Source: an uncultured Verrucomicrobiales bacterium
Lineage (GTDB): Bacteria; Verrucomicrobiota; Verrucomicrobiia; JADLBR01
Assembly (NCBI GenBank): GCA_964651705.1
Contig: CAZYWZ010000023.1
Span: forward strand, 4,412-68,411
Direction of reading: 5' to 3'
Length of the DNA stretch: 64,000 bases
Position numbers and translations under genes: made by a program. Positions 1 to 64,000 of the stretch are shown piece by piece. Each line of letters starts with the position of its first letter. Positions within the stretch are counted from its first letter, which is position 1. The notes below the pieces were generated by a model that saw nothing but the letters and a program-made list of their open reading frames with translations, was not told the origin of the DNA and did not search any database.

Positions 1-207
1 CAGCCGCACCTCCCCCACGCTAACCGCATGGATCCAGATCCCGCCCCGCGCTCTTCCGATCGCTTCCCGCGTCCGCTTCCCGAATATCCCAAACCTCTGC
101 CCGAAACCGCGGCCCGACCGACTCCGCCGCAGCATCTTGTACCCGTAGTGCGGCGCCAGGGCCAAGAAGACGAAGGGAAACAGCAGATTGTATAGGATCC
201 TGACCAT
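1..207 (-). CDS. waaA: 3-deoxy-D-manno-octulosonic acid (Kdo) transferase WaaA/KdtA, N-terminal part (partial, runs off the window start)
   Basis: Minus-strand ATG at 207 (plus-strand 'cat' 205-207). Translation MVRILYNLLFPFVFLALAPHYGYKMLRRSRSGRGFGQRFGIFGKRTREAIGRARGGIWIHAVSVGEV matches the WaaA N-terminus pattern (hydrophobic anchor, RFG, IW[IL]HA[VS]SVGE). The frame is open to position 1. Confidence 0.7.
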   Translation of the reverse strand, partial: MVRILYNLLFPFVFLALAPHYGYKMLRRSRSGRGFGQRFGIFGKRTREAIGRARGGIWIHAVSVGEVRL

Positions 208-218
208 GGCCATTGGAG

Positions 219-1166
219 TCAGCCGGCGCGGCCCGCGCGGGGATGCGCCTCACCGTGGACACGCTTCAATCTCTCGAGGGTCACGTGCGTATACACCTGC
301 GTTGTCGAAAGCGATGCGTGCCCGAGCATCTCTTGCACGCTCCTGAGGTCCGCGCCACGCTCCACCAGATGCGTCGCGAAACTGTGCCTCAATTTGTGGG
401 GGGTGAGGTTGGCATCCAGGCCGCTGAACGCCAAATACTTTTTCAGCAGTTGCCCGATGGCCGCGACGCTGAGTCGCCCCTTCCGGGCCTTGTTCAGGAA
501 TAGTGGCCCGGCACCCGGGTGACCGGATTCGCGGAGGTACCGCGCCAGGGCCTCCGACGCCGGTTCCCCGATCGGGCACAGGCGCGTCTTTCCACCCTTC
601 CCCCGAACTCGAAATATCCCCGCCCCACCGTCCCAGTCCTCGACATTCAACCCGGCCAGCTCGCTGACGCGCAATCCCGCCCCGTACGCCGTCTCCAGCA
701 ATGCCGCGTCACGATAGGCGGTCCACGCCGGCGCCTGCTTGGCCCGCGGCATCCGCATCGGCGCACCCAATAGCGCCTCCACCTGCCCCACCGTCAAAAA
801 TTTCGGCAACCTCCTCCCCAGTTTCGGCAGCGCCACTCCCTCCATAGGGTTTTCCCCGACCATCCCCTCCCGCAGCAGGAACCGGTAAAATGACCGCAGC
901 GCCGAAAGGTGCTGCCTGACATGCGAGCGCGCATATCCCCTGCGCGAGAGATCAAACAGCAGCCGCCTCACATCCTCGCGCCCGACCGACCCCCAACCCG
1001 AGCCGAAAAAATGCCCCGCCTCGCAGAGGATATCCTCATACGCCCGCAGCGTCAGAGTCGCGCGCCCGCGCACGCCACCCAGATAGTCGAGGAAGGCGCG
1101 CACCGCGGGATCGCCAACCGCGCGCTTGGCGCGACCGCGTCTTCCGGAGTCGCCCGCCCTCCTCAC
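219..1166 (-). CDS. xerC: Tyrosine site-specific recombinase XerC/XerD family
   Basis: 315-aa ORF (GTG start) ending LTPHKLRHSFATHLVERGADLRSVQEMLGHASLSTTQVYTHV, the R..H.R..Y catalytic box of tyrosine recombinases. Overlaps the topA stop by 4 nt. Lies in the dprA-topA-xerC synteny known from many bacteria. Confidence 0.85.
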   Translation of the reverse strand: MRRAGDSGRRGRAKRAVGDPAVRAFLDYLGGVRGRATLTLRAYEDILCEAGHFFGSGWGSVGREDVRRLLFDLSRRGYARSHVRQHLSALRSFYRFLLREGMVGENPMEGVALPKLGRRLPKFLTVGQVEALLGAPMRMPRAKQAPAWTAYRDAALLETAYGAGLRVSELAGLNVEDWDGGAGIFRVRGKGGKTRLCPIGEPASEALARYLRESGHPGAGPLFLNKARKGRLSVAAIGQLLKKYLAFSGLDANLTPHKLRHSFATHLVERGADLRSVQEMLGHASLSTTQVYTHVTLERLKRVHGEAHPRAGRAG

Positions 1167-3838
1167 GCCGCCCGCTTCGCCGACACCCGGGCCGCCTTCC
1201 GCCCCTTCGTCGCCCCCGCCTTGGGTGCCGCCTTCTTCCGGGCCCGTGGCTTCGTCGCCGCCTTCCGTTTTGTCGCCGGCTCCGGCGCCTTCGCCGCGGC
1301 CGGCGCCTCGGCGAGCTTGTCCCCCCCATCCCCCTCCGGCCTCTTGTACTTCGACGCCTTACCGCCCTTGCCCACGCGGGGCGGAAAACCAAAACCGATC
1401 TTCCCCTCCGGCGATAGCGCCAGCCACGCCGAGAACGGCCGCCGCGTGCGCCGCGACCAGAACTTCTCCAAAAGGTCCGTCTTGCCCTCCGCCAGGAGCT
1501 TCGCTGCCTGCTCTCGATCGATGTCTCTCCCCAGGATCTTCTTGCTGATCCGGATGGTGCACTTCGCCTCGCCTTCCGTGGCCGGGCCCACCGCCCGCTC
1601 GCAGATGAACGCCATCGGCGTCTCAAAAACCCCGCCGCCGCAAATCGGGCATTTGCCGACCGGTTCCTGCCCGGAGAAATCGGCCGGACCGCCGCCAAGG
1701 CCATCCAGATCCAGCTCCACCTTCCACTCGTCCGTCAGCCTCAGGCCCGCAGAAAATGTCTTCCCGGCCTTCGACCGGAAACCATCCAGCGGCCCCACTT
1801 TCCGCTGCGTGATGAGCTCCTCCGCCTCCTCCCGCTCCAGGCGCCGTCCCGCGATCGTCTTCCAGATCGTAAAGTTATCGTTGACCGATTTGTATGCCTT
1901 GAAGGTCTCGATCATGTCGGCCCCGTCCACCGGGCTCTTGACCGACAGCGGGCTCGCGCCCAGATCCGTCTCCTCGAAGCTCTTCGCGATGCCGACGATC
2001 TCGCGCGTCAGATCCGAGATCTCGCGCATGAATTCCGCGCGGCTCATGTGGCCGTTCTCGATCTCGCGCAGCTTGTGCTCCCACTCGCCCGTCAGCGTCG
2101 GCGAGACCAGCGCGTCCACCCCGATGGCCCGGAGCAGTTCGATGAGCGAGATCGCCTTCGACGAGGGCACCAGCTCGCGCCCCTCGCGGTGCACGTAATG
2201 CTCGTAGATCAGGCCCTCGATGATCGAGGCCCGGGTCGCCGGCGTCCCGAGGCCCCGGTCCTTCATCGCCTCGCGCAGCTCCTCATCCTCGAGCAGCTTC
2301 CCCGCGGTTTCCATCGCCGTCAGGATCGTCGCCTCGGTGTAGCGCGCCGGGGGCCTAGTCTCCAACGCCGCCACCTCGACCGCGACGGTATCTGCCCGCT
2401 CCCCGGCCGATACCGGCACCACCTTGCCCTCGCCAGCCTCGGCCTCCCGCCCGTACACCGCCAGCCAGCCGGGTTCCCGAAGGATCTTACCCTCGGTCTT
2501 GAAGGGCTCGCCCTCCACCCGGGTGATCCGCGTCGTCACCTCGAACCTCGCCGAGGGATAGAATACCGCGATGAACCGCTTCGCGATCAGGTCAAAAAGT
2601 TTCGCCTCCGCCTCGTCCAGCCTCGCGTGAATCTGCCCCGTCGGGATGATCGCAAAGTGATCCGACACCTTCGCGTTGTTGAAAATCCTGCGGTTGGATT
2701 TCACCCAGTCCGACTCGAGCGCCTTTGCCGCATGGCCCGCGAGCGGCCCGCAGCCGGGGGGCAACTCCGGCGCCTTGGCGATCGCGCCCAGCGCCTCGCG
2801 CACCACGGGAAGATAGTCCTCCGGCAGGGCCCGGGAATCGGTGCGCGGGTAGGTGATCATCTTGTGCCGCTCGTACAGGGCCTGCGCCAGCTGCAACGTC
2901 CGCCGCGCCGAAAAGCCGAACCTCCCGTTCGCCTCCCGCTGCAGCGTGGTCAGGTCGTATAGCAGCGGCGGCGCCTGCGTCGCCGGCTTGGTCTCTTCGG
3001 TGACCTCGCCCGGCCGGCCCTCGCACCGCTCCTTGATCGCTAGGGCGCGCGCCTCTTCCCAGATCCGCTCCGCCCGGAGGTCCGACTCCTCGCCGGAATC
3101 CGATGCCCCCTTCTTGAAGGCCTCGTCAAACCACTTGCCCTGGTACTGCCCCGCCGCCACCCCGAAGGTCGCCGTCACCTCCCAGTATGCCCTGGGACGG
3201 AACGCCCGTATCCGCTCCTCGCGCTCGACGAGCATCGCCAGCGTCGGTGTCTGCACCCGCCCCACCGTCGCCCGATGCGCGCTCTTCGAACCGTAGATCC
3301 TGCGCGTGAAGGCCCGCGTCCCGTTGATGCCGATCAGCCAGTCCGACTCGCTCCGGCAGGTCGCGGCATCCGCGAGGTTATCCAGCTCGTCGCCATCCCG
3401 CAGATGGCCAAAGCCGTCCCGGATCGCCGCCGGCGTCATCGACGAGAGCCAGAGCCGCCGCACGCGCTTCTTTACCCCGGCCAGCCGGAGGATGTAGCGG
3501 AAGATCAGCTCTCCCTCCCGCCCCGCGTCGCACGCGTTCACGATCTGCCCGACGTCCTTCCGCTTCATGAGACGCACCAGCAGCTCGTAGCGCTCCTGCC
3601 CCTTTTCGGTCGGCTGAAGCCGAAACTCCTCCGGGATGATCGGCAGCGCCTCCAGCGTCCAGAAACGCCACTTCTTGTCCAGCTGGTCCGGCTTGCAGAG
3701 TTCCACCAGATGGCCGATGGCCGAACTGATCACGTACTCGTCACTCTCGAAATGATCCCCTTTTCGCCCCACCTTGCCCAGCGCGCGCGCGATGTCCGAC
3801 GCCACGCTCGGCTTCTCTGCAATAACCAACGTCTTCAT
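1163..3838 (-). CDS. topA: DNA topoisomerase I (type IA) with a C-terminal Zn-ribbon region and a lysine-rich tail
   Basis: 891 aa. N-terminal TOPRIM MKTLVIAEKPSVASDIARALGKV...ISSAIGHLVEL. Cys pairs KCPICGGGVFETPMAFICERA in the C-terminal part. Terminal KKAAPKAGATKGRKAARVSAKRAA basic tail. Confidence 0.9.
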   Translation of the reverse strand: MKTLVIAEKPSVASDIARALGKVGRKGDHFESDEYVISSAIGHLVELCKPDQLDKKWRFWTLEALPIIPEEFRLQPTEKGQERYELLVRLMKRKDVGQIVNACDAGREGELIFRYILRLAGVKKRVRRLWLSSMTPAAIRDGFGHLRDGDELDNLADAATCRSESDWLIGINGTRAFTRRIYGSKSAHRATVGRVQTPTLAMLVEREERIRAFRPRAYWEVTATFGVAAGQYQGKWFDEAFKKGASDSGEESDLRAERIWEEARALAIKERCEGRPGEVTEETKPATQAPPLLYDLTTLQREANGRFGFSARRTLQLAQALYERHKMITYPRTDSRALPEDYLPVVREALGAIAKAPELPPGCGPLAGHAAKALESDWVKSNRRIFNNAKVSDHFAIIPTGQIHARLDEAEAKLFDLIAKRFIAVFYPSARFEVTTRITRVEGEPFKTEGKILREPGWLAVYGREAEAGEGKVVPVSAGERADTVAVEVAALETRPPARYTEATILTAMETAGKLLEDEELREAMKDRGLGTPATRASIIEGLIYEHYVHREGRELVPSSKAISLIELLRAIGVDALVSPTLTGEWEHKLREIENGHMSRAEFMREISDLTREIVGIAKSFEETDLGASPLSVKSPVDGADMIETFKAYKSVNDNFTIWKTIAGRRLEREEAEELITQRKVGPLDGFRSKAGKTFSAGLRLTDEWKVELDLDGLGGGPADFSGQEPVGKCPICGGGVFETPMAFICERAVGPATEGEAKCTIRISKKILGRDIDREQAAKLLAEGKTDLLEKFWSRRTRRPFSAWLALSPEGKIGFGFPPRVGKGGKASKYKRPEGDGGDKLAEAPAAAKAPEPATKRKAATKPRARKKAAPKAGATKGRKAARVSAKRAA

Positions 3839-3887
3839 ATTATAAATCTGTGCCGAGGTCCCACCCGCGCCGCACTCGCCCGGCCCT

Positions 3888-5000
3888 TCAATTCAGCCGA
3901 ACGAAGTACTTGCCAGGGAGCGGGCGCACGAGGCGCCGAAGCTCAAGTTGCAGCAAGCTAGAGGACACCTTGGCGGGCGGCAACCCGCAAATTCGAATGA
4001 TCTCATCGATGTGGCGCTCGTCGGAACCCAGCGCGTCCAATATCGCAATTTCCTCGCCCCCAGGAGCTTCTGCCGCCAGCGGGCCCGCGCCATCCGCCTT
4101 CGGTGGCGCCACCTTCCCGATGCCGGGCACCAGGAACTCGAACTCGGCCAGCACATCCTCGGCGCCCTCCACGAGCCGCGCGCCGTCCTTGATCAGCTGG
4201 TGGCAACCCCGCGAATGCGGCGTGTCCACCCTGCCCGGCACAGCGAAAACCTGCCTCCCCTGATCCAGCGCCATGCGCGCCGTGATCAGGGCCCCGCTGC
4301 TCTTCGGCGCCTCCACCACCAGCACCCCCAATGACAATCCCGCCACGACGCGATTCCGGATCGGAAAGGTCTGCTTGTCCGGCTCCGTCCCGAGCGGAAA
4401 CTCGGAGACCAGCGCTCCCGACTCCGCCACCCGATCCGCCAGCAATCGATTCTCTGGCGGATAGACGCGATCGATGGCAGACCCAAGCACCGCGATGGTC
4501 CTCCCCTTGGCCGCGATCGCACCCTCGTGCGCGTGGGTGTCCACCCCGCGCGCCAGACCGCTGATCACCGTCATCCCCGCATAGGCCAACTGGAAACCCA
4601 GGCGCCGCGACATCTCGCGCCCATAATACGAGGTCTGCCTCGATCCCACCACCGCCACACCGCGCCGATCCCTTGCCTCGAACCCACCCCGCACGTAGAG
4701 GGCCAGCGGCGGATCGTAGATGTTTCTGAGATTCTCCGGATATTCCGCGTCCGCAGGCGTCAGCAGCCGGACCCCCAACGCCTTCGCCCGCGATAGCTCC
4801 GAGGCCAGATCCGCGTGCGATTCCCAGCCCGCGATCACCGAGGCCACGTCCTCCCCGATGCCCTCCACCCGCGCCAGCCTGCCACGGCTGCACCCCAGCG
4901 CGGCGGCCGCGCCCCCCAGCGCCTCCACCAGTCGCCGCACGCGCCCCGGCCCCACCTTCGGGAGCATGTTCAATGCCACGTACGCCTCGGATTCCGTCAT
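3888..5000 (-). CDS. dprA: DNA processing protein DprA (Smf)
   Basis: Rossmann-like DprA core GVDTHAHEGAIAAKGRTIAVLGSAIDRVYPPENRLLADRVAESGALVSEFPLGTEPDKQTFPIRNRVVAGLSLGVLVVEAPKSSGALITARMALDQGRQVFAVPG. Start set at the internal Met (MTESEAYVALNMLPKVGPGRV, a typical DprA N-terminus). The ORF stays open upstream to 5231 (GTG). Confidence 0.85.
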   Translation of the reverse strand: MTESEAYVALNMLPKVGPGRVRRLVEALGGAAAALGCSRGRLARVEGIGEDVASVIAGWESHADLASELSRAKALGVRLLTPADAEYPENLRNIYDPPLALYVRGGFEARDRRGVAVVGSRQTSYYGREMSRRLGFQLAYAGMTVISGLARGVDTHAHEGAIAAKGRTIAVLGSAIDRVYPPENRLLADRVAESGALVSEFPLGTEPDKQTFPIRNRVVAGLSLGVLVVEAPKSSGALITARMALDQGRQVFAVPGRVDTPHSRGCHQLIKDGARLVEGAEDVLAEFEFLVPGIGKVAPPKADGAGPLAAEAPGGEEIAILDALGSDERHIDEIIRICGLPPAKVSSSLLQLELRRLVRPLPGKYFVRLN

Positions 5001-5283
5001 GAACCGACCAGTTTCCAAGACCCCGGTCAAAATGTCCAGACCATGCCGCCGGCCTTGTGGCTGGCCCCCGGATCCGGGCGTGAGGGTCCCGCGAATGATG
5101 GCCAACTCTTTTGGAGTGCGGCGTCGGAGCGCCGCTTTGGATTGCCCCGCACGTCCCGGCGTGCGCTCGCCGACTCCTTCGCCGGACGACGCAGGACCGA
5201 CCCTTACGCGATGATTTCGATTGCCCGGCACCCATCACCACGCACCATGAATCGCACGGGTCCAAACGCATGACACCCAACAC

Positions 5284-6837
5284 ATGAAAACCCTCTCGGC
5301 CCTCATCTGCGCCTCCGCCCTCCTCCCCCTCGTCGCCACCGGCGCGCCGCACGAGAGTCGCCCCCGGCCCAACGTGCTCTTCATCGCCATCGACGACCAG
5401 AACGACTGGATCGGCCACCTCGGCGGTCACCCGCTCGCGAAGACCCCGAACATCGACCGCCTCGCGGCGCGCGGCACGGCATTCCTCAACGCGCACGTGC
5501 AAAGCCCCCTCTGCAATCCCTGCCGCACCAGCCTCCTGCTCGGCCTCCGGCCCACGACGACCGGCATCTATGGCCTCGCCCCCTGGTTTCGCACCGTCCC
5601 GAAATGGCGGGATCGCGTCACCCTCCCGCAGCATTTTGCCGCACAGGGCTACCGGACGCTCGCCACAGGAAAAATCTACCACGGTGGCGCCGGGGGCGGG
5701 GGCGGGGGCGGCGCCGGCAAGGCCAAGCGCAAAACTCAGGGCAAGGCCCCGGACCACGGGGCCCAGGATCCACCGGAATTTCAGGTCACGGGCAAGGCCG
5801 GTGGCCTCGGCGCCAAACCCGAAAAGAAACTCATCCCGCCGACCCCGATGGGCAACCATCCGCTCATGGACTGGGGAGTCTTCCCGCACCGCGACGAGGA
5901 CAAGGGCGACTATCAGGTCGCGAGTTGGACCATCGAGCAGATCCAGAACGCGCCCAAGGATCGCCCCTTCTTCCTGGCGGCCGGTTTCTTCCTCCCGCAC
6001 GTGCCCTGCTACGCCACGCAGAAATGGTTCGATCTCTACCCCGACGACGACAGCGTGCTCCCCATCGTCAAGGCAGACGACCGCGACGACACGCCGCGCT
6101 TCTCCTGGTACCTCCACTGGGAACTGCCCGAGCCCCGGCTGAGATGGGTGACGGAAAACAACCAGTGGCGCAACCTGGTCCGGAGCTACCTCGCCTGCAC
6201 CAGCTTCGTGGACGCGCAGGTCGGGCGCATCCTCGACGCCCTCGACGCGGCCGGCCTCGCGGAGAACACGATCGTCGTCCTATGGGGCGACCACGGATGG
6301 CATCTGGGCGAAAAGGGCATCACGGGGAAAAACACCCTCTGGGACGATGGCACCCGCGTGCCCCTCGTCTTCGCCGGCCCCGGCGTGAAACCGGGCCAGC
6401 GGTGTTCCCGTCCCGCCGAATTGCTCGACATCTATCCGACGCTCATCGGCCTCTGCGGCCTCCCCGCGCGCGACGACCTCGAGGGCATCAGCCTCCTACC
6501 CCAGCTCGAAGACGCCACCGCGATGCGCGAGCGCCCCGCCATCACCAGCCACAACCAGGGGAACCACGGGATCCGCAGCGAGCGCTGGCGATACATTCGC
6601 TACGCCGACGGCAGCGAGGAACTCTACGACATGCACGCCGATCCGAACGAGTGGAACAACCTCGCCGGACAGGCCAAGTACGCCGACGTCATCGCCGAAC
6701 ACAGGCGCTGGCTGCCGAAGATCGACGAGCCCCCCGCCCCGGGCAGCGCCTCGCGCGTCCTGACGTACGATAAAGCCACCGACACCGCCATCTGGGAGGG
6801 CAAGACCGTCAGACGCAACGACCCCATCCCGGAATGA
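5284..6837 (+). CDS. Sulfatase (formylglycine-dependent, Cys-type) with an internal Gly/Lys-rich insert
   Basis: Signal peptide MKTLSALICASALLPLVATGA. NVLFIAIDDQ metal-binding start. Motif LCNPCRTSLLLG (C-x-P-x-R). Insert HGGAGGGGGGGAGKAKRKTQGKAP. Confidence 0.85.
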   Translation: MKTLSALICASALLPLVATGAPHESRPRPNVLFIAIDDQNDWIGHLGGHPLAKTPNIDRLAARGTAFLNAHVQSPLCNPCRTSLLLGLRPTTTGIYGLAPWFRTVPKWRDRVTLPQHFAAQGYRTLATGKIYHGGAGGGGGGGAGKAKRKTQGKAPDHGAQDPPEFQVTGKAGGLGAKPEKKLIPPTPMGNHPLMDWGVFPHRDEDKGDYQVASWTIEQIQNAPKDRPFFLAAGFFLPHVPCYATQKWFDLYPDDDSVLPIVKADDRDDTPRFSWYLHWELPEPRLRWVTENNQWRNLVRSYLACTSFVDAQVGRILDALDAAGLAENTIVVLWGDHGWHLGEKGITGKNTLWDDGTRVPLVFAGPGVKPGQRCSRPAELLDIYPTLIGLCGLPARDDLEGISLLPQLEDATAMRERPAITSHNQGNHGIRSERWRYIRYADGSEELYDMHADPNEWNNLAGQAKYADVIAEHRRWLPKIDEPPAPGSASRVLTYDKATDTAIWEGKTVRRNDPIPE

Positions 6838-6958
6838 CGATTTCCGATGGACGATGGCAGTTGGTTGATCCGCATCCCGCGATCTTCCATCGAAAATCGG
6901 CAACCTAACGGCGCAGCGGGAGAGAGATAACTCCCCGCGAGGCGCGCCCGCAGGGGCC

Positions 6959-7780
6959 TCAGGGGCGAATGGAATGGCGCCGGCGATACACATGCGGGCG
7001 CACGCCCATGAAACGTCGGAACGTCCGCGAGAAATGGCTATGGTCGAAAAAACCTGTCTCCTGGGCAATGTCGGTGGCCTTTCGGCCCGTCTCGGCCAAT
7101 AGCCGGCAGGCGGCGTTGATCCGGACCCTCAATAGGTACTCGCGGGGCGAGGTCCCGAAGAGACGATGAAATTGCCGCCCGAACTGGCTGCGAGAAAGCC
7201 TCGCGGCTCTCGCCAGTTCCCCGATTCCCAGTGGTTCCCCGAAGCACTCATGCATCATCTCGACCGCTCGCGAGATACCGCTCAACGTCGGCGGCGGCGC
7301 GCGCAGGCCGCGTACCTCGCGCCAGATGCCCGCCAGCCCTATGATCTTGCCCCGGCGGTCGCGCAGCGGGAATTTGCTGAATACGATCAGCGCGTTCGAA
7401 CCCTTCTCTGGCGCCGGGCAGATCGCATTGATGATCGGTCGGCCCGTCACCATCACCTGCCGGTCCTGGTTCAGATACATCGCCATGTGGTTCTCCGAAA
7501 AGAACTCGCGCCCCGTTTTCCCGATCGTCTCCTCCTCGCTGGCGACCCCGCAGCATTCCACCGCGCGCACATTGTTCATCACGAAACGGCTCTGCCGATC
7601 CTTGACGAAAAATGCCACGTCCGGGAGCAGGTCGAGCAGCCCCTGGAATGCGCCGAAGTCCCCCACGCGCCGCAGAAAAGCCTCTTTGAACCTAGCCGGG
7701 CTCATGCGCACTGAATACACAGGAATGTCGCGCCCGTGCAAGCCGTCAGACTCGACCCCGGCCACGCTGGCGGCGATCAC
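6959..7780 (-). CDS. AraC-family transcriptional regulator with an N-terminal PAS-like sensor domain
   Basis: C-terminal AraC HTH: IGELARAARLSRSQFGRQFHRLFGTSPREYLLRVRINAACRLLAETGRKATDIAQETGFFDHSHFSRTFRRFMGVRPHVYRR. N-terminal portion resembles PAS (VAFFVKDRQSRFVMNNVRAVECCG...). The true start may be the internal Met near 7705. Confidence 0.8.
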   Translation of the reverse strand: MIAASVAGVESDGLHGRDIPVYSVRMSPARFKEAFLRRVGDFGAFQGLLDLLPDVAFFVKDRQSRFVMNNVRAVECCGVASEEETIGKTGREFFSENHMAMYLNQDRQVMVTGRPIINAICPAPEKGSNALIVFSKFPLRDRRGKIIGLAGIWREVRGLRAPPPTLSGISRAVEMMHECFGEPLGIGELARAARLSRSQFGRQFHRLFGTSPREYLLRVRINAACRLLAETGRKATDIAQETGFFDHSHFSRTFRRFMGVRPHVYRRRHSIRP

Positions 7781-7791
7781 ATCGCACCGCC

Positions 7792-9231
7792 GTGAATACC
7801 GAGCACCTCTACAGCCAGCGACTGAATCGTTACGTCACCGCCATGCGCAACCAGAGGCCGGACCGTGTCCCGATCCGGCCATTCGTCGCAGAATTCACCG
7901 CGCGCTACGCGGGCTACACTTGCCAGCAGGTCGCGCACGACTATCGCAAGGCCTTCGACGCCGCCGCGCGGTGCGCCCGCAATTTCGACTGGGATGCCAT
8001 CGTCCCCAACATGGTCGCCACCTGGACGGGGATGGCCCAGGCCGCCGGCTTGCGATACTACGGCATCCCCGGCATCGGTCTCCCACATGATTCGGGCTTC
8101 AATTACATCGAACCACCCGAGGAGCAGGCGTTCATGCGGGAGGATGAATACGACGCGCTCATCGCCGACCCTACCGATTTCTTGTATAATGTGTGGTTGC
8201 CGCGCGTCTCGACCGAGATCCGGAAACCCGGCGAGCCCGCCACGTACCGGGGGACCCTTGCGCTGGTGAAGAGCGCGATGGCCATGCGCCAATATTTCGA
8301 CGCATTCGGCCCACATGTCGCACGACTGCGCACCGAGTGCGCCATGCCCTGCGCCATCGCGGGCATCTTCAAGGCCCCCTTCGACATCATCGCCGACAAG
8401 CTCCGCGGCTACATCGGCCTGACGATGGACATGTTCACGCAGCCCGACAAGGTGCTCCGCGCCTGCGAGGCCCTGATGCCGCACCTCTGCCACGTCGGCC
8501 TGACCACCGCCGATCCCGATCGCCTCCTGCCCATCGGTTTCTGGATGCACCGCGGCTGCGTGCCGTTCGTCTCCCCACAGACCTTCGGTTCCCATTACTG
8601 GCCCACGCTGAAGCCGATCATCGAGGAGTTCTGGAAAAACGACCACCAGACACTGTTTTATGCCGAGGGAAAGTGGGCGCACCACCTCGACACGTTCCGC
8701 GAGCTACCCGATCGCAGCATCGTGTACCACTGCGACCGCGACGACATCTTCGAGGTGCACCGGCGCCTCCACGACAAGTTCGCCATCAGCGGCGGCATCC
8801 CGAACGTCATGCTGAGCTTCGGCAAGCCCGGTGAGGTGCGCGACTTCTGCGCCCGAGTCATACGGGAGGTTGCGGCGGACGGCGGCTACATCATGGACGC
8901 GGGCGCCATCATGCAAAATGACACCAGCATCGAGAACATGCACGCCATGACGGAGGCCTGCCGCGAGTTCGGCGCCTACGGGGCCGACGATCGCGCCGCC
9001 CCGGCGGCCGCGCCGCCGGCCGATGCACCAGGGTCGGCCGCCCGCGCCCGGCCGACCGGTATGGCCGATCGACCCCCTCCATCCATCCCGCCGGGCATCT
9101 GCATCCCATGGGAGCGGAAAGCCCGAGAGTTGCCTCCGATCACCGGCGACCCGGACCTCGTGCGGGACATCTGGAACGAGATCGAGGGGCTCGCCAGCAC
9201 CTACATCTGGCAGTTGCTTCTCGCGTTCTGA
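7792..9231 (+). CDS. Uroporphyrinogen decarboxylase (URO-D) family protein (methyltransferase/decarboxylase-like), with a Pro/Ala-rich C-terminal extension
   Basis: N-terminus SQRLNRYVTAMRNQRPDRVPIRPFVAEF resembles the URO-D family start (..R.L.A..G...DRVPVW). The fold is inferred from sequence pattern only. Confidence 0.45.
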   Translation: MNTEHLYSQRLNRYVTAMRNQRPDRVPIRPFVAEFTARYAGYTCQQVAHDYRKAFDAAARCARNFDWDAIVPNMVATWTGMAQAAGLRYYGIPGIGLPHDSGFNYIEPPEEQAFMREDEYDALIADPTDFLYNVWLPRVSTEIRKPGEPATYRGTLALVKSAMAMRQYFDAFGPHVARLRTECAMPCAIAGIFKAPFDIIADKLRGYIGLTMDMFTQPDKVLRACEALMPHLCHVGLTTADPDRLLPIGFWMHRGCVPFVSPQTFGSHYWPTLKPIIEEFWKNDHQTLFYAEGKWAHHLDTFRELPDRSIVYHCDRDDIFEVHRRLHDKFAISGGIPNVMLSFGKPGEVRDFCARVIREVAADGGYIMDAGAIMQNDTSIENMHAMTEACREFGAYGADDRAAPAAAPPADAPGSAARARPTGMADRPPPSIPPGICIPWERKARELPPITGDPDLVRDIWNEIEGLASTYIWQLLLAF

Positions 9232-9361
9232 GGCTCCGCCGACAATGGCCCGGGCCTGGCACGGACATCAGATGCGCCACCGATACACAGGAAAGCCGCA
9301 GAGATGCTCGCCACGCGAACCCGCCCTCGCCCAGAATGGCCCGAAATCACAGGAGGTCCCC

Positions 9362-10642
9362 ATGGTCGATCAGGAATCGTTGCACGAACCCCCCGGCACC
9401 GGGCTCCACGCCTCGCGCCGGGACTTCATCCGGGCCGCGCTCGCCGCCGCCGCGCCCGCGATGGCGACGGCGCCCGCAAGGGCACAGGTGCCCAATGCGT
9501 CCCCCGCCACCGAGCCGCCCAGACTTTCCAAGAGATTCAAGATCGGCATCATCGGCCTCGGGCACCGCGGCAATCACGTCGCCAAGTTTTTCCTGAAACA
9601 TGGCGGGTACGAGATCCATGCCGCGGCCGACTATTTCCAGGAGGCGGTCGACCAGTTTGGCGACTTACATGGCGTGGATAGGGCACGCCGCTTTGTCGGC
9701 CTGGGTGGCTACAAGAAGCTCATCGATTGCGGCGTGGACATCGTCGCCATCGAGCACATGCCGTATTTCATGCCAGAGCACGCCGCCGCCGCCATCGCTG
9801 CCGGCAAGCACATCTACATGGCCAAGCCGGTGGCCGTGGATGTGCCGGGCACACTGAAGATCGGCGAACTGGGCAAGGAGGCCACGCGAAAGAACCTCTG
9901 CTTCATGGTGGATTACCAGGCCCCGACCGACCCCTCCAATGCCGAGGTGCGCCAGCGCGTGCTCGACGGCGGCCTCGGCAAACTCGCCTACGTCTGCACG
10001 TACGGCAACGCCAAGCGCTGGCGCGAGCCGACGCCGGAGACCCCAAAAGAAGAGTACCTGCGCAACACCCTCTGGCTCCACCATGTCGAACTGGCCGCGG
10101 ACGCCTGCGTCTCCTACGACATCCACGCCATCGACACCGCCGTGTGGGTGCTCGGGAAGAGGCCCGCGGTCGCCATGGGTTTCGCCGAGACCCGGCGCGC
10201 CGACGCGTTCCTCTCGGGCCGCGACTCCGTCCACTGCGTCATGCAGTTCGACGACGGCCTCACCTGGGTCCACCAGCACCAGTCGTTGAAGAACCAGTCC
10301 GATCTGACCGGCGGCGCCAGCCTCTGCTGCAAGATCTACGGCACCGATGCCTGCGCCGTCCTGCCCTATGGCGAAAAGGCGTTCGTCCGCGGCGGCCCGA
10401 AGCATTTCGTCGGCCCGGTGGACAATCTCTACGCCGAGGGCGTCGCCCGCAACGTCGCCCAATTCTACACCGCCCTGACGGAGGGCCACTTCGAGAATCC
10501 CACCGTCGCGCGCTCCGTGGACAGCCACCTCGCCGCCATCCTGATGCGCGAGGCGAGCTATCGCCGGGGGCGTCTCACCATGGACGAGCTGCTGATGGAG
10601 TACAAGAGACTCGAGTTCGACGTCACCGGCCTCAAGGCATGA
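9362..10642 (+). CDS. Gfo/Idh/MocA-family NAD(P)-dependent oxidoreductase with a Tat signal (possibly GH109-like)
   Basis: Tat motif SRRDFIRAALAAAAPAMATAPARAQ. Rossmann start KIGIIGLGHRGNHVAKFF. The track ORF begins at 9023 in the same frame, but the Met at 9362 sits directly before the twin-arginine signal. Confidence 0.75.
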   Translation: MVDQESLHEPPGTGLHASRRDFIRAALAAAAPAMATAPARAQVPNASPATEPPRLSKRFKIGIIGLGHRGNHVAKFFLKHGGYEIHAAADYFQEAVDQFGDLHGVDRARRFVGLGGYKKLIDCGVDIVAIEHMPYFMPEHAAAAIAAGKHIYMAKPVAVDVPGTLKIGELGKEATRKNLCFMVDYQAPTDPSNAEVRQRVLDGGLGKLAYVCTYGNAKRWREPTPETPKEEYLRNTLWLHHVELAADACVSYDIHAIDTAVWVLGKRPAVAMGFAETRRADAFLSGRDSVHCVMQFDDGLTWVHQHQSLKNQSDLTGGASLCCKIYGTDACAVLPYGEKAFVRGGPKHFVGPVDNLYAEGVARNVAQFYTALTEGHFENPTVARSVDSHLAAILMREASYRRGRLTMDELLMEYKRLEFDVTGLKA

Positions 10643-10721
10643 GGGCACGGGTCAAGAATCGTTATCCCAAGGTCAAGAATAGCCATTCCCCGGAGGCCGG
10701 AACGGTGACAGCATACGGTCC

Positions 10722-12536
10722 ATGCTCGGTGGAGGGACGAAGGCCGTGAGACAGATCCTCCCAATCGTCGCGGCCATGCCGCTGGCGCCGCTGGCCGCGC
10801 TGCACGCCGCGGATGCGCCTGCCGCGAAGCCCAACATCCTGATCGTCCTGACGGACGACCAGGGATACGGGGATTTTTCCTTCTCGGGCAACCCGAGGCT
10901 GAAGACGCCCCATCTCGATCGCCTTCACGAGCGCAGCATCCGATTGACCGACTTTCATGTCGCGCCGATGTGTACGCCGACCCGAAGCCAGCTCATGACC
11001 GGAGTCGACGCGGCGCGCAACGGGGCGTTCATGGCATGCTCCGGATACTCCTCGATCCGCCCGGGCATCCCGACCCTGCCCGAGATCCTCCGCGCGAACG
11101 GCTACCGGACCGGCCTCTTCGGAAAATGGCACCTTGGCGACAACGCGCCGCACCGCCCGATGGACAGGGGCTTCGACCACGCGGTGTGGCACAAGGGGTG
11201 GGGCATCTCGTCGGTGCCCGATCGATGGAACAACGACTATTTTGACGACACGTACTGGGTCAATGACGAGACGAAGGCCTTTCGAGGATACTGCACGGAT
11301 ATCTGGTTTGACGAGGCGATGGCCTGGATGGGCGCATGCGGACGGGACCGCGCGCCGTTCTTCGCCTACCTGTCGCTCAACGCCCCTCACGGCCCACTGT
11401 TTGTCGCGGACAACTACCGGCAGCCCTATGCCGACCTCCCCCGCCCGCTGGCCACCTTCTTCGGCATGATCGCCAACATCGACGAGAACATGGGGCGGCT
11501 GGAGGACATGTTGGAGCGGTCCGGGCTGGACGACAACACCATCCTGATCTTCATGACCGACAACGGCGGGACGGTCGGCGTGCGGTTCTACAACGCGGGC
11601 ATGCGGGGCGGGAAGATGAGCCTGTACGACGGGGGCCACCGGGTGCCGTGCCTAATCCGCTGGCCGGCCGGGAACCTCGCGCCGCCGGGGGATCGCGGGG
11701 GATTGACGCTGGTTCAGGACATCGCGCCCACCCTGTTCGATTTTTGCGGCATCGGGGCGCGGCCCGACGTGGACGGCATCAGTCTCGCGGCGCTGCTCCG
11801 GGGGCGGGCGCTTCCCGCGTTGGAGTCGAGGATCGCGGTCGTTCAATACGGAAATCAGCCATGGCACTCGCTGGAACTTCCCGTCCGGCACGATGCCTGT
11901 GTGATGTGGCGGTCGTGGCGGCTGGTCAAGGGCGAGGAGCTGTACGACATCGCCTCCGATCCGTCCCAGAAGCGGGACGTCGCGGCGGACCATCCGCCCA
12001 TCGTCGATCGAATGCGCGCGCACTACGAAACGTGGTGGAGTCAGGTCGAGCCTCGAGTCTACGGGCCGGCGATTCCGATCGGGATCGGCTGCGGTCGCGA
12101 GAGGGAAACCCTGCTGACGTCCCACGACTGGATGACGCTGAACACCGCCAACCAGAGCAACGTGCGGGAGGGCGCCAACCGATCGGGCGCTTGGGCCGTC
12201 GAGGCGGCGCGGGCCGGAACCTACACGTTCCGGTTGTACCGATGGCCGAAGGAATCCGGATTGGCCATGCGCGAGGCGGCCCCGGAGTATCTGGGCGTCG
12301 ACGGCGTTTTTCCCGCGGGCGCAGCGCTGCCAATCCGCCGCGCGAATCTAAGGATCGACGCGCAGGAATACACCGCGGAAGTCCGGGAAGGCGATGTGTT
12401 CGCCGAATTCGCCGTGCCGCTCCCCGCGGCACCCGTCGTGGTCCAGACCGCGCTCTACGACGACAGGCGGAACCGGCTCTGCGGGGCATATTACGTCTCG
12501 GTCGAAGGACCCCGGCCGACTGGGGGCCACGACTGA
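10722..12536 (+). CDS. Sulfatase (Cys-type)
   Basis: Signal peptide. NILIVLTDDQGYGD. Motif APMCTPTRSQLMTG. GKWHLG. Confidence 0.85.
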   Translation: MLGGGTKAVRQILPIVAAMPLAPLAALHAADAPAAKPNILIVLTDDQGYGDFSFSGNPRLKTPHLDRLHERSIRLTDFHVAPMCTPTRSQLMTGVDAARNGAFMACSGYSSIRPGIPTLPEILRANGYRTGLFGKWHLGDNAPHRPMDRGFDHAVWHKGWGISSVPDRWNNDYFDDTYWVNDETKAFRGYCTDIWFDEAMAWMGACGRDRAPFFAYLSLNAPHGPLFVADNYRQPYADLPRPLATFFGMIANIDENMGRLEDMLERSGLDDNTILIFMTDNGGTVGVRFYNAGMRGGKMSLYDGGHRVPCLIRWPAGNLAPPGDRGGLTLVQDIAPTLFDFCGIGARPDVDGISLAALLRGRALPALESRIAVVQYGNQPWHSLELPVRHDACVMWRSWRLVKGEELYDIASDPSQKRDVAADHPPIVDRMRAHYETWWSQVEPRVYGPAIPIGIGCGRERETLLTSHDWMTLNTANQSNVREGANRSGAWAVEAARAGTYTFRLYRWPKESGLAMREAAPEYLGVDGVFPAGAALPIRRANLRIDAQEYTAEVREGDVFAEFAVPLPAAPVVVQTALYDDRRNRLCGAYYVSVEGPRPTGGHD

Positions 12537-12661
12537 ATGACAGGCCGCCCGAACGACCCAGGGCGAGTTCAAGCAGGACGGGGATGAGAACGTTTCGCGC
12601 CTGCCCGCAAACCCAAGAGAACCCGGCGTTCCCGACAACACCCTCATCATCCATACACGAG

Positions 12662-14167
12662 ATGAACCACGCCTATGGTAGTCCCGAAAACGCCGACATC
12701 GCGCTGGAGTTGCTGGATGCCCCGCATTACACCGGCAACGATCTCGTGGCGCTGATCAACGGCACCGGCCACAAAGTCACGATCACAAAACCCGACGGCA
12801 AACCGCTCGCGGCAGACTTGAAGATCGTCTGCGGCCAGACCCACCGCGCTGACGCGGAGGACGTTGGCAAGACCTTTGCAAAAGGGATCGGCCTCAAACA
12901 GATCTTCTCAATTCTTGCCACGCTGACCGTCCTACAAGCCGCTGCCCTCGAGCCACCGCAGTGGGACATTGCCATGCTTTCTAAACCACCGTCGGCAGTC
13001 GAGGCGCAGGAAGGCAAGGTTGAAGGCTTGCAGTCTCTCTTCCTCGACGGCCTACCCTACAAGGGACGGCCAACAAAGTTCTATGCGTATCTGGGATTTC
13101 CCACCAACGCGACCGGCAAGGTGCCGGCCGTAGTGCTTGTTCACGGCGGCGGCGGCACGGCGACTGCGCCATGGGCGAAGTATTGGGTCGCGAAAGGCTA
13201 CGCCGCACTTTCGCTCGACACCGAGGGCCATCTGCCGGTGAAAGCCTGCGACCGGAAACCCGGTGATCCCGGCTGGAAGACGATGGACAGTCTGGGTCAG
13301 CCGTGGGGTGGGCAACCGCGGCGGCCGAAAGGCTTTGCCGATCCCGCTTTACCACCGGAGGAACAATGGCTGTATCACGCTGTGGCGGACTCGATCTTGT
13401 CCATCTCATTTCTAACGTCACGCCCTGAAGTGGACGCAAACCGCATCGGGATCGTTGGCATCTCGATGGGGTCGGTTGTGTGCAGCATCGTGGGCGGTCT
13501 CGACCAGCGGTTGGCCTTTGTCGTTCCGCAATACATCGGCGGCAACAACGATCTCGGCAACGTCTGGTATGCCATTATCAAAGAGCACCCCGACGTCATG
13601 CGCTTGGACCCCGCGAACTTCTACCGCCAGCCCAAAGGCAAAGCGCACTGGCTCTGGATCAACGGCGACAACGACAAATACGGCCTGCCGCCCATGACCA
13701 CGAAATCCTGGCGCGAAACGGGCCCAAACTCATGGATGACGCTTCTTCCGACACAAGGCCACGGCGGCGCCTTCGGCGAGACCGGCCCGAACGCCCTGCG
13801 CGAAATCTACGCCTTTGCCGACAGTGTCACGCGCGGCATTCCGCCGTTGGCGCGCATCCTCAGCACGGCGCGTGTGAACAACTCTGTCACGCTGATCTGG
13901 CGTGAAGCCACACCCGTGACGCGATCTCAGATCATCCACACAACCGAGGCGATCCCTACTGTAGCGATCAGCGGCGACATCCGCAAAGATTGGCCGACGG
14001 TGAACTGGCACATGCAGGACATGCCGCTGCCAAAAGTGATCAGGCTGCCCGACGGCGGGCTGCGAGCCGACTTCCCATTGCCCGCTGGCGTGAAAGCCGC
14101 CTACATCAACCTGATTGATAAGCGAGGCCTTGCCGTGTCGAGCGATTTCCTTTTCGTCCAGCCCTAA
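12662..14167 (+). CDS. Alpha/beta-hydrolase esterase (acetyl-xylan-esterase / dienelactone-hydrolase-like)
   Basis: GxSxG nucleophile elbow GISMGSV. Putative Asp in NGDNDKYG and His in TQGHGG. VVLVHGGGG oxyanion region. Lower GC than the surroundings. The track ORF 11336..14167 extends upstream through a region that overlaps the preceding sulfatase; start taken at the first in-frame ATG after that gene. Confidence 0.5.
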   Translation: MNHAYGSPENADIALELLDAPHYTGNDLVALINGTGHKVTITKPDGKPLAADLKIVCGQTHRADAEDVGKTFAKGIGLKQIFSILATLTVLQAAALEPPQWDIAMLSKPPSAVEAQEGKVEGLQSLFLDGLPYKGRPTKFYAYLGFPTNATGKVPAVVLVHGGGGTATAPWAKYWVAKGYAALSLDTEGHLPVKACDRKPGDPGWKTMDSLGQPWGGQPRRPKGFADPALPPEEQWLYHAVADSILSISFLTSRPEVDANRIGIVGISMGSVVCSIVGGLDQRLAFVVPQYIGGNNDLGNVWYAIIKEHPDVMRLDPANFYRQPKGKAHWLWINGDNDKYGLPPMTTKSWRETGPNSWMTLLPTQGHGGAFGETGPNALREIYAFADSVTRGIPPLARILSTARVNNSVTLIWREATPVTRSQIIHTTEAIPTVAISGDIRKDWPTVNWHMQDMPLPKVIRLPDGGLRADFPLPAGVKAAYINLIDKRGLAVSSDFLFVQP

Positions 14168-14182
14168 TCCACGTTACCACTA

Positions 14183-14479
14183 ATGGAATACACAATCCTT
14201 ACCGTCCTTACCGCTTTGCTGCTTGCGCCGCTGGCGATGACAATTCCGCTTTACGGCATAAGCGCAAAGGAGATCATGTATGCATCCGGCGTTGCGGGCG
14301 GACTGGCTATTCAATTTTCCTTCCGCAACGACACCCTCACCGCCGAACTGCTGGCGAATGATCGCTATGTTGTCAAGGGGCTGGAAGCGGAAAGAAAATG
14401 CAAGAGGATGCAGGAAATGCCGGAGCAAGACCAGTCCTTCAATGCAGCGGAAAAGGTAAGTCGCGAGAGTGACGTATGA
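14183..14479 (+). CDS. Small hypothetical protein (98 aa) with an N-terminal hydrophobic segment
   Basis: ORF in the low-GC island (MEYTILTVLTALLLAPLAMTIPLYG...). Its last codons plus stop are part of the 27-bp repeat shared with 16341-16367. Confidence 0.35.
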   Translation: MEYTILTVLTALLLAPLAMTIPLYGISAKEIMYASGVAGGLAIQFSFRNDTLTAELLANDRYVVKGLEAERKCKRMQEMPEQDQSFNAAEKVSRESDV

Positions 14480-16311
14480 TGACAAGAGCAGTGCGGTGTT
14501 TTTGTATGTTGGCATTGGTGGGGCATGCCTCCGGCGGCACGTATCATGTGGCCAAGGATGGCTCCGACAGCAACGATGGATCCGTCAGAAAACCCTTTTT
14601 TACGATCCAGCGGGCGGCGGATGTTGCGCAGCCGGGGGACACCATCATCGTCCATGAAGGGGTGTACCGCGAGCGGGTCAACCCGCCGCGCGGGGGGACA
14701 TCCGATGAGCGGCGCATCACCTATCAGGCTGCGCCTGGCAAAAAGGTGGTGATCACCGGTGCCGAAGTGGTCACCGGCTGGGAAAAGGTGCAGCACGACA
14801 CCTGGAAGGTGACGCTTCCCAACCGCCTTTTCGGTGACTTTAATCCGTTTGCCGATCTGATTCAGGGTGCTTGGTTCGATCGCAAGGGCAGGGATCACCA
14901 CACCGGCGCGGTCTATTTGAACGGGCATTGGCTGACCGAAGCGGCTGGTTTAAGTGAGGTCATGCCGTCTGCCGGGACAGCACCGCTCTGGTTCGGACAG
15001 GTGGATGAGCAGAACACCACCATCCACGCCCAGTTTCCGGGGGTTGATCCGAATAAGGAATTGGCGGAAGTCAATGCGCGCCAAACCGTATTTTATCCGG
15101 ATCAGCCGGGCCGTAACTATATTACGGTGCGCGGGTTTACACTGACTCAGGCGGCCACGCCGTGGGCGCCTCCGACGACCGAACAGATCGGCCTGATTGG
15201 AACGCACTGGAGTAAAGGATGGATTATCGAGGACAACACCATCAGTTATTCGACCTGCTCCGGAATGACCTTGGGGGCTAAGAATATGGGGAAGTATGCC
15301 GGGACCGCTCTCGGATACATAGAACAGATCCAATATGCGACTACGGATGAGGGGGGGTGGACCCGGGATAATATCGGCCATCACATCGTCCGCAGAAACA
15401 AGATTATTCATTGCGAAATGGCGGGCATTCACGGCAGTATGGGCGGGGCCTTCAGTCTGATTGAAAACAATGAGATCTCCTATATCTGGGTCCGTCGACA
15501 GTTTAGTGGTATGGAGCAGGGAGGGATCAAACTGCTCGGCGGGGTGGATTCGGTGATTCGCAACAATTTGGTTCATAACACAAGGCACGGAATTTGGCTG
15601 GATTGGATGGGGCAGGGCTCGGAGGTCAGCGGGAATGTGTGCTTCGCCAATGATTCCGACCTATATCTCGAGGTTAACCACGGGCCGGTGTTGGTTGCGA
15701 ATAATATATTTTTGTCGCCTATCGCGCACAAGAGTATATCACGGGGAACGGCATATGCGCACAACCTGTTTGCCGGACGTTTCTTCGTGACGGATACGGC
15801 GCGGAAGACCCCGTATCTCAAACCCCATTCGACGAGTGTGGCGGGATATCATGCCAATGCTCCGGGGGATGACCATTTTTATAACAACCTCTATTTTGTA
15901 AACTCTCCAGTAATTAAAACCTTTTACGTATTTCGCGAATATATTGATCCTGAACTTCCGGTGACAATGCGGGATAATCTCTACATGGGGGTGTTGCCTC
16001 ATCCCGATGACGTCAGTCCGATGGTGCAAACCAAAGAGGTCCCCATTTTGAAACCGGTGCAGAAGGCGGACGGAATCTATATTGAATGGGCCAGCCGTGC
16101 TGAATGGACGAACACGACCCGTCAGGTCGTGACCTCCGACCTGCTCGGCCGTGCCGGCGTGTCCGGTGCGCGTTATGAGCAACCGGACGGATCACCGATT
16201 CGGGTGAACCGCGATTATTTTGGACACCCGCGCAACGAAAAGAATCCGCTGCCGGGTCCGTTCGAACTGCCGCCGGGCAAGGTGCTGCTGAAAATCTGGC
16301 CCAAAGAGTGA
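14476..16311 (+). CDS. Right-handed parallel beta-helix repeat protein (pectate-lyase-fold; candidate polysaccharide lyase/hydrolase)
   Basis: Signal peptide MMTRAVRCFCMLALVGHASG. N-terminus GTYHVAKDGSDSNDGSVRKPFFTIQRAADVAQPGDTIIVHEGVYRE typical of beta-helix (DUF1565/pectin-lyase-fold) proteins. Repeated NN-[IV]..N motifs. Confidence 0.55.
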   Translation: MMTRAVRCFCMLALVGHASGGTYHVAKDGSDSNDGSVRKPFFTIQRAADVAQPGDTIIVHEGVYRERVNPPRGGTSDERRITYQAAPGKKVVITGAEVVTGWEKVQHDTWKVTLPNRLFGDFNPFADLIQGAWFDRKGRDHHTGAVYLNGHWLTEAAGLSEVMPSAGTAPLWFGQVDEQNTTIHAQFPGVDPNKELAEVNARQTVFYPDQPGRNYITVRGFTLTQAATPWAPPTTEQIGLIGTHWSKGWIIEDNTISYSTCSGMTLGAKNMGKYAGTALGYIEQIQYATTDEGGWTRDNIGHHIVRRNKIIHCEMAGIHGSMGGAFSLIENNEISYIWVRRQFSGMEQGGIKLLGGVDSVIRNNLVHNTRHGIWLDWMGQGSEVSGNVCFANDSDLYLEVNHGPVLVANNIFLSPIAHKSISRGTAYAHNLFAGRFFVTDTARKTPYLKPHSTSVAGYHANAPGDDHFYNNLYFVNSPVIKTFYVFREYIDPELPVTMRDNLYMGVLPHPDDVSPMVQTKEVPILKPVQKADGIYIEWASRAEWTNTTRQVVTSDLLGRAGVSGARYEQPDGSPIRVNRDYFGHPRNEKNPLPGPFELPPGKVLLKIWPKE

Positions 16312-16405
16312 CGAATTCTCAGAGGCAATACGTTAATCCAGAGAGTGATCTATGATGACAAGAGCAGGCTGGATAAGATCGGGTAGGCTTTTTTGGAGAT
16401 TTCAC

Positions 16406-18991
16406 ATGGACCTCACCCTACTCGCCGCCCTGCTGCTCACGACGCTCCCGGCGCTGGGTACCGCCGACGCGGCAATCTCGCCGACCAAACCCAACATCGT
16501 TTTCATCTTCGCCGATGATTGGGGCTGGGGGGATTTGGGCTGCCACGGGCATCCTTGGCTGAAGACGCCGCACCTTGACCAGCTTGCCAGCGAGGGCACC
16601 GACTTCCATCAGTTTAACGTACTCAACCCCGTCTGCTCGCCGAGCCGGGCTGCGGTGATTACGGGCCAATACCCGGCGCGTCGCTGCATCCACCAGCACT
16701 TCGCCGCACCGGCATCCAACGCCCAGCGAGGCATGCCGGACTGGCTCGACCCGAAGGCGCCTTCGTTGCCGCGTTTCCTGAAGCAGCTCGGCTATCGCAC
16801 CGCGCACTTTGGCAAATGGCACCTCACCAACCGTGAGACCCACGGCGCGCCCACGCCGGACGCTTATGGATACGACGAGGCCAAGGTCTTCAACGGCGGT
16901 GCCGACTGGCCATCGGCTGATGCGCACGCGGCCGGTGATGACGCTGTCGCGTTCATCAAGGCGAACGCCGGAAAGCCATTCTTTGTCAACGTGTGGATTC
17001 ACGAAAGCCATACGCCGCATGTGCCGACGAAGCCGTCCATGCAACGGTGGCAACATCTCGACGAGCAAAAGCAGGTCTATGCCGCCGTCATCACCGATGG
17101 GGACAACGCGGTTGGGAATATTCTCGCGGCGTTGAAGGATGCGGGTGTGGAGAACAACACGATCGTCATGTTCTCCAGTGACAACGGTCCGGAGGGGACC
17201 GGCAAAAACAGAAACTTCGGCGCGAAGGACGCCCACACCAACTCGCAAGGCTACGACACCTATTACAGCGTCGGCTCCACCGGCGGCCTGCGCGGTCGCA
17301 AGCGCAGCCTTTTCGAGGGCGGCGTGCGTGTCCCGTTCATCGTGCGCTGGCCCGGCCACGCGCCGGTTGGAGCGCGGAACGACACGACGGTATTCACGGC
17401 GGTGGATCTGCTGCCGACTCTCTGCGCCGCGGCGGGTGTTACTCTGCCCGCTGACTACCAAGGAGACGGCGAGAACCTGCTCGATGCTTTTGAGGGCAAG
17501 GCCATCACTCGCAATCGTCCCATCTTCTGGGAATGGCAGGGCAACAATGCCGAGCCTGATTGGTGGCCGCGCCTCGCCGTGCGCGAGGGCGATTGGAAAC
17601 TCGCGCTTACCCATGACGCAAAACGCGTGGAGTTGCACCGCCTCACCGACGACCGCGCCGAGGCCGCCGACGTGGCCAAGGAACATCCCGACGTTGTCGC
17701 GCGCCTGACCAGGCTCGCGCTCGATTGGAAATCGACCTTGCCGGAAAAGCCCGACCCCGCCTGCATCGCGCCGATGGCCGCGCGGCACCCCACCGATCCC
17801 ACGCAAACATTGCGGGGGCCCGTATTCCGGTGGGACACCGTTCCGGTTTTCGCCCACTGCGGCAAACCGGACGGGCCGTTCACCGACGAGGAGGCGAAGG
17901 CACTCTCGCGGTTCGCCTACGTTGGGCTGGAGAAGATTCAGGAGATGAAGCTCCGCAAGCCGGCGTTTGAGACCATGCGAGCCGCGGCACTGGCGATCAA
18001 GGCGCACAACCCGAGGACCTTTGTGGCCGCCTACTGGAACACGTGCTTGGAGGATTGCGCCAAATTGCACGGGGAAGGCTATGACCAGTTTCTCAGGCAC
18101 CGCGAAGCGTGGCGACTCCTTGGCAAACACGGTAAACCGGTATTTGTGCGCGATGCCGCCGTGTTCGACCTGACGAAGACGGAGGTGCAGGCCTGGTGGC
18201 TGGAGCGCGCGCGCAAGATCGCGTCGGAACCCGCATTTGATGCCATCTTTCTCGACGCCGCCACGCGGGCGCATTGGCTGGTTTCACAGTGCGGCCAGGA
18301 GCGGGCAGACGCATACGATCAGGCCATGCGGCAGTTGCTCGGCACACTGAACCGCTCCACGGAGAAGCCGCTCATCTATAACGGCATCAATGTCCGCATG
18401 GCGCTCTGGGCGGATGGCGGCAGCCGGTATCTGGACTGGACCGACGGCGCGATGGTGGAGCATTTCCTCGGCCACAGCCAACGCGACGATGACGGCACCT
18501 TGCGAAGCGATGAGTTGGTGAAGACTTTCCAGCGCGTTCGCGACCTCAGCCGCACGGGCAAGATCATTCTCGTGAGATCTTGGCCCAAGACGCACGCCGT
18601 GTGGGGCAAGCGCCCTGAAGATCAACTCTGGATGAACGAGCCGACAGCTTCGGCGAAGGGTACGTCCGCCGGGAGGCTTCCGCCCCAGCTCACGACACCC
18701 CGCGCCGGGAAACTGCGGGAGATCCTTCGCGACGAGCTCGAGTTCTGCCTGGCCTGTTTTCTGATCTGTGCCGGCGAGAACTGCTACTTCAATTATTCCT
18801 GGGGCTACGGCGAGTGGGACTGGGGAACCTCCGGCAACTTCGACTGGTATCCGGAGTTTGACCGTCCGCTCGGCCCGCCCAAGGGCGAGTTCAAGCATGA
18901 CGGCATGATCTTCACGCGCGAGTTCGCCCATGCCGCGGTGCGCGTGGACCTGGAAAATGAACAAGCGCTGATCGATTGGAAGCAGCCATGA
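16406..18991 (+). CDS. Bifunctional-looking fusion: N-terminal Cys-type sulfatase domain + C-terminal (about 400 aa) putative glycoside-hydrolase-like TIM-barrel domain
   Basis: Signal peptide MDLTLLAALLLTTLPALGTADA. NIVFIFADDWGWGDLG. Motif NPVCSPSRAAVITG. C-terminal part (FAYVGLEKIQEMK...AAYWNTCLED...DAIFLDAA...LIYNGINV...ILVRSWPK...YFNYSWGYGEWDWG) is unlike sulfatase C-termini and resembles GH114/GHL-type domains (inference). The track start 16352 (MMTRAG...) lies inside a duplicated junction, so the Met at 16406 is preferred. Confidence 0.7.
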   Translation: MDLTLLAALLLTTLPALGTADAAISPTKPNIVFIFADDWGWGDLGCHGHPWLKTPHLDQLASEGTDFHQFNVLNPVCSPSRAAVITGQYPARRCIHQHFAAPASNAQRGMPDWLDPKAPSLPRFLKQLGYRTAHFGKWHLTNRETHGAPTPDAYGYDEAKVFNGGADWPSADAHAAGDDAVAFIKANAGKPFFVNVWIHESHTPHVPTKPSMQRWQHLDEQKQVYAAVITDGDNAVGNILAALKDAGVENNTIVMFSSDNGPEGTGKNRNFGAKDAHTNSQGYDTYYSVGSTGGLRGRKRSLFEGGVRVPFIVRWPGHAPVGARNDTTVFTAVDLLPTLCAAAGVTLPADYQGDGENLLDAFEGKAITRNRPIFWEWQGNNAEPDWWPRLAVREGDWKLALTHDAKRVELHRLTDDRAEAADVAKEHPDVVARLTRLALDWKSTLPEKPDPACIAPMAARHPTDPTQTLRGPVFRWDTVPVFAHCGKPDGPFTDEEAKALSRFAYVGLEKIQEMKLRKPAFETMRAAALAIKAHNPRTFVAAYWNTCLEDCAKLHGEGYDQFLRHREAWRLLGKHGKPVFVRDAAVFDLTKTEVQAWWLERARKIASEPAFDAIFLDAATRAHWLVSQCGQERADAYDQAMRQLLGTLNRSTEKPLIYNGINVRMALWADGGSRYLDWTDGAMVEHFLGHSQRDDDGTLRSDELVKTFQRVRDLSRTGKIILVRSWPKTHAVWGKRPEDQLWMNEPTASAKGTSAGRLPPQLTTPRAGKLREILRDELEFCLACFLICAGENCYFNYSWGYGEWDWGTSGNFDWYPEFDRPLGPPKGEFKHDGMIFTREFAHAAVRVDLENEQALIDWKQP

Positions 18992-19215
18992 ACCCCAGGG
19001 AGGGCAGGCGCCTCAATCCGGTCTTTCATGCCCACCCTGACACGGCTGGACTGTTGTCGCCACCGCGGCAACCCTGGCCCCATTGACGCATCGCTCTACG
19101 GCCCCTCGGTCGCCAAGCGCAACACCCGTCGAAACCTGGGCCAGCCTGTATTCGTGAATCCCGACTTGCCTGGCGACGCCCACGCGGCTGAAATCTACCC
19201 GAGAACTCCTCGATC

Positions 19216-20793
19216 ATGAGCACGCATTGCATTCTCTCCGCCGCCGCCGCCCTCTGGCTGGCGATCGCCTGCGCCGCGGCGGCCGCCCCCGCCCCCGCCC
19301 GGCCAAACATCCTGTTCGCCATCGCCGACGACTGGGGGCCACACGCCGGGGCCTACGGCACGAGGTGGGTGAAGACGCCCGCCTTCGACCGCCTCGCGCG
19401 CGAGGGGCTCCTTTTCCTCAACGCCTACACCCCCATGGCAAAGTGCGCCCCCTCCCGCGCCATCGCACTCACCGGGCGGCACCTCTGGCAACTCGAGGAG
19501 GCCGGCAACCACCTGGCCTACTTTCCCGCCAAGTTCAAGAGTTGGCCCGAGGTCCTCACCGAAAAGGGCTGGCACATGGGGATGACCGGCAAGGGATGGG
19601 CCCCGGGCATCGCCAACGATGCCAGCGGAAAACCCCGCCTCATCACCGGCAAACCCTTCGCCCGCCGCAAAGCCGAACCGCCCACGAAGGCCATCTCGCC
19701 CAACGATTACGCCGCCAACTTCATCGACTTCCTCGATGCCGCACCCGAGGGCGCGCCCTGGTGTTTCTGGTGTGGCACGACCGAGCCGCACCGCGCCTAC
19801 GAGTTCCAGTCCGGTGCCAATAAGGCCGGCAAACGCACCGCCGACATCGACCGCGTCCCCGCCTATTGGCCAGATATCGACACCGTGCGCCACGACATGC
19901 TCGACTACGCGCTCGAGGTCGAACACGTCGACGCGCACCTCGCGCGCATGATCGCCGAGCTGGAGAAACGCGGCGCCCTCGACAATACCCTCATCATCGT
20001 CACCAGCGACCACGGCATGCCATTCCCACGCGTCAAGGGCCACGCCTACCACGATTCCAACCATGTCCCCCTCGCCATCCGCTGGGCCCGCGGCATCCAG
20101 AACCCGGGTCGCGCGATCGAGGACTTCGTCGATTTCACCGACATCGCCCCGACCCTCCTCGATGTCGCGGGCATCCCACAGGACCAGACCGGCATGAAGC
20201 CCATCACCGGCAAAAGCTGGCGCCCCATCTTCGCCAGCGACCGCGCGGGAAGGGTCCTCGCCGAGCGCGATCACGTGCTCGTCGGCAAGGAGCGCACCGA
20301 CGTCGGCCGACCCCATGACTGGGGCTACCCCATCCGCGGCATCGTCACCCCCGAGCTCCTCTTCCTCAAAAACTACGAGCCCTCCCGGTGGCCCGCCGGC
20401 AACCCGGAGACCGGTTACCTGGACACCGATGGCAGCCCCACGAAGACCGCCATCTTGGATTTGGGCCGCAGGGACCGCGGCGACCGATTCTGGCGCCTGA
20501 ATTTTGGCATGAGGCCCGCAGAGGAGCTCTACGACCTCAGTTCCGACCCAGATTGTGTGACAAACCTCGCGGCCGAACCCGCGCACGCACAGACCGCGAA
20601 AGCCATGAGGGAACGCATGGAGTCCCTGCTCTCCGCCCAAGGAGACCCACGCATGTCCGGCAAGGGCCATGTCTTCGACGGATACAAACCCACCAACGGC
20701 TCCGGCTTCTACGAGAGTTACATGCGCGGCGAGAACCCCAAGGCCGGATGGGTCGAACCCACGGATTTCGAGAAACAACCCATCAGGCCATAA
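19216..20793 (+). CDS. Sulfatase (Cys-type)
   Basis: Signal peptide. [11 protein letters not shown]. Motif [14 protein letters not shown]. Confidence 0.85.
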
Positions 20794-20796
20794 GAT

Positions 20797-22281
20797 ATGC
20801 GCCCCACAGTCACCTTCCTTTGTCTGGTCCTGGCGGGTAGCGACACCATGCATGCCGCCCCCGGCGCAACGCGTCCCAACATCCTTTTCCTGTTCGCCGA
20901 CGACCAGCGTTTCGACACGATGGGTTGCGCCGGGCACCCCATCGTGCGCACCCCGACGATCGACCGGCTGGCGAGGGAAGGCGTGCGTTTCCAGAACGCC
21001 TTCGTCACGACATCGGTCTGCTGGGTCAGCCGCGCCGTTGTGCTCACCGGGCAGTGGGCGCGTTCCCACGCGCAACGGGACGCCATACCGACGGTCACCC
21101 AGACCGCCATCCAGACCATGTTCCCCGTCGAATTGCGCAAGGCCGGATACCGGACCGGACATTTTGGCAAATGGCACTTCAAGGGGCCGCCGGGCTTTAG
21201 GCCCGAAGAGCACTACGAAGAATTCGAGCACATCGGCCGCAACCCGTACTTCAAGACGCTGCCCGATGGCACGCGGCGACACGAGACCGACCTGATCTGC
21301 GACCGCGGCATCACGTTCATACGCGCACAGCCAAAAGAAAGGCCATTCTGCCTCAATCTCTGGCTCAACGCCGCCCACGCCGAGGACGGCGACCGCCGCC
21401 CAGGCATCGGGCACTACCCGTGGCCGCAATCGGCCGACGGGATGTATGACGGCGTGCCCATCCCCGCGCCGCGCCTCGGCGATCCGGCCATCTATGAGGC
21501 GCACCCTCAATTCCTCAAGGACTCCATCAACCGCCAGCGCTTCTTCTGGGGTTATGACACCCCGGAGAAGTACGCCACGAACCTCCGCGCCTACTACCGC
21601 ATGATCAGCGGCATCGACACCGCCATCGCCCGGGTGCTGGCCGCGCTTCAAGATGCAGGCCTCGCCGGAAATACCATCGTCGTCTACTCCGCCGATAACG
21701 GCTACTATCTGGGGGACCGGGGCTTCCAGGGGAAGTGGTCTCACTTCGAGGAATCCCTGCGCGTGCCCCTCGTGGTTTATGATCCGCGCCTGCCCAAGGA
21801 AAAGCGCGGGCGCGCCCTCGATCCCATGGCGTTAAACGTGGATCTCCCGGCCACGTTCCTTGACTGGGCCGGGGTACCGAGACCCCAAGCCTACGAGGGT
21901 CGCAGCCTCGTCCCCCTCATCGAGGGCCAGCCCGCCCCAGACTGGCGCACCGAATTCTTCTGCGAGCACCTCGATCTCGCGCCAACGCTCACCTGGGAAG
22001 GGATCCGCGGCCAGCGCTATGTCTACGCCCGCTACTTCGACCAGCGGCCCCCCTTCGAATTTCTCCACGACCTGAAATCCGATCCCGACGAGCTGAAAAA
22101 CCTCGCCCCCTATCCCGCCCACGCCGCCGAGCTGGCGGCGATGCGCGCCCTGTGCGATCGCGAGATGAACGCGCGCGGCGGCCCCCTCCTTCCCATGGAC
22201 CAACGCGGCGCCAGCAAACCCGCCCGTGGCAAGGGCAAAGCCAAGGCGAAAATCGACCTCGCGGACCCGAAAACCCCCTGA
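20797..22281 (+). CDS. Sulfatase-family protein with a non-canonical active-site motif (C-W-V-S-R) and a Lys-rich C-terminal tail
   Basis: NILFLFADDQRFD. TTSVCWVSRAVVLTG (Pro at +2 replaced by Val). Tail KPARGKGKAKAKIDLADPKTP. Confidence 0.75.
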   Translation: MRPTVTFLCLVLAGSDTMHAAPGATRPNILFLFADDQRFDTMGCAGHPIVRTPTIDRLAREGVRFQNAFVTTSVCWVSRAVVLTGQWARSHAQRDAIPTVTQTAIQTMFPVELRKAGYRTGHFGKWHFKGPPGFRPEEHYEEFEHIGRNPYFKTLPDGTRRHETDLICDRGITFIRAQPKERPFCLNLWLNAAHAEDGDRRPGIGHYPWPQSADGMYDGVPIPAPRLGDPAIYEAHPQFLKDSINRQRFFWGYDTPEKYATNLRAYYRMISGIDTAIARVLAALQDAGLAGNTIVVYSADNGYYLGDRGFQGKWSHFEESLRVPLVVYDPRLPKEKRGRALDPMALNVDLPATFLDWAGVPRPQAYEGRSLVPLIEGQPAPDWRTEFFCEHLDLAPTLTWEGIRGQRYVYARYFDQRPPFEFLHDLKSDPDELKNLAPYPAHAAELAAMRALCDREMNARGGPLLPMDQRGASKPARGKGKAKAKIDLADPKTP

Positions 22282-22303
22282 TGTCGCATCAACCCGCCCG
22301 ACC

Positions 22304-23659
22304 ATGAGAAACTTTTTCGCGACCGCGCTGACCCTTTCGTCCTTCGGCATCTTCGCCCAATCTTTCGCCGAGCCGTCGCGCCCCAACATCGTCCTCTTCA
22401 TGGCCGATGACTTTGGCTACGAGTGCGTCACCGCCAACGGGGGCCAGTCCTATCAGACGCCCCACCTCGACCGCCTCGCCACCGGCGGCGTGCGTTTCGA
22501 GTCCTGCCACGTGCTCCCGCTCTGCACCCCGACGCGCGTCCAGCTCATGACCGGGCGATTCAACGTCCGCAACTACCTCAACTTCGGCACGCTCCCGAGA
22601 ACGGAGAGGACCTTCGCCAACCTCCTCGCGGACGCCGGTTATGCCACGGCCATCTGCGGCAAGTGGCAACTTGGAAAGGAATCCGACGCGCCGCAGCACT
22701 TCGGTTTCGGGGAAGCCCTTCTCTGGCAGCACACGCGCCGCCCGCCACGCTATGCCAACCCCGGCATCGAGCACAACGGCACCGAAAAGGATTTTAACGG
22801 CGGCGAGTACGGGCCGAAGCTGATCAGCGATTTCGCGCTCGATTTTATCGGGCGGCACCGGGACCGCCCCTTCTTCCTCTATTACCCGATGATCCTCACC
22901 CACGACCCATTCCAGCCCACCCCCGACAGCCCGGATTGGGACCCCAACGCCATCGGGGAAACCGCGAATAGGGATGTGAGGCATTTCGCCGACATGACCG
23001 CCTACATGGACAAGATGATCGGTCGCCTCGACGCCCGGCTCGGCGAACTCGGCATCCGCGACAACACCCTGCTGATGTTCATCGGCGACAACGGCACGCA
23101 CGGGAGCATCACGACCCGCTTCAACGGCAACGAATACCGAGGCGGCAAGGGCACCACCACCAGGCGCGGCACGCACGTCCCCTTCATCGCGAGCTGGCCC
23201 GCCATCATCCGGCAAGGCCGCGTGAACCGCGACCTCATCAGCGCCGCCGATTTCTTGCCCACGATCTGCGCCGCCGCCGGCGTCCCCGTGCCTCCCGGCA
23301 TCGATGGCGTCAGCTTCCTGCCGCAGCTCCGCGGCGACAGGGGCGCACCTCGGGAGTGGATCTACTGCTGGTATTCGCCGCGCCAGAAGGCCGACATGAC
23401 GGTGCGCGAGTTCGCATTCGACCATGAACACAAGCTGTATCGCGACGGTCGGTTCTTTGACCTCAGGGCGGATCCGTTCGAGGAGACTCCCCTGCAAACC
23501 GCCGCACTCAAGGGCGCCGCAGCCTCCGCGGCCGCCAGGCTGCAAGGCGTCCTCGCCCAGTTCAAGGACGCCCGCCCCCCCGAACTCGACCGGCAGTTCG
23601 AGCAATCCCTGGCAGATGAGCCCGCGCCCAAGAAAGAGAAACGGAATAGGAAGAAATAG
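22304..23659 (+). CDS. Sulfatase (Cys-type) with a Lys-rich C-terminal tail
   Basis: Signal peptide MRNFFATALTLSSFGIFAQS. NIVLFMADDFG. Motif LPLCTPTRVQLMTG. Tail PAPKKEKRNRKK. The track ORF starts at 22226; the Met at 22304 precedes the signal peptide. Confidence 0.85.
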   Translation: MRNFFATALTLSSFGIFAQSFAEPSRPNIVLFMADDFGYECVTANGGQSYQTPHLDRLATGGVRFESCHVLPLCTPTRVQLMTGRFNVRNYLNFGTLPRTERTFANLLADAGYATAICGKWQLGKESDAPQHFGFGEALLWQHTRRPPRYANPGIEHNGTEKDFNGGEYGPKLISDFALDFIGRHRDRPFFLYYPMILTHDPFQPTPDSPDWDPNAIGETANRDVRHFADMTAYMDKMIGRLDARLGELGIRDNTLLMFIGDNGTHGSITTRFNGNEYRGGKGTTTRRGTHVPFIASWPAIIRQGRVNRDLISAADFLPTICAAAGVPVPPGIDGVSFLPQLRGDRGAPREWIYCWYSPRQKADMTVREFAFDHEHKLYRDGRFFDLRADPFEETPLQTAALKGAAASAAARLQGVLAQFKDARPPELDRQFEQSLADEPAPKKEKRNRKK

Positions 23660-23679
23660 TCGCCCAACCGAGCACCCCC

Positions 23680-25200
23680 ATGAAAAACATCCTCACCCTC
23701 TTAGCCTCGTACTGCCTCCTGGCCCCATTCGCCACGGCATCGCCACCCCCGAACATCGTCGTCTTCCTAGTCGACGACATGGGCGTGATGGATACCTCCG
23801 TGCCTTTTCTGACCGGCGCCGACGGCAAGCCGAAACGCTACCCGCTGAATGATCTCTATCGCACGCCGGCCATGGAACGCCTCGCGGGCCGCGGCATCCG
23901 CTTCAACAACTTCTGCGCCATGAGCGTGTGCTCCCCCACGCGCATCTCGATCATGACCGGCCAGAACGCGGCCCGGCACCGCACCACGAATTGGATCAAC
24001 CCCGACAAGGATAACGCCGGCCCCAGCGGACCGCCAGACTGGAACTGGAAGGGCCTCGCGCGCGGCGACGTGACCCTCGCCTCCATGCTCCGCGCCCAGG
24101 GCTTCCGGACGATCCACGTCGGCAAGGGCCACTTCGGCCCGCGCGATGCCGAGGGCGGCGACCCGTCCAACATCGGCTTCGAGGTCAACGTCGGCGGCGC
24201 GTCCATGGGCGCGCCCGGCAGCTATTACGGGAAGGAGAACTTCGGCCACGGCACCAAGCGCGCCCACAACGCCGTCCCCCACCTCGAGAAATACCATGGC
24301 ACCGATATCTTCCTCACCGAGGCGCTCACCATCGAGGCCAAGGCACGCGTCTCGGACGCGGTGCGGGATGGGAAACCCTTCTTCCTGTACATGGCCCACT
24401 ATGCCGTGCACGCGCCGTTCCAGTCCGATCCGCGCTTCGCCGACCATTACATCAACTCCGGCAAACCGAAGGACGCCCAGGCCTTCGCCACACTCATCGA
24501 AGGCATGGACAAGTCGCTGGGCGATCTCCTCGACCACCTCGATTCGCTGGGGATCGCCGAGAATACCCTGGTCCTGTTCCTAGGCGACAACGGCAGCGAC
24601 GCGCCACTGGGCCACCAGCACGAGGTGGCATGCGCCGCACCCCTCCGGGGAAAGAAGGGTGCGCACTACGAGGGTGGCATGCGCGTGCCCTTCATCGCGG
24701 CCTGGGCCAATCCCTCCTCCTCCAACACCAACCAACAGCGCCTGCCAATACCCGCCGCCTCCCTCCAGGGCCAGCAGGCCGCCGTCCAAGACATCTTCCC
24801 GACCATACTCGACCTCCTGGATGTCCCTCCCCCCAAGGGCCACGTGGTCGATGGCTTCAACCTGGCCACCCTGCTCTCCGGAAAGCCCGATCCCAGTCGG
24901 CCCGAGGCATTCCTCATGCACTACCCTCACTCGCCACACCGGAGCGAATACTGGACCAGTCTCCGGGATGGCGCATGGAAAGTCATCTATCACTACTTCC
25001 CCTCCGAGGCCTCCGGCGGCTCCCACTACCAGCTCTATAATATCAAGGACGATCCCTTCGAGCAAAACGACCTCGCCACCTCCCGGCCCGATGAACTCCG
25101 CCGCATGATGAAGAATCTCGCCGCCGAGCTAGAGCGGCACGACGCCGCCTATCCCATCGACAAGGGCGCACAGACCCCGCTGAAACCACGGTTGCCGTAG
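23680..25200 (+). CDS. Sulfatase (Cys-type)
   Basis: Signal peptide MKNILTLLASYCLLAPFATA. NIVVFLVDDMG. Motif MSVCSPTRISIMTG. Confidence 0.88.
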   Translation: MKNILTLLASYCLLAPFATASPPPNIVVFLVDDMGVMDTSVPFLTGADGKPKRYPLNDLYRTPAMERLAGRGIRFNNFCAMSVCSPTRISIMTGQNAARHRTTNWINPDKDNAGPSGPPDWNWKGLARGDVTLASMLRAQGFRTIHVGKGHFGPRDAEGGDPSNIGFEVNVGGASMGAPGSYYGKENFGHGTKRAHNAVPHLEKYHGTDIFLTEALTIEAKARVSDAVRDGKPFFLYMAHYAVHAPFQSDPRFADHYINSGKPKDAQAFATLIEGMDKSLGDLLDHLDSLGIAENTLVLFLGDNGSDAPLGHQHEVACAAPLRGKKGAHYEGGMRVPFIAAWANPSSSNTNQQRLPIPAASLQGQQAAVQDIFPTILDLLDVPPPKGHVVDGFNLATLLSGKPDPSRPEAFLMHYPHSPHRSEYWTSLRDGAWKVIYHYFPSEASGGSHYQLYNIKDDPFEQNDLATSRPDELRRMMKNLAAELERHDAAYPIDKGAQTPLKPRLP

Positions 25201-25215
25201 CGCCCCCGCTCGTAG

Positions 25216-25233
25216 TGCCGCGTTCACGCGGCA
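25216..25233. repeat. 18-bp perfect palindrome TGCCGCGTTCACGCGGCA (copy 1, 16 nt after the sulfatase stop)
   Basis: Arms tgccgcgt / acgcggca are exact reverse complements. An identical 18-mer recurs at 25600-25617. Confidence 0.6.
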
Positions 25234-25349
25234 GCCCGCGCGCCACCGGAGACGCCTGAAGGGCCTGTCGGTCAATTCCAGACCGCGCGGGAGTGCCGTG
25301 AGCCGGTATACCATCGCGACGCCATCGTGTGCTCCGATTCCGTCGGGCG

Positions 25350-25525
25350 GGCCTTTGGACTGCGGTGGCAGAACCCCGAACGGGGTGGCGACACCGCTTT
25401 GGATCCGCGGCCGGATCGCCTCGGGCGATCGGAGCGCGGGCGTCGGACCTGTCGCGCAGGTCCCGGCTCCGCCGGACGAAAAAGCGGCGTCGACGCTTCG
25501 CTTTGCCGCCGCACTCCACACTCGG
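25350..25525 (+). repeat. About 175-nt structured intergenic repeat element, copy 1 (candidate ncRNA or MITE-like element)
   Basis: About 90% identical over the first about 100 nt to 63675-63845. 5-prime arm ttggactgcggtggcag (25355-25371) pairs with 25503-25520 in 13/17 positions (two of the mismatches are wobble-compatible). Internal short hairpin gatcgcc-tcg-ggcgatc. Confidence 0.5.
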
Positions 25526-25599
25526 CCTCCGCTCCATCGTGATCGTCGAATAAATCGACACGCCATGAAGGCGTCACCACGAACCTCCCCCACTCGCTG

Positions 25600-25617
25600 T
25601 GCCGCGTTCACGCGGCA
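25600..25617. repeat. 18-bp perfect palindrome TGCCGCGTTCACGCGGCA (copy 2, upstream of the next sulfatase)
   Basis: Identical to 25216-25233. The two copies bracket the 175-nt repeat element. Confidence 0.6.
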
Positions 25618-25704
25618 TTCCCGCTGGACCCCCGGTTGCCCGACGATTACCCTGTCGCCGTGATGCGTCCGGTTCGCACAGGGCTGGCTGCCGCAGGAGC
25701 TGAG

Positions 25705-27231
25705 ATGCGGGCGGGCTCTTCCCTCGGGACCCGCTCCGCCAGACTCCTGCCCCTCCCGTTCCTATTCGCGTTCTCGCTCTCATTCACCGTCGCCGCCGAC
25801 CGGCCCAACATCATCCTCATGATGGGCGACGACCACGGATGGGAGGAGACCGGCTACAACGGCCACCCCCATGTGAGGACGCCCGTGCTCGACGAGATCG
25901 CCGCCACCGGATTCAAATTCAATCACTTCTACGCCGCCCACCCCTCCTGCTCCCCCACCCGCGCCAGCTTTCTCACCGGCCGCCACCCGAATCGCATGGG
26001 CACTTTCGCCCCGGGCTGGTCCTTCCGTCCCGAGGAAATCACGATCGCCCACCTCCTCGCAAGGGCCGGCTACCACTGCGCGCATCTCGGGAAGTGGCAC
26101 GTCGGCGCGGTCAGGAAGGACTCCCCCGTCAATCCCGGCGCCATGGGTTTCCACGAGTGGCTCTCGCACGACAACTTTTTCGAGATGAATCCATCGCTGT
26201 CCCGCGATGGCGCGCCGCCGGAGCCTTTCGAGGGCGAGAGCTCCGACATCCTCGTCGGCGAGGCCATCCGCGTCATCGACCGGGCCCGCGTTGCCGGCAA
26301 GCCCTTCTTCCAGGTGATCTGGTTCGGGTCGCCGCACGAGCCCTACAGCGGCCTGCCCGCTGACCTCGCCCTCTACGACGACCTCCCCGCGAAGTACCCG
26401 AAGCCCGTGAAGCTCACGTCCAACCAGACCGGCGGCCCCGTCACCCGCCCACAGGGCGAGGTCATCCGCGAGCGCTACGCCGAAATCACCGCGATGGACC
26501 GCGCCATCGGCCGCCTCCGCTCGCATCTGGCCAAAGGCGGCCTCCGAGAAAATACGCTCCTGTTCTACTGCGGCGACAACGGCACCTCGCCCGACGCCGC
26601 ACTCGGCTTCCCCCACCGCGGCACCAAGGGTCAGGTCTACGAGGGAGGCACCTTGGTCCCCGGCCTCATCGAATGGCCCGCCCGCATCCCCGGACCCCGA
26701 TCCAGTCCCTTCCGCGCCTCCACCAGCGACCTCCTTCCCACCCTAGCCGCCATCACCGGGACGCCATTGCCCGATCGGCCACTCGACGGCATCGACCTCA
26801 CCGCCGCCCTAGATGGCAAACTCACCACCCGCCCCACCCCACTGCATTTCTGGCAATACCCTAACGGGCGCTTCGCCCGATCAAAAGCCGAACCCTATAT
26901 CGACCCCAGATTGCAGGAGGGCACCACCCCGCTCGTCAAACTCTCGGGAGGGAAAGCGACGCGCGATTTCCTCAACTATCGGCAGCCCGCGCCCACCGAT
27001 GCCGATTACCTCGGCCCGCGCTCGATCATCGAGGGCCGCTTCAAGCTCGTCATACATGAGCGGAAGAACGCCGCACCCGCGCGCGAGCTCTTCGACCTCG
27101 ACGCCGACCCCGGCGAAAATCACGACCTCGCCACAAGCCAACCCGCACTCGCCGAAGATATGCAAACCCGCCTCCGCGCCTGGCAGGATGGCGTCCTGCG
27201 CAGCCTCACCGGCGCGGACTACCCGAAATGA
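25705..27231 (+). CDS. Sulfatase (Cys-type)
   Basis: Signal peptide MRAGSSLGTRSARLLPLPFLFAFSLSFTVAA. NIILMMGDDHG. Motif HPSCSPTRASFLTG. The track ORF begins at 25636 (TTG); the Met at 25705 gives a canonical signal peptide. Confidence 0.85.
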   Translation: MRAGSSLGTRSARLLPLPFLFAFSLSFTVAADRPNIILMMGDDHGWEETGYNGHPHVRTPVLDEIAATGFKFNHFYAAHPSCSPTRASFLTGRHPNRMGTFAPGWSFRPEEITIAHLLARAGYHCAHLGKWHVGAVRKDSPVNPGAMGFHEWLSHDNFFEMNPSLSRDGAPPEPFEGESSDILVGEAIRVIDRARVAGKPFFQVIWFGSPHEPYSGLPADLALYDDLPAKYPKPVKLTSNQTGGPVTRPQGEVIRERYAEITAMDRAIGRLRSHLAKGGLRENTLLFYCGDNGTSPDAALGFPHRGTKGQVYEGGTLVPGLIEWPARIPGPRSSPFRASTSDLLPTLAAITGTPLPDRPLDGIDLTAALDGKLTTRPTPLHFWQYPNGRFARSKAEPYIDPRLQEGTTPLVKLSGGKATRDFLNYRQPAPTDADYLGPRSIIEGRFKLVIHERKNAAPARELFDLDADPGENHDLATSQPALAEDMQTRLRAWQDGVLRSLTGADYPK

Positions 27232-27235
27232 TATC

Positions 27236-28600
27236 ATGAGAACCGCCATGCTGAACCGGATGATCCCGTCCGCGCTCCTTGCGCTTCTCTGCGGACAGGT
27301 CGCGTTGGCTGGCCCGCCGCCCAACATCCTCTTCATCCTCGCCGATGATCTCGGTTATGGGGATCTTGGCTGTTACGCTTGCCCCGACATCCGCACCCCC
27401 CGGCTCGACGCACTGGCCGCGCAGGGGATGCGATTCACCGACGCCTACGCGAACGGCCCCACCTGCTCGCCAACCCGCTACGCCTTCATGAGCGGCCGCT
27501 ACCAGCAGCGCGGCGGCATTGAATACGCGCTCTACTATCAGGAAAAGGGAACGGGTCTTCCGCCGGGCGGTGAGACGCTGGCCACGCGATTGCGCGCGGC
27601 CGGATGGCTCACGGCGCTCATCGGCAAGTGGCACCTCGGTTACGACGCGGAACGAGCCCCGAATGCGCAAGGGTTCGATCACTTCTTCGGCCTGCTCGGT
27701 GGAAACCACCATTACTTTCGGCACATGGACCGCCTGGGTCATCCCGACCTCTTTATTGGCGCGCAACCCGTCGAGCGCGAGGGCTACTCCACCGACCTTT
27801 TCACGCACGATGCCATCCGTTTCCTTCGCGAGCACCGCGAATCGACCGAGACACGCCCCCGGCCCTTCTTCCTCTTCCTCGCCCATCCCGCGCCGCATTT
27901 CCCCTACCAAGGGCCGAACGACGCCGGGCGCGAAGTGGAGCCAAAGTCGCCGAGTTGGCAGTCCGGCACCCGCGCCAATTACATCAGCATGGTCGAGCAC
28001 CTCGATCTCAGCGTGGGCCGCGTCCTCGATGAACTGGACAAGCTCGCTCTCGCGCAGAACACCCTCGTCGTTTTCACCAGCGACAACGGCGGCGATCCGA
28101 TGGGCCGCAACCTGCCGCTCTCTGGGCACAAGGGTTCGCTCTGGGAGGGCGGCATCCGCGTGCCGTGCCTTGCGCGCTGGCCCGGATCGATTTCGCCGGG
28201 AAGCATCCATCGCGCGCCCATCATCACCATGGACTGGACCGCCACTTTCCTGGCGCTAGCTGGAGCAAAGGACACCGGCACGCTCGATGGGGTAAACCTC
28301 CTGCCGCTGCTGCGCGGCGAGACCGTCGCCATCGAACGCGCCTTGTTCTGGCGCCGCGTTCCCGAACCCGTCCGCGGCAAGGTCATCCCGCAACGCGCCC
28401 TGCGCCTGGGCCGGTGGAAATATCTCGAAGAAAAGGACCATCCGCCACGCCTGTTCGATCTCGATTCCGACATCGCGGAGAAGGCCGACATCTCCTCGCA
28501 ACGACCGGACTTATGTGCCCGCTTCCGCCATCAGCTCGACGAATGGGAGTCCTCCATGCCCGCCACCAACCCCGGGTTCATACATTTCACAAAAATGTAG
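27236..28600 (+). CDS. Sulfatase (Cys-type)
   Basis: Signal peptide MRTAMLNRMIPSALLALLCGQVALA. NILFILADDLGYGD. Motif GPTCSPTRYAFMSG. In frame with track ORF 26813..28600, whose upstream part overlaps the previous gene. Confidence 0.85.
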   Translation: MRTAMLNRMIPSALLALLCGQVALAGPPPNILFILADDLGYGDLGCYACPDIRTPRLDALAAQGMRFTDAYANGPTCSPTRYAFMSGRYQQRGGIEYALYYQEKGTGLPPGGETLATRLRAAGWLTALIGKWHLGYDAERAPNAQGFDHFFGLLGGNHHYFRHMDRLGHPDLFIGAQPVEREGYSTDLFTHDAIRFLREHRESTETRPRPFFLFLAHPAPHFPYQGPNDAGREVEPKSPSWQSGTRANYISMVEHLDLSVGRVLDELDKLALAQNTLVVFTSDNGGDPMGRNLPLSGHKGSLWEGGIRVPCLARWPGSISPGSIHRAPIITMDWTATFLALAGAKDTGTLDGVNLLPLLRGETVAIERALFWRRVPEPVRGKVIPQRALRLGRWKYLEEKDHPPRLFDLDSDIAEKADISSQRPDLCARFRHQLDEWESSMPATNPGFIHFTKM

Positions 28601-28620
28601 CCGCACCAGAACACCGCCCC

Positions 28621-30132
28621 ATGAAGAATCCCGCTCGCTCCACCCGCCTCACCATGAATCCACTAGTCATCCTCTGCACCGCCTTCGCCATTTCTGCCGG
28701 CCATCCCTCCTTGGCCCAAACTAAGCCCCATATCATATTCGTCATGGCCGACGACATGGGCTGGGGACAGACCGGTTATCGAAACCACCCCGTCCTCAAG
28801 ACGCCAAACCTCGACAAGATGGCGGCCAGCGGACTGCGCTTCGAGCGCTTCTACGCCGGCGCGCCCGTGTGCTCGCCCACCCGCGCGAGCGTGCTCACCG
28901 GCCGCGCCAATGACCGCGCCGGGGTCTTGAGCCACGGCTATGCGCTCCGCCGCCAGGAAAAGACCATCGCGCAGGCGCTCCGGGGCGCCGGCTACGTCAC
29001 CGGCCACTTTGGCAAATGGCACCTCGATGGACTCAAAGGCCCCGGCGTGCCCATCCTCCCCAACGACGAATACCATCCCGGGCGATTCGGCTTCGACGAG
29101 TGGGTCTCCGTCTCCAATTTCTACGATCTCGACCCGCTCATGAGCCGCGGGGGCAAGATCGAACCGTTCCACGGCGATTCCTCCGAGATCGCCGTCGCCG
29201 AGGCGGTGAACTTTTTAAAGCGACATCTCTCCTCGGGAAAGCCGATGTTCGCGGTCGTCTGGTACGGCACCCCCCACAGTCCTTTCAAGGCCCTGCCCTC
29301 GGACAAGGCGGCCTTCGCCCACCTTGACGAGGACTCCGCCAATCACTACGGCGAGCTCGTCGCGATGGACCGCAGCATCGGCACCCTGCGGGCCGCGCTC
29401 CGCGACCTCGCCATCGCGGATAACACCCTGCTGGTATTCTGCAGTGATAATGGGGGTCTGCCAAAGATCACCCCCGAGACCGTCGGCGGCCTCCGCGGCA
29501 ACAAAGGTTCCGCATTCGAGGGCGGCCTCCGCGTCCCGGGCATCATCGAGTGGCCCGCGGCCATCAAACCGCGCGTCACCCATTATCCCGCCTGCACCAT
29601 GGACCTCTTCCCCACAGTCGCCGATATCCTCGGCCTGCCCGCCGATACCATGATCCAGCCCGTCGACGGCATCAGCCTGAAGCCACTCTTCGCCAGCGAA
29701 TTGGCGCCCCGGGAAAAGCCCATCCCGTTCCGCTTCGGTTCCAAAGCCGCGCTCGTCGACAACCGCCACAAGCTGGTGACCGAAAACCTCAAAGGCGGCA
29801 GCTTCCAGCTTTATGACCTCGCGGACGACCCCGCCGAGACACGCGACCTCGCCGCCGCGCAGCCAGGGCGTTTTGAGGAAATGAAGAAGGCGCTCCTCGC
29901 CTGGAACGAGAGCGTGGAGGCCAGCTTCTCGGGCAAAGATTACCCGGAGGGCACGCTGAACACCGCCGACCCAGAACCCCAATTCTGGTACGAGTCACCC
30001 GCCTATGCCCCCTACCTGCCGCAGTGGAAAGAGAGATGGGAGTTCAAGGGCTACATCGAGGCGCGGGGCAAGGCGCCCAAGGGCGAAAAGAAAAAGACAG
30101 CCCCAAAAGGCAAGCCCGGCGCCGGCCAGTGA
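28621..30132 (+). CDS. Sulfatase (Cys-type) with a Lys-rich C-terminal tail
   Basis: Signal peptide MKNPARSTRLTMNPLVILCTAFAISA. HIIFVMADDMGWG. Motif APVCSPTRASVLTG. Tail GKAPKGEKKKTAPKGKPGAGQ. Confidence 0.85.
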   Translation: MKNPARSTRLTMNPLVILCTAFAISAGHPSLAQTKPHIIFVMADDMGWGQTGYRNHPVLKTPNLDKMAASGLRFERFYAGAPVCSPTRASVLTGRANDRAGVLSHGYALRRQEKTIAQALRGAGYVTGHFGKWHLDGLKGPGVPILPNDEYHPGRFGFDEWVSVSNFYDLDPLMSRGGKIEPFHGDSSEIAVAEAVNFLKRHLSSGKPMFAVVWYGTPHSPFKALPSDKAAFAHLDEDSANHYGELVAMDRSIGTLRAALRDLAIADNTLLVFCSDNGGLPKITPETVGGLRGNKGSAFEGGLRVPGIIEWPAAIKPRVTHYPACTMDLFPTVADILGLPADTMIQPVDGISLKPLFASELAPREKPIPFRFGSKAALVDNRHKLVTENLKGGSFQLYDLADDPAETRDLAAAQPGRFEEMKKALLAWNESVEASFSGKDYPEGTLNTADPEPQFWYESPAYAPYLPQWKERWEFKGYIEARGKAPKGEKKKTAPKGKPGAGQ

Positions 30133-30217
30133 CGCGCGGCTCCGTCCTCGACCGCGCCGCCCGACACGCCCGCGCGTCGGATCGCCGGGGAGGCGACCGG
30201 GAACGTCACGACAGACC

Positions 30218-32050
30218 TCACCCGGACGTGCCGTTCAGAAGACGCAGCGTTATCCGACGCAGGTCCATGACGCTCTTGCCGGGGATCGATGTGGCGCGCA
30301 GGACCAGGGGGCCCCGGCCTTTGGGCAGGGTGATTTCACCGAGCCGCAGGGTCTTGAAGGGTTTCATTTGGCTCTCGGCGGGCGGCCTCGGGAGCGTGTC
30401 CTGGTTCGTGTTCAGGGGCGGATCCCACGCCGGCCGCACCGGGCCGCTAAGCCGCGCAGAGTCGCCCAGACTCAATTCGATCACCGCGCCGACATCGGCC
30501 TCGGGAACGGTGTAATCCACGGTGACCTCGTAACGCCCCGCCGTGACGACCTCCACATTCCAGACGAGGCGATCCTCAAGCGATGTCCAATTCACGAAGT
30601 AGGAGCAATTCGGGGCGCTGCTGCTGCGCGCCACGGTGCCCCGCGGTTCGCCATCCCGGGCCGGGAGATCCGTGATGGGAAATTCCGGATAGCCCACCGG
30701 GAGCGGACGCGGGTCGACCGCGTTGCGCGCCGCCTTTTTCTCGGGCCTGTGGCCACTCGCCTCGGGACCGTACATCTCCAACCGCCAGCCCTTCAAAGCC
30801 GAGGCTAACCGGCCGGCGAGGTCCGGCGCCCCATCGTTAATGGGCGCGGTCTGGCCGGGATCGCCGATCATGTCATAGAGATTGCCGTCTTGATCGAGGC
30901 GGTGCGTCTGGGTGCGCAGGCTGGTGCGCCCGTTCCACGCGGAGACAATAAACCGGTCCGGCCATTCCGGGGCGTCACCCGCCAGCAACGGGGAAAGGTC
31001 GAGCCCGTCCAGCGGCGCATCGCCGACCCGCTTGATCCCGGCCAGGGAAACTAAGGTGGGCAGCAGGTCGATGGCCCCCGCAATCTGCGACACGACCCGC
31101 CCTTGAGGGAGTTTCGCCCGCCAGCGCAGGTAGCCCACCGATCGGACACCCCCTTCGTCTGTCTGCCCTTTCCTCCCCTTCATCCCTCCATTCCACCGCC
31201 AGCTGTTGGGGCCGTTGTCGGAAAAATAAAAAATGATCGTATCGTCGCCCAGCCCGAGCGCATCGAGCTCGTCGAGCACGCGCCCCACGTTCCAATCCTG
31301 GTTCGCGAGCATTGCGAGCGCGCACCGGGTCTCGTCCGCCTTCTCCAATTCCGGCCGGGTCGCGCCCTGGGCGACGTCCTTGGCCCTGAAACGTTCCCAG
31401 TACTCCGCCGGCACGGCCCAGGGAGAATGCGGCGTCGTGAATGGAATGTAGCAGAAGAAGGGCTTCTCCCGATGGCGCTCGATGAAATCCAGCGCGCGGC
31501 TGGTGCATGCGTCGACGATGTAGCCCTGGCTGCGCACCATCTTGCCATTGTCGTCCAGCGGCGCGTCAAAGTACTCGCCCCAGTGCCCGGCGGTGTGGCC
31601 GAGGTACTCCTCAAACCCACGGCCCCTCGGATGATAGGGATATTGCGTCCCGTTGTGCCACTTCCCGAACGCCCCCGTGGCATAGCCCGCGCCACGGAAC
31701 GCGTCCGCGATCGTCTTCTCGTCCAGATCCAGCCGCTCCTGGCCCGTGGACACCCCGGTCACGCCCCCCCTCAAATGATAGCGCCCCGTCAAAAATTCCG
31801 CCCGCGTCGGGGCGCAGACCGGACAGACGTAGAAGCGGTCGAAAGACGCACCCTCCTTCGCGATCGAGTCGATCCGCGGGGTCTCGGCCGTCAGGTTGCC
31901 AGAATGGCCGTAGTCGCCCCACCCCGCATCGTCCGCGAGAAATATGACGACATTGGGCTGCCCTGCCCAGACGCTTCCCTCGCCCAGGGCGAACGCACCG
32001 ATGCCCATCACCGCCATTCGCGTCGCCACTCCTCGCCATCTCTTCCACAT
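30218..32050 (-). CDS. Sulfatase (Cys-type) with an extra C-terminal beta-sandwich-like (putative carbohydrate-binding) domain
   Basis: Signal peptide. NVVIFLADDAGWGD. Motif CPVCAPTRAEFLTG. About 150-aa C-terminal extension (YFVNWTSLEDRLVWNVEVVTAGRYEVTVDYT...). The only minus-strand gene inside the plus-strand sulfatase array. Confidence 0.85.
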   Translation of the reverse strand: MWKRWRGVATRMAVMGIGAFALGEGSVWAGQPNVVIFLADDAGWGDYGHSGNLTAETPRIDSIAKEGASFDRFYVCPVCAPTRAEFLTGRYHLRGGVTGVSTGQERLDLDEKTIADAFRGAGYATGAFGKWHNGTQYPYHPRGRGFEEYLGHTAGHWGEYFDAPLDDNGKMVRSQGYIVDACTSRALDFIERHREKPFFCYIPFTTPHSPWAVPAEYWERFRAKDVAQGATRPELEKADETRCALAMLANQDWNVGRVLDELDALGLGDDTIIFYFSDNGPNSWRWNGGMKGRKGQTDEGGVRSVGYLRWRAKLPQGRVVSQIAGAIDLLPTLVSLAGIKRVGDAPLDGLDLSPLLAGDAPEWPDRFIVSAWNGRTSLRTQTHRLDQDGNLYDMIGDPGQTAPINDGAPDLAGRLASALKGWRLEMYGPEASGHRPEKKAARNAVDPRPLPVGYPEFPITDLPARDGEPRGTVARSSSAPNCSYFVNWTSLEDRLVWNVEVVTAGRYEVTVDYTVPEADVGAVIELSLGDSARLSGPVRPAWDPPLNTNQDTLPRPPAESQMKPFKTLRLGEITLPKGRGPLVLRATSIPGKSVMDLRRITLRLLNGTSG

Positions 32051-32257
32051 CGTCTGCCTGCCTTTCCAGTTGGGCCGAGTATGGCAAACAGAGGATCAGA
32101 CACCAGCCCGACATGAAGTCTGTTCGCAGCGGTGCCTTCGGACTAGGACCAGCTGTTACGCGAGGATTTGGTCGGGCCATTTTCCCTTGGCAGATCCTCC
32201 CCTGACCCCCAGCCTAAAGGACAGAATCGGCCTTCGGTTCACCAGCAGGAGACCCGC

Positions 32258-33790
32258 ATGACTAAAACCCTCGCCCTTCTCTTTTTGACTGCCATGTCCT
32301 GCGCGCCCGTTTTCGCGCAAGGCGCTAGCGCTGCCCGACCCAACGTCCTGTTCGTCATCTCCGACGACCTCAACAACTACCTCGGCTGCTATGGCGATCC
32401 CAGGGCGAAGACACCCCACATCGACCGGCTCGCCTCGCGCGGCGTCCGCTTCGAGCGCGCCTATTGCACCTTCCCCCTCTGCGGGCCCAGCCGCAACTCG
32501 ATGCTCACCGGCCTCTACCCGAATACCTCCGGCATCTTGGCCAACGCACAGATATTTCGCCAGACGATCCCCTCCCACATCAGCCTCCCACAGGCCTTCC
32601 GGCAGGCCGGATATTTCGCCGCACGGATCGGTAAACTCTACCACTACAATGTCCCAAAATCGATTGGCACCGATGGCCACGACGACCCCGCCTCCTGGGA
32701 ACTCGAGTTGAATCCGGCCGGCGTCGACCGCCTCGAGGAAGAGCCCGACATCTTCACCCTGACCCCAGGCCAGTTCGGCGGCACCCTGAGCTGGTACGCA
32801 TCGCCAAAGGGCGACGCCCACCACACCGATGGCAAGATCGCCGCCGACGCCGAGTGGGTGCTCGAGCGCTGCGCGAAACAGCAGGATCGGCCTTTCTTTC
32901 TCGCCGTGGGTTTCTTCCGCCCCCACACCCCCTATGTCGCACCGAAGGACCCCTACTTCGGCCTCTACCCCGAGGCCGCGATGCCCGTCGTGCGAAACGT
33001 CGTCGAGGACCAGGCCGACCTGCCCGCCGCCGCGCTCGGCAGCTATAAGAAAGAGCAGGACAAGCTCACCGACGACCTCCGGCGCCAGTGCGTCCAGGCG
33101 TACTATGCCAGCATCAGCTTCATGGACGCCCAGGTCGGTCGCGTCATCGCGGCCCTGGACCGGCTCGGCCTGGCGGAGAAGACGATCATCGTCTTCACCA
33201 GTGACCACGGTTACCACATGGGCGAGCATGGCCTCTGGCAGAAAATGAGCCTGTTCGAGGGCAGCGCCCGCGTCCCCCTGCTCATCGTCGCACCGGGCGT
33301 CGCCAAACCCAACGGGGTCGCCAGATCCCCCGTTAGCCACCTCGACCTATACCCCACCCTCTGCGATTTGGCCGACGTCAAGGCCCCCCCAAGCCTCCAG
33401 GGCCAGAGCCTCGTCCCCCTGCTCAAAGACACCGCCGTACCCGGCCGCGGCTGGGCCATCACCCAGGTCACACGCGGCGGCATCCGCAAGCCCGGCGCCA
33501 GCGCCCCGCAGGGCGCCGCGGGAAACCGATTCTTCGGCTATACCCTCCGCACACCGCGCTGGCGCTATACCGAATGGGACGAGGGCACACAGGGCCGCGA
33601 GCTCTACGACCACGACGCGGACCCCCAGGAACTCACCAACCTCGCCGATAAGCCCGAGCACGCGCACACCATCGCCGAGCTCTCCGAAAAACTCCGCTCC
33701 GCCGCCAAGACCACCTTCCCCGCCGATGGCAAAACCCCGGAAATCCTCAAGGAGGGTGGCCTCTGGGCCCCCAACCTGACAGAACCATGA
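32258..33790 (+). CDS. Sulfatase (Cys-type; iduronate-2-sulfatase-like)
   Basis: Signal peptide MTKTLALLFLTAMSCAPVFAQ. NVLFVISDDLN. Motif FPLCGPSRNSMLTG. Confidence 0.85.
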   Translation: MTKTLALLFLTAMSCAPVFAQGASAARPNVLFVISDDLNNYLGCYGDPRAKTPHIDRLASRGVRFERAYCTFPLCGPSRNSMLTGLYPNTSGILANAQIFRQTIPSHISLPQAFRQAGYFAARIGKLYHYNVPKSIGTDGHDDPASWELELNPAGVDRLEEEPDIFTLTPGQFGGTLSWYASPKGDAHHTDGKIAADAEWVLERCAKQQDRPFFLAVGFFRPHTPYVAPKDPYFGLYPEAAMPVVRNVVEDQADLPAAALGSYKKEQDKLTDDLRRQCVQAYYASISFMDAQVGRVIAALDRLGLAEKTIIVFTSDHGYHMGEHGLWQKMSLFEGSARVPLLIVAPGVAKPNGVARSPVSHLDLYPTLCDLADVKAPPSLQGQSLVPLLKDTAVPGRGWAITQVTRGGIRKPGASAPQGAAGNRFFGYTLRTPRWRYTEWDEGTQGRELYDHDADPQELTNLADKPEHAHTIAELSEKLRSAAKTTFPADGKTPEILKEGGLWAPNLTEP

Positions 33791-35532
33791 AACAACCCCT
33801 CATCCTCACCATAGCCTTCGCCGTCATCGCCGCAGCCGGCCCCTGCCATCGCCTGTCGGCCGAATCACCCCCACCGAATCTCATCGTCATCCTGTGCGAT
33901 GACGTCGGCTTCTCCGACATCGGATGCTACGGGGGCGAGATCCAGACGCCAAACCTCGACGGCCTGGCCGCCGCCGGCCTCCGATTCACACAATTCTACA
34001 ACACCGCGCGCTGCTGTCCCACCCGGGCCTCCCTGCTCACCGGCCTCTATGCCCATCAGGCCGGCATCGGCCACATGGTCGATGACTGGAGCACCAAGGT
34101 CGGCGAATCCTACGCCGGCGATCTCAGCCGCCGCGCGCTCACCATCGCCGAGGCCCTCCGGCCCGCGGGCTACGCCACCTACATGGCGGGCAAGTGGCAC
34201 GTGACCAAGAAGACCAATCCCGAGAACGAGGCCGACAAACACAACTGGCCTCTGCAGCGCGGCTTCGACCGCTTCTACGGCACGATTCACGGCGCCGGCA
34301 GCTTCTTTGATCCCAACACCCTCGTGCGCGATAACGCATTCATCTCCCCCTACGCCGACCCGGAATACCGGCCCGAGATATTCTATTATACCGATGCCAT
34401 CAATGATCAGGCGACCCGCTTCGTCTCCGAGCACCACGCGCGCCAACCGGACAAGCCCTTCTTCCTCTACATCGCACACACCGCCGCCCACTGGCCCATG
34501 CACGCCAAGGAGGCCGACATCGCAAAATACAAGGGCCGTTACGACGCCGGGTATGACAGCATCCGGAAAGGGCGCATCGAAAAGATGACCCGCTTGGGCC
34601 TTCTCGACTCCCGTTGGGATATCTCGCCGCAGGCGGGCGACTGGGGTGCCGTCGAGAACAAGGCCTGGGAGATCCGATGCATGGAAGTCTATGCGGCCAT
34701 GCTGGATTGCATGGACCAGGGCGTTGGCCGCCTCATCGATGCCCTCAAGAGAAATGGTCAATTCGATAACACGCTCATCCTCTATCTCCAGGACAACGGC
34801 GGCTGTGCCGAGGGCATGGGACGCAACGGCCCCTTCAAGCCGCGCGCCGATTCCCCCACTCTCCCACCCCTCGCGAAAGACTACTTCCAGCCCGACATGA
34901 TCCCCAAGCAGACGCGCGACGGCTACCCGATGCGCCAGGGTGCCGGCGTCATGCCGGGCCCGGCGGACACCTACATCGGCTACGGCAAGGCCTGGGCGAA
35001 CGTGAGCAATACGCCATTTCGCGAGTACAAGCATTGGGTCCACGAGGGCGGGATCGCCACCCCGCTCATCGCCCATTGGCCCAAGGGCATCGCCGGGGAC
35101 CGTCGTGGCCAACTCGATCCGCAGCCTTCCCACCTGATCGATATCATGGCCACGTGCGTCGACCTCGCGGGTGCCAAATATCCCGCCGATTTCCAGGGCC
35201 GCGCCATCCGGCCCATGGAGGGAGTCAGCCTCGCGCCAGCCTTTTCCGGAAAGCCCCTCGGCCGCCAGCAGCCCATCTTCTGGGAGCATGAGGGCAACCG
35301 CGCCATACGCTCTGGCGACTGGAAGCTTGTCTCGAAGCACCCCGGCGACTGGGAACTGTATGACATGACGGCCGACCGCACCGAGATGCGCGACCTCGCC
35401 GCCAGCCAACCCGAGAGGGTCAGGGAACTCGTCGGCCTGTGGGATGCCTGGGCCAAACGCGTCGGTGTCATGCCCTGGCCCCTGGACGGCGGAAAACCCA
35501 AGCAGGCCAAAGGCAAGAAAAAGGCCAAGTGA
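33787..35532 (+). CDS. Sulfatase (Cys-type) with a Lys-rich C-terminal tail
   Basis: Signal peptide. NLIVILCDDVG. Motif TARCCPTRASLLTG. Tail GGKPKQAKGKKKAK. Start overlaps the previous stop (ATGA). Confidence 0.88.
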   Translation: MKQPLILTIAFAVIAAAGPCHRLSAESPPPNLIVILCDDVGFSDIGCYGGEIQTPNLDGLAAAGLRFTQFYNTARCCPTRASLLTGLYAHQAGIGHMVDDWSTKVGESYAGDLSRRALTIAEALRPAGYATYMAGKWHVTKKTNPENEADKHNWPLQRGFDRFYGTIHGAGSFFDPNTLVRDNAFISPYADPEYRPEIFYYTDAINDQATRFVSEHHARQPDKPFFLYIAHTAAHWPMHAKEADIAKYKGRYDAGYDSIRKGRIEKMTRLGLLDSRWDISPQAGDWGAVENKAWEIRCMEVYAAMLDCMDQGVGRLIDALKRNGQFDNTLILYLQDNGGCAEGMGRNGPFKPRADSPTLPPLAKDYFQPDMIPKQTRDGYPMRQGAGVMPGPADTYIGYGKAWANVSNTPFREYKHWVHEGGIATPLIAHWPKGIAGDRRGQLDPQPSHLIDIMATCVDLAGAKYPADFQGRAIRPMEGVSLAPAFSGKPLGRQQPIFWEHEGNRAIRSGDWKLVSKHPGDWELYDMTADRTEMRDLAASQPERVRELVGLWDAWAKRVGVMPWPLDGGKPKQAKGKKKAK

Positions 35533-35571
35533 CGCTCCGCCGCGCCCATCGAGCGCCCCTGCATCCATGAC

Positions 35572-36975
35572 ATGAGCCCAGCCCTCCAAGCCGCATTGCT
35601 TCTCCTCTGCCTGCCCGAGGCGCACGCCGCGCAGCAACCAAACTTCCTGCTGATCATCGCCGACGATTGCACCTATCGCGACCTGGGCACCTACGGCGGC
35701 CAGGCGAAGACCCCGCACCTCGACCGGCTGGCAACCGAGGGCATGACATTCACCCGCTGCTTCCAGGCCGCACCGATGTGCTCCCCCACGCGCCATTGCC
35801 TCTATACCGGACTCTACCCGGTCAAGTCCGGCGCCTATCCCAACCACACGATGGCCCACGACTGGGTCAGGAGCATCGCCCATTACCTCCAGGCCGCCGG
35901 CTACCGCACCCACCTCTCCGGGAAGACCCACATCAAACCCGAGTCCGTCTTCCCATTCGAGTATTCCGTCCGCGCGGGCGACGGCAATCCCGACCCCGAC
36001 GCCCTCGCGACGGCCCTGCGCAGCAGCACCGCATCAAACGCCCCTTTCCTCTTCATCGCCGCCTCCCACGAACCACACACCCCCTGGGATAAAGGCGATC
36101 CTTCGGCCTATCCCCCGGCCACCTTGAAACTCCCCCCGGTGCTCGTCGATTCCCCCGACACCCGAGAGGGATTCTCCCGCTACCTCGCCGAGATCACCTA
36201 CTTCGACGCCCAGGTCGGAGAAATCCTCGCCCTCCTCGATAAATACGGCGCCCGTGACACCACCTTCGTCATCGTCTTGAGCGAGCAGGGCAACTCTTTC
36301 CCCTTCGCCAAGTGGACGTGTTACGACGCGGGCCTCCAAAGCGCGTGCGTCGTCCGATGGCCCGACAGGGTTAAACCCGCCTCGACCAGCGACGCGCTGG
36401 TGGAGTATGCCGACGTCGTCCCCACCTTCCTCGAGGCCGCCGGCATCCCCCGGCCCGACATCCTCGACGGCCGCAGTTTCCTCCCCGTGCTGACCGGCGC
36501 CGCCACGGCACACAAGGGCCATGTCTTCGGCCTGCAGACCACCCGCGGCATCAACAACGGCTCCGATCACTACGGCATCCGCAGCGTCCGCGACGCACGC
36601 TACCGCTATATATGGAATCTCACGCCCGAGGTCACCTTCGAAAACGCCGCCACCAACGACCCCACCTTCAAGACCTGGAAACAGATGGCCGCCGCCGGCG
36701 ACGCGCACGCCGCGCGCCTCGTCCACGACTACCAGCATCGGCCCGCCGAGGAACTCTACGATGCCGAGGCCGACCCGTGGAACCGCACCAACCTAATCGC
36801 CAATGCGAAATTCGCCCCCGCCCGCGACGCCCTCCGCGGCAGCCTCGACGCCTGGATGAAACAGCAGGGCGACGAGGGCCAGCCCACCGAAATGAAGGCG
36901 CTCGAGCGCATGCCCCGCGGCGAGAAACGCCAGGCAAAGTCAAAAAAGAAGAAAGACCGGAAAGCCAAACCATGA
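35572..36975 (+). CDS. Sulfatase (Cys-type) with a Lys-rich C-terminal tail
   Basis: Signal peptide MSPALQAALLLLCLPEAHA. NFLLIIADDC. Motif APMCSPTRHCLYTG. Tail GEKRQAKSKKKKDRKAKP. Confidence 0.85.
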   Translation: MSPALQAALLLLCLPEAHAAQQPNFLLIIADDCTYRDLGTYGGQAKTPHLDRLATEGMTFTRCFQAAPMCSPTRHCLYTGLYPVKSGAYPNHTMAHDWVRSIAHYLQAAGYRTHLSGKTHIKPESVFPFEYSVRAGDGNPDPDALATALRSSTASNAPFLFIAASHEPHTPWDKGDPSAYPPATLKLPPVLVDSPDTREGFSRYLAEITYFDAQVGEILALLDKYGARDTTFVIVLSEQGNSFPFAKWTCYDAGLQSACVVRWPDRVKPASTSDALVEYADVVPTFLEAAGIPRPDILDGRSFLPVLTGAATAHKGHVFGLQTTRGINNGSDHYGIRSVRDARYRYIWNLTPEVTFENAATNDPTFKTWKQMAAAGDAHAARLVHDYQHRPAEELYDAEADPWNRTNLIANAKFAPARDALRGSLDAWMKQQGDEGQPTEMKALERMPRGEKRQAKSKKKKDRKAKP

Positions 36976-38426
36976 GCCGCCACCTCGCCATCGTATGCCT
37001 ATCCCTCCTGGCCTCCCACTGGACCTCGCCCGCGGCTCCCCCACCGAATATCGTCGTGGTCTTCATCGATGACATGGGATGGGGCGACTTCTCTTGCTTC
37101 GGGAACAGGGACGCCAGCACACCGAACGTCGACCGCCTCGCCTCCCAGGGCATTCGCTTCTCGCAGTTCTACGTGAACTCGCCGATCTGCTCCGCCTCGC
37201 GCTGCGCCCTGACGACCGGCCAGTACCCTCAGCGCTGGCGCATCACCTCCTTCCTGAACAACCGCGCCGACAACGAGCGCCGCGGCATGGCGCAGTGGCT
37301 GGATCCGGCCGCCCCGACGCTCGCCCGATTCCTGAAGGCGGCCGGCTACGCCACCGGCCATTTCGGCAAATGGCATCTCGGCGGCCAGCGCGATGTCGAT
37401 GACGCCCCGCCGATCACGGCCTACGGTTTCGACGCTTCCCTCACCAACTTCGAGGGCATGGGGCCAAAGCTCCTCCCTCTCACCCTTAAGCCCGGCGACA
37501 GAGAACCCGGCCGCATCTGGGCCGACGCCGAACGCCTCGGCAAACCCGTCGCCTGGATGCTCCGCTCGAAGGTCACCACAGGCTTCATCGACGCGGCGCT
37601 CGAATTCGTCGCCACCGCGCAGCGCGCCAAGAAGCCCTTCTACATCAATCTCTGGCCCGACGATGTCCATAGCCCATTCTGGCCGCCGGTGGACCGATGG
37701 GCGGACGACAAGCGAGGGTTGTATCTCGCCGTGCTCGAGGAGATGGATCGCCAGCTTGGCAAGCTCTTTGACCACATTCGCGACGACGCATCCCTGCGCG
37801 ACAACACCCTCATCCTCGTCTGCTCCGATAACGGCCCCGAACCCGGCGCCGGTAGCGCAGGAAGCCTCCGCGGCGCCAAGACCACCCTATTCGAGGGCGG
37901 CATCCGGTCCCCCCTCGTCGCCTGGGGCCCCGGGATCATAGCGCCCGAACGCGCCGGCGCGCACGATGCGACTTCCGTCTTTGCCGCGTTCGATCTCGTG
38001 CCTTCCCTGCTCACCATCGCGGGCGCAAAACGCCCCGCAGGCGTCGCCTTCGACGGCGAGGACATCTCCGCCACCCTGCTCGGCAAGGCCACCACCTCGC
38101 GACAGGCTCCCATCCACTGGCGCCGCCCCCCAGACCGAAAATCCTGGCGTCCGATGATTGCCGACACACTTCCCGACCTAGCCGTTCGCGACGGCTCATG
38201 GAAACTCCTCTGCGATTACGATGGCTCCCGCCCCCTGCTCTACGATCTCGATAAGGACCCCGAGGAATCCCTAAACTTGGCGGCGAGCCATCAGGACATC
38301 GTCGCCCGCCTCACCGCGGCCGCTTTAGCCTGGCACCAGTCGATGCCCGCGGACAATGGCCCCGCGCTCGGAGTGGGGCCCCCGCCACAACCCGGAAAGC
38401 AAAAGAAGAAAATGTCCAAGAAATGA
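36972..38426 (+). CDS. Sulfatase (Cys-type; motif variant C-S-A-S-R) with a Lys-rich C-terminal tail
   Basis: Signal peptide MSRHLAIVCLSLLASHWTSPA. NIVVVFIDDMGWGD. Motif SPICSASRCALTTG. Tail PQPGKQKKKMSKK. In frame with track ORF 36612..38426. Confidence 0.85.
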   Translation: MSRHLAIVCLSLLASHWTSPAAPPPNIVVVFIDDMGWGDFSCFGNRDASTPNVDRLASQGIRFSQFYVNSPICSASRCALTTGQYPQRWRITSFLNNRADNERRGMAQWLDPAAPTLARFLKAAGYATGHFGKWHLGGQRDVDDAPPITAYGFDASLTNFEGMGPKLLPLTLKPGDREPGRIWADAERLGKPVAWMLRSKVTTGFIDAALEFVATAQRAKKPFYINLWPDDVHSPFWPPVDRWADDKRGLYLAVLEEMDRQLGKLFDHIRDDASLRDNTLILVCSDNGPEPGAGSAGSLRGAKTTLFEGGIRSPLVAWGPGIIAPERAGAHDATSVFAAFDLVPSLLTIAGAKRPAGVAFDGEDISATLLGKATTSRQAPIHWRRPPDRKSWRPMIADTLPDLAVRDGSWKLLCDYDGSRPLLYDLDKDPEESLNLAASHQDIVARLTAAALAWHQSMPADNGPALGVGPPPQPGKQKKKMSKK

Positions 38427-40303
38427 GAAAGGGTATTGCCGCCTGCATCCTATTCGGCCCCCTCGCGCTGCCGGCGAGCGCCGCCGATCGTCCCAACATC
38501 CTTTGGCTGACCGCCGAGGACCTGAGCCCGCACCTCGGTTGCTATGGCGATGCGGACGCGACGACGCCCCGCCTCGATGCCTTCGCGCGCCAGTCCTTGA
38601 GATTCGACCGCGCCTTCGCCACGGCGCCCGTCTGTTCCCCTGCCCGGTCGTGCCTCATCACGGGCATGTTCGCCACCTCGCTCGGCACCCAGCGCCTCCG
38701 GTCGAAATTCCCGGTCCCCGGGGAGGTCATCCCCTTCCCGGCCCTCCTGCGACAGGCGGGGTGGTACTGCTCGAACAACGTCAAGACCGACTATAACGTG
38801 CGGGACGAGGCCGCCTTCATCCGCGCCGCATGGGACGACTGCTCCTCCAAGGCCCACTGGCGCCCCCGGCGCAAAGACCAACCCTTTTTCTCGGTGTTCA
38901 ATTTCATGACCACCCACCAGAGCCGCACCAGCGTGTGGCCACACGAGGAATTCGAACGGGAGATCCGCTCCAAACTCGACCCCGCCGAGCGCCATGACCC
39001 GGCCCGCGTCACACTCCCCCCCTATTACCCCGATACCGCCGAGGCACGCCGCGCCTGGGCCCGCTACCACGATTGCATCACCCTCATGGACAGGCAGGCC
39101 GGCGAGATCTTGGACCAGCTCGAGGCGGATGGCCTCGCCGAAGACACCATCGTATTCTTCTTCGGAGACCACGGCATGGGCATGCCACGCGGCAAGCGAT
39201 GCCTCCACGATTCCGGCATGCGCGTGCCACTCCTCGTGCGCATCCCAAAGCAATGGGCGCATCTCGCGCCATCGCCGCCCGGCTCCACCACGGATCGCCT
39301 CGTGAGCTTTGTCGACTTCGCGCCCACCGTCCTGAGCCTTTTCGGGATCCCTGCCCCGGCACATCTCCAGGGAAGTGCCTTCCTCGGCACGCATGCCGCC
39401 GCGCCGCGCGAGTTCATCCATGGCGCCCGCGACCGCGTTGACGAGGCCTTCGACGTCTCCCGGAGCGTCCGCGACGCACGATGGCTCTACATCCGCAACT
39501 TCATGCCACACCTCCCCTGGATGCAGCCGGAATCTTTCTCGGATGGCTCCACGTTCCGGAGGGAACTCAAGCGCCTCGCCGCGGATGATGCGCTTCCACC
39601 CGCCGCCCGGCCCTATGCCACCGCGCCGCGGCCACTCGAGGAACTCTACGACACCGCGGCGGACCCCCACCAGATCCATAACCTCGCCTCCGATGCCGCG
39701 CACATCGATCGATGCGAGCGCATGCGCGCCGAACTCCGCCGCTGGCAACTCGAGACCCGCGATGCCGGCTTTTTCACCGAACCCGACCTCTGGTCCACCC
39801 TGAAGCCCGGCGAGACGCCTCGCGCCACCACTGCCGATCCCGCGCGCTACCCGCTGGAACGGCTCCTCGATGTCGCCGGCGAGGTCGGTCGCCAGGACGC
39901 CGCGCCAAAGCAGCGCGGATGGCTGCACGATCCCGATCCCTCCGTCCGCTACTGGGCCGCCGTCGGACTCCACGCCAATGCCTCTCCCAAAGAGGCAGAC
40001 CGAGCCGCCCTCCGCCAAACCCTCGCCGATGCCTCGCCCGCCGCGCGCATCGAGGCCGCCGCCGCACTGGCACGCCATGGCGACGCCGCGCCCGCCATGC
40101 CGGTCCTCGCAGCCGCCCTCCACCACGAAACCCGCGAGGTCGTGCTCCACGCCGCCCGCGCCCTCGAACTCCTCGGGCCCATCGCCAAACCCCTCCATCC
40201 GGAAATGCGCGACGCGCTCGCCATCGCCAGCGAGGCCGAAAAGACCGGTGACGATATCGCCATGTTCGTCCGATTCAGCCTGGAGGCCGCACTGAATCCA
40301 TGA
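38423..40303 (+). CDS. Sulfatase (Cys-type) fused to a C-terminal HEAT-repeat domain
   Basis: Signal peptide. NILWLTAEDLSPHLG. Motif APVCSPARSCLITG. C-terminal DPDPSVRYWAAVGLHA...SPAARIEAAAALARHGD...ETREVVLHAARALELLG (HEAT / PBS-lyase-like repeats). Confidence 0.85.
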   Translation: MRKGIAACILFGPLALPASAADRPNILWLTAEDLSPHLGCYGDADATTPRLDAFARQSLRFDRAFATAPVCSPARSCLITGMFATSLGTQRLRSKFPVPGEVIPFPALLRQAGWYCSNNVKTDYNVRDEAAFIRAAWDDCSSKAHWRPRRKDQPFFSVFNFMTTHQSRTSVWPHEEFEREIRSKLDPAERHDPARVTLPPYYPDTAEARRAWARYHDCITLMDRQAGEILDQLEADGLAEDTIVFFFGDHGMGMPRGKRCLHDSGMRVPLLVRIPKQWAHLAPSPPGSTTDRLVSFVDFAPTVLSLFGIPAPAHLQGSAFLGTHAAAPREFIHGARDRVDEAFDVSRSVRDARWLYIRNFMPHLPWMQPESFSDGSTFRRELKRLAADDALPPAARPYATAPRPLEELYDTAADPHQIHNLASDAAHIDRCERMRAELRRWQLETRDAGFFTEPDLWSTLKPGETPRATTADPARYPLERLLDVAGEVGRQDAAPKQRGWLHDPDPSVRYWAAVGLHANASPKEADRAALRQTLADASPAARIEAAAALARHGDAAPAMPVLAAALHHETREVVLHAARALELLGPIAKPLHPEMRDALAIASEAEKTGDDIAMFVRFSLEAALNP

Positions 40304-42195
40304 GCCTTGATCGCCCCATGAACCTCACCTCGCATGCCAACCACCGGATCCGCGCGGGTGCGCGGCATCTCATCCTCCCACTGCTGCTGGCGTCCCGGAT
40401 CGCGTCGGCGGACGAACGTCCCAATATCCTCTGGATCACCAGCGAGGACAACAGCCCCTACCTTGGATGCTATGGCGATCCGCTCGCGCAGACGCCGAAC
40501 CTCGACCGCCTCGCCCGCGAGGGCCTCCGCTATCGCAACGCATTCGCCAACGCGCCCGTCTGCTCCAGCGCGCGCACCACCCTCATCACCGGCATGTACG
40601 CCTGTTCCCTCGGCGCCCACAACCACCGCAGCAAGGTCGCCATCCCCGATGGATTTCCGCTCTACCCCCAGGTCTTGCGCGCGTCCGGCTACTACTGCTC
40701 GAATAATTCCAAGACCGACTACAACCTTTCCGACAGGCGCGACGTCTGGGACGAGAGCAGCAAAAAGGCCCACTACAAGAATCGCGCGCCGGGACAGCCG
40801 TTTTTCGCCGTATTCAACTTCACCACCAGCCACGAGAGCCAGGTGGCGCCGAAGCCGGGCAAGACCGCGTTTCGCGTCCCGCCGGAAAAAGTCCCGCTCC
40901 CGCCGTATCACCCCGACACGCCGGAGATCCGGCGCGATTGGGCCAACTACTATGACCAGATGACCCTGTTGGATGCCCAGGTCGGCGAAGTCTTGGACGA
41001 GCTCGCCGGCGCCGGTCTCGACGACGACACCATCGTATTCTACTACGGCGATCACGGCGGCGCCCTGCCCCGCGGAAAACGCAACATCCACGACTCGGGC
41101 ACCCGCGTCCCCCTGATCATCCGCATCCCCAAGAAGTGGTCCCACCTCTCCCCCGCCGCTCCAGGCGAATGGGCCGATGACCTCGTCAGTTTCGTCGACT
41201 TCCCCGCGACCGTCCTCAGCCTCTGCGGGGTGCCCGTCCCGCCGAATTACGAGGGCCGCGCCTTCCTCGGAGCCGCCAAGGCCCCTCCCCGGACACGCGT
41301 CTTCCTGTTCCGGGGCCGCATGGACGAGCGCTACGATATGGTCAGGGCCATACGGGACAAAGACGCCCGATACGTGCGCAACTATTCGCCCCATCGGCCC
41401 TGGGGCCAGCACTACAGCTATCCCTTCGAGGTGCTCCCCAGCATGCGGTCCTGGTCGGAGACCTTCACCGCGGGGAAATGCAACGAGACGCAGGCGCGAT
41501 ATTGGCGACCCAAGCCCGGAGAGGAATTCTATCAGATCGCCGCGGACCCGTTCGAGATCCGCAATCTGGCCCATGACCCCGGATGCGCCGCCCGGATCGA
41601 GACACTCCGCGCCGCCCTGCGCGACGAGATCCTCAAGACGCGCGACGTCGGATTCATCCCCGAGGGAATGTTCCCGCGACTGGCCGGCGACAAGACCATC
41701 TACGACTATGCCCGGGGCGACGCCTATCCCATCCGCAAGATCCTCGACCTCGCCGACCGCGCCAGCGACAGCGATCCCAGGCACCTCAAGGACTTCATCG
41801 CCGCCCTCGATGACCCCCATCCGGTCGTCCGCTATTGGGCCGCGACCGGATGCCTCGTGCTCAAGGCCGATGCCGCGCCCGCGAAAGACAAACTCCGGGC
41901 CGGGCTCTCCGACGAGTGGGCCGACGTCCGCGTCGCCGCCGCCGAATCTATCGCCTACCTCGGCGAACCAAAGTCCGCCCTCGATGCCATCGCCGCGGTG
42001 CTTCGCGAGGGCAACCTCCACGAGGCGCTCGCCGCCCAGAATGCCCTCGACTTCATGTGGCAGGCAGGCCACGTGACCCTCGCCGACGCGCGGGCCCTCG
42101 TCAGGGACATGGACCTCCCCGAACCCGGGAACCGCATCCCGCGATACCTCCTGAATACCTCAGAATCCACGAAGCCATGCGACCCATTCCCCTAA
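40300..42195 (+). CDS. Sulfatase-family protein (motif variant C-S-S-A-R) fused to a C-terminal HEAT-repeat domain; tandem paralog of the previous gene
   Basis: NILWITSEDNSPYLG. Motif APVCSSARTTLITG (Ser replaces Pro at +2). C-terminal DPHPVVRYWAATGCLV...DVRVAAAESIAYLGEPKSALDAIAAVL HEAT-like repeats. Confidence 0.8.
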   Translation: MSLDRPMNLTSHANHRIRAGARHLILPLLLASRIASADERPNILWITSEDNSPYLGCYGDPLAQTPNLDRLAREGLRYRNAFANAPVCSSARTTLITGMYACSLGAHNHRSKVAIPDGFPLYPQVLRASGYYCSNNSKTDYNLSDRRDVWDESSKKAHYKNRAPGQPFFAVFNFTTSHESQVAPKPGKTAFRVPPEKVPLPPYHPDTPEIRRDWANYYDQMTLLDAQVGEVLDELAGAGLDDDTIVFYYGDHGGALPRGKRNIHDSGTRVPLIIRIPKKWSHLSPAAPGEWADDLVSFVDFPATVLSLCGVPVPPNYEGRAFLGAAKAPPRTRVFLFRGRMDERYDMVRAIRDKDARYVRNYSPHRPWGQHYSYPFEVLPSMRSWSETFTAGKCNETQARYWRPKPGEEFYQIAADPFEIRNLAHDPGCAARIETLRAALRDEILKTRDVGFIPEGMFPRLAGDKTIYDYARGDAYPIRKILDLADRASDSDPRHLKDFIAALDDPHPVVRYWAATGCLVLKADAAPAKDKLRAGLSDEWADVRVAAAESIAYLGEPKSALDAIAAVLREGNLHEALAAQNALDFMWQAGHVTLADARALVRDMDLPEPGNRIPRYLLNTSESTKPCDPFP

Positions 42196-43541
42196 CCGCC
42201 TGTCTGCTGGCGGTCGCCGTCACCCACGTCGTCGCCGATGCGCCAAAACCCAACGTCATCGTCATACTGTCCGATGACCAGGGCTCCGTAGACCTCGGCT
42301 GCTATGGCGCAAAGGACCTGCACACCCCGAACACCGACGCCCTCGCGGCCCGCGGCATCCGCTTCACCCAATTCTATTCCGCGGCGCCCGTGTGCTCCCC
42401 CTCGCGCGCCGGCCTGCTCACCGGACGCTGGCCCGTCCGCGCCGGCGTGCCCAACAATTGCGCCTCGCAGCAGGGGGGCAAAGGCGCGCTGCCTCCCGAA
42501 GAGATCACGATGGCGGAGGTCTTCAAGGCCGCAGGATACGCCACCGCCCACATCGGGAAGTGGCACGTCGGCTATACGCCCGAGACCTCGCCGCTATCCC
42601 AGGGTTTCGATCAGAGCTTTGGCCACATGGGTGGTTGCATCGACAACTATTCGCACTTCTTCTACTGGAGCGGCCCCAATATCCACGACCTCTGGCGCAA
42701 CGGCGCGGAGGTCTTCCGCGATGGGGCCTACTTCCCCGATCTCATGGTCGCGGAGGCCGCACGCTTCATCGCCGAGAATCGGCACCGTCCCTTCTTTATC
42801 TACTACGCGATAAACACACCCCACTATCCCTATCAGGGCGACAAGAAATGGCTCGATCACTTCAAGCATCTCCCGCACCCGCGCAACCTCTACGCCGCCT
42901 TCCTTGCCGCGCAGGATGAGCGCCTCGGCGCCCTCTTCGCGAAGGTCGAAGCACTCGGGCTGGCGGAGCGCACCATCATCGTCTTCCAGAGCGACAACGG
43001 GCATTCCACGGAGGAACGCGCGCATTTCGGCGGCGGGAGCGCGGGCCCCTACCGCGGCGCGAAGTTCAGCCTCTTCGAGGGTGGGATACGCCTCCCCGCC
43101 ATTATCTCTTGGCCCGGCACCCTGCCCCAAAACGAGGTCCGCGATCACGTGGCGCACGCCTGCGACTGGTTGCCCACCCTCGCGGCACTCGCCGGGGTCC
43201 AGCCGCCCGACACGCGCCTCGACGGCCGCAACCTCGTCCCCATCCTCCGCGACCCCAAGGCGCCCGGCCCGCACACCGCGCACGCGCTCCACTGGCAAGT
43301 AGGAGACGGCCCAAATGCCGACTGGGCCGTGCGCGACGGCGAATGGAAACTGCTCGGCAATGCCCGCGATACCGGCGGCGGCATCGCCTGGGGACCCGGC
43401 GCAACCAAGAAGGGCGGCGACCGCATACCCCTCTTCCTCGCCAATATCACGGACGACCCCGCCGAAACAACCAATCTCGCCGACCGCCACCCCGACATCG
43501 TCGCCCGCCTCAGGCAATTGCACGAAGACCACCTCCGCTGA
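42177..43541 (+). CDS. Sulfatase (Cys-type)
   Basis: Signal peptide MRPIPLTACLLAVAVTHVVADA. NVIVILSDDQGSVD. Motif APVCSPSRAGLLTG. In frame with track ORF 41835..43541. Start overlaps the previous gene. Confidence 0.85.
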   Translation: MRPIPLTACLLAVAVTHVVADAPKPNVIVILSDDQGSVDLGCYGAKDLHTPNTDALAARGIRFTQFYSAAPVCSPSRAGLLTGRWPVRAGVPNNCASQQGGKGALPPEEITMAEVFKAAGYATAHIGKWHVGYTPETSPLSQGFDQSFGHMGGCIDNYSHFFYWSGPNIHDLWRNGAEVFRDGAYFPDLMVAEAARFIAENRHRPFFIYYAINTPHYPYQGDKKWLDHFKHLPHPRNLYAAFLAAQDERLGALFAKVEALGLAERTIIVFQSDNGHSTEERAHFGGGSAGPYRGAKFSLFEGGIRLPAIISWPGTLPQNEVRDHVAHACDWLPTLAALAGVQPPDTRLDGRNLVPILRDPKAPGPHTAHALHWQVGDGPNADWAVRDGEWKLLGNARDTGGGIAWGPGATKKGGDRIPLFLANITDDPAETTNLADRHPDIVARLRQLHEDHLR

Positions 43542-43542
43542 T

Positions 43543-43692
43543 TGCCCCGCGCTGCAACTCTTCGACCTCGATGCCGACCCCGGCGAATCGAGACCCGCCC
43601 GCGACGCCCAAGTCATCCGAAAACTCCGCGGGATGGCCGTCATGTTCCAGGAGGAGATGACCGCGCCACCCGCGCGCGCCGGCGGATCCTAA
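43543..43692 (+). pseudogene. Relic of a sulfatase C-terminus (no start codon, about 49 codons)
   Basis: Immediately after the stop of the preceding sulfatase, frame +1 reads LQLFDLDADPGESRPARDAQVIRKLRGMAVMFQEE. The LFDLDADPGE block is identical to the C-terminal region of the sulfatase at 25705..27231 (ELFDLDADPGEN). Confidence 0.4.
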
Positions 43693-43722
43693 AATCCCGC
43701 GCCCCACCCTTTATGGGAATGC

Positions 43723-44126
43723 CGTGACCTCGCCGGCAAGATCTACTGGTTCCCAGGCCAGAGGCACGCTGGATCGCCGCGAGACATCACCACGCAATCC
43801 GACCCGATCATCGCAGAACTTTGCCATGAGCTTCGCACCCGTCATGGCGGCCAGACGGCCATCCTGTATGGGTCGTGAGCCGGTGGTGACGCAGAACCGG
43901 ACAGCGACTCTGACATCGCGGATTTCGGCCCCGTTTCGACCTGAGGTTCCTTTGCTTCCTCGGCCCCAAGCAAAGCCTCGAATGGCTCCGGGAGCACGAC
44001 AAGGGCGCCCATGCCGCCTTCGAAAAGGCCCTTCGGCAGGGAGTCGGCCTGGACGCGATCCGCCAACCTGTGGAAGCAGTGGTGGGCGCTGAGAGCCAAT
44101 CGGGCGGGTTCTGGGAACAGCAGTAG
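43723..44126 (+). pseudogene. Disrupted nucleotidyltransferase (MNT/Pol-beta-superfamily, antitoxin-like) gene: in-frame TGA plus one frameshift, no start codon
   Basis: Frame 1 reads ...DPIIAELCHELRTRHGGQTAILYGS*AGGDAEPDSDSDIADFGP. This fits the nucleotidyltransferase motif (LFGS-x-ARG...SDxD[IL]) if the TGA at 43876-43878 was CGA (Arg). A second stop at 43942-43944 is followed by an open frame 0 to TAG at 44124-44126. Confidence 0.4.
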
Positions 44127-44143
44127 TCGGCTCAGGTCCGGCC

Positions 44144-46867
44144 CTACTTGAGCCGCCGCTTCCGGAGAATCGCACCGACGCCCAGCAGCAGCCATGCCCA
44201 TGCCGCCGGCTCGGGCACCGGGATGAGCCAGCCACCGCCGGCCAAGGCGTGGATCTCGTCGTTCAACTCGGGGTTGAGCGAAGGGGCGTAGTAGATGTTG
44301 AATGCCGAGGTGACCTGTTGTGTGTCGGCATTGAACCGGAGCACGTAGAGCGCCGTGCCATCATTGCCAGTATTGCCGTCTTCGATCGTCACGGTGCCGC
44401 CTGGCGCGATCTCCAGTTCCCCGATCGCAAAGTTGTTGCTGTAGCCGCTCCAGTCGAGGCCGAGATCGGCGCCTGCAAATTCGAAAGTGTGGCTGCCGAT
44501 CCCGAAACCGAGCGCCGAGCCCGCGAGGTCGAACGTGAACGCGTTGGTGCTGGCGTTGAGCAAATTGCCCTGGATGACGAATTCATCGCCGGGCCCGCCG
44601 TTCAGCGCGCCGCTCGCGCCAACCTGGAGGGTGGTGAAGAAGTTGGTGCCCGAGTCGCTGATGTATTTGCCATTGTTCACGAAGACATCCAGGAACGTGA
44701 TCTGGCCACCGGTGTTCTTGAAGACCCCGCCGAGTTCGTTGGTCACGACGCTGGCGACGCTTCCCACGTCCCCGGCCGCGTCGAGTTGCGCCCCCGGCCG
44801 CACCAGCACGACGCCGCCGGTGCCCGTGACCGCCCCGCCCTCCAACCGCATGACGCCGTTGGACGCCGACAACACGCCGTAGTTGGCGATAGCGGCGGAA
44901 ACCGTCCCCCAACCGCTGACGGTGGCGTTGGTGTTGATGACCAGGCCGTCGCTGAAGCCGTGGGCTCCGCCGAGAAGGTTCATCGTGGCTCCCTGTGCAC
45001 CATCGCCGATGGTGAAGGCGAAGGTATTGGCGAGGGCGCTGCCACGGGCGCTCAACGTGCCGGCGTTGAAACTCATCTGCCCGCCAGCGTTGGTCAAGAT
45101 GAGTTGATCGGTCGCAACGCTGCCGCCGTTGAGGCTCAGCAAGCCGTGGCGCACTTCCAGCGAGCCGCTGCCGGCCGGCCCAACTGCTTGCAGATTGCCG
45201 CCGATGACGGCCACCAAGCTGCCCGTGGCCGCGGAAACCCTTCCGACCACAACGCCCGAGGCAACAACGGAGCCGCCGTCAGCGATACTCAATTGGTTGT
45301 CCGGACCCTCATGACCCACATAGAGGTTGTTGCGGTTAGTCCAGAGCGAATCGGCGCCGATGACAAGCACCGCGTTGCTCCTCGCCAGGCCGCCATAGCC
45401 CACGAACCCGTTGTCATCCGCCACGGCGCCGCCGTTGCTGATGATCAACCCGTTGCACGAACCTTGATTGCCCACCCGTAACCATGAGCCGTTATCCCAG
45501 AGCGAATCGGCGCCGGTGACAAGCACCACGTTGTTGCTCGCGTAATGTGTGTCGCCCAGGTAGCAACCGTTGTTCGCCACCGTGCCGCCGCCGCTGATGG
45601 TCAGCCGGTTGCCCGAACCGTAGTCGCCCACGCTTAGATACGACCTGTTGGTCCAGAGCGAATTGGCGCCGGTCACCATCACCACGTTGTTGCTCGCGCT
45701 CTTCTCATCGCCCACACAGCCGTAAGAGTCCGCCACCGTGCCGCCGTCGCTGATCGTCAACCGGTTGCCCGACCCGTAGTCGCCCACGGTTAAAGAGGTG
45801 TTGGTCCAGAGCGAGCCGGCGCCGGTGACCAGCACCGCGTTGTCGCTCGCGTTGCTGCCGCAGCCCACATAGCCGTTCTCGCTCTTCACCATGCCGCCGT
45901 TGGTGATGGTCAATCGATTGCCCGAACCGAAGCAGCCCACATGGAGGTCATTGCGGTTGGTCCAGAGCGAGCTGGCGCCGGTGACCAGTACCGCGTTGTT
46001 GCTGGCGCGGCTGTCTTGTCCTACATAGGCGTTCCCGCTGGCCACCGTGGCGCCGTCGCTGATGGTCAGCCGGTTGCACGACCCCGAATCGCCTACGCTA
46101 AGGTTGGTCCGGTTGTTCCAGAGCGAATCGGCGCCGGTGACAAGCACCGCGTTGCTGCTCGCCAGGCCGCCATAGCCCACGAACCCGCTGTCATTTGCCA
46201 CGGCGCCGCCGTTGCTGATGGTCAACCGGTTGCACGAACCCTGATTGCCCACCCGCAACCATGAGCCGTTATGCCAGAGCGAATCGGCGCCGGCGACCAG
46301 CACCACGTTGTTGCTCGCGTAATGTGTGTCGCCCAGGTAGCAGCCGTTGTTCACCACCGTGCCGCCGTCGCTGATGGTCAACCGGTTGTCCGAACCGTAG
46401 TCGCCCACGCTTAAATAGAACCTGTTGGTCCAGAGCGAATTGGCGCCGCTGACCAGCACCACGTTGTTGCTCGCGCTCTTCCCGTCGCCCACACCGCCGT
46501 AAGAGTCCGCCACCGTGCCGCCGTCGCTGATGGTCAGGCCGTTGAAGGAGCCTGAATTGCCAATGGTCAGATCGTTGCTGTTGTTCCAGATAGACCCACT
46601 GCCTGTGATCAAGGCGGAATTGTGGTCGGCGCCGGCGAGATCGCCCACAATGCCCGCTGTCGAATTCAGGTCGGCGTTGTTTGTGACGATCAGGGCATTC
46701 AGCGGTCCATTGCTGCCGACCAGGTACGTTCCGGCATAGTTGACGGAAATGCCGTTGATGACGTTCGTTTGGCGGGTCTCGGCGCTGGCCGGGCCGCAAA
46801 ATACAACCCCCAAGCAGGCCCATGTCGCGGCAACCCTCCACAGTCGAATCCTTGGAAGTCGCCTCAT
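44144..46867 (-). CDS. PEP-CTERM-anchored surface protein built of about 45-aa autotransporter-associated beta-strand-like repeats
   Basis: Signal peptide MRRLPRIRLWRVAATWACLGVVFCGPASA. At least 10 repeats of the form SLWTNR..L.VGD.GS.NRLTISDGGTVA. C-terminus LIPVPEPAAWAWLLLGVGAILRKRRLK (VPEP + TM + basic = PEP-CTERM exosortase sorting signal). Confidence 0.75.
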   Translation of the reverse strand: MRRLPRIRLWRVAATWACLGVVFCGPASAETRQTNVINGISVNYAGTYLVGSNGPLNALIVTNNADLNSTAGIVGDLAGADHNSALITGSGSIWNNSNDLTIGNSGSFNGLTISDGGTVADSYGGVGDGKSASNNVVLVSGANSLWTNRFYLSVGDYGSDNRLTISDGGTVVNNGCYLGDTHYASNNVVLVAGADSLWHNGSWLRVGNQGSCNRLTISNGGAVANDSGFVGYGGLASSNAVLVTGADSLWNNRTNLSVGDSGSCNRLTISDGATVASGNAYVGQDSRASNNAVLVTGASSLWTNRNDLHVGCFGSGNRLTITNGGMVKSENGYVGCGSNASDNAVLVTGAGSLWTNTSLTVGDYGSGNRLTISDGGTVADSYGCVGDEKSASNNVVMVTGANSLWTNRSYLSVGDYGSGNRLTISGGGTVANNGCYLGDTHYASNNVVLVTGADSLWDNGSWLRVGNQGSCNGLIISNGGAVADDNGFVGYGGLARSNAVLVIGADSLWTNRNNLYVGHEGPDNQLSIADGGSVVASGVVVGRVSAATGSLVAVIGGNLQAVGPAGSGSLEVRHGLLSLNGGSVATDQLILTNAGGQMSFNAGTLSARGSALANTFAFTIGDGAQGATMNLLGGAHGFSDGLVINTNATVSGWGTVSAAIANYGVLSASNGVMRLEGGAVTGTGGVVLVRPGAQLDAAGDVGSVASVVTNELGGVFKNTGGQITFLDVFVNNGKYISDSGTNFFTTLQVGASGALNGGPGDEFVIQGNLLNASTNAFTFDLAGSALGFGIGSHTFEFAGADLGLDWSGYSNNFAIGELEIAPGGTVTIEDGNTGNDGTALYVLRFNADTQQVTSAFNIYYAPSLNPELNDEIHALAGGGWLIPVPEPAAWAWLLLGVGAILRKRRLK

Positions 46868-46900
46868 AAGCCTTCCGCAATCCTCATGGCCGGGGGCACC

Positions 46901-48271
46901 TCAATCCGACCATCGGGCGATCGTCTTTCGCCCGGTGACCGGCCACCACGCCGAGATCTTGCCCGCCAGTCGCTCGACCACCTCCGGATTCCCGGCGGCA
47001 ACGTTCCTCTCCTCGCCCGGATCGGCGAGCAGGTCGAAGAGCTGTGGGCGCCTCTCGGTCCGGGGGTGCGAGCTGGCGTAACGGCCCAGCGCGCCGTCAT
47101 AGGTCAAAAGGAGCTTCCATTTGCCCTCGATGGCCCAGCGGTACAACAGGGAATCCTCCGGCCTGTCGATGTCCGCGATGTCATGGGCGAACCCCTCGCC
47201 AAAAATCGTGTCCCGACCCAAGGGCACACCATCGCGGACCAATGGCAGGAGGTCCAGGCCGGGAAGGTTCCCGGAGATGGTGGCGCCGGCGGCACTCAGC
47301 ATCGTGGGCACCAGATCGATGCTGCTGACCGGTTCATCGCGCTTGCCGGTCCGGATTACGCCGGGCCAGCTCAACAGGATGGGCTGGCGCACGCCGCCCT
47401 CGTTGGGCGACTGCTTCGATTTCGGCGCGTAGCCCTGGCTGGCGGGATCCTGGATCCAGCCATTGTCGGCGATATAGGCATAGAGCGTGTTCGCGTTGAG
47501 CCCCTTCCCATCGAGGAAATCGATCAGTTGCCCGCATGTTTCATCGAACCACTCGCACATGGCGTAGTACTTCGCGACGTGGAGGGATTCGACCTTGTCC
47601 CGGTACTTTGCCAGCAACCGGTCGGGCGGATTGTGCGGCGTGTGCGGCAGGAAGGGCGCGTACCACAGAAAGAAAGGCTTCTTCTCCCCCATCGCATGCT
47701 CCACGAAATCGAAGACGGGCTGCATGCCCTCCCGCCCGATCTTGAGCCCGTCGTCCCCGTGTCGCCCGCCCTTCTCCGGAAACCCCCGGGTCATCCCGTG
47801 GGTGAATCCCCCGCGGCGATAGGACCCCTCCCACCACTTGCCGGATTGGTGCGAGAGATAACCGCGCTCCGCCAGCAGCTTCGGCAACGTCGGATGCCCG
47901 TCGATGTGGCTGATGAGCCGTTCCCGCAACTCGGCATACTTCGGCGAATCGGCGGGCGCGAGGGCGTGGGACGGGTCATTGCCCGAGATCCTGTGCTGAT
48001 GCGCAAACAGCCCGGTCGCCAGCGTGCTGAGCGCCGGCCGGCAAAGCGCCGTCGGCACATATCCCCGGGTGAATAGCGCGCTCCGCGCGGCCAATCGGTC
48101 CAGGTGCGGTGTCTGGATCACCGGGTGCCCCATGAACCCATAGTCCGTCCACGCCTGGTCGTCGGAAAGGATCAGGACGATGTTCGGCGTTCCGCGCGTT
48201 CCCGCGGATTCAGACAGCCCAACGGCCGCCAGCAGCGCACCTAACACCGCAATGGTCTGCTCAAATCTCAT
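46901..48271 (-). CDS. Sulfatase-family protein with a degenerate active-site motif (C-R-P-A-L; Arg at +4 lost)
   Basis: Signal peptide MRFEQTIAVLGALLAAVGLSESAG. NIVLILSDDQAWTDYG. PTALCRPALSTLATG. GKWWEGS. Confidence 0.75.
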   Translation of the reverse strand: MRFEQTIAVLGALLAAVGLSESAGTRGTPNIVLILSDDQAWTDYGFMGHPVIQTPHLDRLAARSALFTRGYVPTALCRPALSTLATGLFAHQHRISGNDPSHALAPADSPKYAELRERLISHIDGHPTLPKLLAERGYLSHQSGKWWEGSYRRGGFTHGMTRGFPEKGGRHGDDGLKIGREGMQPVFDFVEHAMGEKKPFFLWYAPFLPHTPHNPPDRLLAKYRDKVESLHVAKYYAMCEWFDETCGQLIDFLDGKGLNANTLYAYIADNGWIQDPASQGYAPKSKQSPNEGGVRQPILLSWPGVIRTGKRDEPVSSIDLVPTMLSAAGATISGNLPGLDLLPLVRDGVPLGRDTIFGEGFAHDIADIDRPEDSLLYRWAIEGKWKLLLTYDGALGRYASSHPRTERRPQLFDLLADPGEERNVAAGNPEVVERLAGKISAWWPVTGRKTIARWSD

Positions 48272-48280
48272 GATCGCCCC

Positions 48281-49858
48281 CTATTGTCTCTTGGCCTTCC
48301 CCTTCTTTCCGGGGCCTCCAGATCTGGCGGCCGGGGCCAGCGACTCGGGCGGATCCTGAGCCGGGACCTTTAGCTCGGCCCGCAGCCGGTCGAGTTCGGC
48401 GTGCAGCGCCTCCCTGGCTTCCGCGTGAGCCGGATCGTCATAGACATTCCTGAGTTCCTTCGGGTCCCCCTCACGATCGATGAGTGACCAGTAATTCATC
48501 TCGGGCTCATAGAAGTGGAAGAGCTTATACCGGTCGGTGACGACGCCGTAGTGCTTGCGCACGCTGTGGGGACCGGGAAATTCGTAGTAGTGGTAGTAGA
48601 AGCTCGTGCGCCAATCGGCCGGATTCTCGCCGCGCAGCAGTGGCACCAGGCTCCGGCCCTGCATATCGCCCGGGACCGCCTGCCCCGCGGCGTCGAGGAA
48701 TGTCTCCGGAAAATCGAGGACCGAGACCATGCTGGCGTTCCGGCCGCCCGGCTTCGTCACCCCGGGCCAGCGCGCCAGCAGGGGCGTCGTCAGCGACTCC
48801 TCGTAGATCCAGCGCTTGTCGAACCAGCCGTGCTCGCCCAGGTAGAATCCCTGATCGGATGAGTACATGACGAGCGTGTCCTTCGCCAAGCCCTCGGCAT
48901 CGAGGAAGTCCAGCAGCCGCCCCACCCCCTCGTCGACCGCGAGGATCGTGCCGAGGTAGTCGTGCATGTAGCGCTGGTAGCGCCAGCGGACCAGATCCTT
49001 GCCCGAGAGATTGGCGGCGAGAAACTTCTCGTTCCGCGGCCCGTAGTAGGCGTCCCAGGCCTTGCGCTGGGTCGCGTTCAGATACGGCGGCGCCGCCAGC
49101 TTCGCGTCCCTCTCGTTGAATGTCTTTTCCAGCGTCATGTCCTGCTCGCGCTCCGCCCTGCCGCGGCCCGCGTAGTCATCGAAGAGCGTGTCCGGTTCGG
49201 GGAACTCCCGATCCCCATTCCAGCCCAAGTGCCGGAGGGCCGGCGCCCACTCGCGGTGCGGCGCCTTGTGCTGGCACATGAGCATGAACGGTTTTGTCTC
49301 ATCGCGGGCCTTCAGCCACTCGATGGCGATATCCGTGATTATGTCGGTGGTGTATCCCTCGTGCGTCACCTTCTCCCCATCCCGGATCATCGGCGGGTTA
49401 TAATAAATGCCTTGGCCCGGGAGGATGTGCCAATGATCGAAGCCGACGGGATCGCTCTCGAGGTGCCACTTGCCGATGACCGCGGTCCGATAGCCCGCCG
49501 CCTGCAGCAGTTTGGGAAAGGTCTGCTGCGCCCCGTCGAACCGATTGCCATTCCGAAAGAAGCCGTTGATGTGGCTATATTTCCCCGTCTGGATGACGGC
49601 GCGGCTGGGCCCACAGATCGAGTTTGGCACGAGGCACCGCTCGAACAGCACGCCCTCTTTCGCCAGCCGGTCGATGTTCGGGGTCTGGACCAGCTTGAGC
49701 GGGTGAGCATAGGCGCTGATCGCCTGCGACGCGTGATCATCGGCAAAGATGAACAGGATATTCGGGGGCCTCGTCTCCCCCGCGGCCCGGGTGAATACGG
49801 CGGCGAGCAGGATCACTCCCAGCGCCGCGGCTTTCGCAAAGGTGGATGCAGCTCTCAT
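48281..49858 (-). CDS. Sulfatase (Cys-type) with a Lys-rich C-terminal tail
   Basis: Signal peptide [37 protein letters not shown]. Motif [14 protein letters not shown]. Tail [12 protein letters not shown]. The track ORF extends to 50026; start set at the Met preceding the signal peptide. Confidence 0.85.
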
Positions 49859-49901
49859 GATATTCCTCTCCTTCCAATAGCACTCTGCCGGGCGCCCGAC
49901 A

Positions 49902-50588
49902 CTACTGCCCTTCCCAAAGCCTGATGTGGTCGATCTGACACGTGCCGCCATCGATGGCCTTGAAGTCGATCTGCGCCTGCCCGGCCATGTCGATGTTCTC
50001 GCTCTCGAATAAGTGCTTCTTCCCATCGATCTTGAGCAGGATCCTTCCCTTCTTCAACTCGATCACCACGTCGTGCCACTCGTTGAGCGTGAACAGCGGC
50101 CCCTTCACTTCCAGGGTCTCGACGTCTCTTTTGATCGCAAGCGTCGTCGCCTTCTCGCCGAAGGTCAGCGTGTGGATGTGGTGCCCTAGGTCAAAGAGCG
50201 GAAAGCCGCGCTGGTAGGCCTTCGCATCATACCGCACCCGCATGGCGCAGACGAAGTTCTCGGGCACCTTCTTGAGCCAGATCACCGGCTTGAACCCGGC
50301 GTGGGCCCGGTCGCCGCTGGCCACCTTCTTCTCCTGAAATTCCTTCGATGACGGACCGCCGGTCAGGACCCCGTCCTTTATCTCCCAGGTGGTGTTCTGC
50401 CGGACCTCCCAAAACTCCGAGTTGAGCGTCCCATCGAAGGCGTCCTCGTACACGAGCTTCGTGCGAAAGAACAACTCCGACCTGTATGCGGGCAGTCCCT
50501 CCGCCCGAAGCGGCGCATTCCAACAGAGGCATGACATGGCAACCGGCACGGCAAGAAGACGGACATGGTTTTTCATGAGCGGGCTCAT
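49902..50588 (-). CDS. DUF1080 (3-keto-disaccharide hydrolase / LamG-like jelly-roll) domain protein, secreted
   Basis: Signal peptide. [12 protein letters not shown]...[11 protein letters not shown]...[10 protein letters not shown]...[19 protein letters not shown]...[20 protein letters not shown] matches the DUF1080 family pattern. Lower GC than its neighbours. Confidence 0.6.
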
Positions 50589-50603
50589 GGGTAGATCCGG
50601 CCG

Positions 50604-52991
50604 CTATCGGATCAGCCTGGCCTCGATGTTCGCGACCTGGCGATTGGCGAACTCATCCGTCAGGAGCCACAGCTGGTAGAGGCCATCGATCTGCTTCAGG
50701 TACCAGTCGACCGAGCTTTTCGTCAAATCGCGCTTGGCATCCTTCGGCCGGTCCTCGTCGCGGATATCCGGCCGCACGCGATCGGCCGGCGGCTGGTAGG
50801 CCGGGTTGAAGACCAGGGCCGGCAGGTCGTTGGCGGGCAACAGGTGGCGCCACAGGAAGGCCTGCATCCTATCTTCGGACGGGACAGCCTCGCGGACGAT
50901 CTCTTGCTCCCCGACCTTCGCGCTGCCGACGACCGCGAGGTTGACGGGCTTCTCCATCTCCGACAGGGTCGATTTCAGGGTCAGGCCGATCGCCTCCTGT
51001 TTTGCGGCCAGCGTGGCGCCGGGAGATTCGAGCCCGGCGGGCAGGTCCTTGAATCGGAGCTGGATCGGTCCATCGAAGCCGTCCTTTCGGATGGCGAAGA
51101 CCGTCGCGTTCGCCGACTTCGCCCCCGCGATCACGATTCGTGATGGGATGAGCCGCAGCTCGAAGTCCGGCCTCGGCTGACTGATCCGGAGCCGGTAGGC
51201 ATACTCCTTGCCCGCGTGCCTACGGGTATCTCCCAAATGGACATAATACTTCCCGTCGGCGGGCAGCTTGACCATGAGATAGGAATCGGCGTGGTCGGTG
51301 TTCTCTCCCGATGCCGCATCGTAATAATCGTCGTTCAGCGCGATGACCTTGCCATCGGGGCCGGTCACCTTGAGGAAGGAATCGAACGGCGATCCGAGGC
51401 GGCGCGCGGTCACCTCCGCGACGAGAGTCTCACCCGCCTTCCCCTCCACCCCGAAGACATCCCAATCCCCGGGCCGATCCGACCGACCGTTGATTATCAT
51501 GGGCAGGCTGACTCTCTGGGCCTTGGATGGCACGTCATTGGATTCCTTGTCCATGCATTCCGGCAGCGTGTCTAGGACGAACGGCACCTCGTTGGAAATG
51601 ACCTCCCCGTTGCTCGCCACGATCCGGTGGCGTCCGGGCTTTGCGTCGTTGGGTGGTGCCGCCAGCGTGGTCTTCTCCAAATTCCAGCCGCTCATCTCGA
51701 TCTTGACCGGCTCTCCCGCCCGCCCCCCCAGGGGGAAGATGCCGCTCAAGAAAGGTGCCTCGGAGACCGTGACCCGGTACACGAAGCTCTCCCGACCCCG
51801 GAACAGCGCCTCGTTGATAGTCAGCACATACTCGCCATCCGCGGGGACTTCGAAGAACAGGACGGGGTCCGGGTCGAAGCGGAAATCGTCGTTGTAGGCC
51901 AGCTCGTTACCCTTCGCATCGCGCAGCGTCAACACGGCCTGAAACCATCCGGGGACGCCGTCGGCAACGTAGGGGGACAACTGTCTGGCCTTGGCCACGA
52001 TGACCAGGCGCTGGCCCTTCATGGCAGTGAATCGATACCGGTTGACCTCTCCGGCGCCGATCTGGCCATTCATCGTGCACGGCACCGTGATCTGTACCTC
52101 CTCCTCCTCCGGCGGCCGCTTCCGCTGGGCCAGATGCTCCTTGCCCAGCACCTGCTTCTGGCAGGTCTTCATCGGTTTCCGCGCGACTTCAGGGTCCTGG
52201 CCGACGAAAAATGGCAGCGGGTTGGACACCCCTTTCTTGCTAATAACCCGGATCTCGCGCGCTCCGGGCCTCGCGTCGGGGGCCACCGTCACCTCGGCAA
52301 ACACGAGCTCGCAATGGGCCGGCACCGCAGGATTCCGCTCGTCCTCCGCAAAGATCCTCTCGATCCGATCGATCAGTTTCGCCTTGGCCGCCTCCTGCTC
52401 GGACTTCGGGGCCTCCTCCTTCGCCTCGCCCGCCTTTAGCTCCTTCGCGTTTTCCAGGGACGCGTTGCAGTCCCTGCAGACGGTGGTGCCCAACGGGTTG
52501 AGGCGTCCGCAGGCGGGGCACATCACCCCCTCGACCTTCGGCGGCTCGATGCGCTCGGGCAACTCGAGAAACGCCATCTTGGCGACCATGGTCTCGTTGA
52601 CCACCGTCTCCTTCTTCTTCAGCTCGTTGAGCTGCTGCCGCAGGAGATCCAGCTCCTGATTGTTCAGCACCCGATAATAATCGACGAGCCGGACCGAGAC
52701 TCCCTCGCCCGTCACGACCACTTCGCTGGGTTCGAGAAGCCCCTGCCCGCCCAGCCGGATCTGGAAAGTCGAACCCTGCTGCCCGCCCGCCGGATAGACG
52801 TAGCCGATGTACTGGTTCTGCGCCCGGCCCGCGGACGCCCCCGCCAGCAGCAGGCCCAGGACCACAGATCTAACGACAGGGCGCAAGGCGCGCGGGGCCG
52901 CGGGAACCCCCAAGGCTGACTCGAAAATACGGCGCAACTCCAACGCGTCGGCCACGGCCGGCCACCCCACAGGCAATCTACTCATGGGCAT
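50604..52991 (-). CDS. Secreted protein with two pre-peptidase C-terminal (PPC) domains and a C4 zinc-ribbon
   Basis: Zinc-ribbon CPACGRLNPLGTTVCRDC. PPC-like modules GQIGAGEVNRYRFTAMKGQRLVIVAKA...GNELAYNDDFRFDPDPVLFF and GRSDRPGDWDVFGVEGKAGETLVAEVTAR...GKVIALNDDYYD. Confidence 0.5.
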   Translation of the reverse strand: MPMSRLPVGWPAVADALELRRIFESALGVPAAPRALRPVVRSVVLGLLLAGASAGRAQNQYIGYVYPAGGQQGSTFQIRLGGQGLLEPSEVVVTGEGVSVRLVDYYRVLNNQELDLLRQQLNELKKKETVVNETMVAKMAFLELPERIEPPKVEGVMCPACGRLNPLGTTVCRDCNASLENAKELKAGEAKEEAPKSEQEAAKAKLIDRIERIFAEDERNPAVPAHCELVFAEVTVAPDARPGAREIRVISKKGVSNPLPFFVGQDPEVARKPMKTCQKQVLGKEHLAQRKRPPEEEEVQITVPCTMNGQIGAGEVNRYRFTAMKGQRLVIVAKARQLSPYVADGVPGWFQAVLTLRDAKGNELAYNDDFRFDPDPVLFFEVPADGEYVLTINEALFRGRESFVYRVTVSEAPFLSGIFPLGGRAGEPVKIEMSGWNLEKTTLAAPPNDAKPGRHRIVASNGEVISNEVPFVLDTLPECMDKESNDVPSKAQRVSLPMIINGRSDRPGDWDVFGVEGKAGETLVAEVTARRLGSPFDSFLKVTGPDGKVIALNDDYYDAASGENTDHADSYLMVKLPADGKYYVHLGDTRRHAGKEYAYRLRISQPRPDFELRLIPSRIVIAGAKSANATVFAIRKDGFDGPIQLRFKDLPAGLESPGATLAAKQEAIGLTLKSTLSEMEKPVNLAVVGSAKVGEQEIVREAVPSEDRMQAFLWRHLLPANDLPALVFNPAYQPPADRVRPDIRDEDRPKDAKRDLTKSSVDWYLKQIDGLYQLWLLTDEFANRQVANIEARLIR

Positions 52992-53006
52992 CTCCTTTTC
53001 CCGCGG

Positions 53007-54410
53007 TCACATGATCTCTCTCAGGAGCCCGGCCGACTTCATCCCCTCGTTCTGCGCGTCCAGGACACGGGCATCGAGCCCCAGGGGGTTCGGCAGCGTG
53101 GCGTTGGCGTCGATCCCGGCCAACTGATAGAAGCTGCCCAAGAGGTCCGCCGGATAGACGGGCCGGTCCTTGACCTCCTCTCCTTTGGCGTCCGAGGAAC
53201 CAACGACGCGACCACCCTTGAATCCGCCACCCGCGACGAGCACGGTGAAGACCTTCCCGTAGTGATGGCGGCCGCCGTTCCACGGCGGTTCCCAAGAGAC
53301 CTTCGGCGACCGGCCGAACTCCCCGGTGCACCAGACCAGCGTGCTCTCCAGCAGTCCCCTCTCCCTCAGGTCAGCGAGCAGCGTCGCCAGGCCCTGGTCG
53401 AGCCAGGGGCACTGCCGCTTCATCGTCGCAAAGTGGTTGGAGTGCGTGTCCCAGCCACCGGGGAAGCTGATGGTGACATACGGCACGCCCGCCTCGACCA
53501 TCCGCCGGGCCGCGAGGCACTCCTGCCCGAAGGTATTCCGCCCGTAGCGATCCCGGATCACCTTGGACTCGTTGTCGAGATTGAATACCTCCTTCCCCTT
53601 GCCCAGGATCAGGCCGTAGGCCTTCTGCCTCGCCGCCTCGGCCTCGGCAACCTCCGGCACCTCCGAGAGCCCGTAACCCATGGTGTTGATCTTGTCCACC
53701 AACTCGCGGCGGGCCCTCTGGCGGTTGTCATCGATCCCGCGATTGACGATCCCCTGCACCTCGAAGCGGTCCGCGTTGGGATCGCCCCCCGTCGCGAACG
53801 GCTTGTACGCCGGGCCCAGGAAACCCTCCTCAGAAAAGCGTCCGGCCGCCTGCGTCATCACGATGTACGGCGGGAGCAACCCTTTGTATTCCTCCCTCTT
53901 GAAGTAGGTGAATATGGCGCCCACGCTCGGGTAGGCGAGTTGCCCGCCGGGCTTGTGGCCCGTCTGCATCAGGTAGGCCGCCGTCTCGTGGCCATCGATG
54001 CCGTGGGTCATGCTGCGTATCAAGGAGTACTTGTCCGCCTGCTTCGCCAGGTTCGGAAACAGCGAGCTGATCTGGATCCCATCGACGTTTGTCGGGATGA
54101 ATTTGTCGAATTCCCCGAGGTAATCGTAGCCGGTGCCCGGCTTCGGGTCCCACGTGTCATTGTGCGACATCCCGCCCCACAGGAAGACCTGGATGACCGA
54201 CTTGATCTTGCCCTTGGGCAACGGCTTCGCCGCCGCGTCCGGCACCGCCTTCGGTTCGCCGCCCGCGGGCGCCGCCTTGGGATCCTCCGCCAACGCCCGG
54301 AAACCCAGCCCGCCAGCGGCGACCATTCCCGCCGCGCCCAAGACGCCCCTCCGCACGGCCTCGCGCCGCGAGATGTTCCCTCGACCCTCTGGACCTTGCC
54401 CTGCGCTCAT
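53007..54410 (-). CDS. DUF1501 family protein (sulfatase/alkaline-phosphatase-like fold) with a Tat signal
   Basis: Tat motif SRREAVRRGVLGAAGMVAAGG. Motifs GGMSHNDTWDPKPG, YVTISFPGGWDTHSNHF, LVWCTGEFGRSPK are typical of DUF1501. The track ORF starts at 54500; the Met at 54410 precedes the twin-arginine signal. Confidence 0.75.
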   Translation of the reverse strand: MSAGQGPEGRGNISRREAVRRGVLGAAGMVAAGGLGFRALAEDPKAAPAGGEPKAVPDAAAKPLPKGKIKSVIQVFLWGGMSHNDTWDPKPGTGYDYLGEFDKFIPTNVDGIQISSLFPNLAKQADKYSLIRSMTHGIDGHETAAYLMQTGHKPGGQLAYPSVGAIFTYFKREEYKGLLPPYIVMTQAAGRFSEEGFLGPAYKPFATGGDPNADRFEVQGIVNRGIDDNRQRARRELVDKINTMGYGLSEVPEVAEAEAARQKAYGLILGKGKEVFNLDNESKVIRDRYGRNTFGQECLAARRMVEAGVPYVTISFPGGWDTHSNHFATMKRQCPWLDQGLATLLADLRERGLLESTLVWCTGEFGRSPKVSWEPPWNGGRHHYGKVFTVLVAGGGFKGGRVVGSSDAKGEEVKDRPVYPADLLGSFYQLAGIDANATLPNPLGLDARVLDAQNEGMKSAGLLREIM

Positions 54411-54496
54411 AGCTTCCCTGCTCCTTTCTTGCCCGCCTGCCTCATCGTGCCAGAAACGAAACTTCCAAATATTATGCCCGACCGCCCGCCCCGCAA

Positions 54497-57400
54497 TCAA
54501 TGCCTCAACAAAAATTCCGGGTTGTTGACCAGCGCCCAGGCGAGGTCGATCCAGACATCATTCCCTTTCGCCGCGCCGGTCTTGGCGTGCTCTTCTGCCG
54601 CCCGCACGTCGGCCTCCGTCGGGAACCGCGAGAGGATGGCGAGATAGAGCCTCTCGGCAATCTCCTCCGGTTTGCCGCCCGCGGAGATCAGCGCCGCGAG
54701 TTTCGGGCCTCCCTGAAGCTTCTGCTGGATGGTGGCCGAATTCAGCATATGCAGCCACTGCGGCGAGGCGAGTTCGCTCACGCGCTCGCTCTCCATCCCC
54801 GTGGCGCGCGTGGAGCGCCCGAACAGCGTCAGGAACGAACTCGTGACGCTGCCGTCGGCCAGGGCCACCGCGGGCATGTCCTCCGGAATATACGTGAACG
54901 GCTCCGGGACGGCGCTGGTGTACAGGTCAGATGTGCCGGTGATCTCGTTCAGGGCATCGATGAGCACCTCGGCCTCGACCCGGCGCAGGCGGTAGTTCGC
55001 AAAGGCCGCCACCGCCTCCGTACCCTTGGTCCTCGGCATCGAAGAGAACTGGTATGCCGTCGAGGTGAAAATCAGGCGCTTCAGGTGCCTCAGGTCGTAG
55101 CCGCTCGAGACCAACTCTTTCTCCAGATAGGCCAGAAGCTCGGGGATGGCGGGCGGGTTGTCCTCCCGGATGTCATCGGGCTCATGGATGATGCCGCGAC
55201 CCATGGCCCAGGCCCAGGTCCGATTGGCGATCGCCTTCGCGAACCACGGGTTCTCGGCGCGTATGAGCCAATCCGCGAACACCTCGCGCGGGTCGCGGTC
55301 TGGTGGGATGGTCGTCTTGGCGCCATCCGGAAACGTCGCCGCGAGCGGGGCGTTCTCGCTGAGCGGCTGCGCCAGCGCCTGGGGGATCTTGTTGGCGACG
55401 CTCACCGCCTTGGCGACGGCATCGACGCCCGGGGCGATGCTGCCAGGCACCGCGGTCGATTTCAGCGGGTCCCAGAACACGATCTCCTCCTTCCACTCGC
55501 TGGTGGGCTTGTAGCCGACCTGCGAGAAGAAGGCCGCCATGGAGGCCCGACGCTCATCGGGCCAGGACAGGACCCGCGTCCCCATCAGCGCCAATCCCAC
55601 CGACGCGGCAATTCCCTCCGGGCTCCTGTCTTGGATCGCCCTGTAGAAGTTGACCGGCCCGACGCGGAAATTGCTGCCGCTGGAGGTGAGCAGTTCCCGG
55701 ACGAACTTGTCGTACCGCGCGTTCTTGGCGATGGCCTCCCAGACCCAGCGATAATAGGCCTGCGCCGCGTTGGGCCAGAGTTTCACGGGAAACTCGGCCT
55801 TGATCCGCAAGATATCGCTCCATTTCATCGCCCAGTAGTCGACGTGCGCGGTCTGGCCGAGCAGCCGGTCGATCAGGGCGACGCGCTTGTTCTTGTCCGC
55901 GTCGCGGATGAACGCCTTCGCCTCATCCGCCGCCGGCAACTTGCCCGTCAGGTCCAGATAGGCGCGGCGGATGAATGCCGCATCGGTGCAGAGCGCCGGC
56001 TCGATGCCCGATGCCTTCAGCTTCGCGAAGATGATCTCGTCGATGCGGTTTCCCGGCTTCGGCGGATCGGGGCCCTCGAGGAGACCCGCGACGCGACCCT
56101 CGGCGATCAGCCGGTACAGCGCGGCCTTGGTCTCCTGGACCCTGGCGCGCTTTTCGTCGGAAACGTCCTGGGCGGCCAGATACGCCGCGCGCGTTCTCTC
56201 CGCCTCCGCCTTAAGCGGAGCGGCGGCGGCCTCCGCTTCCCCCGCCGCCTTCTCGTCCGCCACGTGGGTCTCCTTGGCCGACGCGACCCGCTTCCTGATG
56301 TTCGCGAGCGTCTCGTCCGTAGATACCTTCCGCTTCTCGGCACGGTCCAGCGCCTGCGCCGCGTTGTTGGCTTGAATCGTCGCCTGCTCCAGGGCCTTCT
56401 GTTTCGGGTCGAGCGCCGCCTTCGCCTCGTTGGCCGCCTTGCGCTTGGCGGCCGCTTCGGCCGTGGCCTGCTGGCTCGCCGCATCGAGTTGCAGGAGTTC
56501 CTTGGCCACCGCCCGGGCGCCCTCGTTCGCGGCGGCGCAGGCGGCGACCTGCTTCTTGGCGTTCGCCAACGCGTCGTCGGCCGCCTTCTTCTGCGCATCC
56601 GCACCCGTCACGACTCCCGCGGCCGCCGCGACCTGTTTCTGCGCCTCCTGCTGTTTCTGCTGGGCCTGGGAAAGCGCCGCCTTGGCCCCATCGGCCACCT
56701 TGCGTTTGGCGGCGGCATCGTCGGCGGCCTGCTTTTTCTCCGCGTCTGACTTGGCGGCATCCGCCGCGACCTGTTTGGCCGTGGCATCTGCCGCCGCCGC
56801 CGCCTGTTCGGCCCCTTGAGCGGCTGCGGTCGCGGCACCCACCTGCTGGCTCGCGGCCGCCAGCGCCTCGTCGGCCTTCTTCTTTCCCGCCTGTGCCTCG
56901 GCCAACTTCTGCCCGGCGGCCGCGACCTGTGCCCCGGCCCCCTGCTCTCCCTGCTGCGCCTTGGCCAGCGCGGCCGCGGCATCCGCCGCCGCCTTGCGCT
57001 TGGCCGCGGCCTGGTCTGCCACCTGCCGCTTCTCCGCGGCCAGTCTCTCAGCGGCTTGGGCGGCCTGCTCCGCGGCCTCGGCGGCTGCCGCTGTGGCACC
57101 GGCCTGCTTCTTTACGCTGGCCATGGCGGAATCGAGCAACTTCTTCCGCGAGGCCGGACCCGCAAATTTCTCCGCGGCGGCGGCGGCCAATTTCTGCGGT
57201 TCCTGCACCGCGGCCTGGGCCTGCGCCAGGGCCAACTTGGCCGCAGCGGCCGCCTTGCGCTTGGCCTCGGCATCGGCCCCCGCCTGCCGCACTTGCTCCT
57301 CGGAGCGAGCGGCACGCTCGGCCATCACCTTGGCCCTGGACTCGGCCGCCTGGGCCGCCTGCTCGGCCAACTGTTGCGCGCCGATGGCCGCCGCCAACTG

Positions 57401-59491
57401 TTTCTTCGCGTTGGCCGAGGCCTCGTCGGCCGCCTTCTTCTGGGCCTGGGCGTCGGTCAGGGTCTTCGCCGTGACGTTGGCGTGGCCCTGCGCTTGCTGC
57501 TCGCCCTGCTGGGCGTGGGCCAGCGCCGCCTTTGCCTCGTCGGCGACTTTCCGTTTGGCCGCCGCATCCGTCGCCGCCTCCTGTTTCTGGGGATCCGTTC
57601 TCCCGAAAAGGGCGGCGATGCCACGCCCCTTGCCCTCGGCCGCCTGCGCCTCCTTCTCGGCGGCATCGGCGGCGCCCGTGGCTGCGGCCAGCTGGTTCTT
57701 TGCGCTGGCCAGGGCTTCATCCGCCGCCTTCTTCTCGGCCTGGGCCGAGCCCAACTTCGTGGCCGCCGCATCCGCCGTCGCCTGCGCCCCTTGTTGTTTC
57801 TGCTGGGCCTGCGCCAGCGCGGCACCGGCATCATTGGCCACCTTGCGCTTCGCCGCCGCCTCCCGCACGGACTGGGCCAACTCCGCGGCCGATATCACCT
57901 TTGCGTTGGCCGCCGCCGCCTGGGCCACTTGCTCGGCCGCCTGATAGGCGGCCTGCGCCTCTTGCGGCTTCTGCGGCGCCTGCGCCAGCGCCGCCTTCGC
58001 ATCGTCCGCCGCCTTCCTCTTGGCCGCCGCATCCGCCGCGGCCTGCTTCATCTGCTCCTCGGTCCTCCCCGCGCGCTCGACCATCGCCTTTGCCGACGCC
58101 TCCGCCGCCTGCGCCTCCTGCTCCGCGCCCCCCTGAGTGCCCGCCGCCGCCGCCGCCAGATTCTTCGCATTGGCCAGGGCCTCGTCGGCCGCCTTCTTTT
58201 CGGCTTCCGCCCCCGCCCCCTTCTTGGCGGCCGCCTCGGCCGCCGCCTGCGCCCCCTGCTGTTTCTGCTGCGCCTGCGCCAGCGCCGCCTTCGCATCGTC
58301 TGCCGCCTTGCGCTTCGCCGCCGCCTCGCCAGCGACCTGGGCCAGTTCGGCGACCGGCACGACCCGCGCATTCGCCGCAGCCGCCTGCGCCGCCTGCTCG
58401 GCAACCTGATAGGCCGCCGTGGCCGCGGCGAGCTGTTTCTTGGCGTTGGCCAAGGCCTCATCCGCCGCCTTCTTCTGCCCTTCCGCCGCCACCAACTTCT
58501 GCGCGGCATCGGTGGCCTGCGCCTGCGCCCGCTGGTCGGCCTGCTGTGCCTGGGTCAAGGCGGCCTTGGCCTCTTCCGCCGCCTTGCGCTTCGTCGCCGC
58601 TTCCCCCGCCGCCTGCTGCTTCTCGGCCTCCGACACCGGCTTCGCATTCTCCGCTGCCGCCCCCGCGGCCTGCTCGGCTGCCTGATGCGCGGCCGCGGCC
58701 GCGGCCAGCTGCTTGTTGGCGTTCGCCAGCACTTCGTCGGCCGCCTTTTTCTCCTTCTCTACAACGGCAAGCTCTTGCCCCGCCTCGTTGACCTGCGCCT
58801 GTAACTTCTCCTCCCCCTGCCGCGCCCGCGCCAGCGCGACTTTCGCCCCATCCGCCGCCCGGCGCTTCACCGCCGCTTCCGCCGCCGCGCGCTTGGCTTC
58901 CTCCTCGGGCCGATTCGCCGCGTCGGATGCCGCCTTCGCCGCCGCCTCGGCTTCCTTCGCCGCCTTCTCCGCCGCATCATAGGCCTGCTGCAGCGGGAGC
59001 GCCACCGCCTTGGCATCGGCCAACGCCTTGTCCAGCGGCGGCTTCGCGCTCGTCGCGTCGGCCAAACCCTTCACGGCCACGGCCACATTGTCCTCCGCTT
59101 CCTTGATGGCCTTGACGCCCCCTTCCCCGGCCAGTTCCTTCGCCTCCGTCGCCTGCTGCCGCTTCGTGTCGGCGCCCTTCCTAGCCTCGGCGTACGCCCC
59201 GTCGGCCTTCTGCATCGCCGCCCTCAGCGGACCCACCGCCGCATCCGCCTCCCCAGACGCCTTCGCCGCTCCCTCGTATGCCGCCCTCGCCTCCGCCTCC
59301 GTCACCGCCGCCTTCGCCGCATCCGCCCCCACAGCCACCCCACAATGGAAATTCCCCGACGCGACCGCCAAGGCCACAACAAGGACTACCCAGCCCCCCT
59401 TGCCCCGGGGGAACAACACCTCGCCATCAACGCCGCAATTCATGGATCGATCCCTCGAAGGCTCTCGGCCCAATCCGGCCGACAAAATCAA
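54497..59491 (-). CDS. DUF1549/DUF1553 (PSD1-type) protein with an N-terminal membrane anchor and an about 1000-aa Ala/Lys/Glu/Gln-rich coiled-coil repeat array
   Basis: C-terminal third has DUF1549 (IDEIIFAKLKASGIEPALCTDAAFIRRAYLDLTGKLPAADEAKAFIRD...KRVALIDRLL) then DUF1553 (ENPWFAKAIANRTWAWAMGRGIIHEPDDIRED). The N-terminal 60-1000 aa consist of about 12 repeats of about 57-100 aa anchored on AAKRK[AV]A[DN][DE]AKAAL[AS]QAQQ. The periodicity also shows up as about 280-nt-spaced look-alike antisense ORFs. Confidence 0.8.
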   Translation of the reverse strand: MILSAGLGREPSRDRSMNCGVDGEVLFPRGKGGWVVLVVALAVASGNFHCGVAVGADAAKAAVTEAEARAAYEGAAKASGEADAAVGPLRAAMQKADGAYAEARKGADTKRQQATEAKELAGEGGVKAIKEAEDNVAVAVKGLADATSAKPPLDKALADAKAVALPLQQAYDAAEKAAKEAEAAAKAASDAANRPEEEAKRAAAEAAVKRRAADGAKVALARARQGEEKLQAQVNEAGQELAVVEKEKKAADEVLANANKQLAAAAAAHQAAEQAAGAAAENAKPVSEAEKQQAAGEAATKRKAAEEAKAALTQAQQADQRAQAQATDAAQKLVAAEGQKKAADEALANAKKQLAAATAAYQVAEQAAQAAAANARVVPVAELAQVAGEAAAKRKAADDAKAALAQAQQKQQGAQAAAEAAAKKGAGAEAEKKAADEALANAKNLAAAAAGTQGGAEQEAQAAEASAKAMVERAGRTEEQMKQAAADAAAKRKAADDAKAALAQAPQKPQEAQAAYQAAEQVAQAAAANAKVISAAELAQSVREAAAKRKVANDAGAALAQAQQKQQGAQATADAAATKLGSAQAEKKAADEALASAKNQLAAATGAADAAEKEAQAAEGKGRGIAALFGRTDPQKQEAATDAAAKRKVADEAKAALAHAQQGEQQAQGHANVTAKTLTDAQAQKKAADEASANAKKQLAAAIGAQQLAEQAAQAAESRAKVMAERAARSEEQVRQAGADAEAKRKAAAAAKLALAQAQAAVQEPQKLAAAAAEKFAGPASRKKLLDSAMASVKKQAGATAAAAEAAEQAAQAAERLAAEKRQVADQAAAKRKAAADAAAALAKAQQGEQGAGAQVAAAGQKLAEAQAGKKKADEALAAASQQVGAATAAAQGAEQAAAAADATAKQVAADAAKSDAEKKQAADDAAAKRKVADGAKAALSQAQQKQQEAQKQVAAAAGVVTGADAQKKAADDALANAKKQVAACAAANEGARAVAKELLQLDAASQQATAEAAAKRKAANEAKAALDPKQKALEQATIQANNAAQALDRAEKRKVSTDETLANIRKRVASAKETHVADEKAAGEAEAAAAPLKAEAERTRAAYLAAQDVSDEKRARVQETKAALYRLIAEGRVAGLLEGPDPPKPGNRIDEIIFAKLKASGIEPALCTDAAFIRRAYLDLTGKLPAADEAKAFIRDADKNKRVALIDRLLGQTAHVDYWAMKWSDILRIKAEFPVKLWPNAAQAYYRWVWEAIAKNARYDKFVRELLTSSGSNFRVGPVNFYRAIQDRSPEGIAASVGLALMGTRVLSWPDERRASMAAFFSQVGYKPTSEWKEEIVFWDPLKSTAVPGSIAPGVDAVAKAVSVANKIPQALAQPLSENAPLAATFPDGAKTTIPPDRDPREVFADWLIRAENPWFAKAIANRTWAWAMGRGIIHEPDDIREDNPPAIPELLAYLEKELVSSGYDLRHLKRLIFTSTAYQFSSMPRTKGTEAVAAFANYRLRRVEAEVLIDALNEITGTSDLYTSAVPEPFTYIPEDMPAVALADGSVTSSFLTLFGRSTRATGMESERVSELASPQWLHMLNSATIQQKLQGGPKLAALISAGGKPEEIAERLYLAILSRFPTEADVRAAEEHAKTGAAKGNDVWIDLAWALVNNPEFLLRH

Positions 59492-59589
59492 ATTTTCGAA
59501 CCAATTCTAATTATGCCACGTGTCACGGTCAAGCCGTTCTGATGCTCGAGAACGCACGTCAGTCGACCGGACCGATGGCGTCGGCGCCC

Positions 59590-62500
59590 TTACCAGATCA
59601 CCTGCACGCGCATGAAGCGCCGCGGATGGGCGGGATCGGTCACCGGATAGGCATCCGTCACCTCCACGGTTCGCAGTTCGCCAGACCCGGATTCGGTGAC
59701 GGTGACGCCATCGATCAAGGGCACCGTCGTGGCCCCATTTGCGCTCGCGGCGAGGTCTGTCCACGGCCCGGTCAACGCATCGCTGCCTTGGACGACCAGG
59801 GAGACATCCGTGTGGGCGACGACCCGGGCAAACCGCAGCGCGAGCCTGCCGCCGGGCGTGCTGGCCTGGGGGAGGTTCGCCACTGAAGGGTCGTTCGGGT
59901 CGCCACCCAGGGCATACTCCACGATGTTCGCCATGCCGTCCCACTCGACGTCGACGAGGTTGCCCGATAGGGCCGGGTTGTCCCAATCCTCTCCGAAATT
60001 GGCCTGCCTCCAGTCGGCGATCGGCGCGTCGGCGACCACCGTCAGGAGGAAGCTGTCGCTGGCGGTTCGCGTCCCGTCGCTCACGGTGAGGGTGATGGTC
60101 GCCGCGCCGCTCTGGTTTGGGGCGGGCGTGACCCTGACGGTCCGATCGTTGCCCGATCCCGAAAACACGATATTCGCGGCCGGCACCAATGTCGTGTCCG
60201 ACGACGATTTTGTCAGCACCAGCGCGTCGGTGGCGGTCTCGGCATCGCCGACGGCCACGGCCAGTTCCGGGGTCGCGGTGTCCTCCGCGATCGCCTGATC
60301 GGCCAGGTCACCAATCGTTGGGGCCTCGTTGCACACGTTGACGATGTCGGCGATCTCGGGCGCCGTGAGGGCGTGGTCGTAGAGCCGCACCTCGTCCATG
60401 TGGGAACGAAACCGGAACTGCGTGGCCATCGCCCCGACATGAAATGTTGCCTCATTGGCGAAATCCGTGCGGATGGTCCCGGCCGCCACCGCAATGCCGT
60501 TCCGGTAGAGCGTCACCGCGCCACCGGCGCGATCCACCGCCGCCACGACATGTTGCCACCGATCAAAGGCGACGGTGCCCGCAGAGGAACTGACGTTGGC
60601 GCCCACGGTCCCATTGCCCGTGGCGAAGACGAGTTTCCCGTCGCCCGTATTGAATCCGTTCACATAGAACCGGAAACCGTCGGTGGACGCGCCGCCGGCG
60701 GAGTTTGCTGCGATGGTCTGGATCTGTGCCGTCCCGCTGGGGACAAAGATCCACGCGGCGACGGTGAACCTGTCGCCAAGCGGGATGGGGCTGGCGCTCG
60801 ATGCACCGTCGGTCGTGCCATCGAACGTGAGCGACTGGCCACCCTGCTTTCTTGTCGCGCTCGAGAACGCCGGGACACCGCTATGCGCCAGCGCCCAACC
60901 GCCCCCCGTCACATCATCGAGCGTGCCGTCGAATGGCCAGCGGGCGATCGCCCCGGCGACGCCATCCGCGGACAGGACCGTCACGCGGAAGCTGTCGCTG
61001 GCGCGGAGGCCCCGCGAGTCCGTCACCGTCACCGTGATGTTGGCGGACCCAGACGCGTTCGCCTTCGGCGTGACGGTCACGGTGCGGTTCGTGCCGCCTC
61101 CCCCGAACACGATGGCGTCGGCCGGCACGAGGGCGGGATTCGACGACGCGCCGGAGACGACCAGGGAGTCGGGCGGCGTCATGTCGTCGCCGACGGTAAA
61201 AACCAACACGGGGGTGGACTCGCCCTCGGCGATCGTCTGGTTCACGACGTTCCCGATGGTCGGCGGATTATCCCACACATGCGTGGTGCTCGCCGGGGCA
61301 GAAGCTTCCATGGCCTGATTGACGGCCTCCACTTCGATAGACACGGACGGCTCATCCCCGGCGCGATCCAGCTCGGGGATGAAGCAGGCATCCCGGCTCG
61401 CGGCCCATAGCCAAGTGCGGCCGCCGCCGGCGTTGCGCCGGTACACGTTATAGTATCGCACGTCGGATGATGCCGACGGTGTCCAGCGCAGGCGCACTGA
61501 GTCCCGCATAGCGCTCACGGCGTAGGAGTTCTCCACGTAGACACCGGTGGGCGCGTCCGGCGGCGAGGGCGACCCCTCGTAGATTGCCAGTTCGCCGAGC
61601 TGCATCGAGTAATCGCCGATGGCGCCGGCCGCGGCCGGATCGAACTGCAAACCGATGTACCCCAGCCTTCGCCCTGAGTGTGACGCCAGGCTGAATGCCT
61701 TCGTCGCCCAACCTGTGCCCGCGCGGGTGCCGACATCGAGGTAGACCGTGGTGCCCGGTGCGTCGGCGAATGCGAGCGCGACCCTCATGTTTGTCTCCTC
61801 GAAAGCGTCGGTGTCCCTGTACGCGATGCGCAACGTGGTCCCGGAGGTGATGGGCAGGTTGGCCTGGTAGAGGCGCAACTCACTGGCGGCATCCAGATTC
61901 CCGGCGATTCGGAGGCAGCTGCCCCCGGTGTAGGCGTCCTTCCAATACCACGAGGGCATCAGGCGATTGGTGCTCGCCGTGTCCAACGCCCACTGCCAAG
62001 AGGGCAGGATATCCTGCGTGGTCAGATTGTGCCAGTTGAACACCACCCCATCGGCATCGAGCGCCGACCGCACGAGCGCCCCACGCCAATAGAAACGGTT
62101 TCCGTGGCCGACGTTGAACCCGCTCACGAACGGCAGCTGCTGGAGCGGGCTCCATTCTTGCACGTAATGCGCCAGGCCCTCCCAATCCGTGCCACTGGCG
62201 GTGTCCGGCGTATTCGAAGGATCCTCGTTTGGGCCGGCCCAGAACTTGCGCTCCCGCTGGTAAAATAGCACGCTGTCGTTCCCCGACTTATCGAAGGTCC
62301 AATTCGGCTGATACAGCCCGACCGAGGCGCGGTGGGCGGCGCCATTCGGAAACAGGTAGTTCCAATTCACCGACGTGTCATAGCCATCGGACTGAACGTC
62401 GGCGCCAAAGTACAATTCGTACGGGCTTCGCCCCAATCCCGTGGCCGCGCTGACGCCATTCGTGACTTTCGCCATCGACCACCCGAAGTCGGCGAAGAAA

Positions 62501-63291
62501 GTGTCGCTGACCAGCGTGCCGCCATCCTGGAAAAACGCATCGTTGTTGGCATTGAGCGTGTCCTGCCACGAGACCGTCCCCGCCTCCGTCATCGCGTCGT
62601 ACCACATGATCCGGAGGCCCGAGTTCGATTGGATGTATTTCAGGAAATTTCGGACCTCCGTGGCGAGCGCCGCGTCGCCGCCACCGGTCTCCTGATTCAC
62701 GAACCACCCGTCGAAACCGCAGTAGTTTGCGATGGCTATCAATTTGTCCGCCACCGGGTAGCTGGAACCCGTCTTCTGGACCAATGCCTGCACCCATTCG
62801 ATTTTCCCGCCGTACGCCGTTGGTGGAAAAAAGATATTGCCGAACACCGGGACACCGCTGCGATGCCCCGCATCGATCAGCGTGGGGTTGGGCGCGAGGA
62901 TGATCCCCGCGCCGGCAGAGCCCCCCCACAGGACTAGCTGGTCGAGGTACTGCCAGTGCGCGAACGCGTAATAATCGAGGAAGCTCGCCGTGCGCTCGCC
63001 CTGGGAGGGGTTCTTGTTCGCCGCGTGAAAGGATGAGAGCGCCGTGATGCCGCCCTCCCCCGAACGCGCGTTGGCATTTATCTTGAAGTCCGGGTTTCGC
63101 CCCCTGGGCGCCAGCGGCGTGCCCGACCGCATGTAGGGGGCGTCGGGGTCGTTCGAGATGTCGTAGTTCAGGATGAAGTTCGGTTCGGTATCCTTGAGAT
63201 GCCAGAGTCCGGCGTATGGCTGCCCGGGTGGTGCCGCGCCCAAGGCCGCGCACATAAACCACAACGGCGCGACGATTCCGCCGCGCCCCAT
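59590..63291 (-). CDS. Large secreted multidomain glycosidase: GH85-like endo-beta-N-acetylglucosaminidase domain + two Ig/cadherin-like modules flanking a LamG/ConA-like domain
   Basis: Signal peptide MGRGGIVAPLWFMCAALGAAP. FLDYYAFAHWQYLDQLV...CGFDGWFVNQETGG matches the GH85 catalytic region (GWLINiE motif with N-x-E). Two about 95-aa duplicated modules (PPTIGNVVNQTIAEGESTP...RTVTVTPKANASGSANITVTVTD and EAPTIGDLADQAIAEDTATP...RTVRVTPAPNQSGAATITLTVSD) flank a LamG-like segment (RFTVAAWIF...DEVRLYDHALTAPEI). The track ORF extends to 63483; start set at the Met before the signal peptide. Confidence 0.55.
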   Translation of the reverse strand: MGRGGIVAPLWFMCAALGAAPPGQPYAGLWHLKDTEPNFILNYDISNDPDAPYMRSGTPLAPRGRNPDFKINANARSGEGGITALSSFHAANKNPSQGERTASFLDYYAFAHWQYLDQLVLWGGSAGAGIILAPNPTLIDAGHRSGVPVFGNIFFPPTAYGGKIEWVQALVQKTGSSYPVADKLIAIANYCGFDGWFVNQETGGGDAALATEVRNFLKYIQSNSGLRIMWYDAMTEAGTVSWQDTLNANNDAFFQDGGTLVSDTFFADFGWSMAKVTNGVSAATGLGRSPYELYFGADVQSDGYDTSVNWNYLFPNGAAHRASVGLYQPNWTFDKSGNDSVLFYQRERKFWAGPNEDPSNTPDTASGTDWEGLAHYVQEWSPLQQLPFVSGFNVGHGNRFYWRGALVRSALDADGVVFNWHNLTTQDILPSWQWALDTASTNRLMPSWYWKDAYTGGSCLRIAGNLDAASELRLYQANLPITSGTTLRIAYRDTDAFEETNMRVALAFADAPGTTVYLDVGTRAGTGWATKAFSLASHSGRRLGYIGLQFDPAAAGAIGDYSMQLGELAIYEGSPSPPDAPTGVYVENSYAVSAMRDSVRLRWTPSASSDVRYYNVYRRNAGGGRTWLWAASRDACFIPELDRAGDEPSVSIEVEAVNQAMEASAPASTTHVWDNPPTIGNVVNQTIAEGESTPVLVFTVGDDMTPPDSLVVSGASSNPALVPADAIVFGGGGTNRTVTVTPKANASGSANITVTVTDSRGLRASDSFRVTVLSADGVAGAIARWPFDGTLDDVTGGGWALAHSGVPAFSSATRKQGGQSLTFDGTTDGASSASPIPLGDRFTVAAWIFVPSGTAQIQTIAANSAGGASTDGFRFYVNGFNTGDGKLVFATGNGTVGANVSSSAGTVAFDRWQHVVAAVDRAGGAVTLYRNGIAVAAGTIRTDFANEATFHVGAMATQFRFRSHMDEVRLYDHALTAPEIADIVNVCNEAPTIGDLADQAIAEDTATPELAVAVGDAETATDALVLTKSSSDTTLVPAANIVFSGSGNDRTVRVTPAPNQSGAATITLTVSDGTRTASDSFLLTVVADAPIADWRQANFGEDWDNPALSGNLVDVEWDGMANIVEYALGGDPNDPSVANLPQASTPGGRLALRFARVVAHTDVSLVVQGSDALTGPWTDLAASANGATTVPLIDGVTVTESGSGELRTVEVTDAYPVTDPAHPRRFMRVQVIW

Positions 63292-63515
63292 CGTTCCACG
63301 CGGGGCTCTCGCGCCACCGGCGTGGCGCGCGCCCCGACAAGGCGATAGGTCCAAAACTGCAGCGTCGACCACGCCTGCACCAATATCGGAACCGGCAACA
63401 GAAGTCGAGGTCGCGCCGACCCGATCCGCAGGCACTGTCTCAAATCGGGCCAGCCCCACCCCCGCCGCGCGGACGCGCCGCATCGTTCATGTGGAAACTC
63501 CATTCCCGCTGCCGC

Positions 63516-63613
63516 CTGGCACAGGCGGCCTACAAAAAATTGTAGGGCGTCTGTGCCAGACGCCACCGGGGGGAAGTTTCAGGTCAGCCCCGCCCCCGGC
63601 GCGCGGGGGCGGG
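63516..63613. promoter_or_regulatory. Cluster of hairpins upstream of the GH85-like gene: nested imperfect hairpin 63516-63559 and GC-rich perfect hairpin 63589-63613
   Basis: ctggcacag...cctacaa-aaaa-ttgtagg...ctgtgccag (63516-63559). cccgcccccg-gcgcg-cgggggcggg (63589-63613). Candidate terminators or protein-binding sites; no T-tract follows either hairpin. Confidence 0.4.
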
Positions 63614-63674
63614 TCCAGCCAGAGTCCACCACGCGCCGGATGATTCAGGGGGAAACTTCGGATGCGCCCGAGGG

Positions 63675-63845
63675 GCCGTTTGGACTGCGGTGGCAGAACC
63701 CCGCCAGGGGTGGCGGCACCGCTTTGGATCCGCAGTCCGATCGCCGCGGGTGATCGGAGTGCGGGCGTTGGCCCCGGATCCCGGCTCCGCCGGGAGCCAA
63801 AGCGGTGTCGCCGCTGCGCTCTGCCACCGCAGTCCAAAATCGGGC
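63675..63845 (+). repeat. About 175-nt structured intergenic repeat element, copy 2
   Basis: Aligns to 25350-25525. 5-prime arm ttggactgcggtggcag (63680-63696) is the exact reverse complement of ctgccaccgcagtccaa (63821-63837): a 17-bp perfect long-range stem enclosing 124 nt. Internal hairpin ccgatcgcc-gcg-ggtgatcgg has one G.U wobble. Confidence 0.55.
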
Positions 63846-63939
63846 CGCCTCCTGACCCCGGCGCACCACCGGATTCACAACGAACGAGAATACAATGAAT
63901 TATCTCCGTCGTCCCCATGATCCGCGGTTTGAAGTTTCT

Positions 63940-63980
63940 GGCTAGGAATCTGTCGGACAAAGTCCGACAGATTCCTAGCC
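63940..63980. repeat. 41-bp perfect palindrome / hairpin (19-bp stem, 3-nt loop)
   Basis: ggctaggaatctgtcggac-aaa-gtccgacagattcctagcc. The 5-prime arm is the exact reverse complement of the 3-prime arm. AT-richer than its surroundings. Located at the window edge. Confidence 0.7.
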
Positions 63981-64000
63981 CCCGCCGTCCGCACTCTGCC

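Follow-up and report, generated by a model that had tools for sequence, protein, structure and literature searches.

Genes and features of the locus

The locus lies in a 64-kb window, the whole stretch of DNA analysed, within a gene cluster that holds at least 15 sulfatase genes. At its centre stands a gene for a predicted beta-helix glycoside hydrolase, with one copy of a 27-bp direct repeat at its start and a second copy shortly past its end. The features needed for the argument are these:

12898 to 14167, + strand: acetyl-xylan-esterase-family (AXE1) gene, the syntenic anchor for the comparison of loci
14183 to 14479, + strand: small ORF, a putative chimeric pseudogene remnant in three parts, delimited by homology breaks and protein search
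14465 to 14491, + strand: repeat copy 1, native translation-initiation region, with GAGAG (Shine-Dalgarno-like), a spacer, ATG ATG and codons 3–5 (MMTRA)
14476 to 16311, + strand: predicted GH120-like right-handed beta-helix glycoside hydrolase gene, 611 aa, assigned from Pfam matches and orthologues
16305 to 16313, + strand: third, partial copy of the left part of the repeat, AGAGTGACG, overlapping the GH120 stop codon
16312 to 16334, + strand: 23-nt spacer from the GH120 stop to the relic, candidate remnant of a 3' untranslated region
16335 to 16372, + strand: repeat copy 2, a putative 38-nt relic of the GH120 5' end, with the leader AATCCA, a Shine-Dalgarno-like element, ATG ATG and codons 3–7 (MMTRAGW)
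16373 to 16417, + strand: 45-nt junction segment between the relic and the sulfatase homology, with GGAG at 16395–16398, 7 nt before the ATG at 16406
16352 to 18991, + strand: chimeric sulfatase-GHL15 gene, its ORF open from the ATG of the relic; gene callers chose 16406

The repeat

Copy 1 of the repeat, GAGAGTGACGTATGATGACAAGAGCAG, occupies 14465–14491 and the 27-mer core of copy 2, GAGAGTGATCTATGATGACAAGAGCAG, occupies 16341–16367, both directly oriented on the + strand. The copies are identical at 25 of 27 positions and start 1876 bp apart, and the direct repeat with two mismatches described in the initial annotation is thus borne out at these coordinates. Equally sound were its observations that copy 1 spans the stop codon of the 98-codon small ORF and the ATG of the beta-helix gene, as the ORF positions confirm, and that copy 2 supplies an identical MMTRA start to the next ORF (16352–18991), in the form of an in-frame ATG ATG ACA AGA GCA. 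Contrary to what had been supposed, the repeats do not bracket the gene exactly: copy 1 belongs to it, comprising the ribosome-binding site and first five codons, while the core of copy 2 begins 29 nt 3' of the GH120 stop codon.

Shuffled controls gave a 27-mer match in 0 of 100 shuffles, and the local alignment of the two copy regions scores 44 against 14.6 ± 2.2 for shuffles, none of 1000 scoring as high. No further match with three or fewer mismatches occurs in the 64-kb window, and a scan of 185,579 species genomes (the source genome not among them) with GTGANNTATGATGACAAGAGCAG returned 0 matches. Across all 746 kb of fetched loci the best match outside GH120 starts is 17–21 of 27 positions. 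The 21/27 match, a 15-mer in L061, was rejected as a chance in-frame coding sequence (HDDKS) of an unrelated gene. The motif is not generic.

The edges of the repeat are not sharp at 27 bp, weak similarity between the copies extending over 41 nt at 80%. Just upstream of the core their identity is 8/14, and the local alignment there is not significant. The apparent 27-bp edges are the outcome of slower change in the initiation region together with point changes beside copy 1, and are not recombination break points. As for the third, partial copy, the window reads ..K E at the GH120 stop where L006 and L007 read ..K N, and six of the nine bases of AGAGTGACG are already common to the AAATTAACG of the orthologues; the significance of this partial copy is uncertain.

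The GH120-like gene and its own start region

The product of the beta-helix gene is a predicted GH120-like glycoside hydrolase, matching PF21258 (GH120 insertion domain) at 5.2e-26 and 91.9 bits against a cut-off of 27, with further matches to PF13229 (1.7e-8) and PF07602. Its homologues number thousands, and the orthologues examined share 82–87% protein identity and 81–89% DNA identity with it. The low-GC island reported at the outset is real: GC is 0.55 in the gene and 0.53 in 14236–14466, against about 0.65 in the window. The gene is, by composition, foreign to this genome and horizontally acquired, because its GC3 of 0.65 equals that of the orthologues (on contigs of 56–59% GC) and lies below the 0.78–0.86 of the host sulfatase genes. 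Each of five assemblies, made from as many sequencing runs and 100% identical, carries the gene; such a comparison, relevant to the excision proposed in the initial annotation, does not reveal rare deletion variants.

Three related loci, L006, L007 and L008, carry orthologues in differing contexts, behind a LacI-type regulator gene in L006 and L007 and behind a sulfatase fragment in L008. BLAST homology of the window to all three begins at 14467, inside copy 1, and ends just past the stop codon, the last position being 16313 against L006 and 16305 against L007; L008, the one close relative, ends inside the GH120 gene. All three orthologues carry the 27-mer, matching copy 1 at 22–23 of 27 positions, and L007 and L008 are themselves 25/27 identical over it. 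The consensus start of the three, AATCCAAGGAG(A/T)GAC(N)TATGATGAC, encodes MMT[RG][AS]GW. By these comparisons the 27-mer is native to the GH120-like gene, comprising its ribosome-binding site, the ATG ATG and the initial codons, and travels with it.

Loci that resemble an empty site point the same way. The AXE1 gene has DNA identity of 91.5% to L008, 91.7% to L012, 85% to L013/L014 and 83% to the Akkermansiaceae MAG L096, the one useful relative from a scan of species genomes with the esterase protein, in which the downstream context differs. L013 and L014 have the esterase gene, 15 nt and then an intact 489-aa sulfatase gene, and no 27-mer-like sequence is found in these two loci. Of this resident sulfatase gene the window keeps the first ~18 codons and L008 ~95; the gain of the GH120 gene also removed about 1.4 kb of it.

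The second copy

Copy 2 resembles the orthologous starts over a longer stretch than it resembles copy 1. With 16335–16372 as the query, BLAST aligns L008 (its positions 1975–2012) at 84%, L007 at 82% and L006 at 79%, the 38-nt alignments having E values of 1e-5 to 5e-3, while copy 1 aligns over 27 nt only. Upstream of the core, the AATCCA of copy 2 agrees at six of six positions with all three orthologues and at three of six with copy 1. Codons 6–7 of copy 2 are Gly-Trp (GGCTGG), as in the orthologues, where copy 1 has Val-Arg. Because it keeps orthologue-like flanking bases that copy 1 has lost, copy 2 is most directly read as a relic of the GH120 5' end and not as a copied target. The relic sits 23 nt past the GH120 stop codon in the same (+) orientation and is in frame with the downstream sulfatase-GHL15 gene.

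Over a 39-nt stretch, copy 1 and copy 2 are identical at 30 positions, copy 2 and L008 at 32, and copy 1 and L008 at 29. Both copies have derived bases in common, namely GAGAG (AGGAG in the orthologues) and AAGA (AGGA in L007 and L008). A sister relationship of the copies rests on these 2–3 shared positions, and gene conversion could fit them equally. Neutral identity, at four-fold sites, between the host and the orthologue organisms is 0.77–0.84, which matches the divergence of the copies. With a divergence between the copies about equal to that between orthologues, the event is not especially recent. The 'recent rearrangement' of the initial annotation thus stands as a rearrangement and not as a recent one (30/39 between the copies, 32/39 from copy 2 to an orthologue).

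The 23-nt spacer may be a remnant of the 3' untranslated region of the GH120 gene. Its sequence GGCAATACGT marginally matches GGCAATCCGT, a 10-mer, in the 3' flank of L006, with 29 of 1000 shuffles as good. No similarity was found between the spacer and the intergenic region of L007 (893 of 1000 shuffles as good), and no convincing homology between the spacer and the sequence upstream of copy 1.

Chimeric neighbours

The gene downstream of the relic is itself a composite. Its sulfatase part, 16418–17779, has 93.5% DNA identity to a sulfatase-EF-hand gene (L009/L010), and its GHL15 part, from ~17768, has 88% identity to L008. The two are fused at ~17767/17768, within the GHL15 signal peptide. 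Translation from 16352 would give an N-region with four Arg, and translation from 16406 one that begins M-D and is without Lys or Arg. The homologues inspected that have an unambiguous start carry Lys or Arg ahead of the hydrophobic core. The ATG of the relic at 16352 is a candidate for the real start of the sulfatase-GHL15 gene, and as such would provide an arginine-rich signal-peptide N-region. Compared with the L009 sulfatase 5' region, the GH120 genes and the L007 GH2 gene, the 45-nt junction segment gave no significant match. A 9-mer, ATGACAAGA, was considered as crossover microhomology and rejected, GH120 homology in the window running 11 nt past it.

The small ORF upstream of copy 1 is no less mixed. 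In relatives the esterase gene is followed by a sulfatase gene, and positions 14183–14235 correspond to its signal-peptide start, the homology ending at 14235 for L008 and at 14208 for L013. The filler that follows (14236–14466, 231 nt) was identified by exhaustive protein search alone, against 1.8 billion representatives. Among these the only full-length match to the small ORF is itself, together with 18 weak matches (E 1e-5 to 1e-3), mostly short proteins, several of them with a Pfam methyltransferase domain. From ~14237 to 14407 the filler reads as what is left of the N-terminal part of a secreted class-I methyltransferase-like domain, decayed so that the motif GCGDG is now SFRND. Comparison of the filler with the L008 sulfatase fragment, the intact L013 sulfatase and the L006 and L007 upstream regions gave chance-level scores.

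The esterase gene at this locus has lost its start codon. Counts from scans for promoters and terminators did not exceed chance, and the scans placed no terminator between the genes. Taken together, the homology breaks describe a locus pieced together from gene fragments, with at least five junctions, in a heavily reshuffled sulfatase cluster.

Origin of the second copy

The preferred reading, with a probability of roughly 0.6, is that copy 2 is what a deletion of the gene body has left of a second GH120 gene, in tandem with the first. Both 27-mers would derive from the translation-initiation region of a GH120-like gene gained by horizontal transfer, whose working start is copy 1. The second copy would have stood in tandem, either duplicated in place or inherited with the acquired gene, until a deletion removed its body and left the last 38 nt. 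That deletion would have joined the ribosome-binding site and seven codons of the second copy, via the 45 nt, in frame to the next gene, in which a sulfatase and a GHL15 domain have themselves recently been fused. In this order of events, duplication would come first and deletion second. Duplication in place predicts homology upstream of the two copies, except where a later replacement has affected the copy 1 side, and the methyltransferase-like filler suggests such a replacement.

The alignment of 38 nt to three orthologous 5' ends, on the + strand and 23 nt past the stop, argues for a relic, and intact tandem GH120 arrays in related loci argue for its descent from a tandem duplicate. L041 has three adjacent homologues and L065 two, distant ones at 47–51% identity, and in both the 5' end of one GH120 copy is repeated directly past its stop codon. 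The metagenome scan with the GH120 protein, which returned distant homologues only (57% identity or less) and was of no help for close synteny, served to show such arrays. L008 offers a like architecture in another gene: immediately past the 3' end of a GHL15 gene stands a GHL15 5' fragment that is cut short. None of the recovered loci has this esterase gene followed by two complete GH120 copies.

The relic could instead be the 5' end of a different gene of the donor operon that had a GH120-like start, was transferred along with the GH120 gene and was cut after codon 7, in which case the repeat was inherited; this we consider unlikely. Its model is L007, where GH120 is followed by a GH2 gene that L006 lacks and that starts 33 nt past the GH120 stop with a GH120-like ribosome-binding site and signal peptide. 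The GH120-like 5' end of this GH2 gene extends over 61 nt (a score equalled by 0 of 1000 shuffles), with the Trp codon 7 in register; the two starts lie 1881 bp apart there and 1876 bp apart here, and the relic and the L008 gene cassette begin at the same base, the A of AATCCA. Copy 2 is nevertheless much nearer to true GH120 starts (30–32 of 39) than to the L007 GH2 start (25 of 39), and is no nearer to the latter than any GH120 start is (26–27 of 39). The 23 intergenic nucleotides are unlike those of L007, by the shuffle count given above, and the derived bases common to the two copies would need an added gene conversion.

The same GH2 gene and the sulfatase-GHL15 chimera of the window are the two candidate cases for a broader idea, which seems to us quite unlikely, that the GH120 start region is a reusable 'leader module' repeatedly copied before whatever gene lies downstream.

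Very unlikely is an origin with no second gene copy, in which the sulfatase's own 5' end was GH120-like by chance (M-x-T-R) and received a short patch of gene conversion from copy 1. The 5' region of L009, the closest sulfatase homologue, does have ATGGATGACAAGAAC followed by ATGAACACCCGA (MNTRS) and has the 9-mer ATGACAAGA in common with the repeat, and the copies are directly oriented and 1.9 kb apart. The 9-mer, however, is in another reading frame and at another distance from the signal peptide, and the similarity of 16374–16417 to the L009 5' region is not significant (192 of 1000 shuffles as good). The present copy 1, moreover, is without the AATCCA and GGCTGG of copy 2 and therefore was not the donor of those bases.

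The initial annotation had proposed a target-site-like duplication, and that the 27-mer is a target or attachment site duplicated by an inserting mobile segment of 1.9 kb (transposon-, integron-cassette- or integrase-like) is extremely improbable: direct repeats do bracket one low-GC gene that is foreign by composition, but the repeat belongs to that gene in the three other contexts of L006, L007 and L008, is absent from the empty-site-like loci (the intact sulfatase site of L013/L014 having no copy where a single one had been foreseen), falls inside the homology block 14467–16313 as copy 1 and outside it as the copy 2 core from 16341, far exceeds at 27 bp the usual length of target-site duplications, and came with the loss of ~1.4 kb of resident sulfatase gene. 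Target-site duplications are usually far shorter than this, those of insertion sequences and transposons measuring 2–15 bp. No terminal inverted repeats were found at the segment ends and no attC-like hairpin at its boundaries, where single-strand folds of both strands are no stabler than shuffled sequence (z +0.5 to +1.8), and neither a transposase nor an integrase turned up in the 24 scanned ORFs of the window, a set that does not exhaustively cover small ORFs.

Comparison with known systems

Tandem duplication followed by a deletion that fuses the 5' end of the duplicate to a neighbouring gene ('start capture', yielding a chimeric gene) is a known bacterial route. The locus resembles it closely in form: the second copy is direct and lies just past the stop, nothing but the ribosome-binding site and first codons is left, the next gene is joined to them in frame, and relatives have tandem arrays of the gene family. 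It differs in that no two-copy intermediate was found in the recovered loci of the lineage, that 45 extra nucleotides stand at the junction and that use of the start is putative.

The likeness to target-site duplications of insertion sequences and transposons ends with direct repeats on both sides of a foreign gene. Here the repeat lies within the gene, is missing from the empty site and is 27–38 bp long; terminal inverted repeats and a transposase are lacking, and a deletion went with the insertion. Integron cassettes and attL-attR pairs share with the locus a promoterless single-gene unit, beginning at AATCCA in L008 and in the relic, and a sequence repeated at its ends, but not the protein N-terminus that this repeat encodes, nor do the window's boundaries and scanned ORFs show an attC-like hairpin or an integrase. 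With short-homology recombination in Verrucomicrobiota polysaccharide-utilisation clusters the locus has in common a foreign gene that replaced part of a resident gene, a sulfatase cluster and gene fragments at junctions, with nothing unusual about it. A literature search found nothing specific to this type of locus. On the sequence comparisons, the locus is an ordinary rearrangement scar, a well-resolved example of its kind, and bears no insertion footprint.

Implications

The main value of the analysis is a correction, because the comparison with relatives shows that direct repeats resembling those of a mobile element are the gene's own start region, duplicated. The current understanding of recombination is unchanged by the locus. 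What it does show is the remodelling of a polysaccharide-degradation cluster, in which most of a resident sulfatase gene gave way to one acquired horizontally, an in-frame fusion united a sulfatase with a GHL15 domain, the start codon of an esterase gene was lost and at least three other genes left fragments. If the leader-module idea were true, newly joined genes would gain a translation start and a charged secretion-signal N-region, and the copying would be a recurrent route for plugging genes into Verrucomicrobiota polysaccharide-degradation operons and not a passive scar. If the ATG of the relic is a real start, start capture would have supplied a chimeric secreted enzyme with a translation signal and with the charged portion of the signal peptide.

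The repeats and the gene they flank

The two 27-mers lie where the initial annotation placed them, 1876 bp apart, and are identical at 25 of 27 positions, with both mismatches in the spacer directly before the ATG. Their regions give a local alignment score of 44, against 14.6 ± 2.2 for shuffles. A third copy is absent from the 64-kb window at up to three mismatches, and shuffled sequences gave no matches either. As first described, copy 1 takes in the stop codon of a 98-codon ORF together with the beginning of the beta-helix gene, and copy 2 supplies the in-frame ATG of the next ORF. The low-GC island is real too: GC is lower across 14000-16400.

14183-14479: 98-codon ORF, annotated as a gene in every assembly
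14465-14491: copy 1, GAGAGTGACGTATGATGACAAGAGCAG
14476-16311: GH120-like beta-helix gene (PF21258, 5e-26)
16341-16367: copy 2, GAGAGTGATCTATGATGACAAGAGCAG, same strand as copy 1
16352-18991: ORF in frame with the ATG of copy 2
16418-18991: sulfatase-GHL15 fusion gene

An AXE1-family esterase gene lies upstream of the GH120 gene and the fusion gene downstream. The gene and both repeats are also present in all of five contigs, from five public sequencing runs, that match the window at 100% identity over 9-17 kb. The window is chromosomal, with about 65% GC, and encodes topA, dprA, a PEP-CTERM protein, DUF1501/PSD1/PSCyt2 proteins, a GH85 enzyme and at least 15 Pfam-confirmed sulfatases; no species genome closer than an Akkermansiaceae MAG was found. 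Two other tracts are repetitive. At 45267-46655, a 907-aa protein ending in a PEP-CTERM motif (− strand ORF 44144-46867) contains some 8-9 tandem 156-nt (52-codon) repeats that are 60-86% identical. The tract at 56000-59000 has an unusual composition (GC 0.71-0.73, AT skew near −0.5) and many 261-294-nt repeats; it falls towards the N-terminus of a PSCyt2/PSD1 (DUF1549/DUF1553) protein of 1664 aa (− strand ORF 54497-59491).

Table. GH120 orthologues of the window gene: locus, protein identity, DNA identity
L006, 82%, 84%
L007, 77%, 81%
L008, 87%, 89% (contig stops inside the gene)

The 5' ends of these orthologues read AATCCAAGGAG(A/T)GAC(N)TATGATGAC and encode MMT[RG][AS]GW; copy 1 matches each start at 22-23 of 27 positions. 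Window DNA homology to all three begins at 14467 and ends a few bases from the stop codon. Upstream of the orthologue lie a LacI-type regulator gene and promoter region in L006 and L007, and a sulfatase fragment in L008. Because the orthologues share the 27-mer start despite different neighbours, the 27-mer moves with the gene. In this GH120 clade it is made up of the Shine-Dalgarno-like element, the spacer, the start codons and the opening codons. GC3 of the gene is 0.65 in the window and the same in L006-L008, against 0.78-0.86 for host sulfatase genes, a composition that supports a foreign origin.

A partial third copy, AGAGTGACG, equal to the first nine bases after copy 1's G, lies over the GH120 stop codon at 16305-16313. 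The last codon and stop read GAG TGA in the window versus AAT TAA in L006 and L007, three changes, all to G; the partial copy carries no argument, since the 3' ends of the orthologues already contain six of the nine bases.

Copy 2 as a probable relic of a GH120 start

When 16312-16417 was compared with all loci recovered, the match to copy 1 was exactly 27 nt, and that to the orthologue 5' ends was 38 nt (16335-16372), with identities of 84% (L008), 82% (L007) and 79% (L006). Copy 2 shares AATCCA, the six bases before the core, with each of the three orthologues, whereas copy 1 keeps three of the six. After the core, copy 2 and the orthologues read GGC TGG (Gly-Trp), and copy 1 reads GTG CGG (Val-Arg). 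The longer orthologue match, AATCCA and Gly-Trp therefore mark copy 2 as the relic of a GH120 5' end. Copy 2 keeps ancestral bases since altered in the working copy 1, and the 27-bp limits of the repeat are not break points. Both copies have GAGAG where the orthologues have AGGAG, and AAGA where L007 and L008 have AGGA. These shared bases suggest that the two copies stem from one source in this lineage, or that they underwent gene conversion.

Over 39 nt, copy 1 and copy 2 are identical at 30 positions, copy 2 and L008 at 32, and copy 1 and L008 at 29. These roughly star-like values lie close to the identity that window and L008 show at four-fold sites, 0.77 in GH120 and 0.84 in the esterase, so the relic is of about the same age as the divergence from the L008 lineage. 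The rearrangement had been taken as recent, which is not borne out: 25/27 reflects a slowly changing initiation region and is also the identity of L007 and L008 over the 27-mer.

Origin of the duplicated start

The duplicated start most likely arose by tandem duplication, then deletion, in a horizontally remodelled cluster of sulfatases and glycoside hydrolases. The 5' end of each GH120 homologue was compared with the 300 nt past its own stop codon at 60 loci, and four exceeded a cross-locus null: L065, L041, the window and L007. L065 and L041 hold two complete (2460-5500) and three (12-5641) tandem GH120-like genes, all distant homologues, the ribosome-binding site and signal peptide of each copy being repeated in its neighbour; tandem duplication is thus documented for this family. 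In the simplest account, a second GH120 copy would have stood in tandem with the first and lost its body to a deletion that spared the ribosome-binding site and seven codons. GH120 homology ends at 16372 and homology to the sulfatase-EF-hand gene of L009/L010 begins at 16418; the exact deletion end cannot be mapped, because the 45 nt between have no significant match among the compared sequences. L009 carries the closest sulfatase homologue, and positions 2015-2032, in the 5' region of that gene, contain ATGGATGACAAGAAC, which has the 9-mer ATGACAAGA in common with the repeat (chance expectation roughly 1%); the 9-mer lies in another reading frame and was rejected as the crossover point.

Two other loci bear comparison. 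L008 1-386 holds the 3' end of a GHL15 gene and, directly after it, a truncated GHL15 5' fragment of about 90 codons, with a GTG start that overlaps the stop codon before it: a gene followed by a relic of its own 5' end, as for GH120 in the window. L012, an esterase-gene relative, shares with L008 only the last ~70 nt before the esterase gene. In L007, a 1559-aa GH2 gene (11882-16561) lies next to GH120, without a counterpart in the otherwise syntenic L006 (2179-2269). Its first 61 nt of similarity cover a ribosome-binding site and signal peptide like those of GH120 (none of 1000 shuffles scored as high), and it resembles the preceding GH120 gene over about 17 first codons, with Trp at codon 7 in register and an identical 15-mer, TGGTTTTTTTGTTTT.

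The repeats had also been proposed as a substrate for excision or duplication. Deletion between them would put the sulfatase-GHL15 gene, intact and in frame, behind the start of GH120. No uninterrupted identical stretch between them exceeds 17 nt, a length that at best just reaches the minimum usual for RecA-dependent recombination, and none of the five assemblies, in which rare variants would be invisible, carries the deletion.

Target-site duplication by insertion is not supported. In the empty-site-like relatives L013 and L014, the esterase is 81% (protein) and 85% (DNA) identical to that of the window, and an intact sulfatase gene encoding 489 aa begins after a spacer of 15 nt. The window retains this spacer and about the first 18 sulfatase codons (14183-14235); L008 retains about 95, already degenerate, and its GH120 unit then begins exactly at AATCCA. 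These remnants indicate that a foreign gene replaced most of the resident sulfatase gene, an event that predates the split of the window and L008 lineages. No 27-mer-like sequence occurs outside GH120 starts in L013, L014 or the rest of the 746 kb of compared loci; a 21/27 match in L061 was rejected as a chance coding match. The 27-mer belongs to the gene, and its absence from empty-site-like loci takes away what defines a target-site duplication. Inverted repeats and stable hairpins were sought and not found, nor was a transposase or integrase among the window ORFs scanned. A generic start context fails because the 23-mer core has no exact match in 185,579 species (one genome each). What stands of the initial annotation is a rearrangement record in the form of a duplicated gene start.

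Mosaic neighbours

The 98-codon ORF is a chimera in which the sulfatase signal peptide (14183-14235) precedes a fragment that most resembles the N-terminal end of secreted class-I methyltransferase-like domains; in this fragment GCGDG, the SAM-binding motif, has decayed to SFRND. Among 1.8 billion representative proteins the ORF's only full-length or strong match is itself, and it is not an independent gene. The sulfatase-GHL15 gene is a recent in-frame chimera with a junction near 17767/17768. Its 16418-17779 part has 93.5% DNA identity to the L009/L010 gene, and the relatives of this part have a C-terminal EF-hand domain. From about 17768 it is 88% identical to the L008 GHL15 gene, joined mid signal peptide (TGCATC/GCGCCG). 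Other sulfatase-GHL15 fusions (P0141, P0172) are only 47-49% identical. In the esterase gene, the ATG used in L008 and L012 is now CTC (12893-12895), and the ORF runs upstream into an unrelated 77-codon extension (12662-12897), making the former signal peptide internal. This may be either a new N-terminus or a gene heading to decay.

Possible role of the relic

The ORF is open from the relic ATG at 16352, and a start there would place MMTRAGWIRSGRLFWRFH, an arginine-rich N-region typical of secretion signals, ahead of the hydrophobic core LTLLAALLLTTLPAL. The gene caller chose 16406, with GGAG 7 nt upstream and a product beginning M-D-L-T, without a basic residue. Homologues with an unambiguous start (P0122, P0123, P0141, P0172) have Lys or Arg before the core, as does P0121 (Arg) if it starts at Met-17. 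These features are no more than suggestive of the relic ATG as the start of the sulfatase-GHL15 gene. A function is not required, because neutral decay since the split would leave the same conservation.

P0025 (1004 aa) is a single protein with GHL15 at its N-terminus and, at its C-terminus, a GH120-like domain 62% identical to the window GH120. This fusion suggests that the two activities work together, as does their adjacency in the window. It seems unlikely that the GH120 start region has served time and again as a leader for genes newly joined to it, a reading with two cases. The locus is a further example of an already known kind of event, and some novelty would lie only in leader reuse, if true.

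Follow-up and report, generated by a model that had tools for sequence, protein, structure and literature searches.

Fucoidan and the other sulfated fucans rank with the most recalcitrant polysaccharides of the sea, and few of the pairings between sulfatases and fucanases have been worked out. Family GH168 of CAZy, which corresponds to Pfam GHL15, comprises endo-alpha-L-fucanases that cleave sulfated fucan and fucoidan. Its solved members are PbFucA (8RG3-5), Rho5174 (9F9V), MeGH168 (9NHF), Fun168A (8YA6), Fun168D (9JOC/9JOF) and Fun168E (9JOM). In WfGH168_II the catalytic Asp and Glu are D172 and E243, and subsite -1 binds 2-O-sulfated fucose through E65 and K66 (the "polar knuckle"), Y99, N101, N218 and W332 (PMC12534559). 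GH168, GH120 and sulfatase genes are parts of fucoidan loci, in which GH120 xylosidases are listed as debranching enzymes (PMC11685898; bioRxiv 10.1101/2025.08.13.670036). Two kinds of multi-domain protein come close to the one described here: GH168 proteins of Planctomycetota that carry a second fucoidan-processing activity, their partner being exo-fucosidase domains and not a sulfatase (PMC11685898), and P36 of Formosa agariphila, encoded in an ulvan locus, which holds an S1_25 sulfatase and a GH78 alpha-L-rhamnosidase in one chain and whose domains have been characterised biochemically and act in consecutive steps (PMC8511951). Literature searches found no described sulfatase-GH168 protein.

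The window analysed here, a stretch of 64 kb from an uncultured Verrucomicrobiae bacterium, contains a gene in which these two domains are joined. The reading we favour, with a probability of roughly 0.7, is that it encodes a secreted protein in which a flexible linker of 16 residues connects an S1 sulfatase (residues ~23-454) with a retaining endo-alpha-L-fucanase of family GH168 (residues 471-861; predicted nucleophile D617 and acid/base E685), and that it is a recent chimera acting on sulfated fucan. The C-terminal half resembles the solved GH168 enzymes in its (beta/alpha)8 barrel with C-terminal beta-sandwich, its Asp nucleophile and Glu acid/base, its Glu-Lys polar knuckle, its YWN, YNG and SWG motifs of subsite -1, and its setting among the sulfatase-rich loci of Planctomycetota and Verrucomicrobiota. 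It differs from them in sequence (22-30% identity only), in a disordered insertion of ~30 aa, in lacking a signal peptide of its own and in being covalently tied to a sulfatase. Compared with P36, the protein has another GH family, probably another sulfatase subfamily and presumably another substrate; the GH78 domain of P36 is exo-acting whereas GH168 is endo-acting, and the protein described here is known from sequence and a structural model. Its domains are ordinary and their combination is new; given that sulfatase-glycosidase fusions have precedent, the finding is incremental and not surprising.

Reading frame and domains

16352-18991, + strand: fusion open reading frame, 879 aa from the ATG at 16352, stop codon at 18989-18991, GC3 0.78 (ORF listing)
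16406-16471, + strand: predicted Sec signal peptide core MDLTLLAALLLTTLPALGTADA, residues 1-22 of the 861-aa form (read from the sequence)
16472-17767, + strand: S1 formylglycine-dependent sulfatase catalytic domain, residues 23-454 (Pfam)
16634-16648, + strand: formylglycine motif C-S-P-S-R, C77 to R81 (motif and alignment)
17761-17779, + strand: recombination junction, a 19-nt overlap of two parental homology tracts (alignment A2)
17768-17815, + strand: inter-domain linker APMAARHPTDPTQTLR, residues 455-470, 16 aa, predicted disordered
17816-18988, + strand: GH168 (Pfam GHL15) domain, residues 471-861, (beta/alpha)8 barrel plus small C-terminal beta-sandwich
18254-18256, + strand: codon of D617, predicted catalytic nucleophile (IFLDAA), aligned with PbFucA D184
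18458-18460, + strand: codon of E685, predicted general acid/base (MVEHF), aligned with PbFucA E254
18614-18679, + strand: clade-specific insertion, predicted disordered, residues 737-758, the lowest-confidence part of the ~30-aa insert

The start is ambiguous between two candidates. Public gene calls use the ATG at 16406, for a product of 861 aa, and the ATG at 16352 would put an Arg-rich n-region (MMTRAGWIRSGRLFWRFH) before the hydrophobic core. An exact look-up found the 861-aa form on record and no record of the 879-aa form; homology to the stand-alone sulfatase gene described below starts only at 16418. The signal peptide core aligns with the signal peptide of that gene's product (P0001), and pLDDT is low at residues 1-3 and 13-23 of the full-length model. 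Promoter and terminator signals around the gene are at chance level in a scan.

The N-terminal half is an S1 formylglycine sulfatase with intact catalytic motifs. Pfam Sulfatase (PF00884) matches residues 29-345 over all of its profile (positions 1-301 of 301, E 5e-50), which agrees with the first-pass annotation of a complete N-terminal sulfatase, and SGSH_C matches residues 299-427. The CSPSR motif (residues 77-81) aligns with the formylglycine position of 7STT and 6PRM, and the other S1 active-site motifs, DD37-38 (FADDWG), K137/H139 (GKWH) and D259/N260 (SSDNGP), fall at conserved positions in the same alignments; we take these residues to be the counterparts of the metal-binding and catalytic residues of human GALNS. 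The nearest solved sulfatases (E 1e-57 to 1e-50, ~35-40% identity) belong to several subfamilies: 7STT, 6PRM (S1_19), 9FO1 (S1_16) and S1_15 entries have similar E-values. No NCBIfam equivalog reaches its cut-off for this half, and neither a formylglycine-generating enzyme nor an anSME occurs among the annotated ORFs of the 64-kb window.

The C-terminal half can be placed in family GH168 on both sequence and fold, as a predicted retaining endo-alpha-L-fucanase. GHL15 (PF14885) scores 84.6 bits at residues 532-843 (cut-off 27; E 1.5e-23) and spans 1-270 of its 271 profile positions, and a profile built from this half and its relatives matches all solved GH168 enzymes (PbFucA, Rho5174, MeGH168, Fun168A/D/E) with E-values of 1e-164 to 1e-93, the next-best families having E > 1e-4. 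The AF2 model of the domain is confident (pLDDT 88.4, pTM 0.90), and GH168 crystal structures take all of ranks 1-17 in Foldseek (TMq 0.75-0.81, E 5e-33 to 7e-24); the best matches outside GH168 are distant TIM-barrel glycosidases, namely the PelA hydrolase domain (E 4e-8) and GH191 (E 5e-7). Model and search together support the (beta/alpha)8 barrel and the catalytic pair D617/E685 for which a structure prediction had been proposed as a check. D617 and E685 also align with D172 and E243 of WfGH168_II. In alignment A1 the catalytic Asp is invariant and the catalytic Glu nearly so; the protein has all eight family-defining GH168 residues. The subsite -1 residues of WfGH168_II have their counterparts in E509, K510, Y543, N545, N659 and W799, with the same spacing of 33 residues from K to Y; they are kept in A1 and in the PbFucA/Rho5174 alignments, as mapped by motif and spacing and not by superposition on a ligand complex. 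Identity to any characterised GH168 enzyme is only ~30%, and the ~30-aa insert is missing from the solved GH168 structures.

An earlier reading of this region as a TIM barrel of GH114/GHL type was right about the GHL type (GHL15 being GH168) and wrong about GH114. Pfam finds no GH114 match in the protein, no enzyme described as GH114 is among the 50 listed Foldseek matches, and an identity as GH114 (endo-alpha-1,4-polygalactosaminidase) was rejected since GH168 comes first among both sequence and fold relatives. Some entries in databases carry the name "GH114 TIM-barrel" although their proteins are GH168, and this accounts for the resemblance; on 8RG3 and 9JOM the name is automatic. The motifs quoted in that reading all exist and have functions in GH168: YWN holds Y543 and N545, FLDA the nucleophile D617, YNG N659 and YSWGY W799. 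Its description as a compact exo-processing enzyme fits less well, because characterised GH168 enzymes are endo-acting.

Junction and parental genes

Each half has close relatives that are separate genes. The sulfatase half is 93.5% identical, in nucleotides and in amino acids, to a stand-alone sulfatase gene with an EF-hand tail (locus L006, protein P0001), and the GH168 half has 89, 88 and 85% amino acid identity to the stand-alone, signal-peptide-bearing proteins P0445, P0122 and P0121. In alignments of the DNA, the tract 16418-17779 matches L006 at 93.5% and the tract 17761-18992 matches L001 and L093 at 86.9-90.5%; sulfatase-like sequence gives way to GH168-like sequence at ~17765-17770 (codons I454-A455). 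Unlike the fusion, the stand-alone sulfatase type (P0001, ~535 aa, with hundreds of relatives) ends in an EF-hand pair and the stand-alone GH168 type begins with its own signal peptide, and the two types are separate genes in different neighbourhoods. The gene is thus a recent chimera of two stand-alone gene types. At synonymous sites it has diverged by ~0.15 from the nearest unfused sulfatase, and the parental gene types and the breakpoint are still visible because the event is young enough. That the fusion may be a recent recombinational product had been suggested before from a nearby 27-bp repeat and the border of a low-GC island; it is the closest relatives, which are separate genes (93% and 87-89% amino acid identity), and the mappable breakpoint, not the repeat, that bear the suggestion out.

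The linker is what is left of the signal peptide of the GH168 parent: it retains the h/c-region and, after it, the opening residues of the mature protein (P0445 has LAPLAALHATDPAQTMRR here), with a mean hydropathy of 0.31 compared with 1.05-1.5 in the parental types. Its residues 458-468 have pLDDT <50 in the full-length model, which has a pTM of 0.61 and no confident inter-domain packing; the two domains are predicted to fold independently, with the linker disordered. An in-frame illegitimate recombination or deletion fused sulfatase codon ~454 to a point midway through the signal peptide that a stand-alone GH168 gene encodes. In this event the sulfatase lost its usual C-terminal EF-hand tail, while the GH168 signal peptide lost all of its n-region and some of its h-region; the leftover signal-peptide residues became a linker as their hydrophobicity was lost, and export of the fucanase now relies on the predicted signal peptide of the sulfatase. 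The gene may therefore serve as a clean example of how a multi-domain carbohydrate enzyme originates, with a signal peptide reused as a linker.

Candidate ancestral arrangements and crossover sites were also considered. A GH168 gene was sought directly 3' of the closest stand-alone sulfatase (L006), where 234 nt begin a different, transposase-like ORF. In L093 a sulfatase gene overlaps the GH168 start by 4 nt, and this locus was rejected as the ancestral pair as its sulfatase is unrelated. The microhomology between "FRWDT" in GH168 and "FERWDT" in the EF-hand tail was rejected as the crossover site: at the DNA level the break is in the signal-peptide region, ~45 nt further upstream.

The fusion itself is real and not an artefact. 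Between its halves the open reading frame has no stop codon and no frameshift, and NCBI has the exact 861-aa protein on record, as do five independent Logan assemblies. Five contigs (L088-L092; SRR14787577-80 and SRR31594168) show no difference from the window (100.000% identity) along 9-17 kb that include the junction. All carriers belong to one clone, every carrier contig being 100% identical, and a search of metagenome contigs with a 160-aa query spanning the junction found no second, diverged carrier, returning only sulfatase-side matches. Together with the fact that the nearest relatives of each half are separate genes, this single clone could be taken to mean that the cell holds two genes, fused in the data by an assembly chimera or a sequencing frameshift. 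Such an explanation is very improbable, for several reasons. First, the identical junction comes from five separately assembled runs in two accession series. Second, the parental stop codon and the ~78-codon EF-hand tail are physically missing and not frame-shifted, and the same is true of the GH168 start codon and the first part of its signal peptide (~35 codons in P0445). Third, the parental tracts share just 19 imperfectly matching nt, not enough to lead an assembler astray. Finally, the linker has drifted away from both parental types, which would be unexpected in a chimera of co-occurring genomes. In searches of GTDB representative genome contigs, the C-terminal half alone gave no match, the source genome and the close GH168 clade being absent there, and the GH168 family alignment returned only relatives of <=36% identity.

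Other fusions and the question of coupling

The architecture is rare, as had been supposed: one of the 89 GH168 ORFs sampled at 80 GTDB loci has it, as do 2 of the best 120 sulfatase homologues and none of 50 GH168 homologues, and no fused representative is found among the best 150 matches of the full protein in a representative library. Three other proteins, P0021 (JGI 3300009506), P0052 (NCBI/ENA) and the ORF at 1429-4014 of L079 (Verrucomicrobia MAG-85, JAHDID010000074.1), likewise have an N-terminal sulfatase, a C-terminal GH168 and no stop codon between them. P0021 and P0052 are 66% identical to the fusion protein in the N-terminal half and 30% in the C-terminal half, and share with it the sulfatase clade and the domain boundary (after ...LPEKPxPxC); L079 is ~33% identical in both halves and differs in having another sulfatase (35% identity). 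With GH168 halves only 30-33% identical to that of the window, these are independent events, and the architecture has arisen independently at least three times, two of the origins involving the same sulfatase clade. The P0021/P0052 fusion is Rosetta-stone evidence for placing this clade and GH168 in one pathway.

Recurrence also bears on whether the fusion matters to the cell. It might be real and yet a recent neutral accident in which the domains act independently, or one of them is decaying, and nothing couples their functions. Sulfatase and GH168 genes are often adjacent (the 80 GH168 loci contain 80 sulfatase ORFs), so accidental fusions are expected occasionally; the fusion is rare and confined to one clone, and its model gives no confident inter-domain interface. 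Against a neutral accident, the catalytic residues of both halves are all intact, at least three independent origins are seen, the P0021/P0052 fusion persisted until its members had diverged to 67-79% identity, and P36 provides a characterised precedent for domains that act in consecutive steps. The dN/dS values of the two halves (0.29 and 0.17-0.20) also argue against decay, in that they indicate purifying selection on each half; the fused state is known from a single clone with identical contigs. On balance, we consider a neutral accident distinctly improbable.

A functional fusion of endo-fucanase and sulfatase would have wider implications. A natural fusion predicts enzymes of one pathway, and this one flags as a GH168 partner a large, uncharacterised sulfatase clade whose thousands of homologues usually have an EF-hand tail; the protein is also a ready-made candidate bifunctional enzyme. 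More speculatively, it could represent a very young Rosetta-stone event that turned a signal peptide into a linker and yielded a bifunctional endo-fucanase/sulfatase, in which tethering would measurably improve the breakdown of recalcitrant sulfated fucan. Taken with the independent fusion of the same clade to another GH168 lineage, it would mark the very abundant EF-hand-tailed clade of Verrucomicrobiota and Planctomycetota as a fucan sulfatase that acts on GH168 substrates or products. We regard this extended proposal as possible but tentative.

Locus and substrate

12662-14167, + strand: AXE1-like acetyl esterase gene
14476-16311, + strand: upstream low-GC beta-helix protein with a GH120 insertion domain (Pfam)
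16341-16367, + strand: second copy of a 27-bp direct repeat, GAGAGTGANNTATGATGACAAGAGCAG, containing the candidate start ATG 16352
19216-43541: run of 15 sulfatase genes directly downstream, 14 on the + strand and one on the - strand (30218-32050)

The whole window has at least 21 sulfatase genes. GH29, GH95, GH141 and GH107 genes were looked for in the 64 kb and none was found. Among relatives, P0123, a GH168 protein of the same clade with 64% identity, is encoded between GH141-like, GH29 and GH95 genes, and the P0021 fusion adjoins a GH29 fucosidase; the loci of the close relatives L001, L003 and L093 are without GH29 and GH95.

These neighbourhoods leave room for a different substrate, such as a non-marine sulfated alpha-linked polymer or a 1,4-fucan, on which the GH168-fold domain would act. 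The low identity to characterised members and the clade-specific insertion are in keeping with this, as are the missing fucosidase genes of the window and of the L001, L003 and L093 loci. Within the family, moreover, GH168 holds both alpha-1,3 and alpha-1,4 fucanases (PMC10778895), and subfamily III enzymes were barely active on the fucans tested (PMC12534559). Nevertheless, every residue that binds 2-O-sulfated fucose at subsite -1 is conserved, and the same-clade P0123 sits in a GH141-like/GH29/GH95 locus, so that action on another glycan seems unlikely. The substrate is probably a sulfated fucan or fucoidan-type polymer, with endo-cleavage coupled to desulfation, as judged from the conserved residues and gene content; the absence of GH29, GH95, GH141 and GH107 means that the natural one may be other than brown-algal fucoidan.

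If the substrate is a sulfated fucan, the GH168 domain would cut internal alpha-fucosidic bonds beside 2-O-sulfated fucose, and the tethered sulfatase would strip sulfate esters, acting at the newly made oligosaccharide ends or at positions that otherwise stop the chain from being cut further. The products would then pass to the surrounding sulfatases, the esterase and the GH120-like enzyme.

Two further features of the region concern its sequence composition. The first-pass annotation had placed the gene at the border of a low-GC island and its 5' end in a duplicated junction, and both features exist. The repeat unit at 16341-16367 equals 14465-14491, the first copy lying before the GH120-like gene, and such a pair has two copies here against none expected in 100 shuffles. 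As a cause of the domain fusion the repeat was rejected: at a distance of 1.4 kb from the point where the domains join, it does not explain the fusion. The low-GC island spans 14000-16400, with a GC content of 0.47-0.60 compared with ~0.65 elsewhere.

The fusion protein and its two domains

The sulfatase-GH168 fusion is real. The ORF listing gives a single unbroken frame of 879 aa at 16352-18991 (+), and an internal ATG at 16406 yields the 861-aa product described in the first-pass annotation, which was right in all particulars of what it observed (one ORF, a sulfatase with a glycoside-hydrolase-like C-half, a low-GC border, a 5′ repeat). It had also raised an undetected stop or frameshift separating two genes; none lies between the halves. 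The exact 861-aa protein is recorded in NCBI and Logan (P0444), and five separately assembled Logan contigs (SRR14787577-80, SRR31594168) match the window at 100.000% identity along 9-17 kb, with the same gene order and junction. This agreement excludes a chimera from any single assembly and means that all carriers of the fusion are one clone.

Pfam domains of the 861-aa protein
Residues 29-345: Sulfatase, complete (E 5e-50)
Residues 299-427: SGSH_C subdomain
Residues 532-843: GHL15 (PF14885), full-length, profile positions 1-270 of 271 (E 1.5e-23)

The N-terminal sulfatase is complete, as claimed: besides the Pfam match it has the motifs of a canonical S1 formylglycine sulfatase (CSPSR 77-81, DD37-38, K137/H139, D259/N260). 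Its best solved relatives (E 1e-57 to 1e-50) include Pedobacter sulfatase 7STT, S1_19 kappa-carrageenan sulfatase 6PRM and S1_16 sulfatase 9FO1. Among the candidates scored, 6650 close homologues had E <= 1e-5, most of them about 535 aa long with a C-terminal EF-hand pair and a few with esterase modules instead. Within the sulfatase clade (P0001-P0120) the EF-hand tail is usual, and in other members it is followed or replaced by esterase- or peptidase-type modules (PF00756 in P0002; PF00326/PF12146/PF02230 in P0086; PF05448/PF01738 in P0100). From these architectures, the C-terminus of this clade looks like a module-swapping hot spot.

The C-half had been described as a GH114/GHL-type TIM-barrel hydrolase; the GHL assignment stands, but the family is not GH114. 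GHL15, classed by Naumoff among the "hypothetical glycoside hydrolase" families, has since been characterised as CAZy family GH168, endo-alpha-L-fucanases of sulfated fucan/fucoidan. A profile of the C-half and 40 relatives (alignment A1) matches every solved GH168 chain (PbFucA 8RG3-5, Rho5174 9F9V, MeGH168 9NHF, Fun168A 8YA6, Fun168D 9JOC/9JOF, Fun168E 9JOM) with E 1e-164 to 1e-93, and the families ranked next (Cwp19/GHL10, alpha-amylase, GH31) have E > 1e-4. The AlphaFold2 model of residues 471-861 is a confident GH168-like fold (pLDDT 88.4, pTM 0.90), and Foldseek against the PDB places GH168 structures at all of ranks 1-17 (TMq 0.75-0.81). The catalytic acid pair is also recognisable: D617 (IFLDAA) and E685 (MVEHF) align with PbFucA D184 and E254. 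In WfGH168_II, 2-O-sulfated fucose is bound at subsite -1 by E65, K66 (the "polar knuckle"), Y99, N101, N218 and W332 (PMC12534559), and all have equivalents here with their spacing kept (E509, K510, Y543, N545, N659, W799). The motifs first spotted by eye (YWN, FLDA, YNG, SWGY) are the GH168 functional motifs. Identity to solved GH168 enzymes is 22-30%, and an insertion of about 30 aa includes residues predicted to be disordered (737-758). Profile, predicted fold and aligned residues together mark the C-half as a divergent GH168 member.

Origin of the fusion and its breakpoint

Closest separate relatives of each half (aa identity)
Sulfatase half: P0001, 93%, stand-alone sulfatase with EF-hand
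GH168 half: P0445, 89%, stand-alone, own signal peptide
GH168 half: P0122, 88%, stand-alone, own signal peptide
GH168 half: P0121, 85%, stand-alone, own signal peptide

The suggestion that the gene may be a recent recombinational product is borne out by these identities (93% and 85-89%) to separate genes, whose neighbourhoods are unrelated, and by a mapped breakpoint. Window 16418-17779 is matched by L006, a sulfatase-bearing locus, at 93.5% DNA identity, and 17761-18992 by the GH168-bearing loci L001/L093 at 86.9-90.5%; the parental tracts share a 19-nt overlap, within which the switch, by three-way alignment, falls at about 17765-17770 (codons I454-A455). By these comparisons the fusion is recent and its breakpoint still visible. 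On the sulfatase side everything beyond "...PEKPDPACI" is missing (about 78 residues, comprising a linker and the EF-hand pair); the GH168 part has lost the n-region of its signal peptide and the start of the h-region, and keeps the rest as inter-domain linker (LAPLAALHA followed by TDPAQTMRRPVF in P0445 vs IAPMAARHPTDPTQTLRGPVF in the window). Leu-to-Arg and Leu-to-Met changes there have lowered its hydropathy to 0.31, from 1.05-1.5 before. In the full-length model both domains are confidently folded; residues 458-468 have pLDDT < 50 and overall pTM is 0.61, so the linker is predicted to be a flexible tether. Compared with their nearest unfused relatives, both halves are under purifying selection (dN/dS 0.29 at dS 0.15 for the sulfatase; 0.17-0.20 at dS 0.27-0.38 for GH168).

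The parental-type loci have features of their own. In L093 (3475-7820), which holds P0445, there is a 4-nt overlap between the GH168 start and an unrelated sulfatase gene (1005 aa), with probable translational coupling; such a pair could become a fusion through one frameshift or a small deletion. In L006 the closest stand-alone sulfatase gene is followed not by a GH168 gene but by an ORF starting MTAARSQLVDVSVTRYYHCISRCVRRAFL (about 3800-3897), which resembles Y1 (REP-associated/IS200-like) transposases; mobile DNA beside a parental-type gene could be relevant to rearrangements. Downstream of its stand-alone GH168 gene, L001 has 132 intergenic nt (3840-3971) that are 91% identical to window 13018-13149, inside an AXE1-like esterase gene, and appear to be a relic of an esterase gene adjoining GH168 in that lineage.

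The fusion gene does border a low-GC stretch (14000-16400, GC 0.47-0.60 vs about 0.65 elsewhere). Its 5′ end had been placed in a duplicated junction, and the direct repeat GAGAGTGANNTATGATGACAAGAGCAG is real: its 27-bp copies at 14465-14491 and 16341-16367 are 25/27 identical (80% over 41 nt on extension), with two in the window, no more, and 0 expected by chance. One copy lies inside the fusion-gene 5′ end and the other before the upstream gene. They flank a low-GC GH120-like gene, just upstream of both publicly called starts (14506, 16406), and look like a scar or a 5′ region duplicated when that gene was inserted. As a cause of the domain fusion the repeat was rejected, because 1.4 kb separates it from the junction of the domains. 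The 5′ end is a third mosaic piece: the stand-alone sulfatase gene shows homology only from 16418 on, and the long ORF opens with 22 low-GC codons in which the repeat lies.

Rarity and recurrence

Such fusions were said to be rare, and the counts agree. A sulfatase fusion occurs in one of 89 GH168 ORFs (80 loci from GTDB species representatives), in the Verrucomicrobia MAG locus L079, and about seven more of these ORFs carry other extensions. Two of the 120 best whole-protein homologues are sulfatase-GH168 fusions (P0021, P0052); there are none among 50 C-half homologues or the best 150 cluster representatives, and scanning JGI metagenomes with a query across the junction gave no further carriers. 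Only a single clone is known to carry the window's fusion. P0021/P0052 share the window's sulfatase clade (66% identity) and domain boundary, with a GH168 half only 30% identical, and for L079 identity is about 33-35% in each half. By these divergences the three fused lineages are independent, so the architecture is rare but recurrent, with the same sulfatase clade in two of the origins. GH168 genes also occur in multiples: four in tandem in L083 (4872-9812, a Rikenellaceae MAG), and two each in L035, L036, L040, L060, L067 and L071.

Genomic context and probable substrate

Fucoidan loci include GH168, sulfatases and GH120-type debranching enzymes. The window has at least 21 sulfatase genes, and immediately before the fusion gene lies one for a beta-helix protein that carries a GH120 insertion domain; the window has no fucosidase gene. 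Elsewhere, P0123 (64% identical to the C-half) is flanked by GH141-like, GH29 and GH95 genes, and the independent fusion P0021 adjoins a GH29 fucosidase gene. From these fucoidan-locus parts and neighbourhoods, we infer a sulfated fucan as substrate. The GH168 domain would make internal cuts next to Fuc2S, and the tethered sulfatase would take a sulfate ester off the new ends or blocking positions. The proposed "exo-processing" role has to give way to endo-cleavage plus desulfation, since characterised GH168 enzymes are endo-acting. With that change, the first-pass finding is correct and its interpretation essentially right.

Both part families were already well known, and a sulfatase-glycosidase fusion has been characterised before: P36 of Formosa agariphila (S1_25 + GH78), the closest characterised analogue in its logic, has domains that act consecutively on ulvan oligosaccharides (PMC8511951). 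In the literature searched, GH168 is described with attached exo-fucosidase domains, and no sulfatase-GH168 protein is described; what is new here is a rare pairing of domains whose recent origin can be read unusually clearly.

Other features of the window
219-5231 (-): tyrosine recombinase (XerC/D-like), type IA topoisomerase and DprA, adjacent to one another at the window's left end
1163-3838: the topoisomerase, 82-86% identical to Verrucomicrobiae MAG proteins
5284-50026: span of the sulfatase genes
19216-43541: unbroken run of 15 sulfatase genes, 14 on + and one on - (30218-32050)
38423-40303: sulfatase gene with HEAT repeats
54497-59491 (-): 1664-aa PSCyt2/PSD1 (DUF1549/DUF1553) protein

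The housekeeping cluster at the left end argues for a chromosomal rather than a plasmid context. Other genes of the window encode an AraC/PAS regulator, the AXE1-like esterase, DUF1501 and PSCyt2/PSD1 proteins and a GH85 protein. About 1000 N-terminal aa of the 1664-aa protein are Ala/Lys/Gln/Glu-rich repeats of about 95 aa each (AKRKAADDAKAALAQAQQ...), which account for the GC of 0.71-0.73 and AT skew of about -0.5, especially at 56000-59000.

Follow-up and report, generated by a model that had tools for sequence, protein, structure and literature searches.

The window, by which we mean the whole 64-kb stretch of DNA analysed, contains exactly 20 ORFs with matches to the Pfam domain PF00884 (Sulfatase; E-values 1e-36 to 1e-60), scoring 124–205 bits against a gathering cut-off of 25. 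An HMM made from these sequences recovered the same 20 and none else from the six-frame ORF set, so both searches agree with the number of sulfatase-family genes given in the original prediction. Fifteen of the genes (S04–S18) occupy positions 19216–43541, uninterrupted by any other gene, and all but S11 are encoded on the plus strand (14 of 15). With refined starts, the intergenic distances from S04 to S18 are 3, 22, 20, 504, 4, 20, 85, 207, -4, 39, -4, -4, -4 and -19 nt, with four ATGA overlaps, which bears out the earlier description of a nearly gene-to-gene, mostly plus-strand stretch of 24 kb. Even at a sulfatase gene fraction of 8.4%, the highest on record (PMC6388578), the chance of 15 consecutive sulfatase genes is approx. 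0.084^15 per position. The gene order of the array is identical in assemblies from five independent samples or runs, none of the 20 ORFs is truncated or has a broken domain, and the gene lengths are those called in public assemblies.

Gene content and predicted transcription units

Upstream of the main array, and outside it, lies S01 (5284–6837, plus strand, 517 aa, CNPCR at the motif site, PF00884 E-value 1.8e-43), a paralog of S12 (37% identity) with orthologs of 72–76% identity in loci L018, L083 and L085. It is followed on the same strand by S02 (10722–12536, 604 aa, CTPTR, 1.6e-54) and S03 (16406–18991, 861 aa, CSPSR, 5.6e-50), the C-terminus of the latter being fused to a GHL15 glycosyl-hydrolase-like domain (PF14885, E-value 2.1e-23). 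The array is opened by S04 (19216–20793, plus, 525 aa, CAPSR, PF00884 match), which is followed on the plus strand by S05 (20797–22281, 494 aa, CWVSR, 1.2e-43), S06 (22304–23659, 451 aa, CTPTR, 2.1e-50), S07 (23680–25200, 506 aa, CSPTR, 3.3e-41), S08 (25705–27231, 508 aa, CSPTR, 4.1e-47), S09 (27236–28600, 454 aa, CSPTR, 1.2e-59) and S10 (28621–30132, CSPTR, 5.8e-51), a paralog of S08 whose 503-aa call is backed by public assemblies. On the minus strand, S11 (30218–32050, CAPTR, 1.3e-54) is an ORF of 610 aa, for which the public gene call is 599 aa with the start at 32017. The remaining plus-strand members are S12 (32258–33790, 510 aa, CGPSR, 2.9e-53), S13 (33787–35532, 581 aa, CCPTR), S14 (35572–36975, 467 aa, CSPTR, 1.6e-37), the S03 paralog S15 (36972–38426, 484 aa, CSASR, 6.9e-46), S16 (38423–40303, 626 aa, CSPAR), its paralog S17 (40300–42195, 631 aa, CSSAR) and the last intact gene of the array, S18 (42177–43541, 454 aa, CSPSR, 1.7e-60). 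The domain search placed HEAT repeats in S17 and, at the C-terminus, in S16 (HEAT_2 along with PF00884). Further downstream, the minus strand encodes the sulfatase-like protein S19 (46901–48271, 456 aa, CRPAL, 1.3e-43) and S20 (48281–49858, 525 aa, CGPSR, 9e-46), which bears a full SGSH_C domain (PF16347, E-value 1.7e-60).

The spacing suggests four transcription units, S04–S07, S08–S10, S11 on the opposite strand and S12–S18, the last of which may be translationally coupled; this operon structure is drawn from spacing alone, as promoter and terminator scans were uninformative. The first plus-strand block is split by a structured spacer of 504 nt (25201–25704) in which a 19-nt hairpin occurs twice without change (chance expectation 0.05 copies); it has a z-score of -3.0, and Rfam gave no match. 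A PAS/AraC-type gene (6959–7780, minus strand; HTH_18 and PAS_4), alone among the window genes in encoding a regulator, is a candidate. Inside the 24-kb array there is no gene for a glycoside hydrolase, a transporter or a binding protein, and the carbohydrate-active candidates near it (a GH120-like gene, the GHL15 fusion in S03 and a GH85) point to no single substrate. Domain annotation of the window genes revealed neither a sulfate/sulfonate transporter nor cys/ssu-type genes.

Catalytic motifs and maturation

All 20 proteins were predicted, by a heuristic and not by SignalP, to carry an N-terminal leader of 22–40 aa with a hydrophobic core ahead of a conserved P-N-(I/V) mature start, and all have Cys at the nucleophile position. 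The motif C-x-P-x-R is found in 16 of them (12 of the 15 array members), the exceptions being S15 (CSASR), S05 (CWVSR), S17 (CSSAR) and S19 (CRPAL). The claim that each gene has both a signal peptide and C-x-P-x-R holds for the leader, as judged heuristically, but not for the motif. The broader signature [CS]-x-[PA]-x-R fits 17 of 20 (16 with Pro, S15 with Ala), S05 and S17 retain Cys and Arg around residues that are rare at position 3 (Val and Ser), and S19 falls outside because it has no signature Arg. Due to rare residues at position 3, maturation of three array members is uncertain. In an alignment of the 20 genes, the first metal site is DD in 18 and ED in S16 and S17, and the second is DN or DH in 18, EQ in S14 and DQ in S20; the Lys of G-K-x-H is present in all, with the His missing in S19 (GKWWE) and displaced in S04, S16 and S17. 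By PF00884 score and by the metal and Lys sites, the 20 proteins fit the formylglycine-dependent S1 family, and for the enzymes of the array both conversion of Cys to formylglycine and hydrolysis of sulfate esters are predicted. Non-canonical motifs are retained in orthologs, that of S17 in locus L008 having CSAAR. The S19 clade is strongly conserved, with CRP[SA]L and GKWWE (Arg to Leu, His to Trp) common to 119 of 120 homologs.

None of the genes in the 64-kb window encodes an FGE (PF03781) or a radical-SAM domain, as had been predicted, and the leftover gaps are too short for an FGE or anSME gene. The missing linked maturase is no peculiarity of the locus, since sulfatase-rich PVC bacteria normally have their FGE or anSME genes unlinked (PMC4807772, PMC6388578).

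Divergence, turnover and synteny

Identities between paralogs are 22–47% (best HSP, all pairs of the 20), each gene's nearest paralog being 25–45% identical, and the closest pair, the neighbours S16 and S17, reaches 45%. At the DNA level, repeats are confined to 30–180 nt, are only 60–85% identical and lie over conserved motifs. The genes are thus divergent, as originally described, and neither recent identical duplicates nor near-identical copies from a collapsed repeat. As orthologs in other genomes are far more alike (60–76%) than the paralogs are (22–45%), the divergence of the latter is ancient. S16 and S17 are the sole neighbouring pair that looks like a tandem duplicate, and an old one.

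Tentative subfamily labels come from the closest solved structures. Full-length alignments of S13 with 7all (3.9e-117) and with P. aeruginosa AtsA (1hdh, 7.5e-94), which we take to be S1_4 structures, point to an S1_4-like (AtsA-type) enzyme. Matches of S12 to 6hhm (1.6e-62) and IDS (5e-49) point to an S1_7-like protein of iduronate-2-sulfatase or ulvan P18 type, that of S05 to 6hr5 (GH78/sulfatase of the ulvan pathway, 4.6e-86), which carries CAASR at the motif site, to an S1_25-like one, and those of S09 to 6bia, 6prm and 9fo1 (about 1e-73 to 1e-71) to an S1_19/S1_16-like clade. Solved relatives of S04 are distant only (best PDB match S1_8A, 6e-34), and the best match of S08 is only 3e-44. 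For S16, the best PDB matches are the S1_8A/B/C structures of the lambda-carrageenan PUL (5e-72 to 3e-64), then human SGSH, which point to an S1_8-like protein, the Gal-2-sulfatase type (PMC12549532). The subfamily mix in the array is therefore heterogeneous.

Directly after the S18 stop lies a deletion junction and, at 43544–43692 on the plus strand, a relic comprising the last 149 coding nt, stop included, of a deleted gene for a 460-aa sulfatase. Apart from it, C-terminal sulfatase motifs occur at true gene ends only. In nucleotides the relic is 92.9% identical to the 3' end of a gene (13328–14710) in L081, a relative of 93–95% identity which has three intact sulfatase genes at the relic site; the window differs from it by a 4.0-kb deletion at a 4-nt microhomology. 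Another difference between close strains is a sulfatase swapped for a PEP-CTERM gene. The predicted sulfatase relic is real, and of the ongoing birth and death of paralogs that was read from it, death is seen as whole-gene loss relative to L081; there is no evidence of recent birth, because the extra genes of the relative are paralogs that diverged long ago, none being more than 49% identical to a gene of the window. The sister strain has at least 10 consecutive sulfatase genes within its 16 kb compared.

The MAGs most closely related to the window carry the labels Prosthecobacter, Brevifollis and Verrucomicrobiaceae; these lineages live in fresh water or soil, habitats in which sulfate may be scarce. 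In Verrucomicrobiaceae relatives, the surroundings of the S16 ortholog contain 7–8 sulfatases per 20 kb. In L014, L020 and L052, an S16 ortholog lies immediately downstream of the S13 ortholog (65–67% identical), a further S13 ortholog (67%) is present in L024, and the S13–S16 adjacency is seen in Planctomycetota MAGs. S06 orthologs (62–68%) adjoin those of S16 in L006 and L008, S12 orthologs (75–76%) occur in L006 and L014, and orthologs of S12, S06 and S14 recur near those of S16. These associations, recurring across genomes and even phyla, argue for functional linkage. The case for one fixed pathway is weakened, since gene content and order are shuffled in other Verrucomicrobiaceae and content differs even between strains of 93–95% identity.

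Function and comparison with known systems

We consider it likely that the array is one of the PVC-type sulfatase clusters already known, and a large one, made up of three co-directional operons plus S11 on the opposite strand, and that its periplasmic products take sulfate off one or several complex sulfated glycans. Its genes specify distinct Cys-type enzymes with the S1 fold, each predicted to be Sec-exported. An FGE or anSME from another part of the genome would turn the catalytic Cys into formylglycine, and once in the periplasm or at the cell surface, each enzyme may remove one kind of sulfate ester; jointly they could strip complex sulfated glycans, to be finished by glycosidases encoded elsewhere. 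The set was probably built from ancient paralogs by rearrangement or transfer, along with the old S16/S17 duplication, and would still be remodelled between strains by whole-gene deletions and replacements. Of the proposed long-standing specialised battery, the great age agrees with the ancient divergence, but a single specialised substrate is a weaker proposition, given varying content and an array free of glycoside hydrolases and transporters.

The same gain and loss of whole genes (the microhomology deletion, the PEP-CTERM replacement), the different gene order in other Verrucomicrobiaceae, the heterogeneous subfamilies and the lack of glycoside hydrolase or transporter genes in the array would also fit a mere gene-family hot spot, where recombination at homologous motifs and indels gather enzymes with unrelated substrates and no functional coupling. 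We regard this as unlikely: sulfatase adjacency is far above random, and selection for co-expression has been proposed by Kim et al. (PMC4807772). Moreover, four ATGA overlaps and spacings of 3–39 nt imply co-transcription and translational coupling, and the S13–S16, S12 and S06 associations recur across phyla. Classical soil arylsulfatases release sulfate from organosulfates under sulfate limitation, and sulfur scavenging of this kind, rather than use of glycan carbon, could be suspected from the AtsA-type S1_4 relatives of S13 and from the presumed freshwater or soil origin of the closest relatives. It is very improbable here, as one or two enzymes would be enough and a need for 15–20 divergent subfamilies would be difficult to explain, several members are similar to sulfatases specific for carbohydrates, the window has no sulfate/sulfonate transporter or cys/ssu-type genes, and carbohydrate-active domains are fused or adjoining (GHL15, GH120-like, GH85). 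An assembly artefact of collapsed or chimeric repeats, or a set of mostly dead genes, has nothing in its favour beyond one 149-nt relic and four non-canonical motifs and is practically inconceivable, the former being ruled out because five independent assemblies give the same order (and the same gene lengths), with paralogs at most about 45% identical and long DNA repeats absent, and the latter countered by 20 full-length ORFs with intact domains and by motif variants kept in orthologs.

Like SulfAtlas S1 members, the sulfatases of the window have the PF00884 fold, an N-terminal DD metal site, a Cys nucleophile at the start of the C-x-P/A-x-R helix, GK(W)H, DN/DH and a C-terminal LYDLxxDPxE motif. 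They differ in S19, which lacks the His and the Arg that is 99% conserved, and in S05 and S17, with Val and Ser at a position that is Pro in 87% of members and Ala in most others (PMC5066984). In contrast to the atsA-atsB and chuA-chuR operons, where the maturase is adjacent, the array has no FGE or radical-SAM anSME neighbour. With Bacteroidota PULs for carrageenan, ulvan, mucin or GAG, which desulfate one glycan stepwise, it shares the co-encoding of several S1 subfamilies, as in the PUL for lambda-carrageenan, which has three enzymes of S1_8 and two of S1_15 (PMC12549532). Unlike them, the array has no SusC/SusD pair, TonB receptor (none of these domains occurs in any window gene) or glycoside hydrolase, and its substrate is not inferable from partner enzymes. 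To our knowledge, its sulfatase count is far above that of any known PUL.

The closest parallel is with the clusters of Rhodopirellula and other Planctomycetes, Lentisphaera, Kiritimatiellales (Pontiella) and marine Verrucomicrobiota, with which the array shares many Cys-type S1 sulfatases with signal peptides, dissimilar neighbours (there about 27–29% identical) that are closer to orthologs in other PVC genomes, operon-like co-orientation, HEAT_2 or glycoside hydrolase fusions, no linked FGE or anSME (there, one encoded elsewhere serves many sulfatases), and high turnover of members (PMC4807772, PMC6388578). The gene arrangement is already known in this bacterial group, and the array is a real but extreme case of it: the published examples considered here are adjacent pairs or short clusters, usually with glycoside hydrolases, whereas the run of 15 uninterrupted genes is much longer and purer. 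The host also appears to belong to Verrucomicrobiaceae, which we take to be a freshwater or soil lineage, whereas the well-studied PVC cases are marine.

Layout of the sulfatase genes

A Pfam scan of every sizeable ORF found a full PF00884 (Sulfatase) domain in 20 genes of the window (S01–S20 in coordinate order; E 1e-36 to 1e-60), most of which also contain the SGSH_C region, and a profile built from these sulfatases recovered the same 20 ORFs only from the six-frame ORF set of the window. Gene starts were reset to the methionine preceding the leader peptide, and the resulting lengths were later matched by public gene calls. The plus strand carries S01 (5284–6837), S02 (10722–12536), S03 (16406–18991), which is fused to a GHL15 domain, and the array S04–S18 (19216–43541), whose sole minus-strand member is S11 (30218–32050); S19 (46901–48271) and S20 (48281–49858) follow on the minus strand. 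From S04 to S18, the gaps between array members measure 3, 22, 20, 504, 4, 20, 85, 207, −4, 39, −4, −4, −4 and −19 nt. Given these coordinates, strands and gaps, the gene count, the strand bias and the ATGA overlaps of the original prediction were correct. Sulfatase density reaches 6.2 per 10 kb in the array, against a median of approximately 0.8 per 10 kb in 58 comparison loci.

The spacing suggests four transcription units, namely S04–S07, S08–S10, S11 and S12–S18. Between 18.9 and 50.7 kb, sigma-70 promoter-like sites did not exceed the chance level and intrinsic terminators were absent from the intergenic regions, both scans being uninformative for this phylum; Rfam (gathering thresholds) and tRNA searches of the whole window gave no matches. 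The hairpin GTGCCGCGTTCACGCGGCA occurs twice in identical form, at 25215 and 25599 (0.05 copies expected by chance), in the 504-nt spacer between S07 and S08 (25201–25704), and the spacer's fold is more stable than those of shuffled controls (z = −3.0). This spacer had no match in Rfam at E ≤ 1; a regulatory region, an RNA and a small element are all conceivable. The sole regulator in view is a PAS/AraC gene at 6959–7780.

The G+C content is 64–68% nearly everywhere in the window, and its one marked dip (55% vs 65%) coincides with a gene for a GH120-like beta-helix protein (14476–16311, plus strand; GH120 insertion domain, DUF1565), the low G+C of which suggests a more recent acquisition. A mobile-element island was rejected, since the integrase at 219–1166 is a XerC/D-type gene adjoining topA and dprA, and since G+C is uniform apart from the GH120-like gene. 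On the minus strand, a giant PSCyt2/PSD1 protein (DUF1549/DUF1553; 54497–59491) has an Ala-rich internal repeat region with periods of 276–294 nt and 70–72% G+C. The gene downstream of it encodes a DUF1501 protein of the alkaline-phosphatase/sulfatase clan (53007–54410, minus strand); the public gene call starts at 54410, and the longest ORF, with a start at 54500, shares a 4-nt overlap with the PSCyt2/PSD1 gene. The same pair also adjoins sulfatases in Prosthecobacter fusiformis (L083). Together with a PEP-CTERM gene, these two fit a PVC host, and one protein in the 90% cluster of the DUF1501 protein carries the annotation 'Verrucomicrobiae bacterium'.

Relic, strain-level turnover and relatives

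A sulfatase 3' remnant (relic; 43544–43692, plus strand) lies just after S18. In six-frame translation, the C-terminal motif L/F-Y/F-D-x-x-x-D-P-x-E occurs 18 times, 17 of them at sulfatase gene ends; the 18th (43558–43587) is found just past the S18 stop, in a different frame. The contig of a sister strain (L081, run SRR30765736) is 93–95% identical to the window at the nucleotide level over S16–S18, S19–S20 and the genes beyond; between S18 and the relic position, it contains intact genes for three sulfatases of 459, 460 and 460 aa. Window positions 43544–43697 match the third of these with 92.9% identity over its last 149 coding nt and 5 nt beyond, and the deletion junction falls on a CCCC microhomology adjoining the S18 stop. 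From this alignment and junction, it follows that the window lineage lost 4,012 bp, comprising two complete genes and the greater part of another. In place of the window's PEP-CTERM repeat gene (43697–46875), L081 has a 535-aa sulfatase; the 907-aa PEP-CTERM protein (44144–46867, minus strand) consists mostly of about nine tandem repeats of 156 nt (52 aa). The interval from S20 to the next gene common to both is occupied in L081 by a 6.5-kb segment, absent from the window, with RF3, a DksA-like gene and an MFS transporter–sulfatase fusion (L081 5335–8391; 1018 aa, CTPCR).

From L081 position 5335 up to the end of the locus, each of the ten called genes encodes a sulfatase, and the sister strain possibly has approximately 22 consecutive sulfatase genes, if it is collinear upstream. 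None of its extra sulfatases exceeds 49% identity to a window paralog, and among themselves they are 35–36% identical; loss or replacement, not recent duplication, is therefore demonstrated. An ongoing birth and death of paralogs had been proposed from the relic; the comparison with L081 demonstrates the death, and the birth is not borne out, the extra genes of L081 being old and divergent.

Among species-representative genomes, the best matches of S16 (64–75% identity) belong to MAGs labelled Verrucomicrobiae, Verrucomicrobiaceae, Prosthecobacter and Brevifollis; MAGs of Planctomycetota come next (61–67%). The Verrucomicrobiaceae MAGs have 7–8 sulfatase genes per 18–22 kb around the S16 ortholog, in a different order. 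Orthologs of S12, S06, S17, S13, S01 and S14 occur near S16 orthologs with identities of 59–76%, and the divergence of the paralogs is therefore far older than these lineages. In three Planctomycetota MAGs (L014, L020 and L052), an S13 ortholog (65–67%) is located immediately upstream of the S16 ortholog (61–65%), and a 2.7-kb Planctomycetaceae contig (L024) likewise combines an S13 ortholog (67%) with a partial match to S16. Judged from sequence, this implies a probable conserved gene pair of SulfAtlas subfamilies S1_4 and S1_8 and/or a transfer between Planctomycetota and Verrucomicrobiota; sulfatase members move from genome to genome, with some associations persisting. In a Prosthecobacter-labelled MAG (L007 5396–8228), S12-like and S03-like genes beside the S16 ortholog are split into several fragments and are either pseudogenes or assembly frameshifts.

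Under the main rival explanation, the locus would be a hot spot at which recombination gathers unrelated sulfatases. Indels between strains and the missing partner enzymes speak for it, whereas the translational coupling of array genes and the recurring gene pairs speak against it.

Local identity among all pairs of sulfatase paralogs is 22–47%. The best full-length pair, S16/S17 (45% over 599 residues), is adjacent; the remaining mutual best pairs (S08/S10, S09/S18, S03/S15, S01/S12 and S05/S20) are non-adjacent and 34–38% identical. Recent tandem amplification was rejected, as paralog pairs are at most 45% identical. It is also unlikely that the array is an assembly artefact: DNA-level self-alignment yields no long repeats, only 30–180-nt stretches over conserved motifs (60–85% identity), and gene order and lengths are identical in independently assembled contigs from runs SRR14787577-80 and SRR31594168.

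Catalytic motifs, maturation and subfamilies

Heuristic prediction places a leader of 22–40 residues with a hydrophobic core ahead of a P-N-(I/V) mature start in all 20 sulfatases. The nucleophile position is likewise Cys in 20 of 20, which fits the near absence of Ser-type sulfatases from PVC bacteria (PMC6388578). The C-x-P-x-R motif, originally ascribed to each gene, is present in 16 and altered in S15 (CSASR), S05 (CWVSR), S17 (CSSAR) and S19 (CRPAL). In SulfAtlas, the Pro of this motif is 87% conserved, with Ala as the usual substitute, and the Arg is 99% conserved (PMC5066984). The variants look like lineage traits rather than decay. At the motif, 6hr5, the solved structure nearest to S05 (E 4.6e-86), reads CAASR, an S05-like gene of locus L019 reads CGVSR and the S17 ortholog of L008 reads CSAAR; over all loci retrieved, approximately 10% of motif-locatable sulfatase ORFs carry A, V, S or T at the Pro position. 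In the alignment of the 20 sulfatases, the remaining catalytic positions show conservation with minor deviations, S16 and S17 having ED instead of DD and S20 having DQ instead of DN/DH. In S14 (35572–36975, plus strand), Glu-Gln replaces the Asp-Asn/Asp-His metal ligands (SEQG vs SDNG/GDHG); S14 orthologs of about 60% identity are found near S16-like genes in Akkermansiaceae MAGs (L037 and L064).

The window had been said to encode no maturase forming formylglycine from the active-site Cys, and this was borne out: FGE (PF03781) and radical-SAM (anSME) domains were found in none of its genes, and the leftover gaps are too short to hold one. In sulfatase-rich PVC bacteria, maturases are few and unlinked to sulfatases, with 7–8 FGE genes reported against 20–129 sulfatases and one anSME against some 500 (PMC4807772, PMC6388578), and their absence from the window is therefore expected.

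Closest solved structures were used as a proxy for subfamily. An NCBIfam scan of ten array members matched only generic arylsulfatase, choline-sulfatase and PehA models, all far below cut-offs, and thus no named family applies. For S16 (and S17), the lambda-carrageenan pathway's three S1_8 galactose-2-sulfatases came first (5e-72), with human sulfamidase next. S13 is nearest to AtsA-type enzymes (7all, 4e-117; AtsA, 1hdh, 7e-94), S12 (and S01) matched 6hhm, iduronate-2-sulfatase and choline sulfatases (1.6e-62), S05 (and S20) the sulfatase module of a GH78/sulfatase ulvan enzyme (4.6e-86), and S09 (and S18) the S1_19/S1_16 carrageenan sulfatases (about 1e-73). Only distant solved relatives were found for S04, S08/S10, S15/S03 and S19 (1e-34 to 1e-58). 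Judged by this proxy, the battery therefore spans many subfamilies and does not point to one substrate.

S19 belongs to a highly conserved clade, also represented at L083 6001–7377, L084 6001–7380 and L085 6001–7392, with homologs 67–89% identical from sources annotated Verrucomicrobia, Planctomycetes and Luteitalea. The signature C-R-P-[S/A]-L is present in 119 of 120 clade members and G-K-W-W-E in all 120; thus, Leu replaces the catalytic-site Arg (99% conserved in S1 sulfatases) and Trp replaces the His of G-K-x-H. No solved structure is close to S19 (best match 9e-39). Clade members always occur among sulfatase genes; a fixed partner was rejected, the neighbours being sulfatases of varying type and not S20 orthologs. 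Possibly, the clade constitutes a novel catalytic form of the sulfatase fold, operating without Arg and His or without formylglycine, and, if active, could count for more in enzymology.

Possible role and comparison with known systems

Under the reading of the locus as a working desulfation battery, an FGE or anSME encoded in trans would mature the Cys-type precursors, Sec would export them, and a regiospecific, probably exo-acting set of sulfatases would attack sulfated glycans, either periplasmically or at the surface, with glycosidases presumably encoded elsewhere. Candidate partners nearby are only the GH120-like protein, the GHL15 fusion, an esterase and a GH85. Sulfur scavenging is an unlikely role for these sulfatases.

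Sulfated glycans resist degradation, and their turnover hinges on sulfatases, the specificities of which are mostly unknown. The locus supplies 15–20 divergent and apparently co-transcribed enzymes of a Verrucomicrobium that has been little studied and is probably non-marine; the array is a handy panel for enzyme discovery and for the build-up and erosion of sulfatase clusters, and its natural strain variants already reveal dispensable members.

With its longer sister-strain version, the locus may exceed every uninterrupted sulfatase-only run described so far. In that case, its arrangement could count as a distinct organisation: a stand-alone ‘desulfation super-operon’ with a conserved S1_7–S1_4–S1_8 core in a non-marine Verrucomicrobiaceae lineage, directed at a heavily sulfated glycan of freshwater or soil that has yet to be recognised. 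The joint reading that accepts the longest run or super-operon and, separately, the S19 clade as a catalytic variant seems to us improbable. The array does exist and its scale is striking, yet this kind of locus is well described and does not constitute a new kind of system. What is newest about it is how pure and long the run is (15 genes, possibly about 22 in the sister strain), together with the likely non-marine host and the S19 clade.
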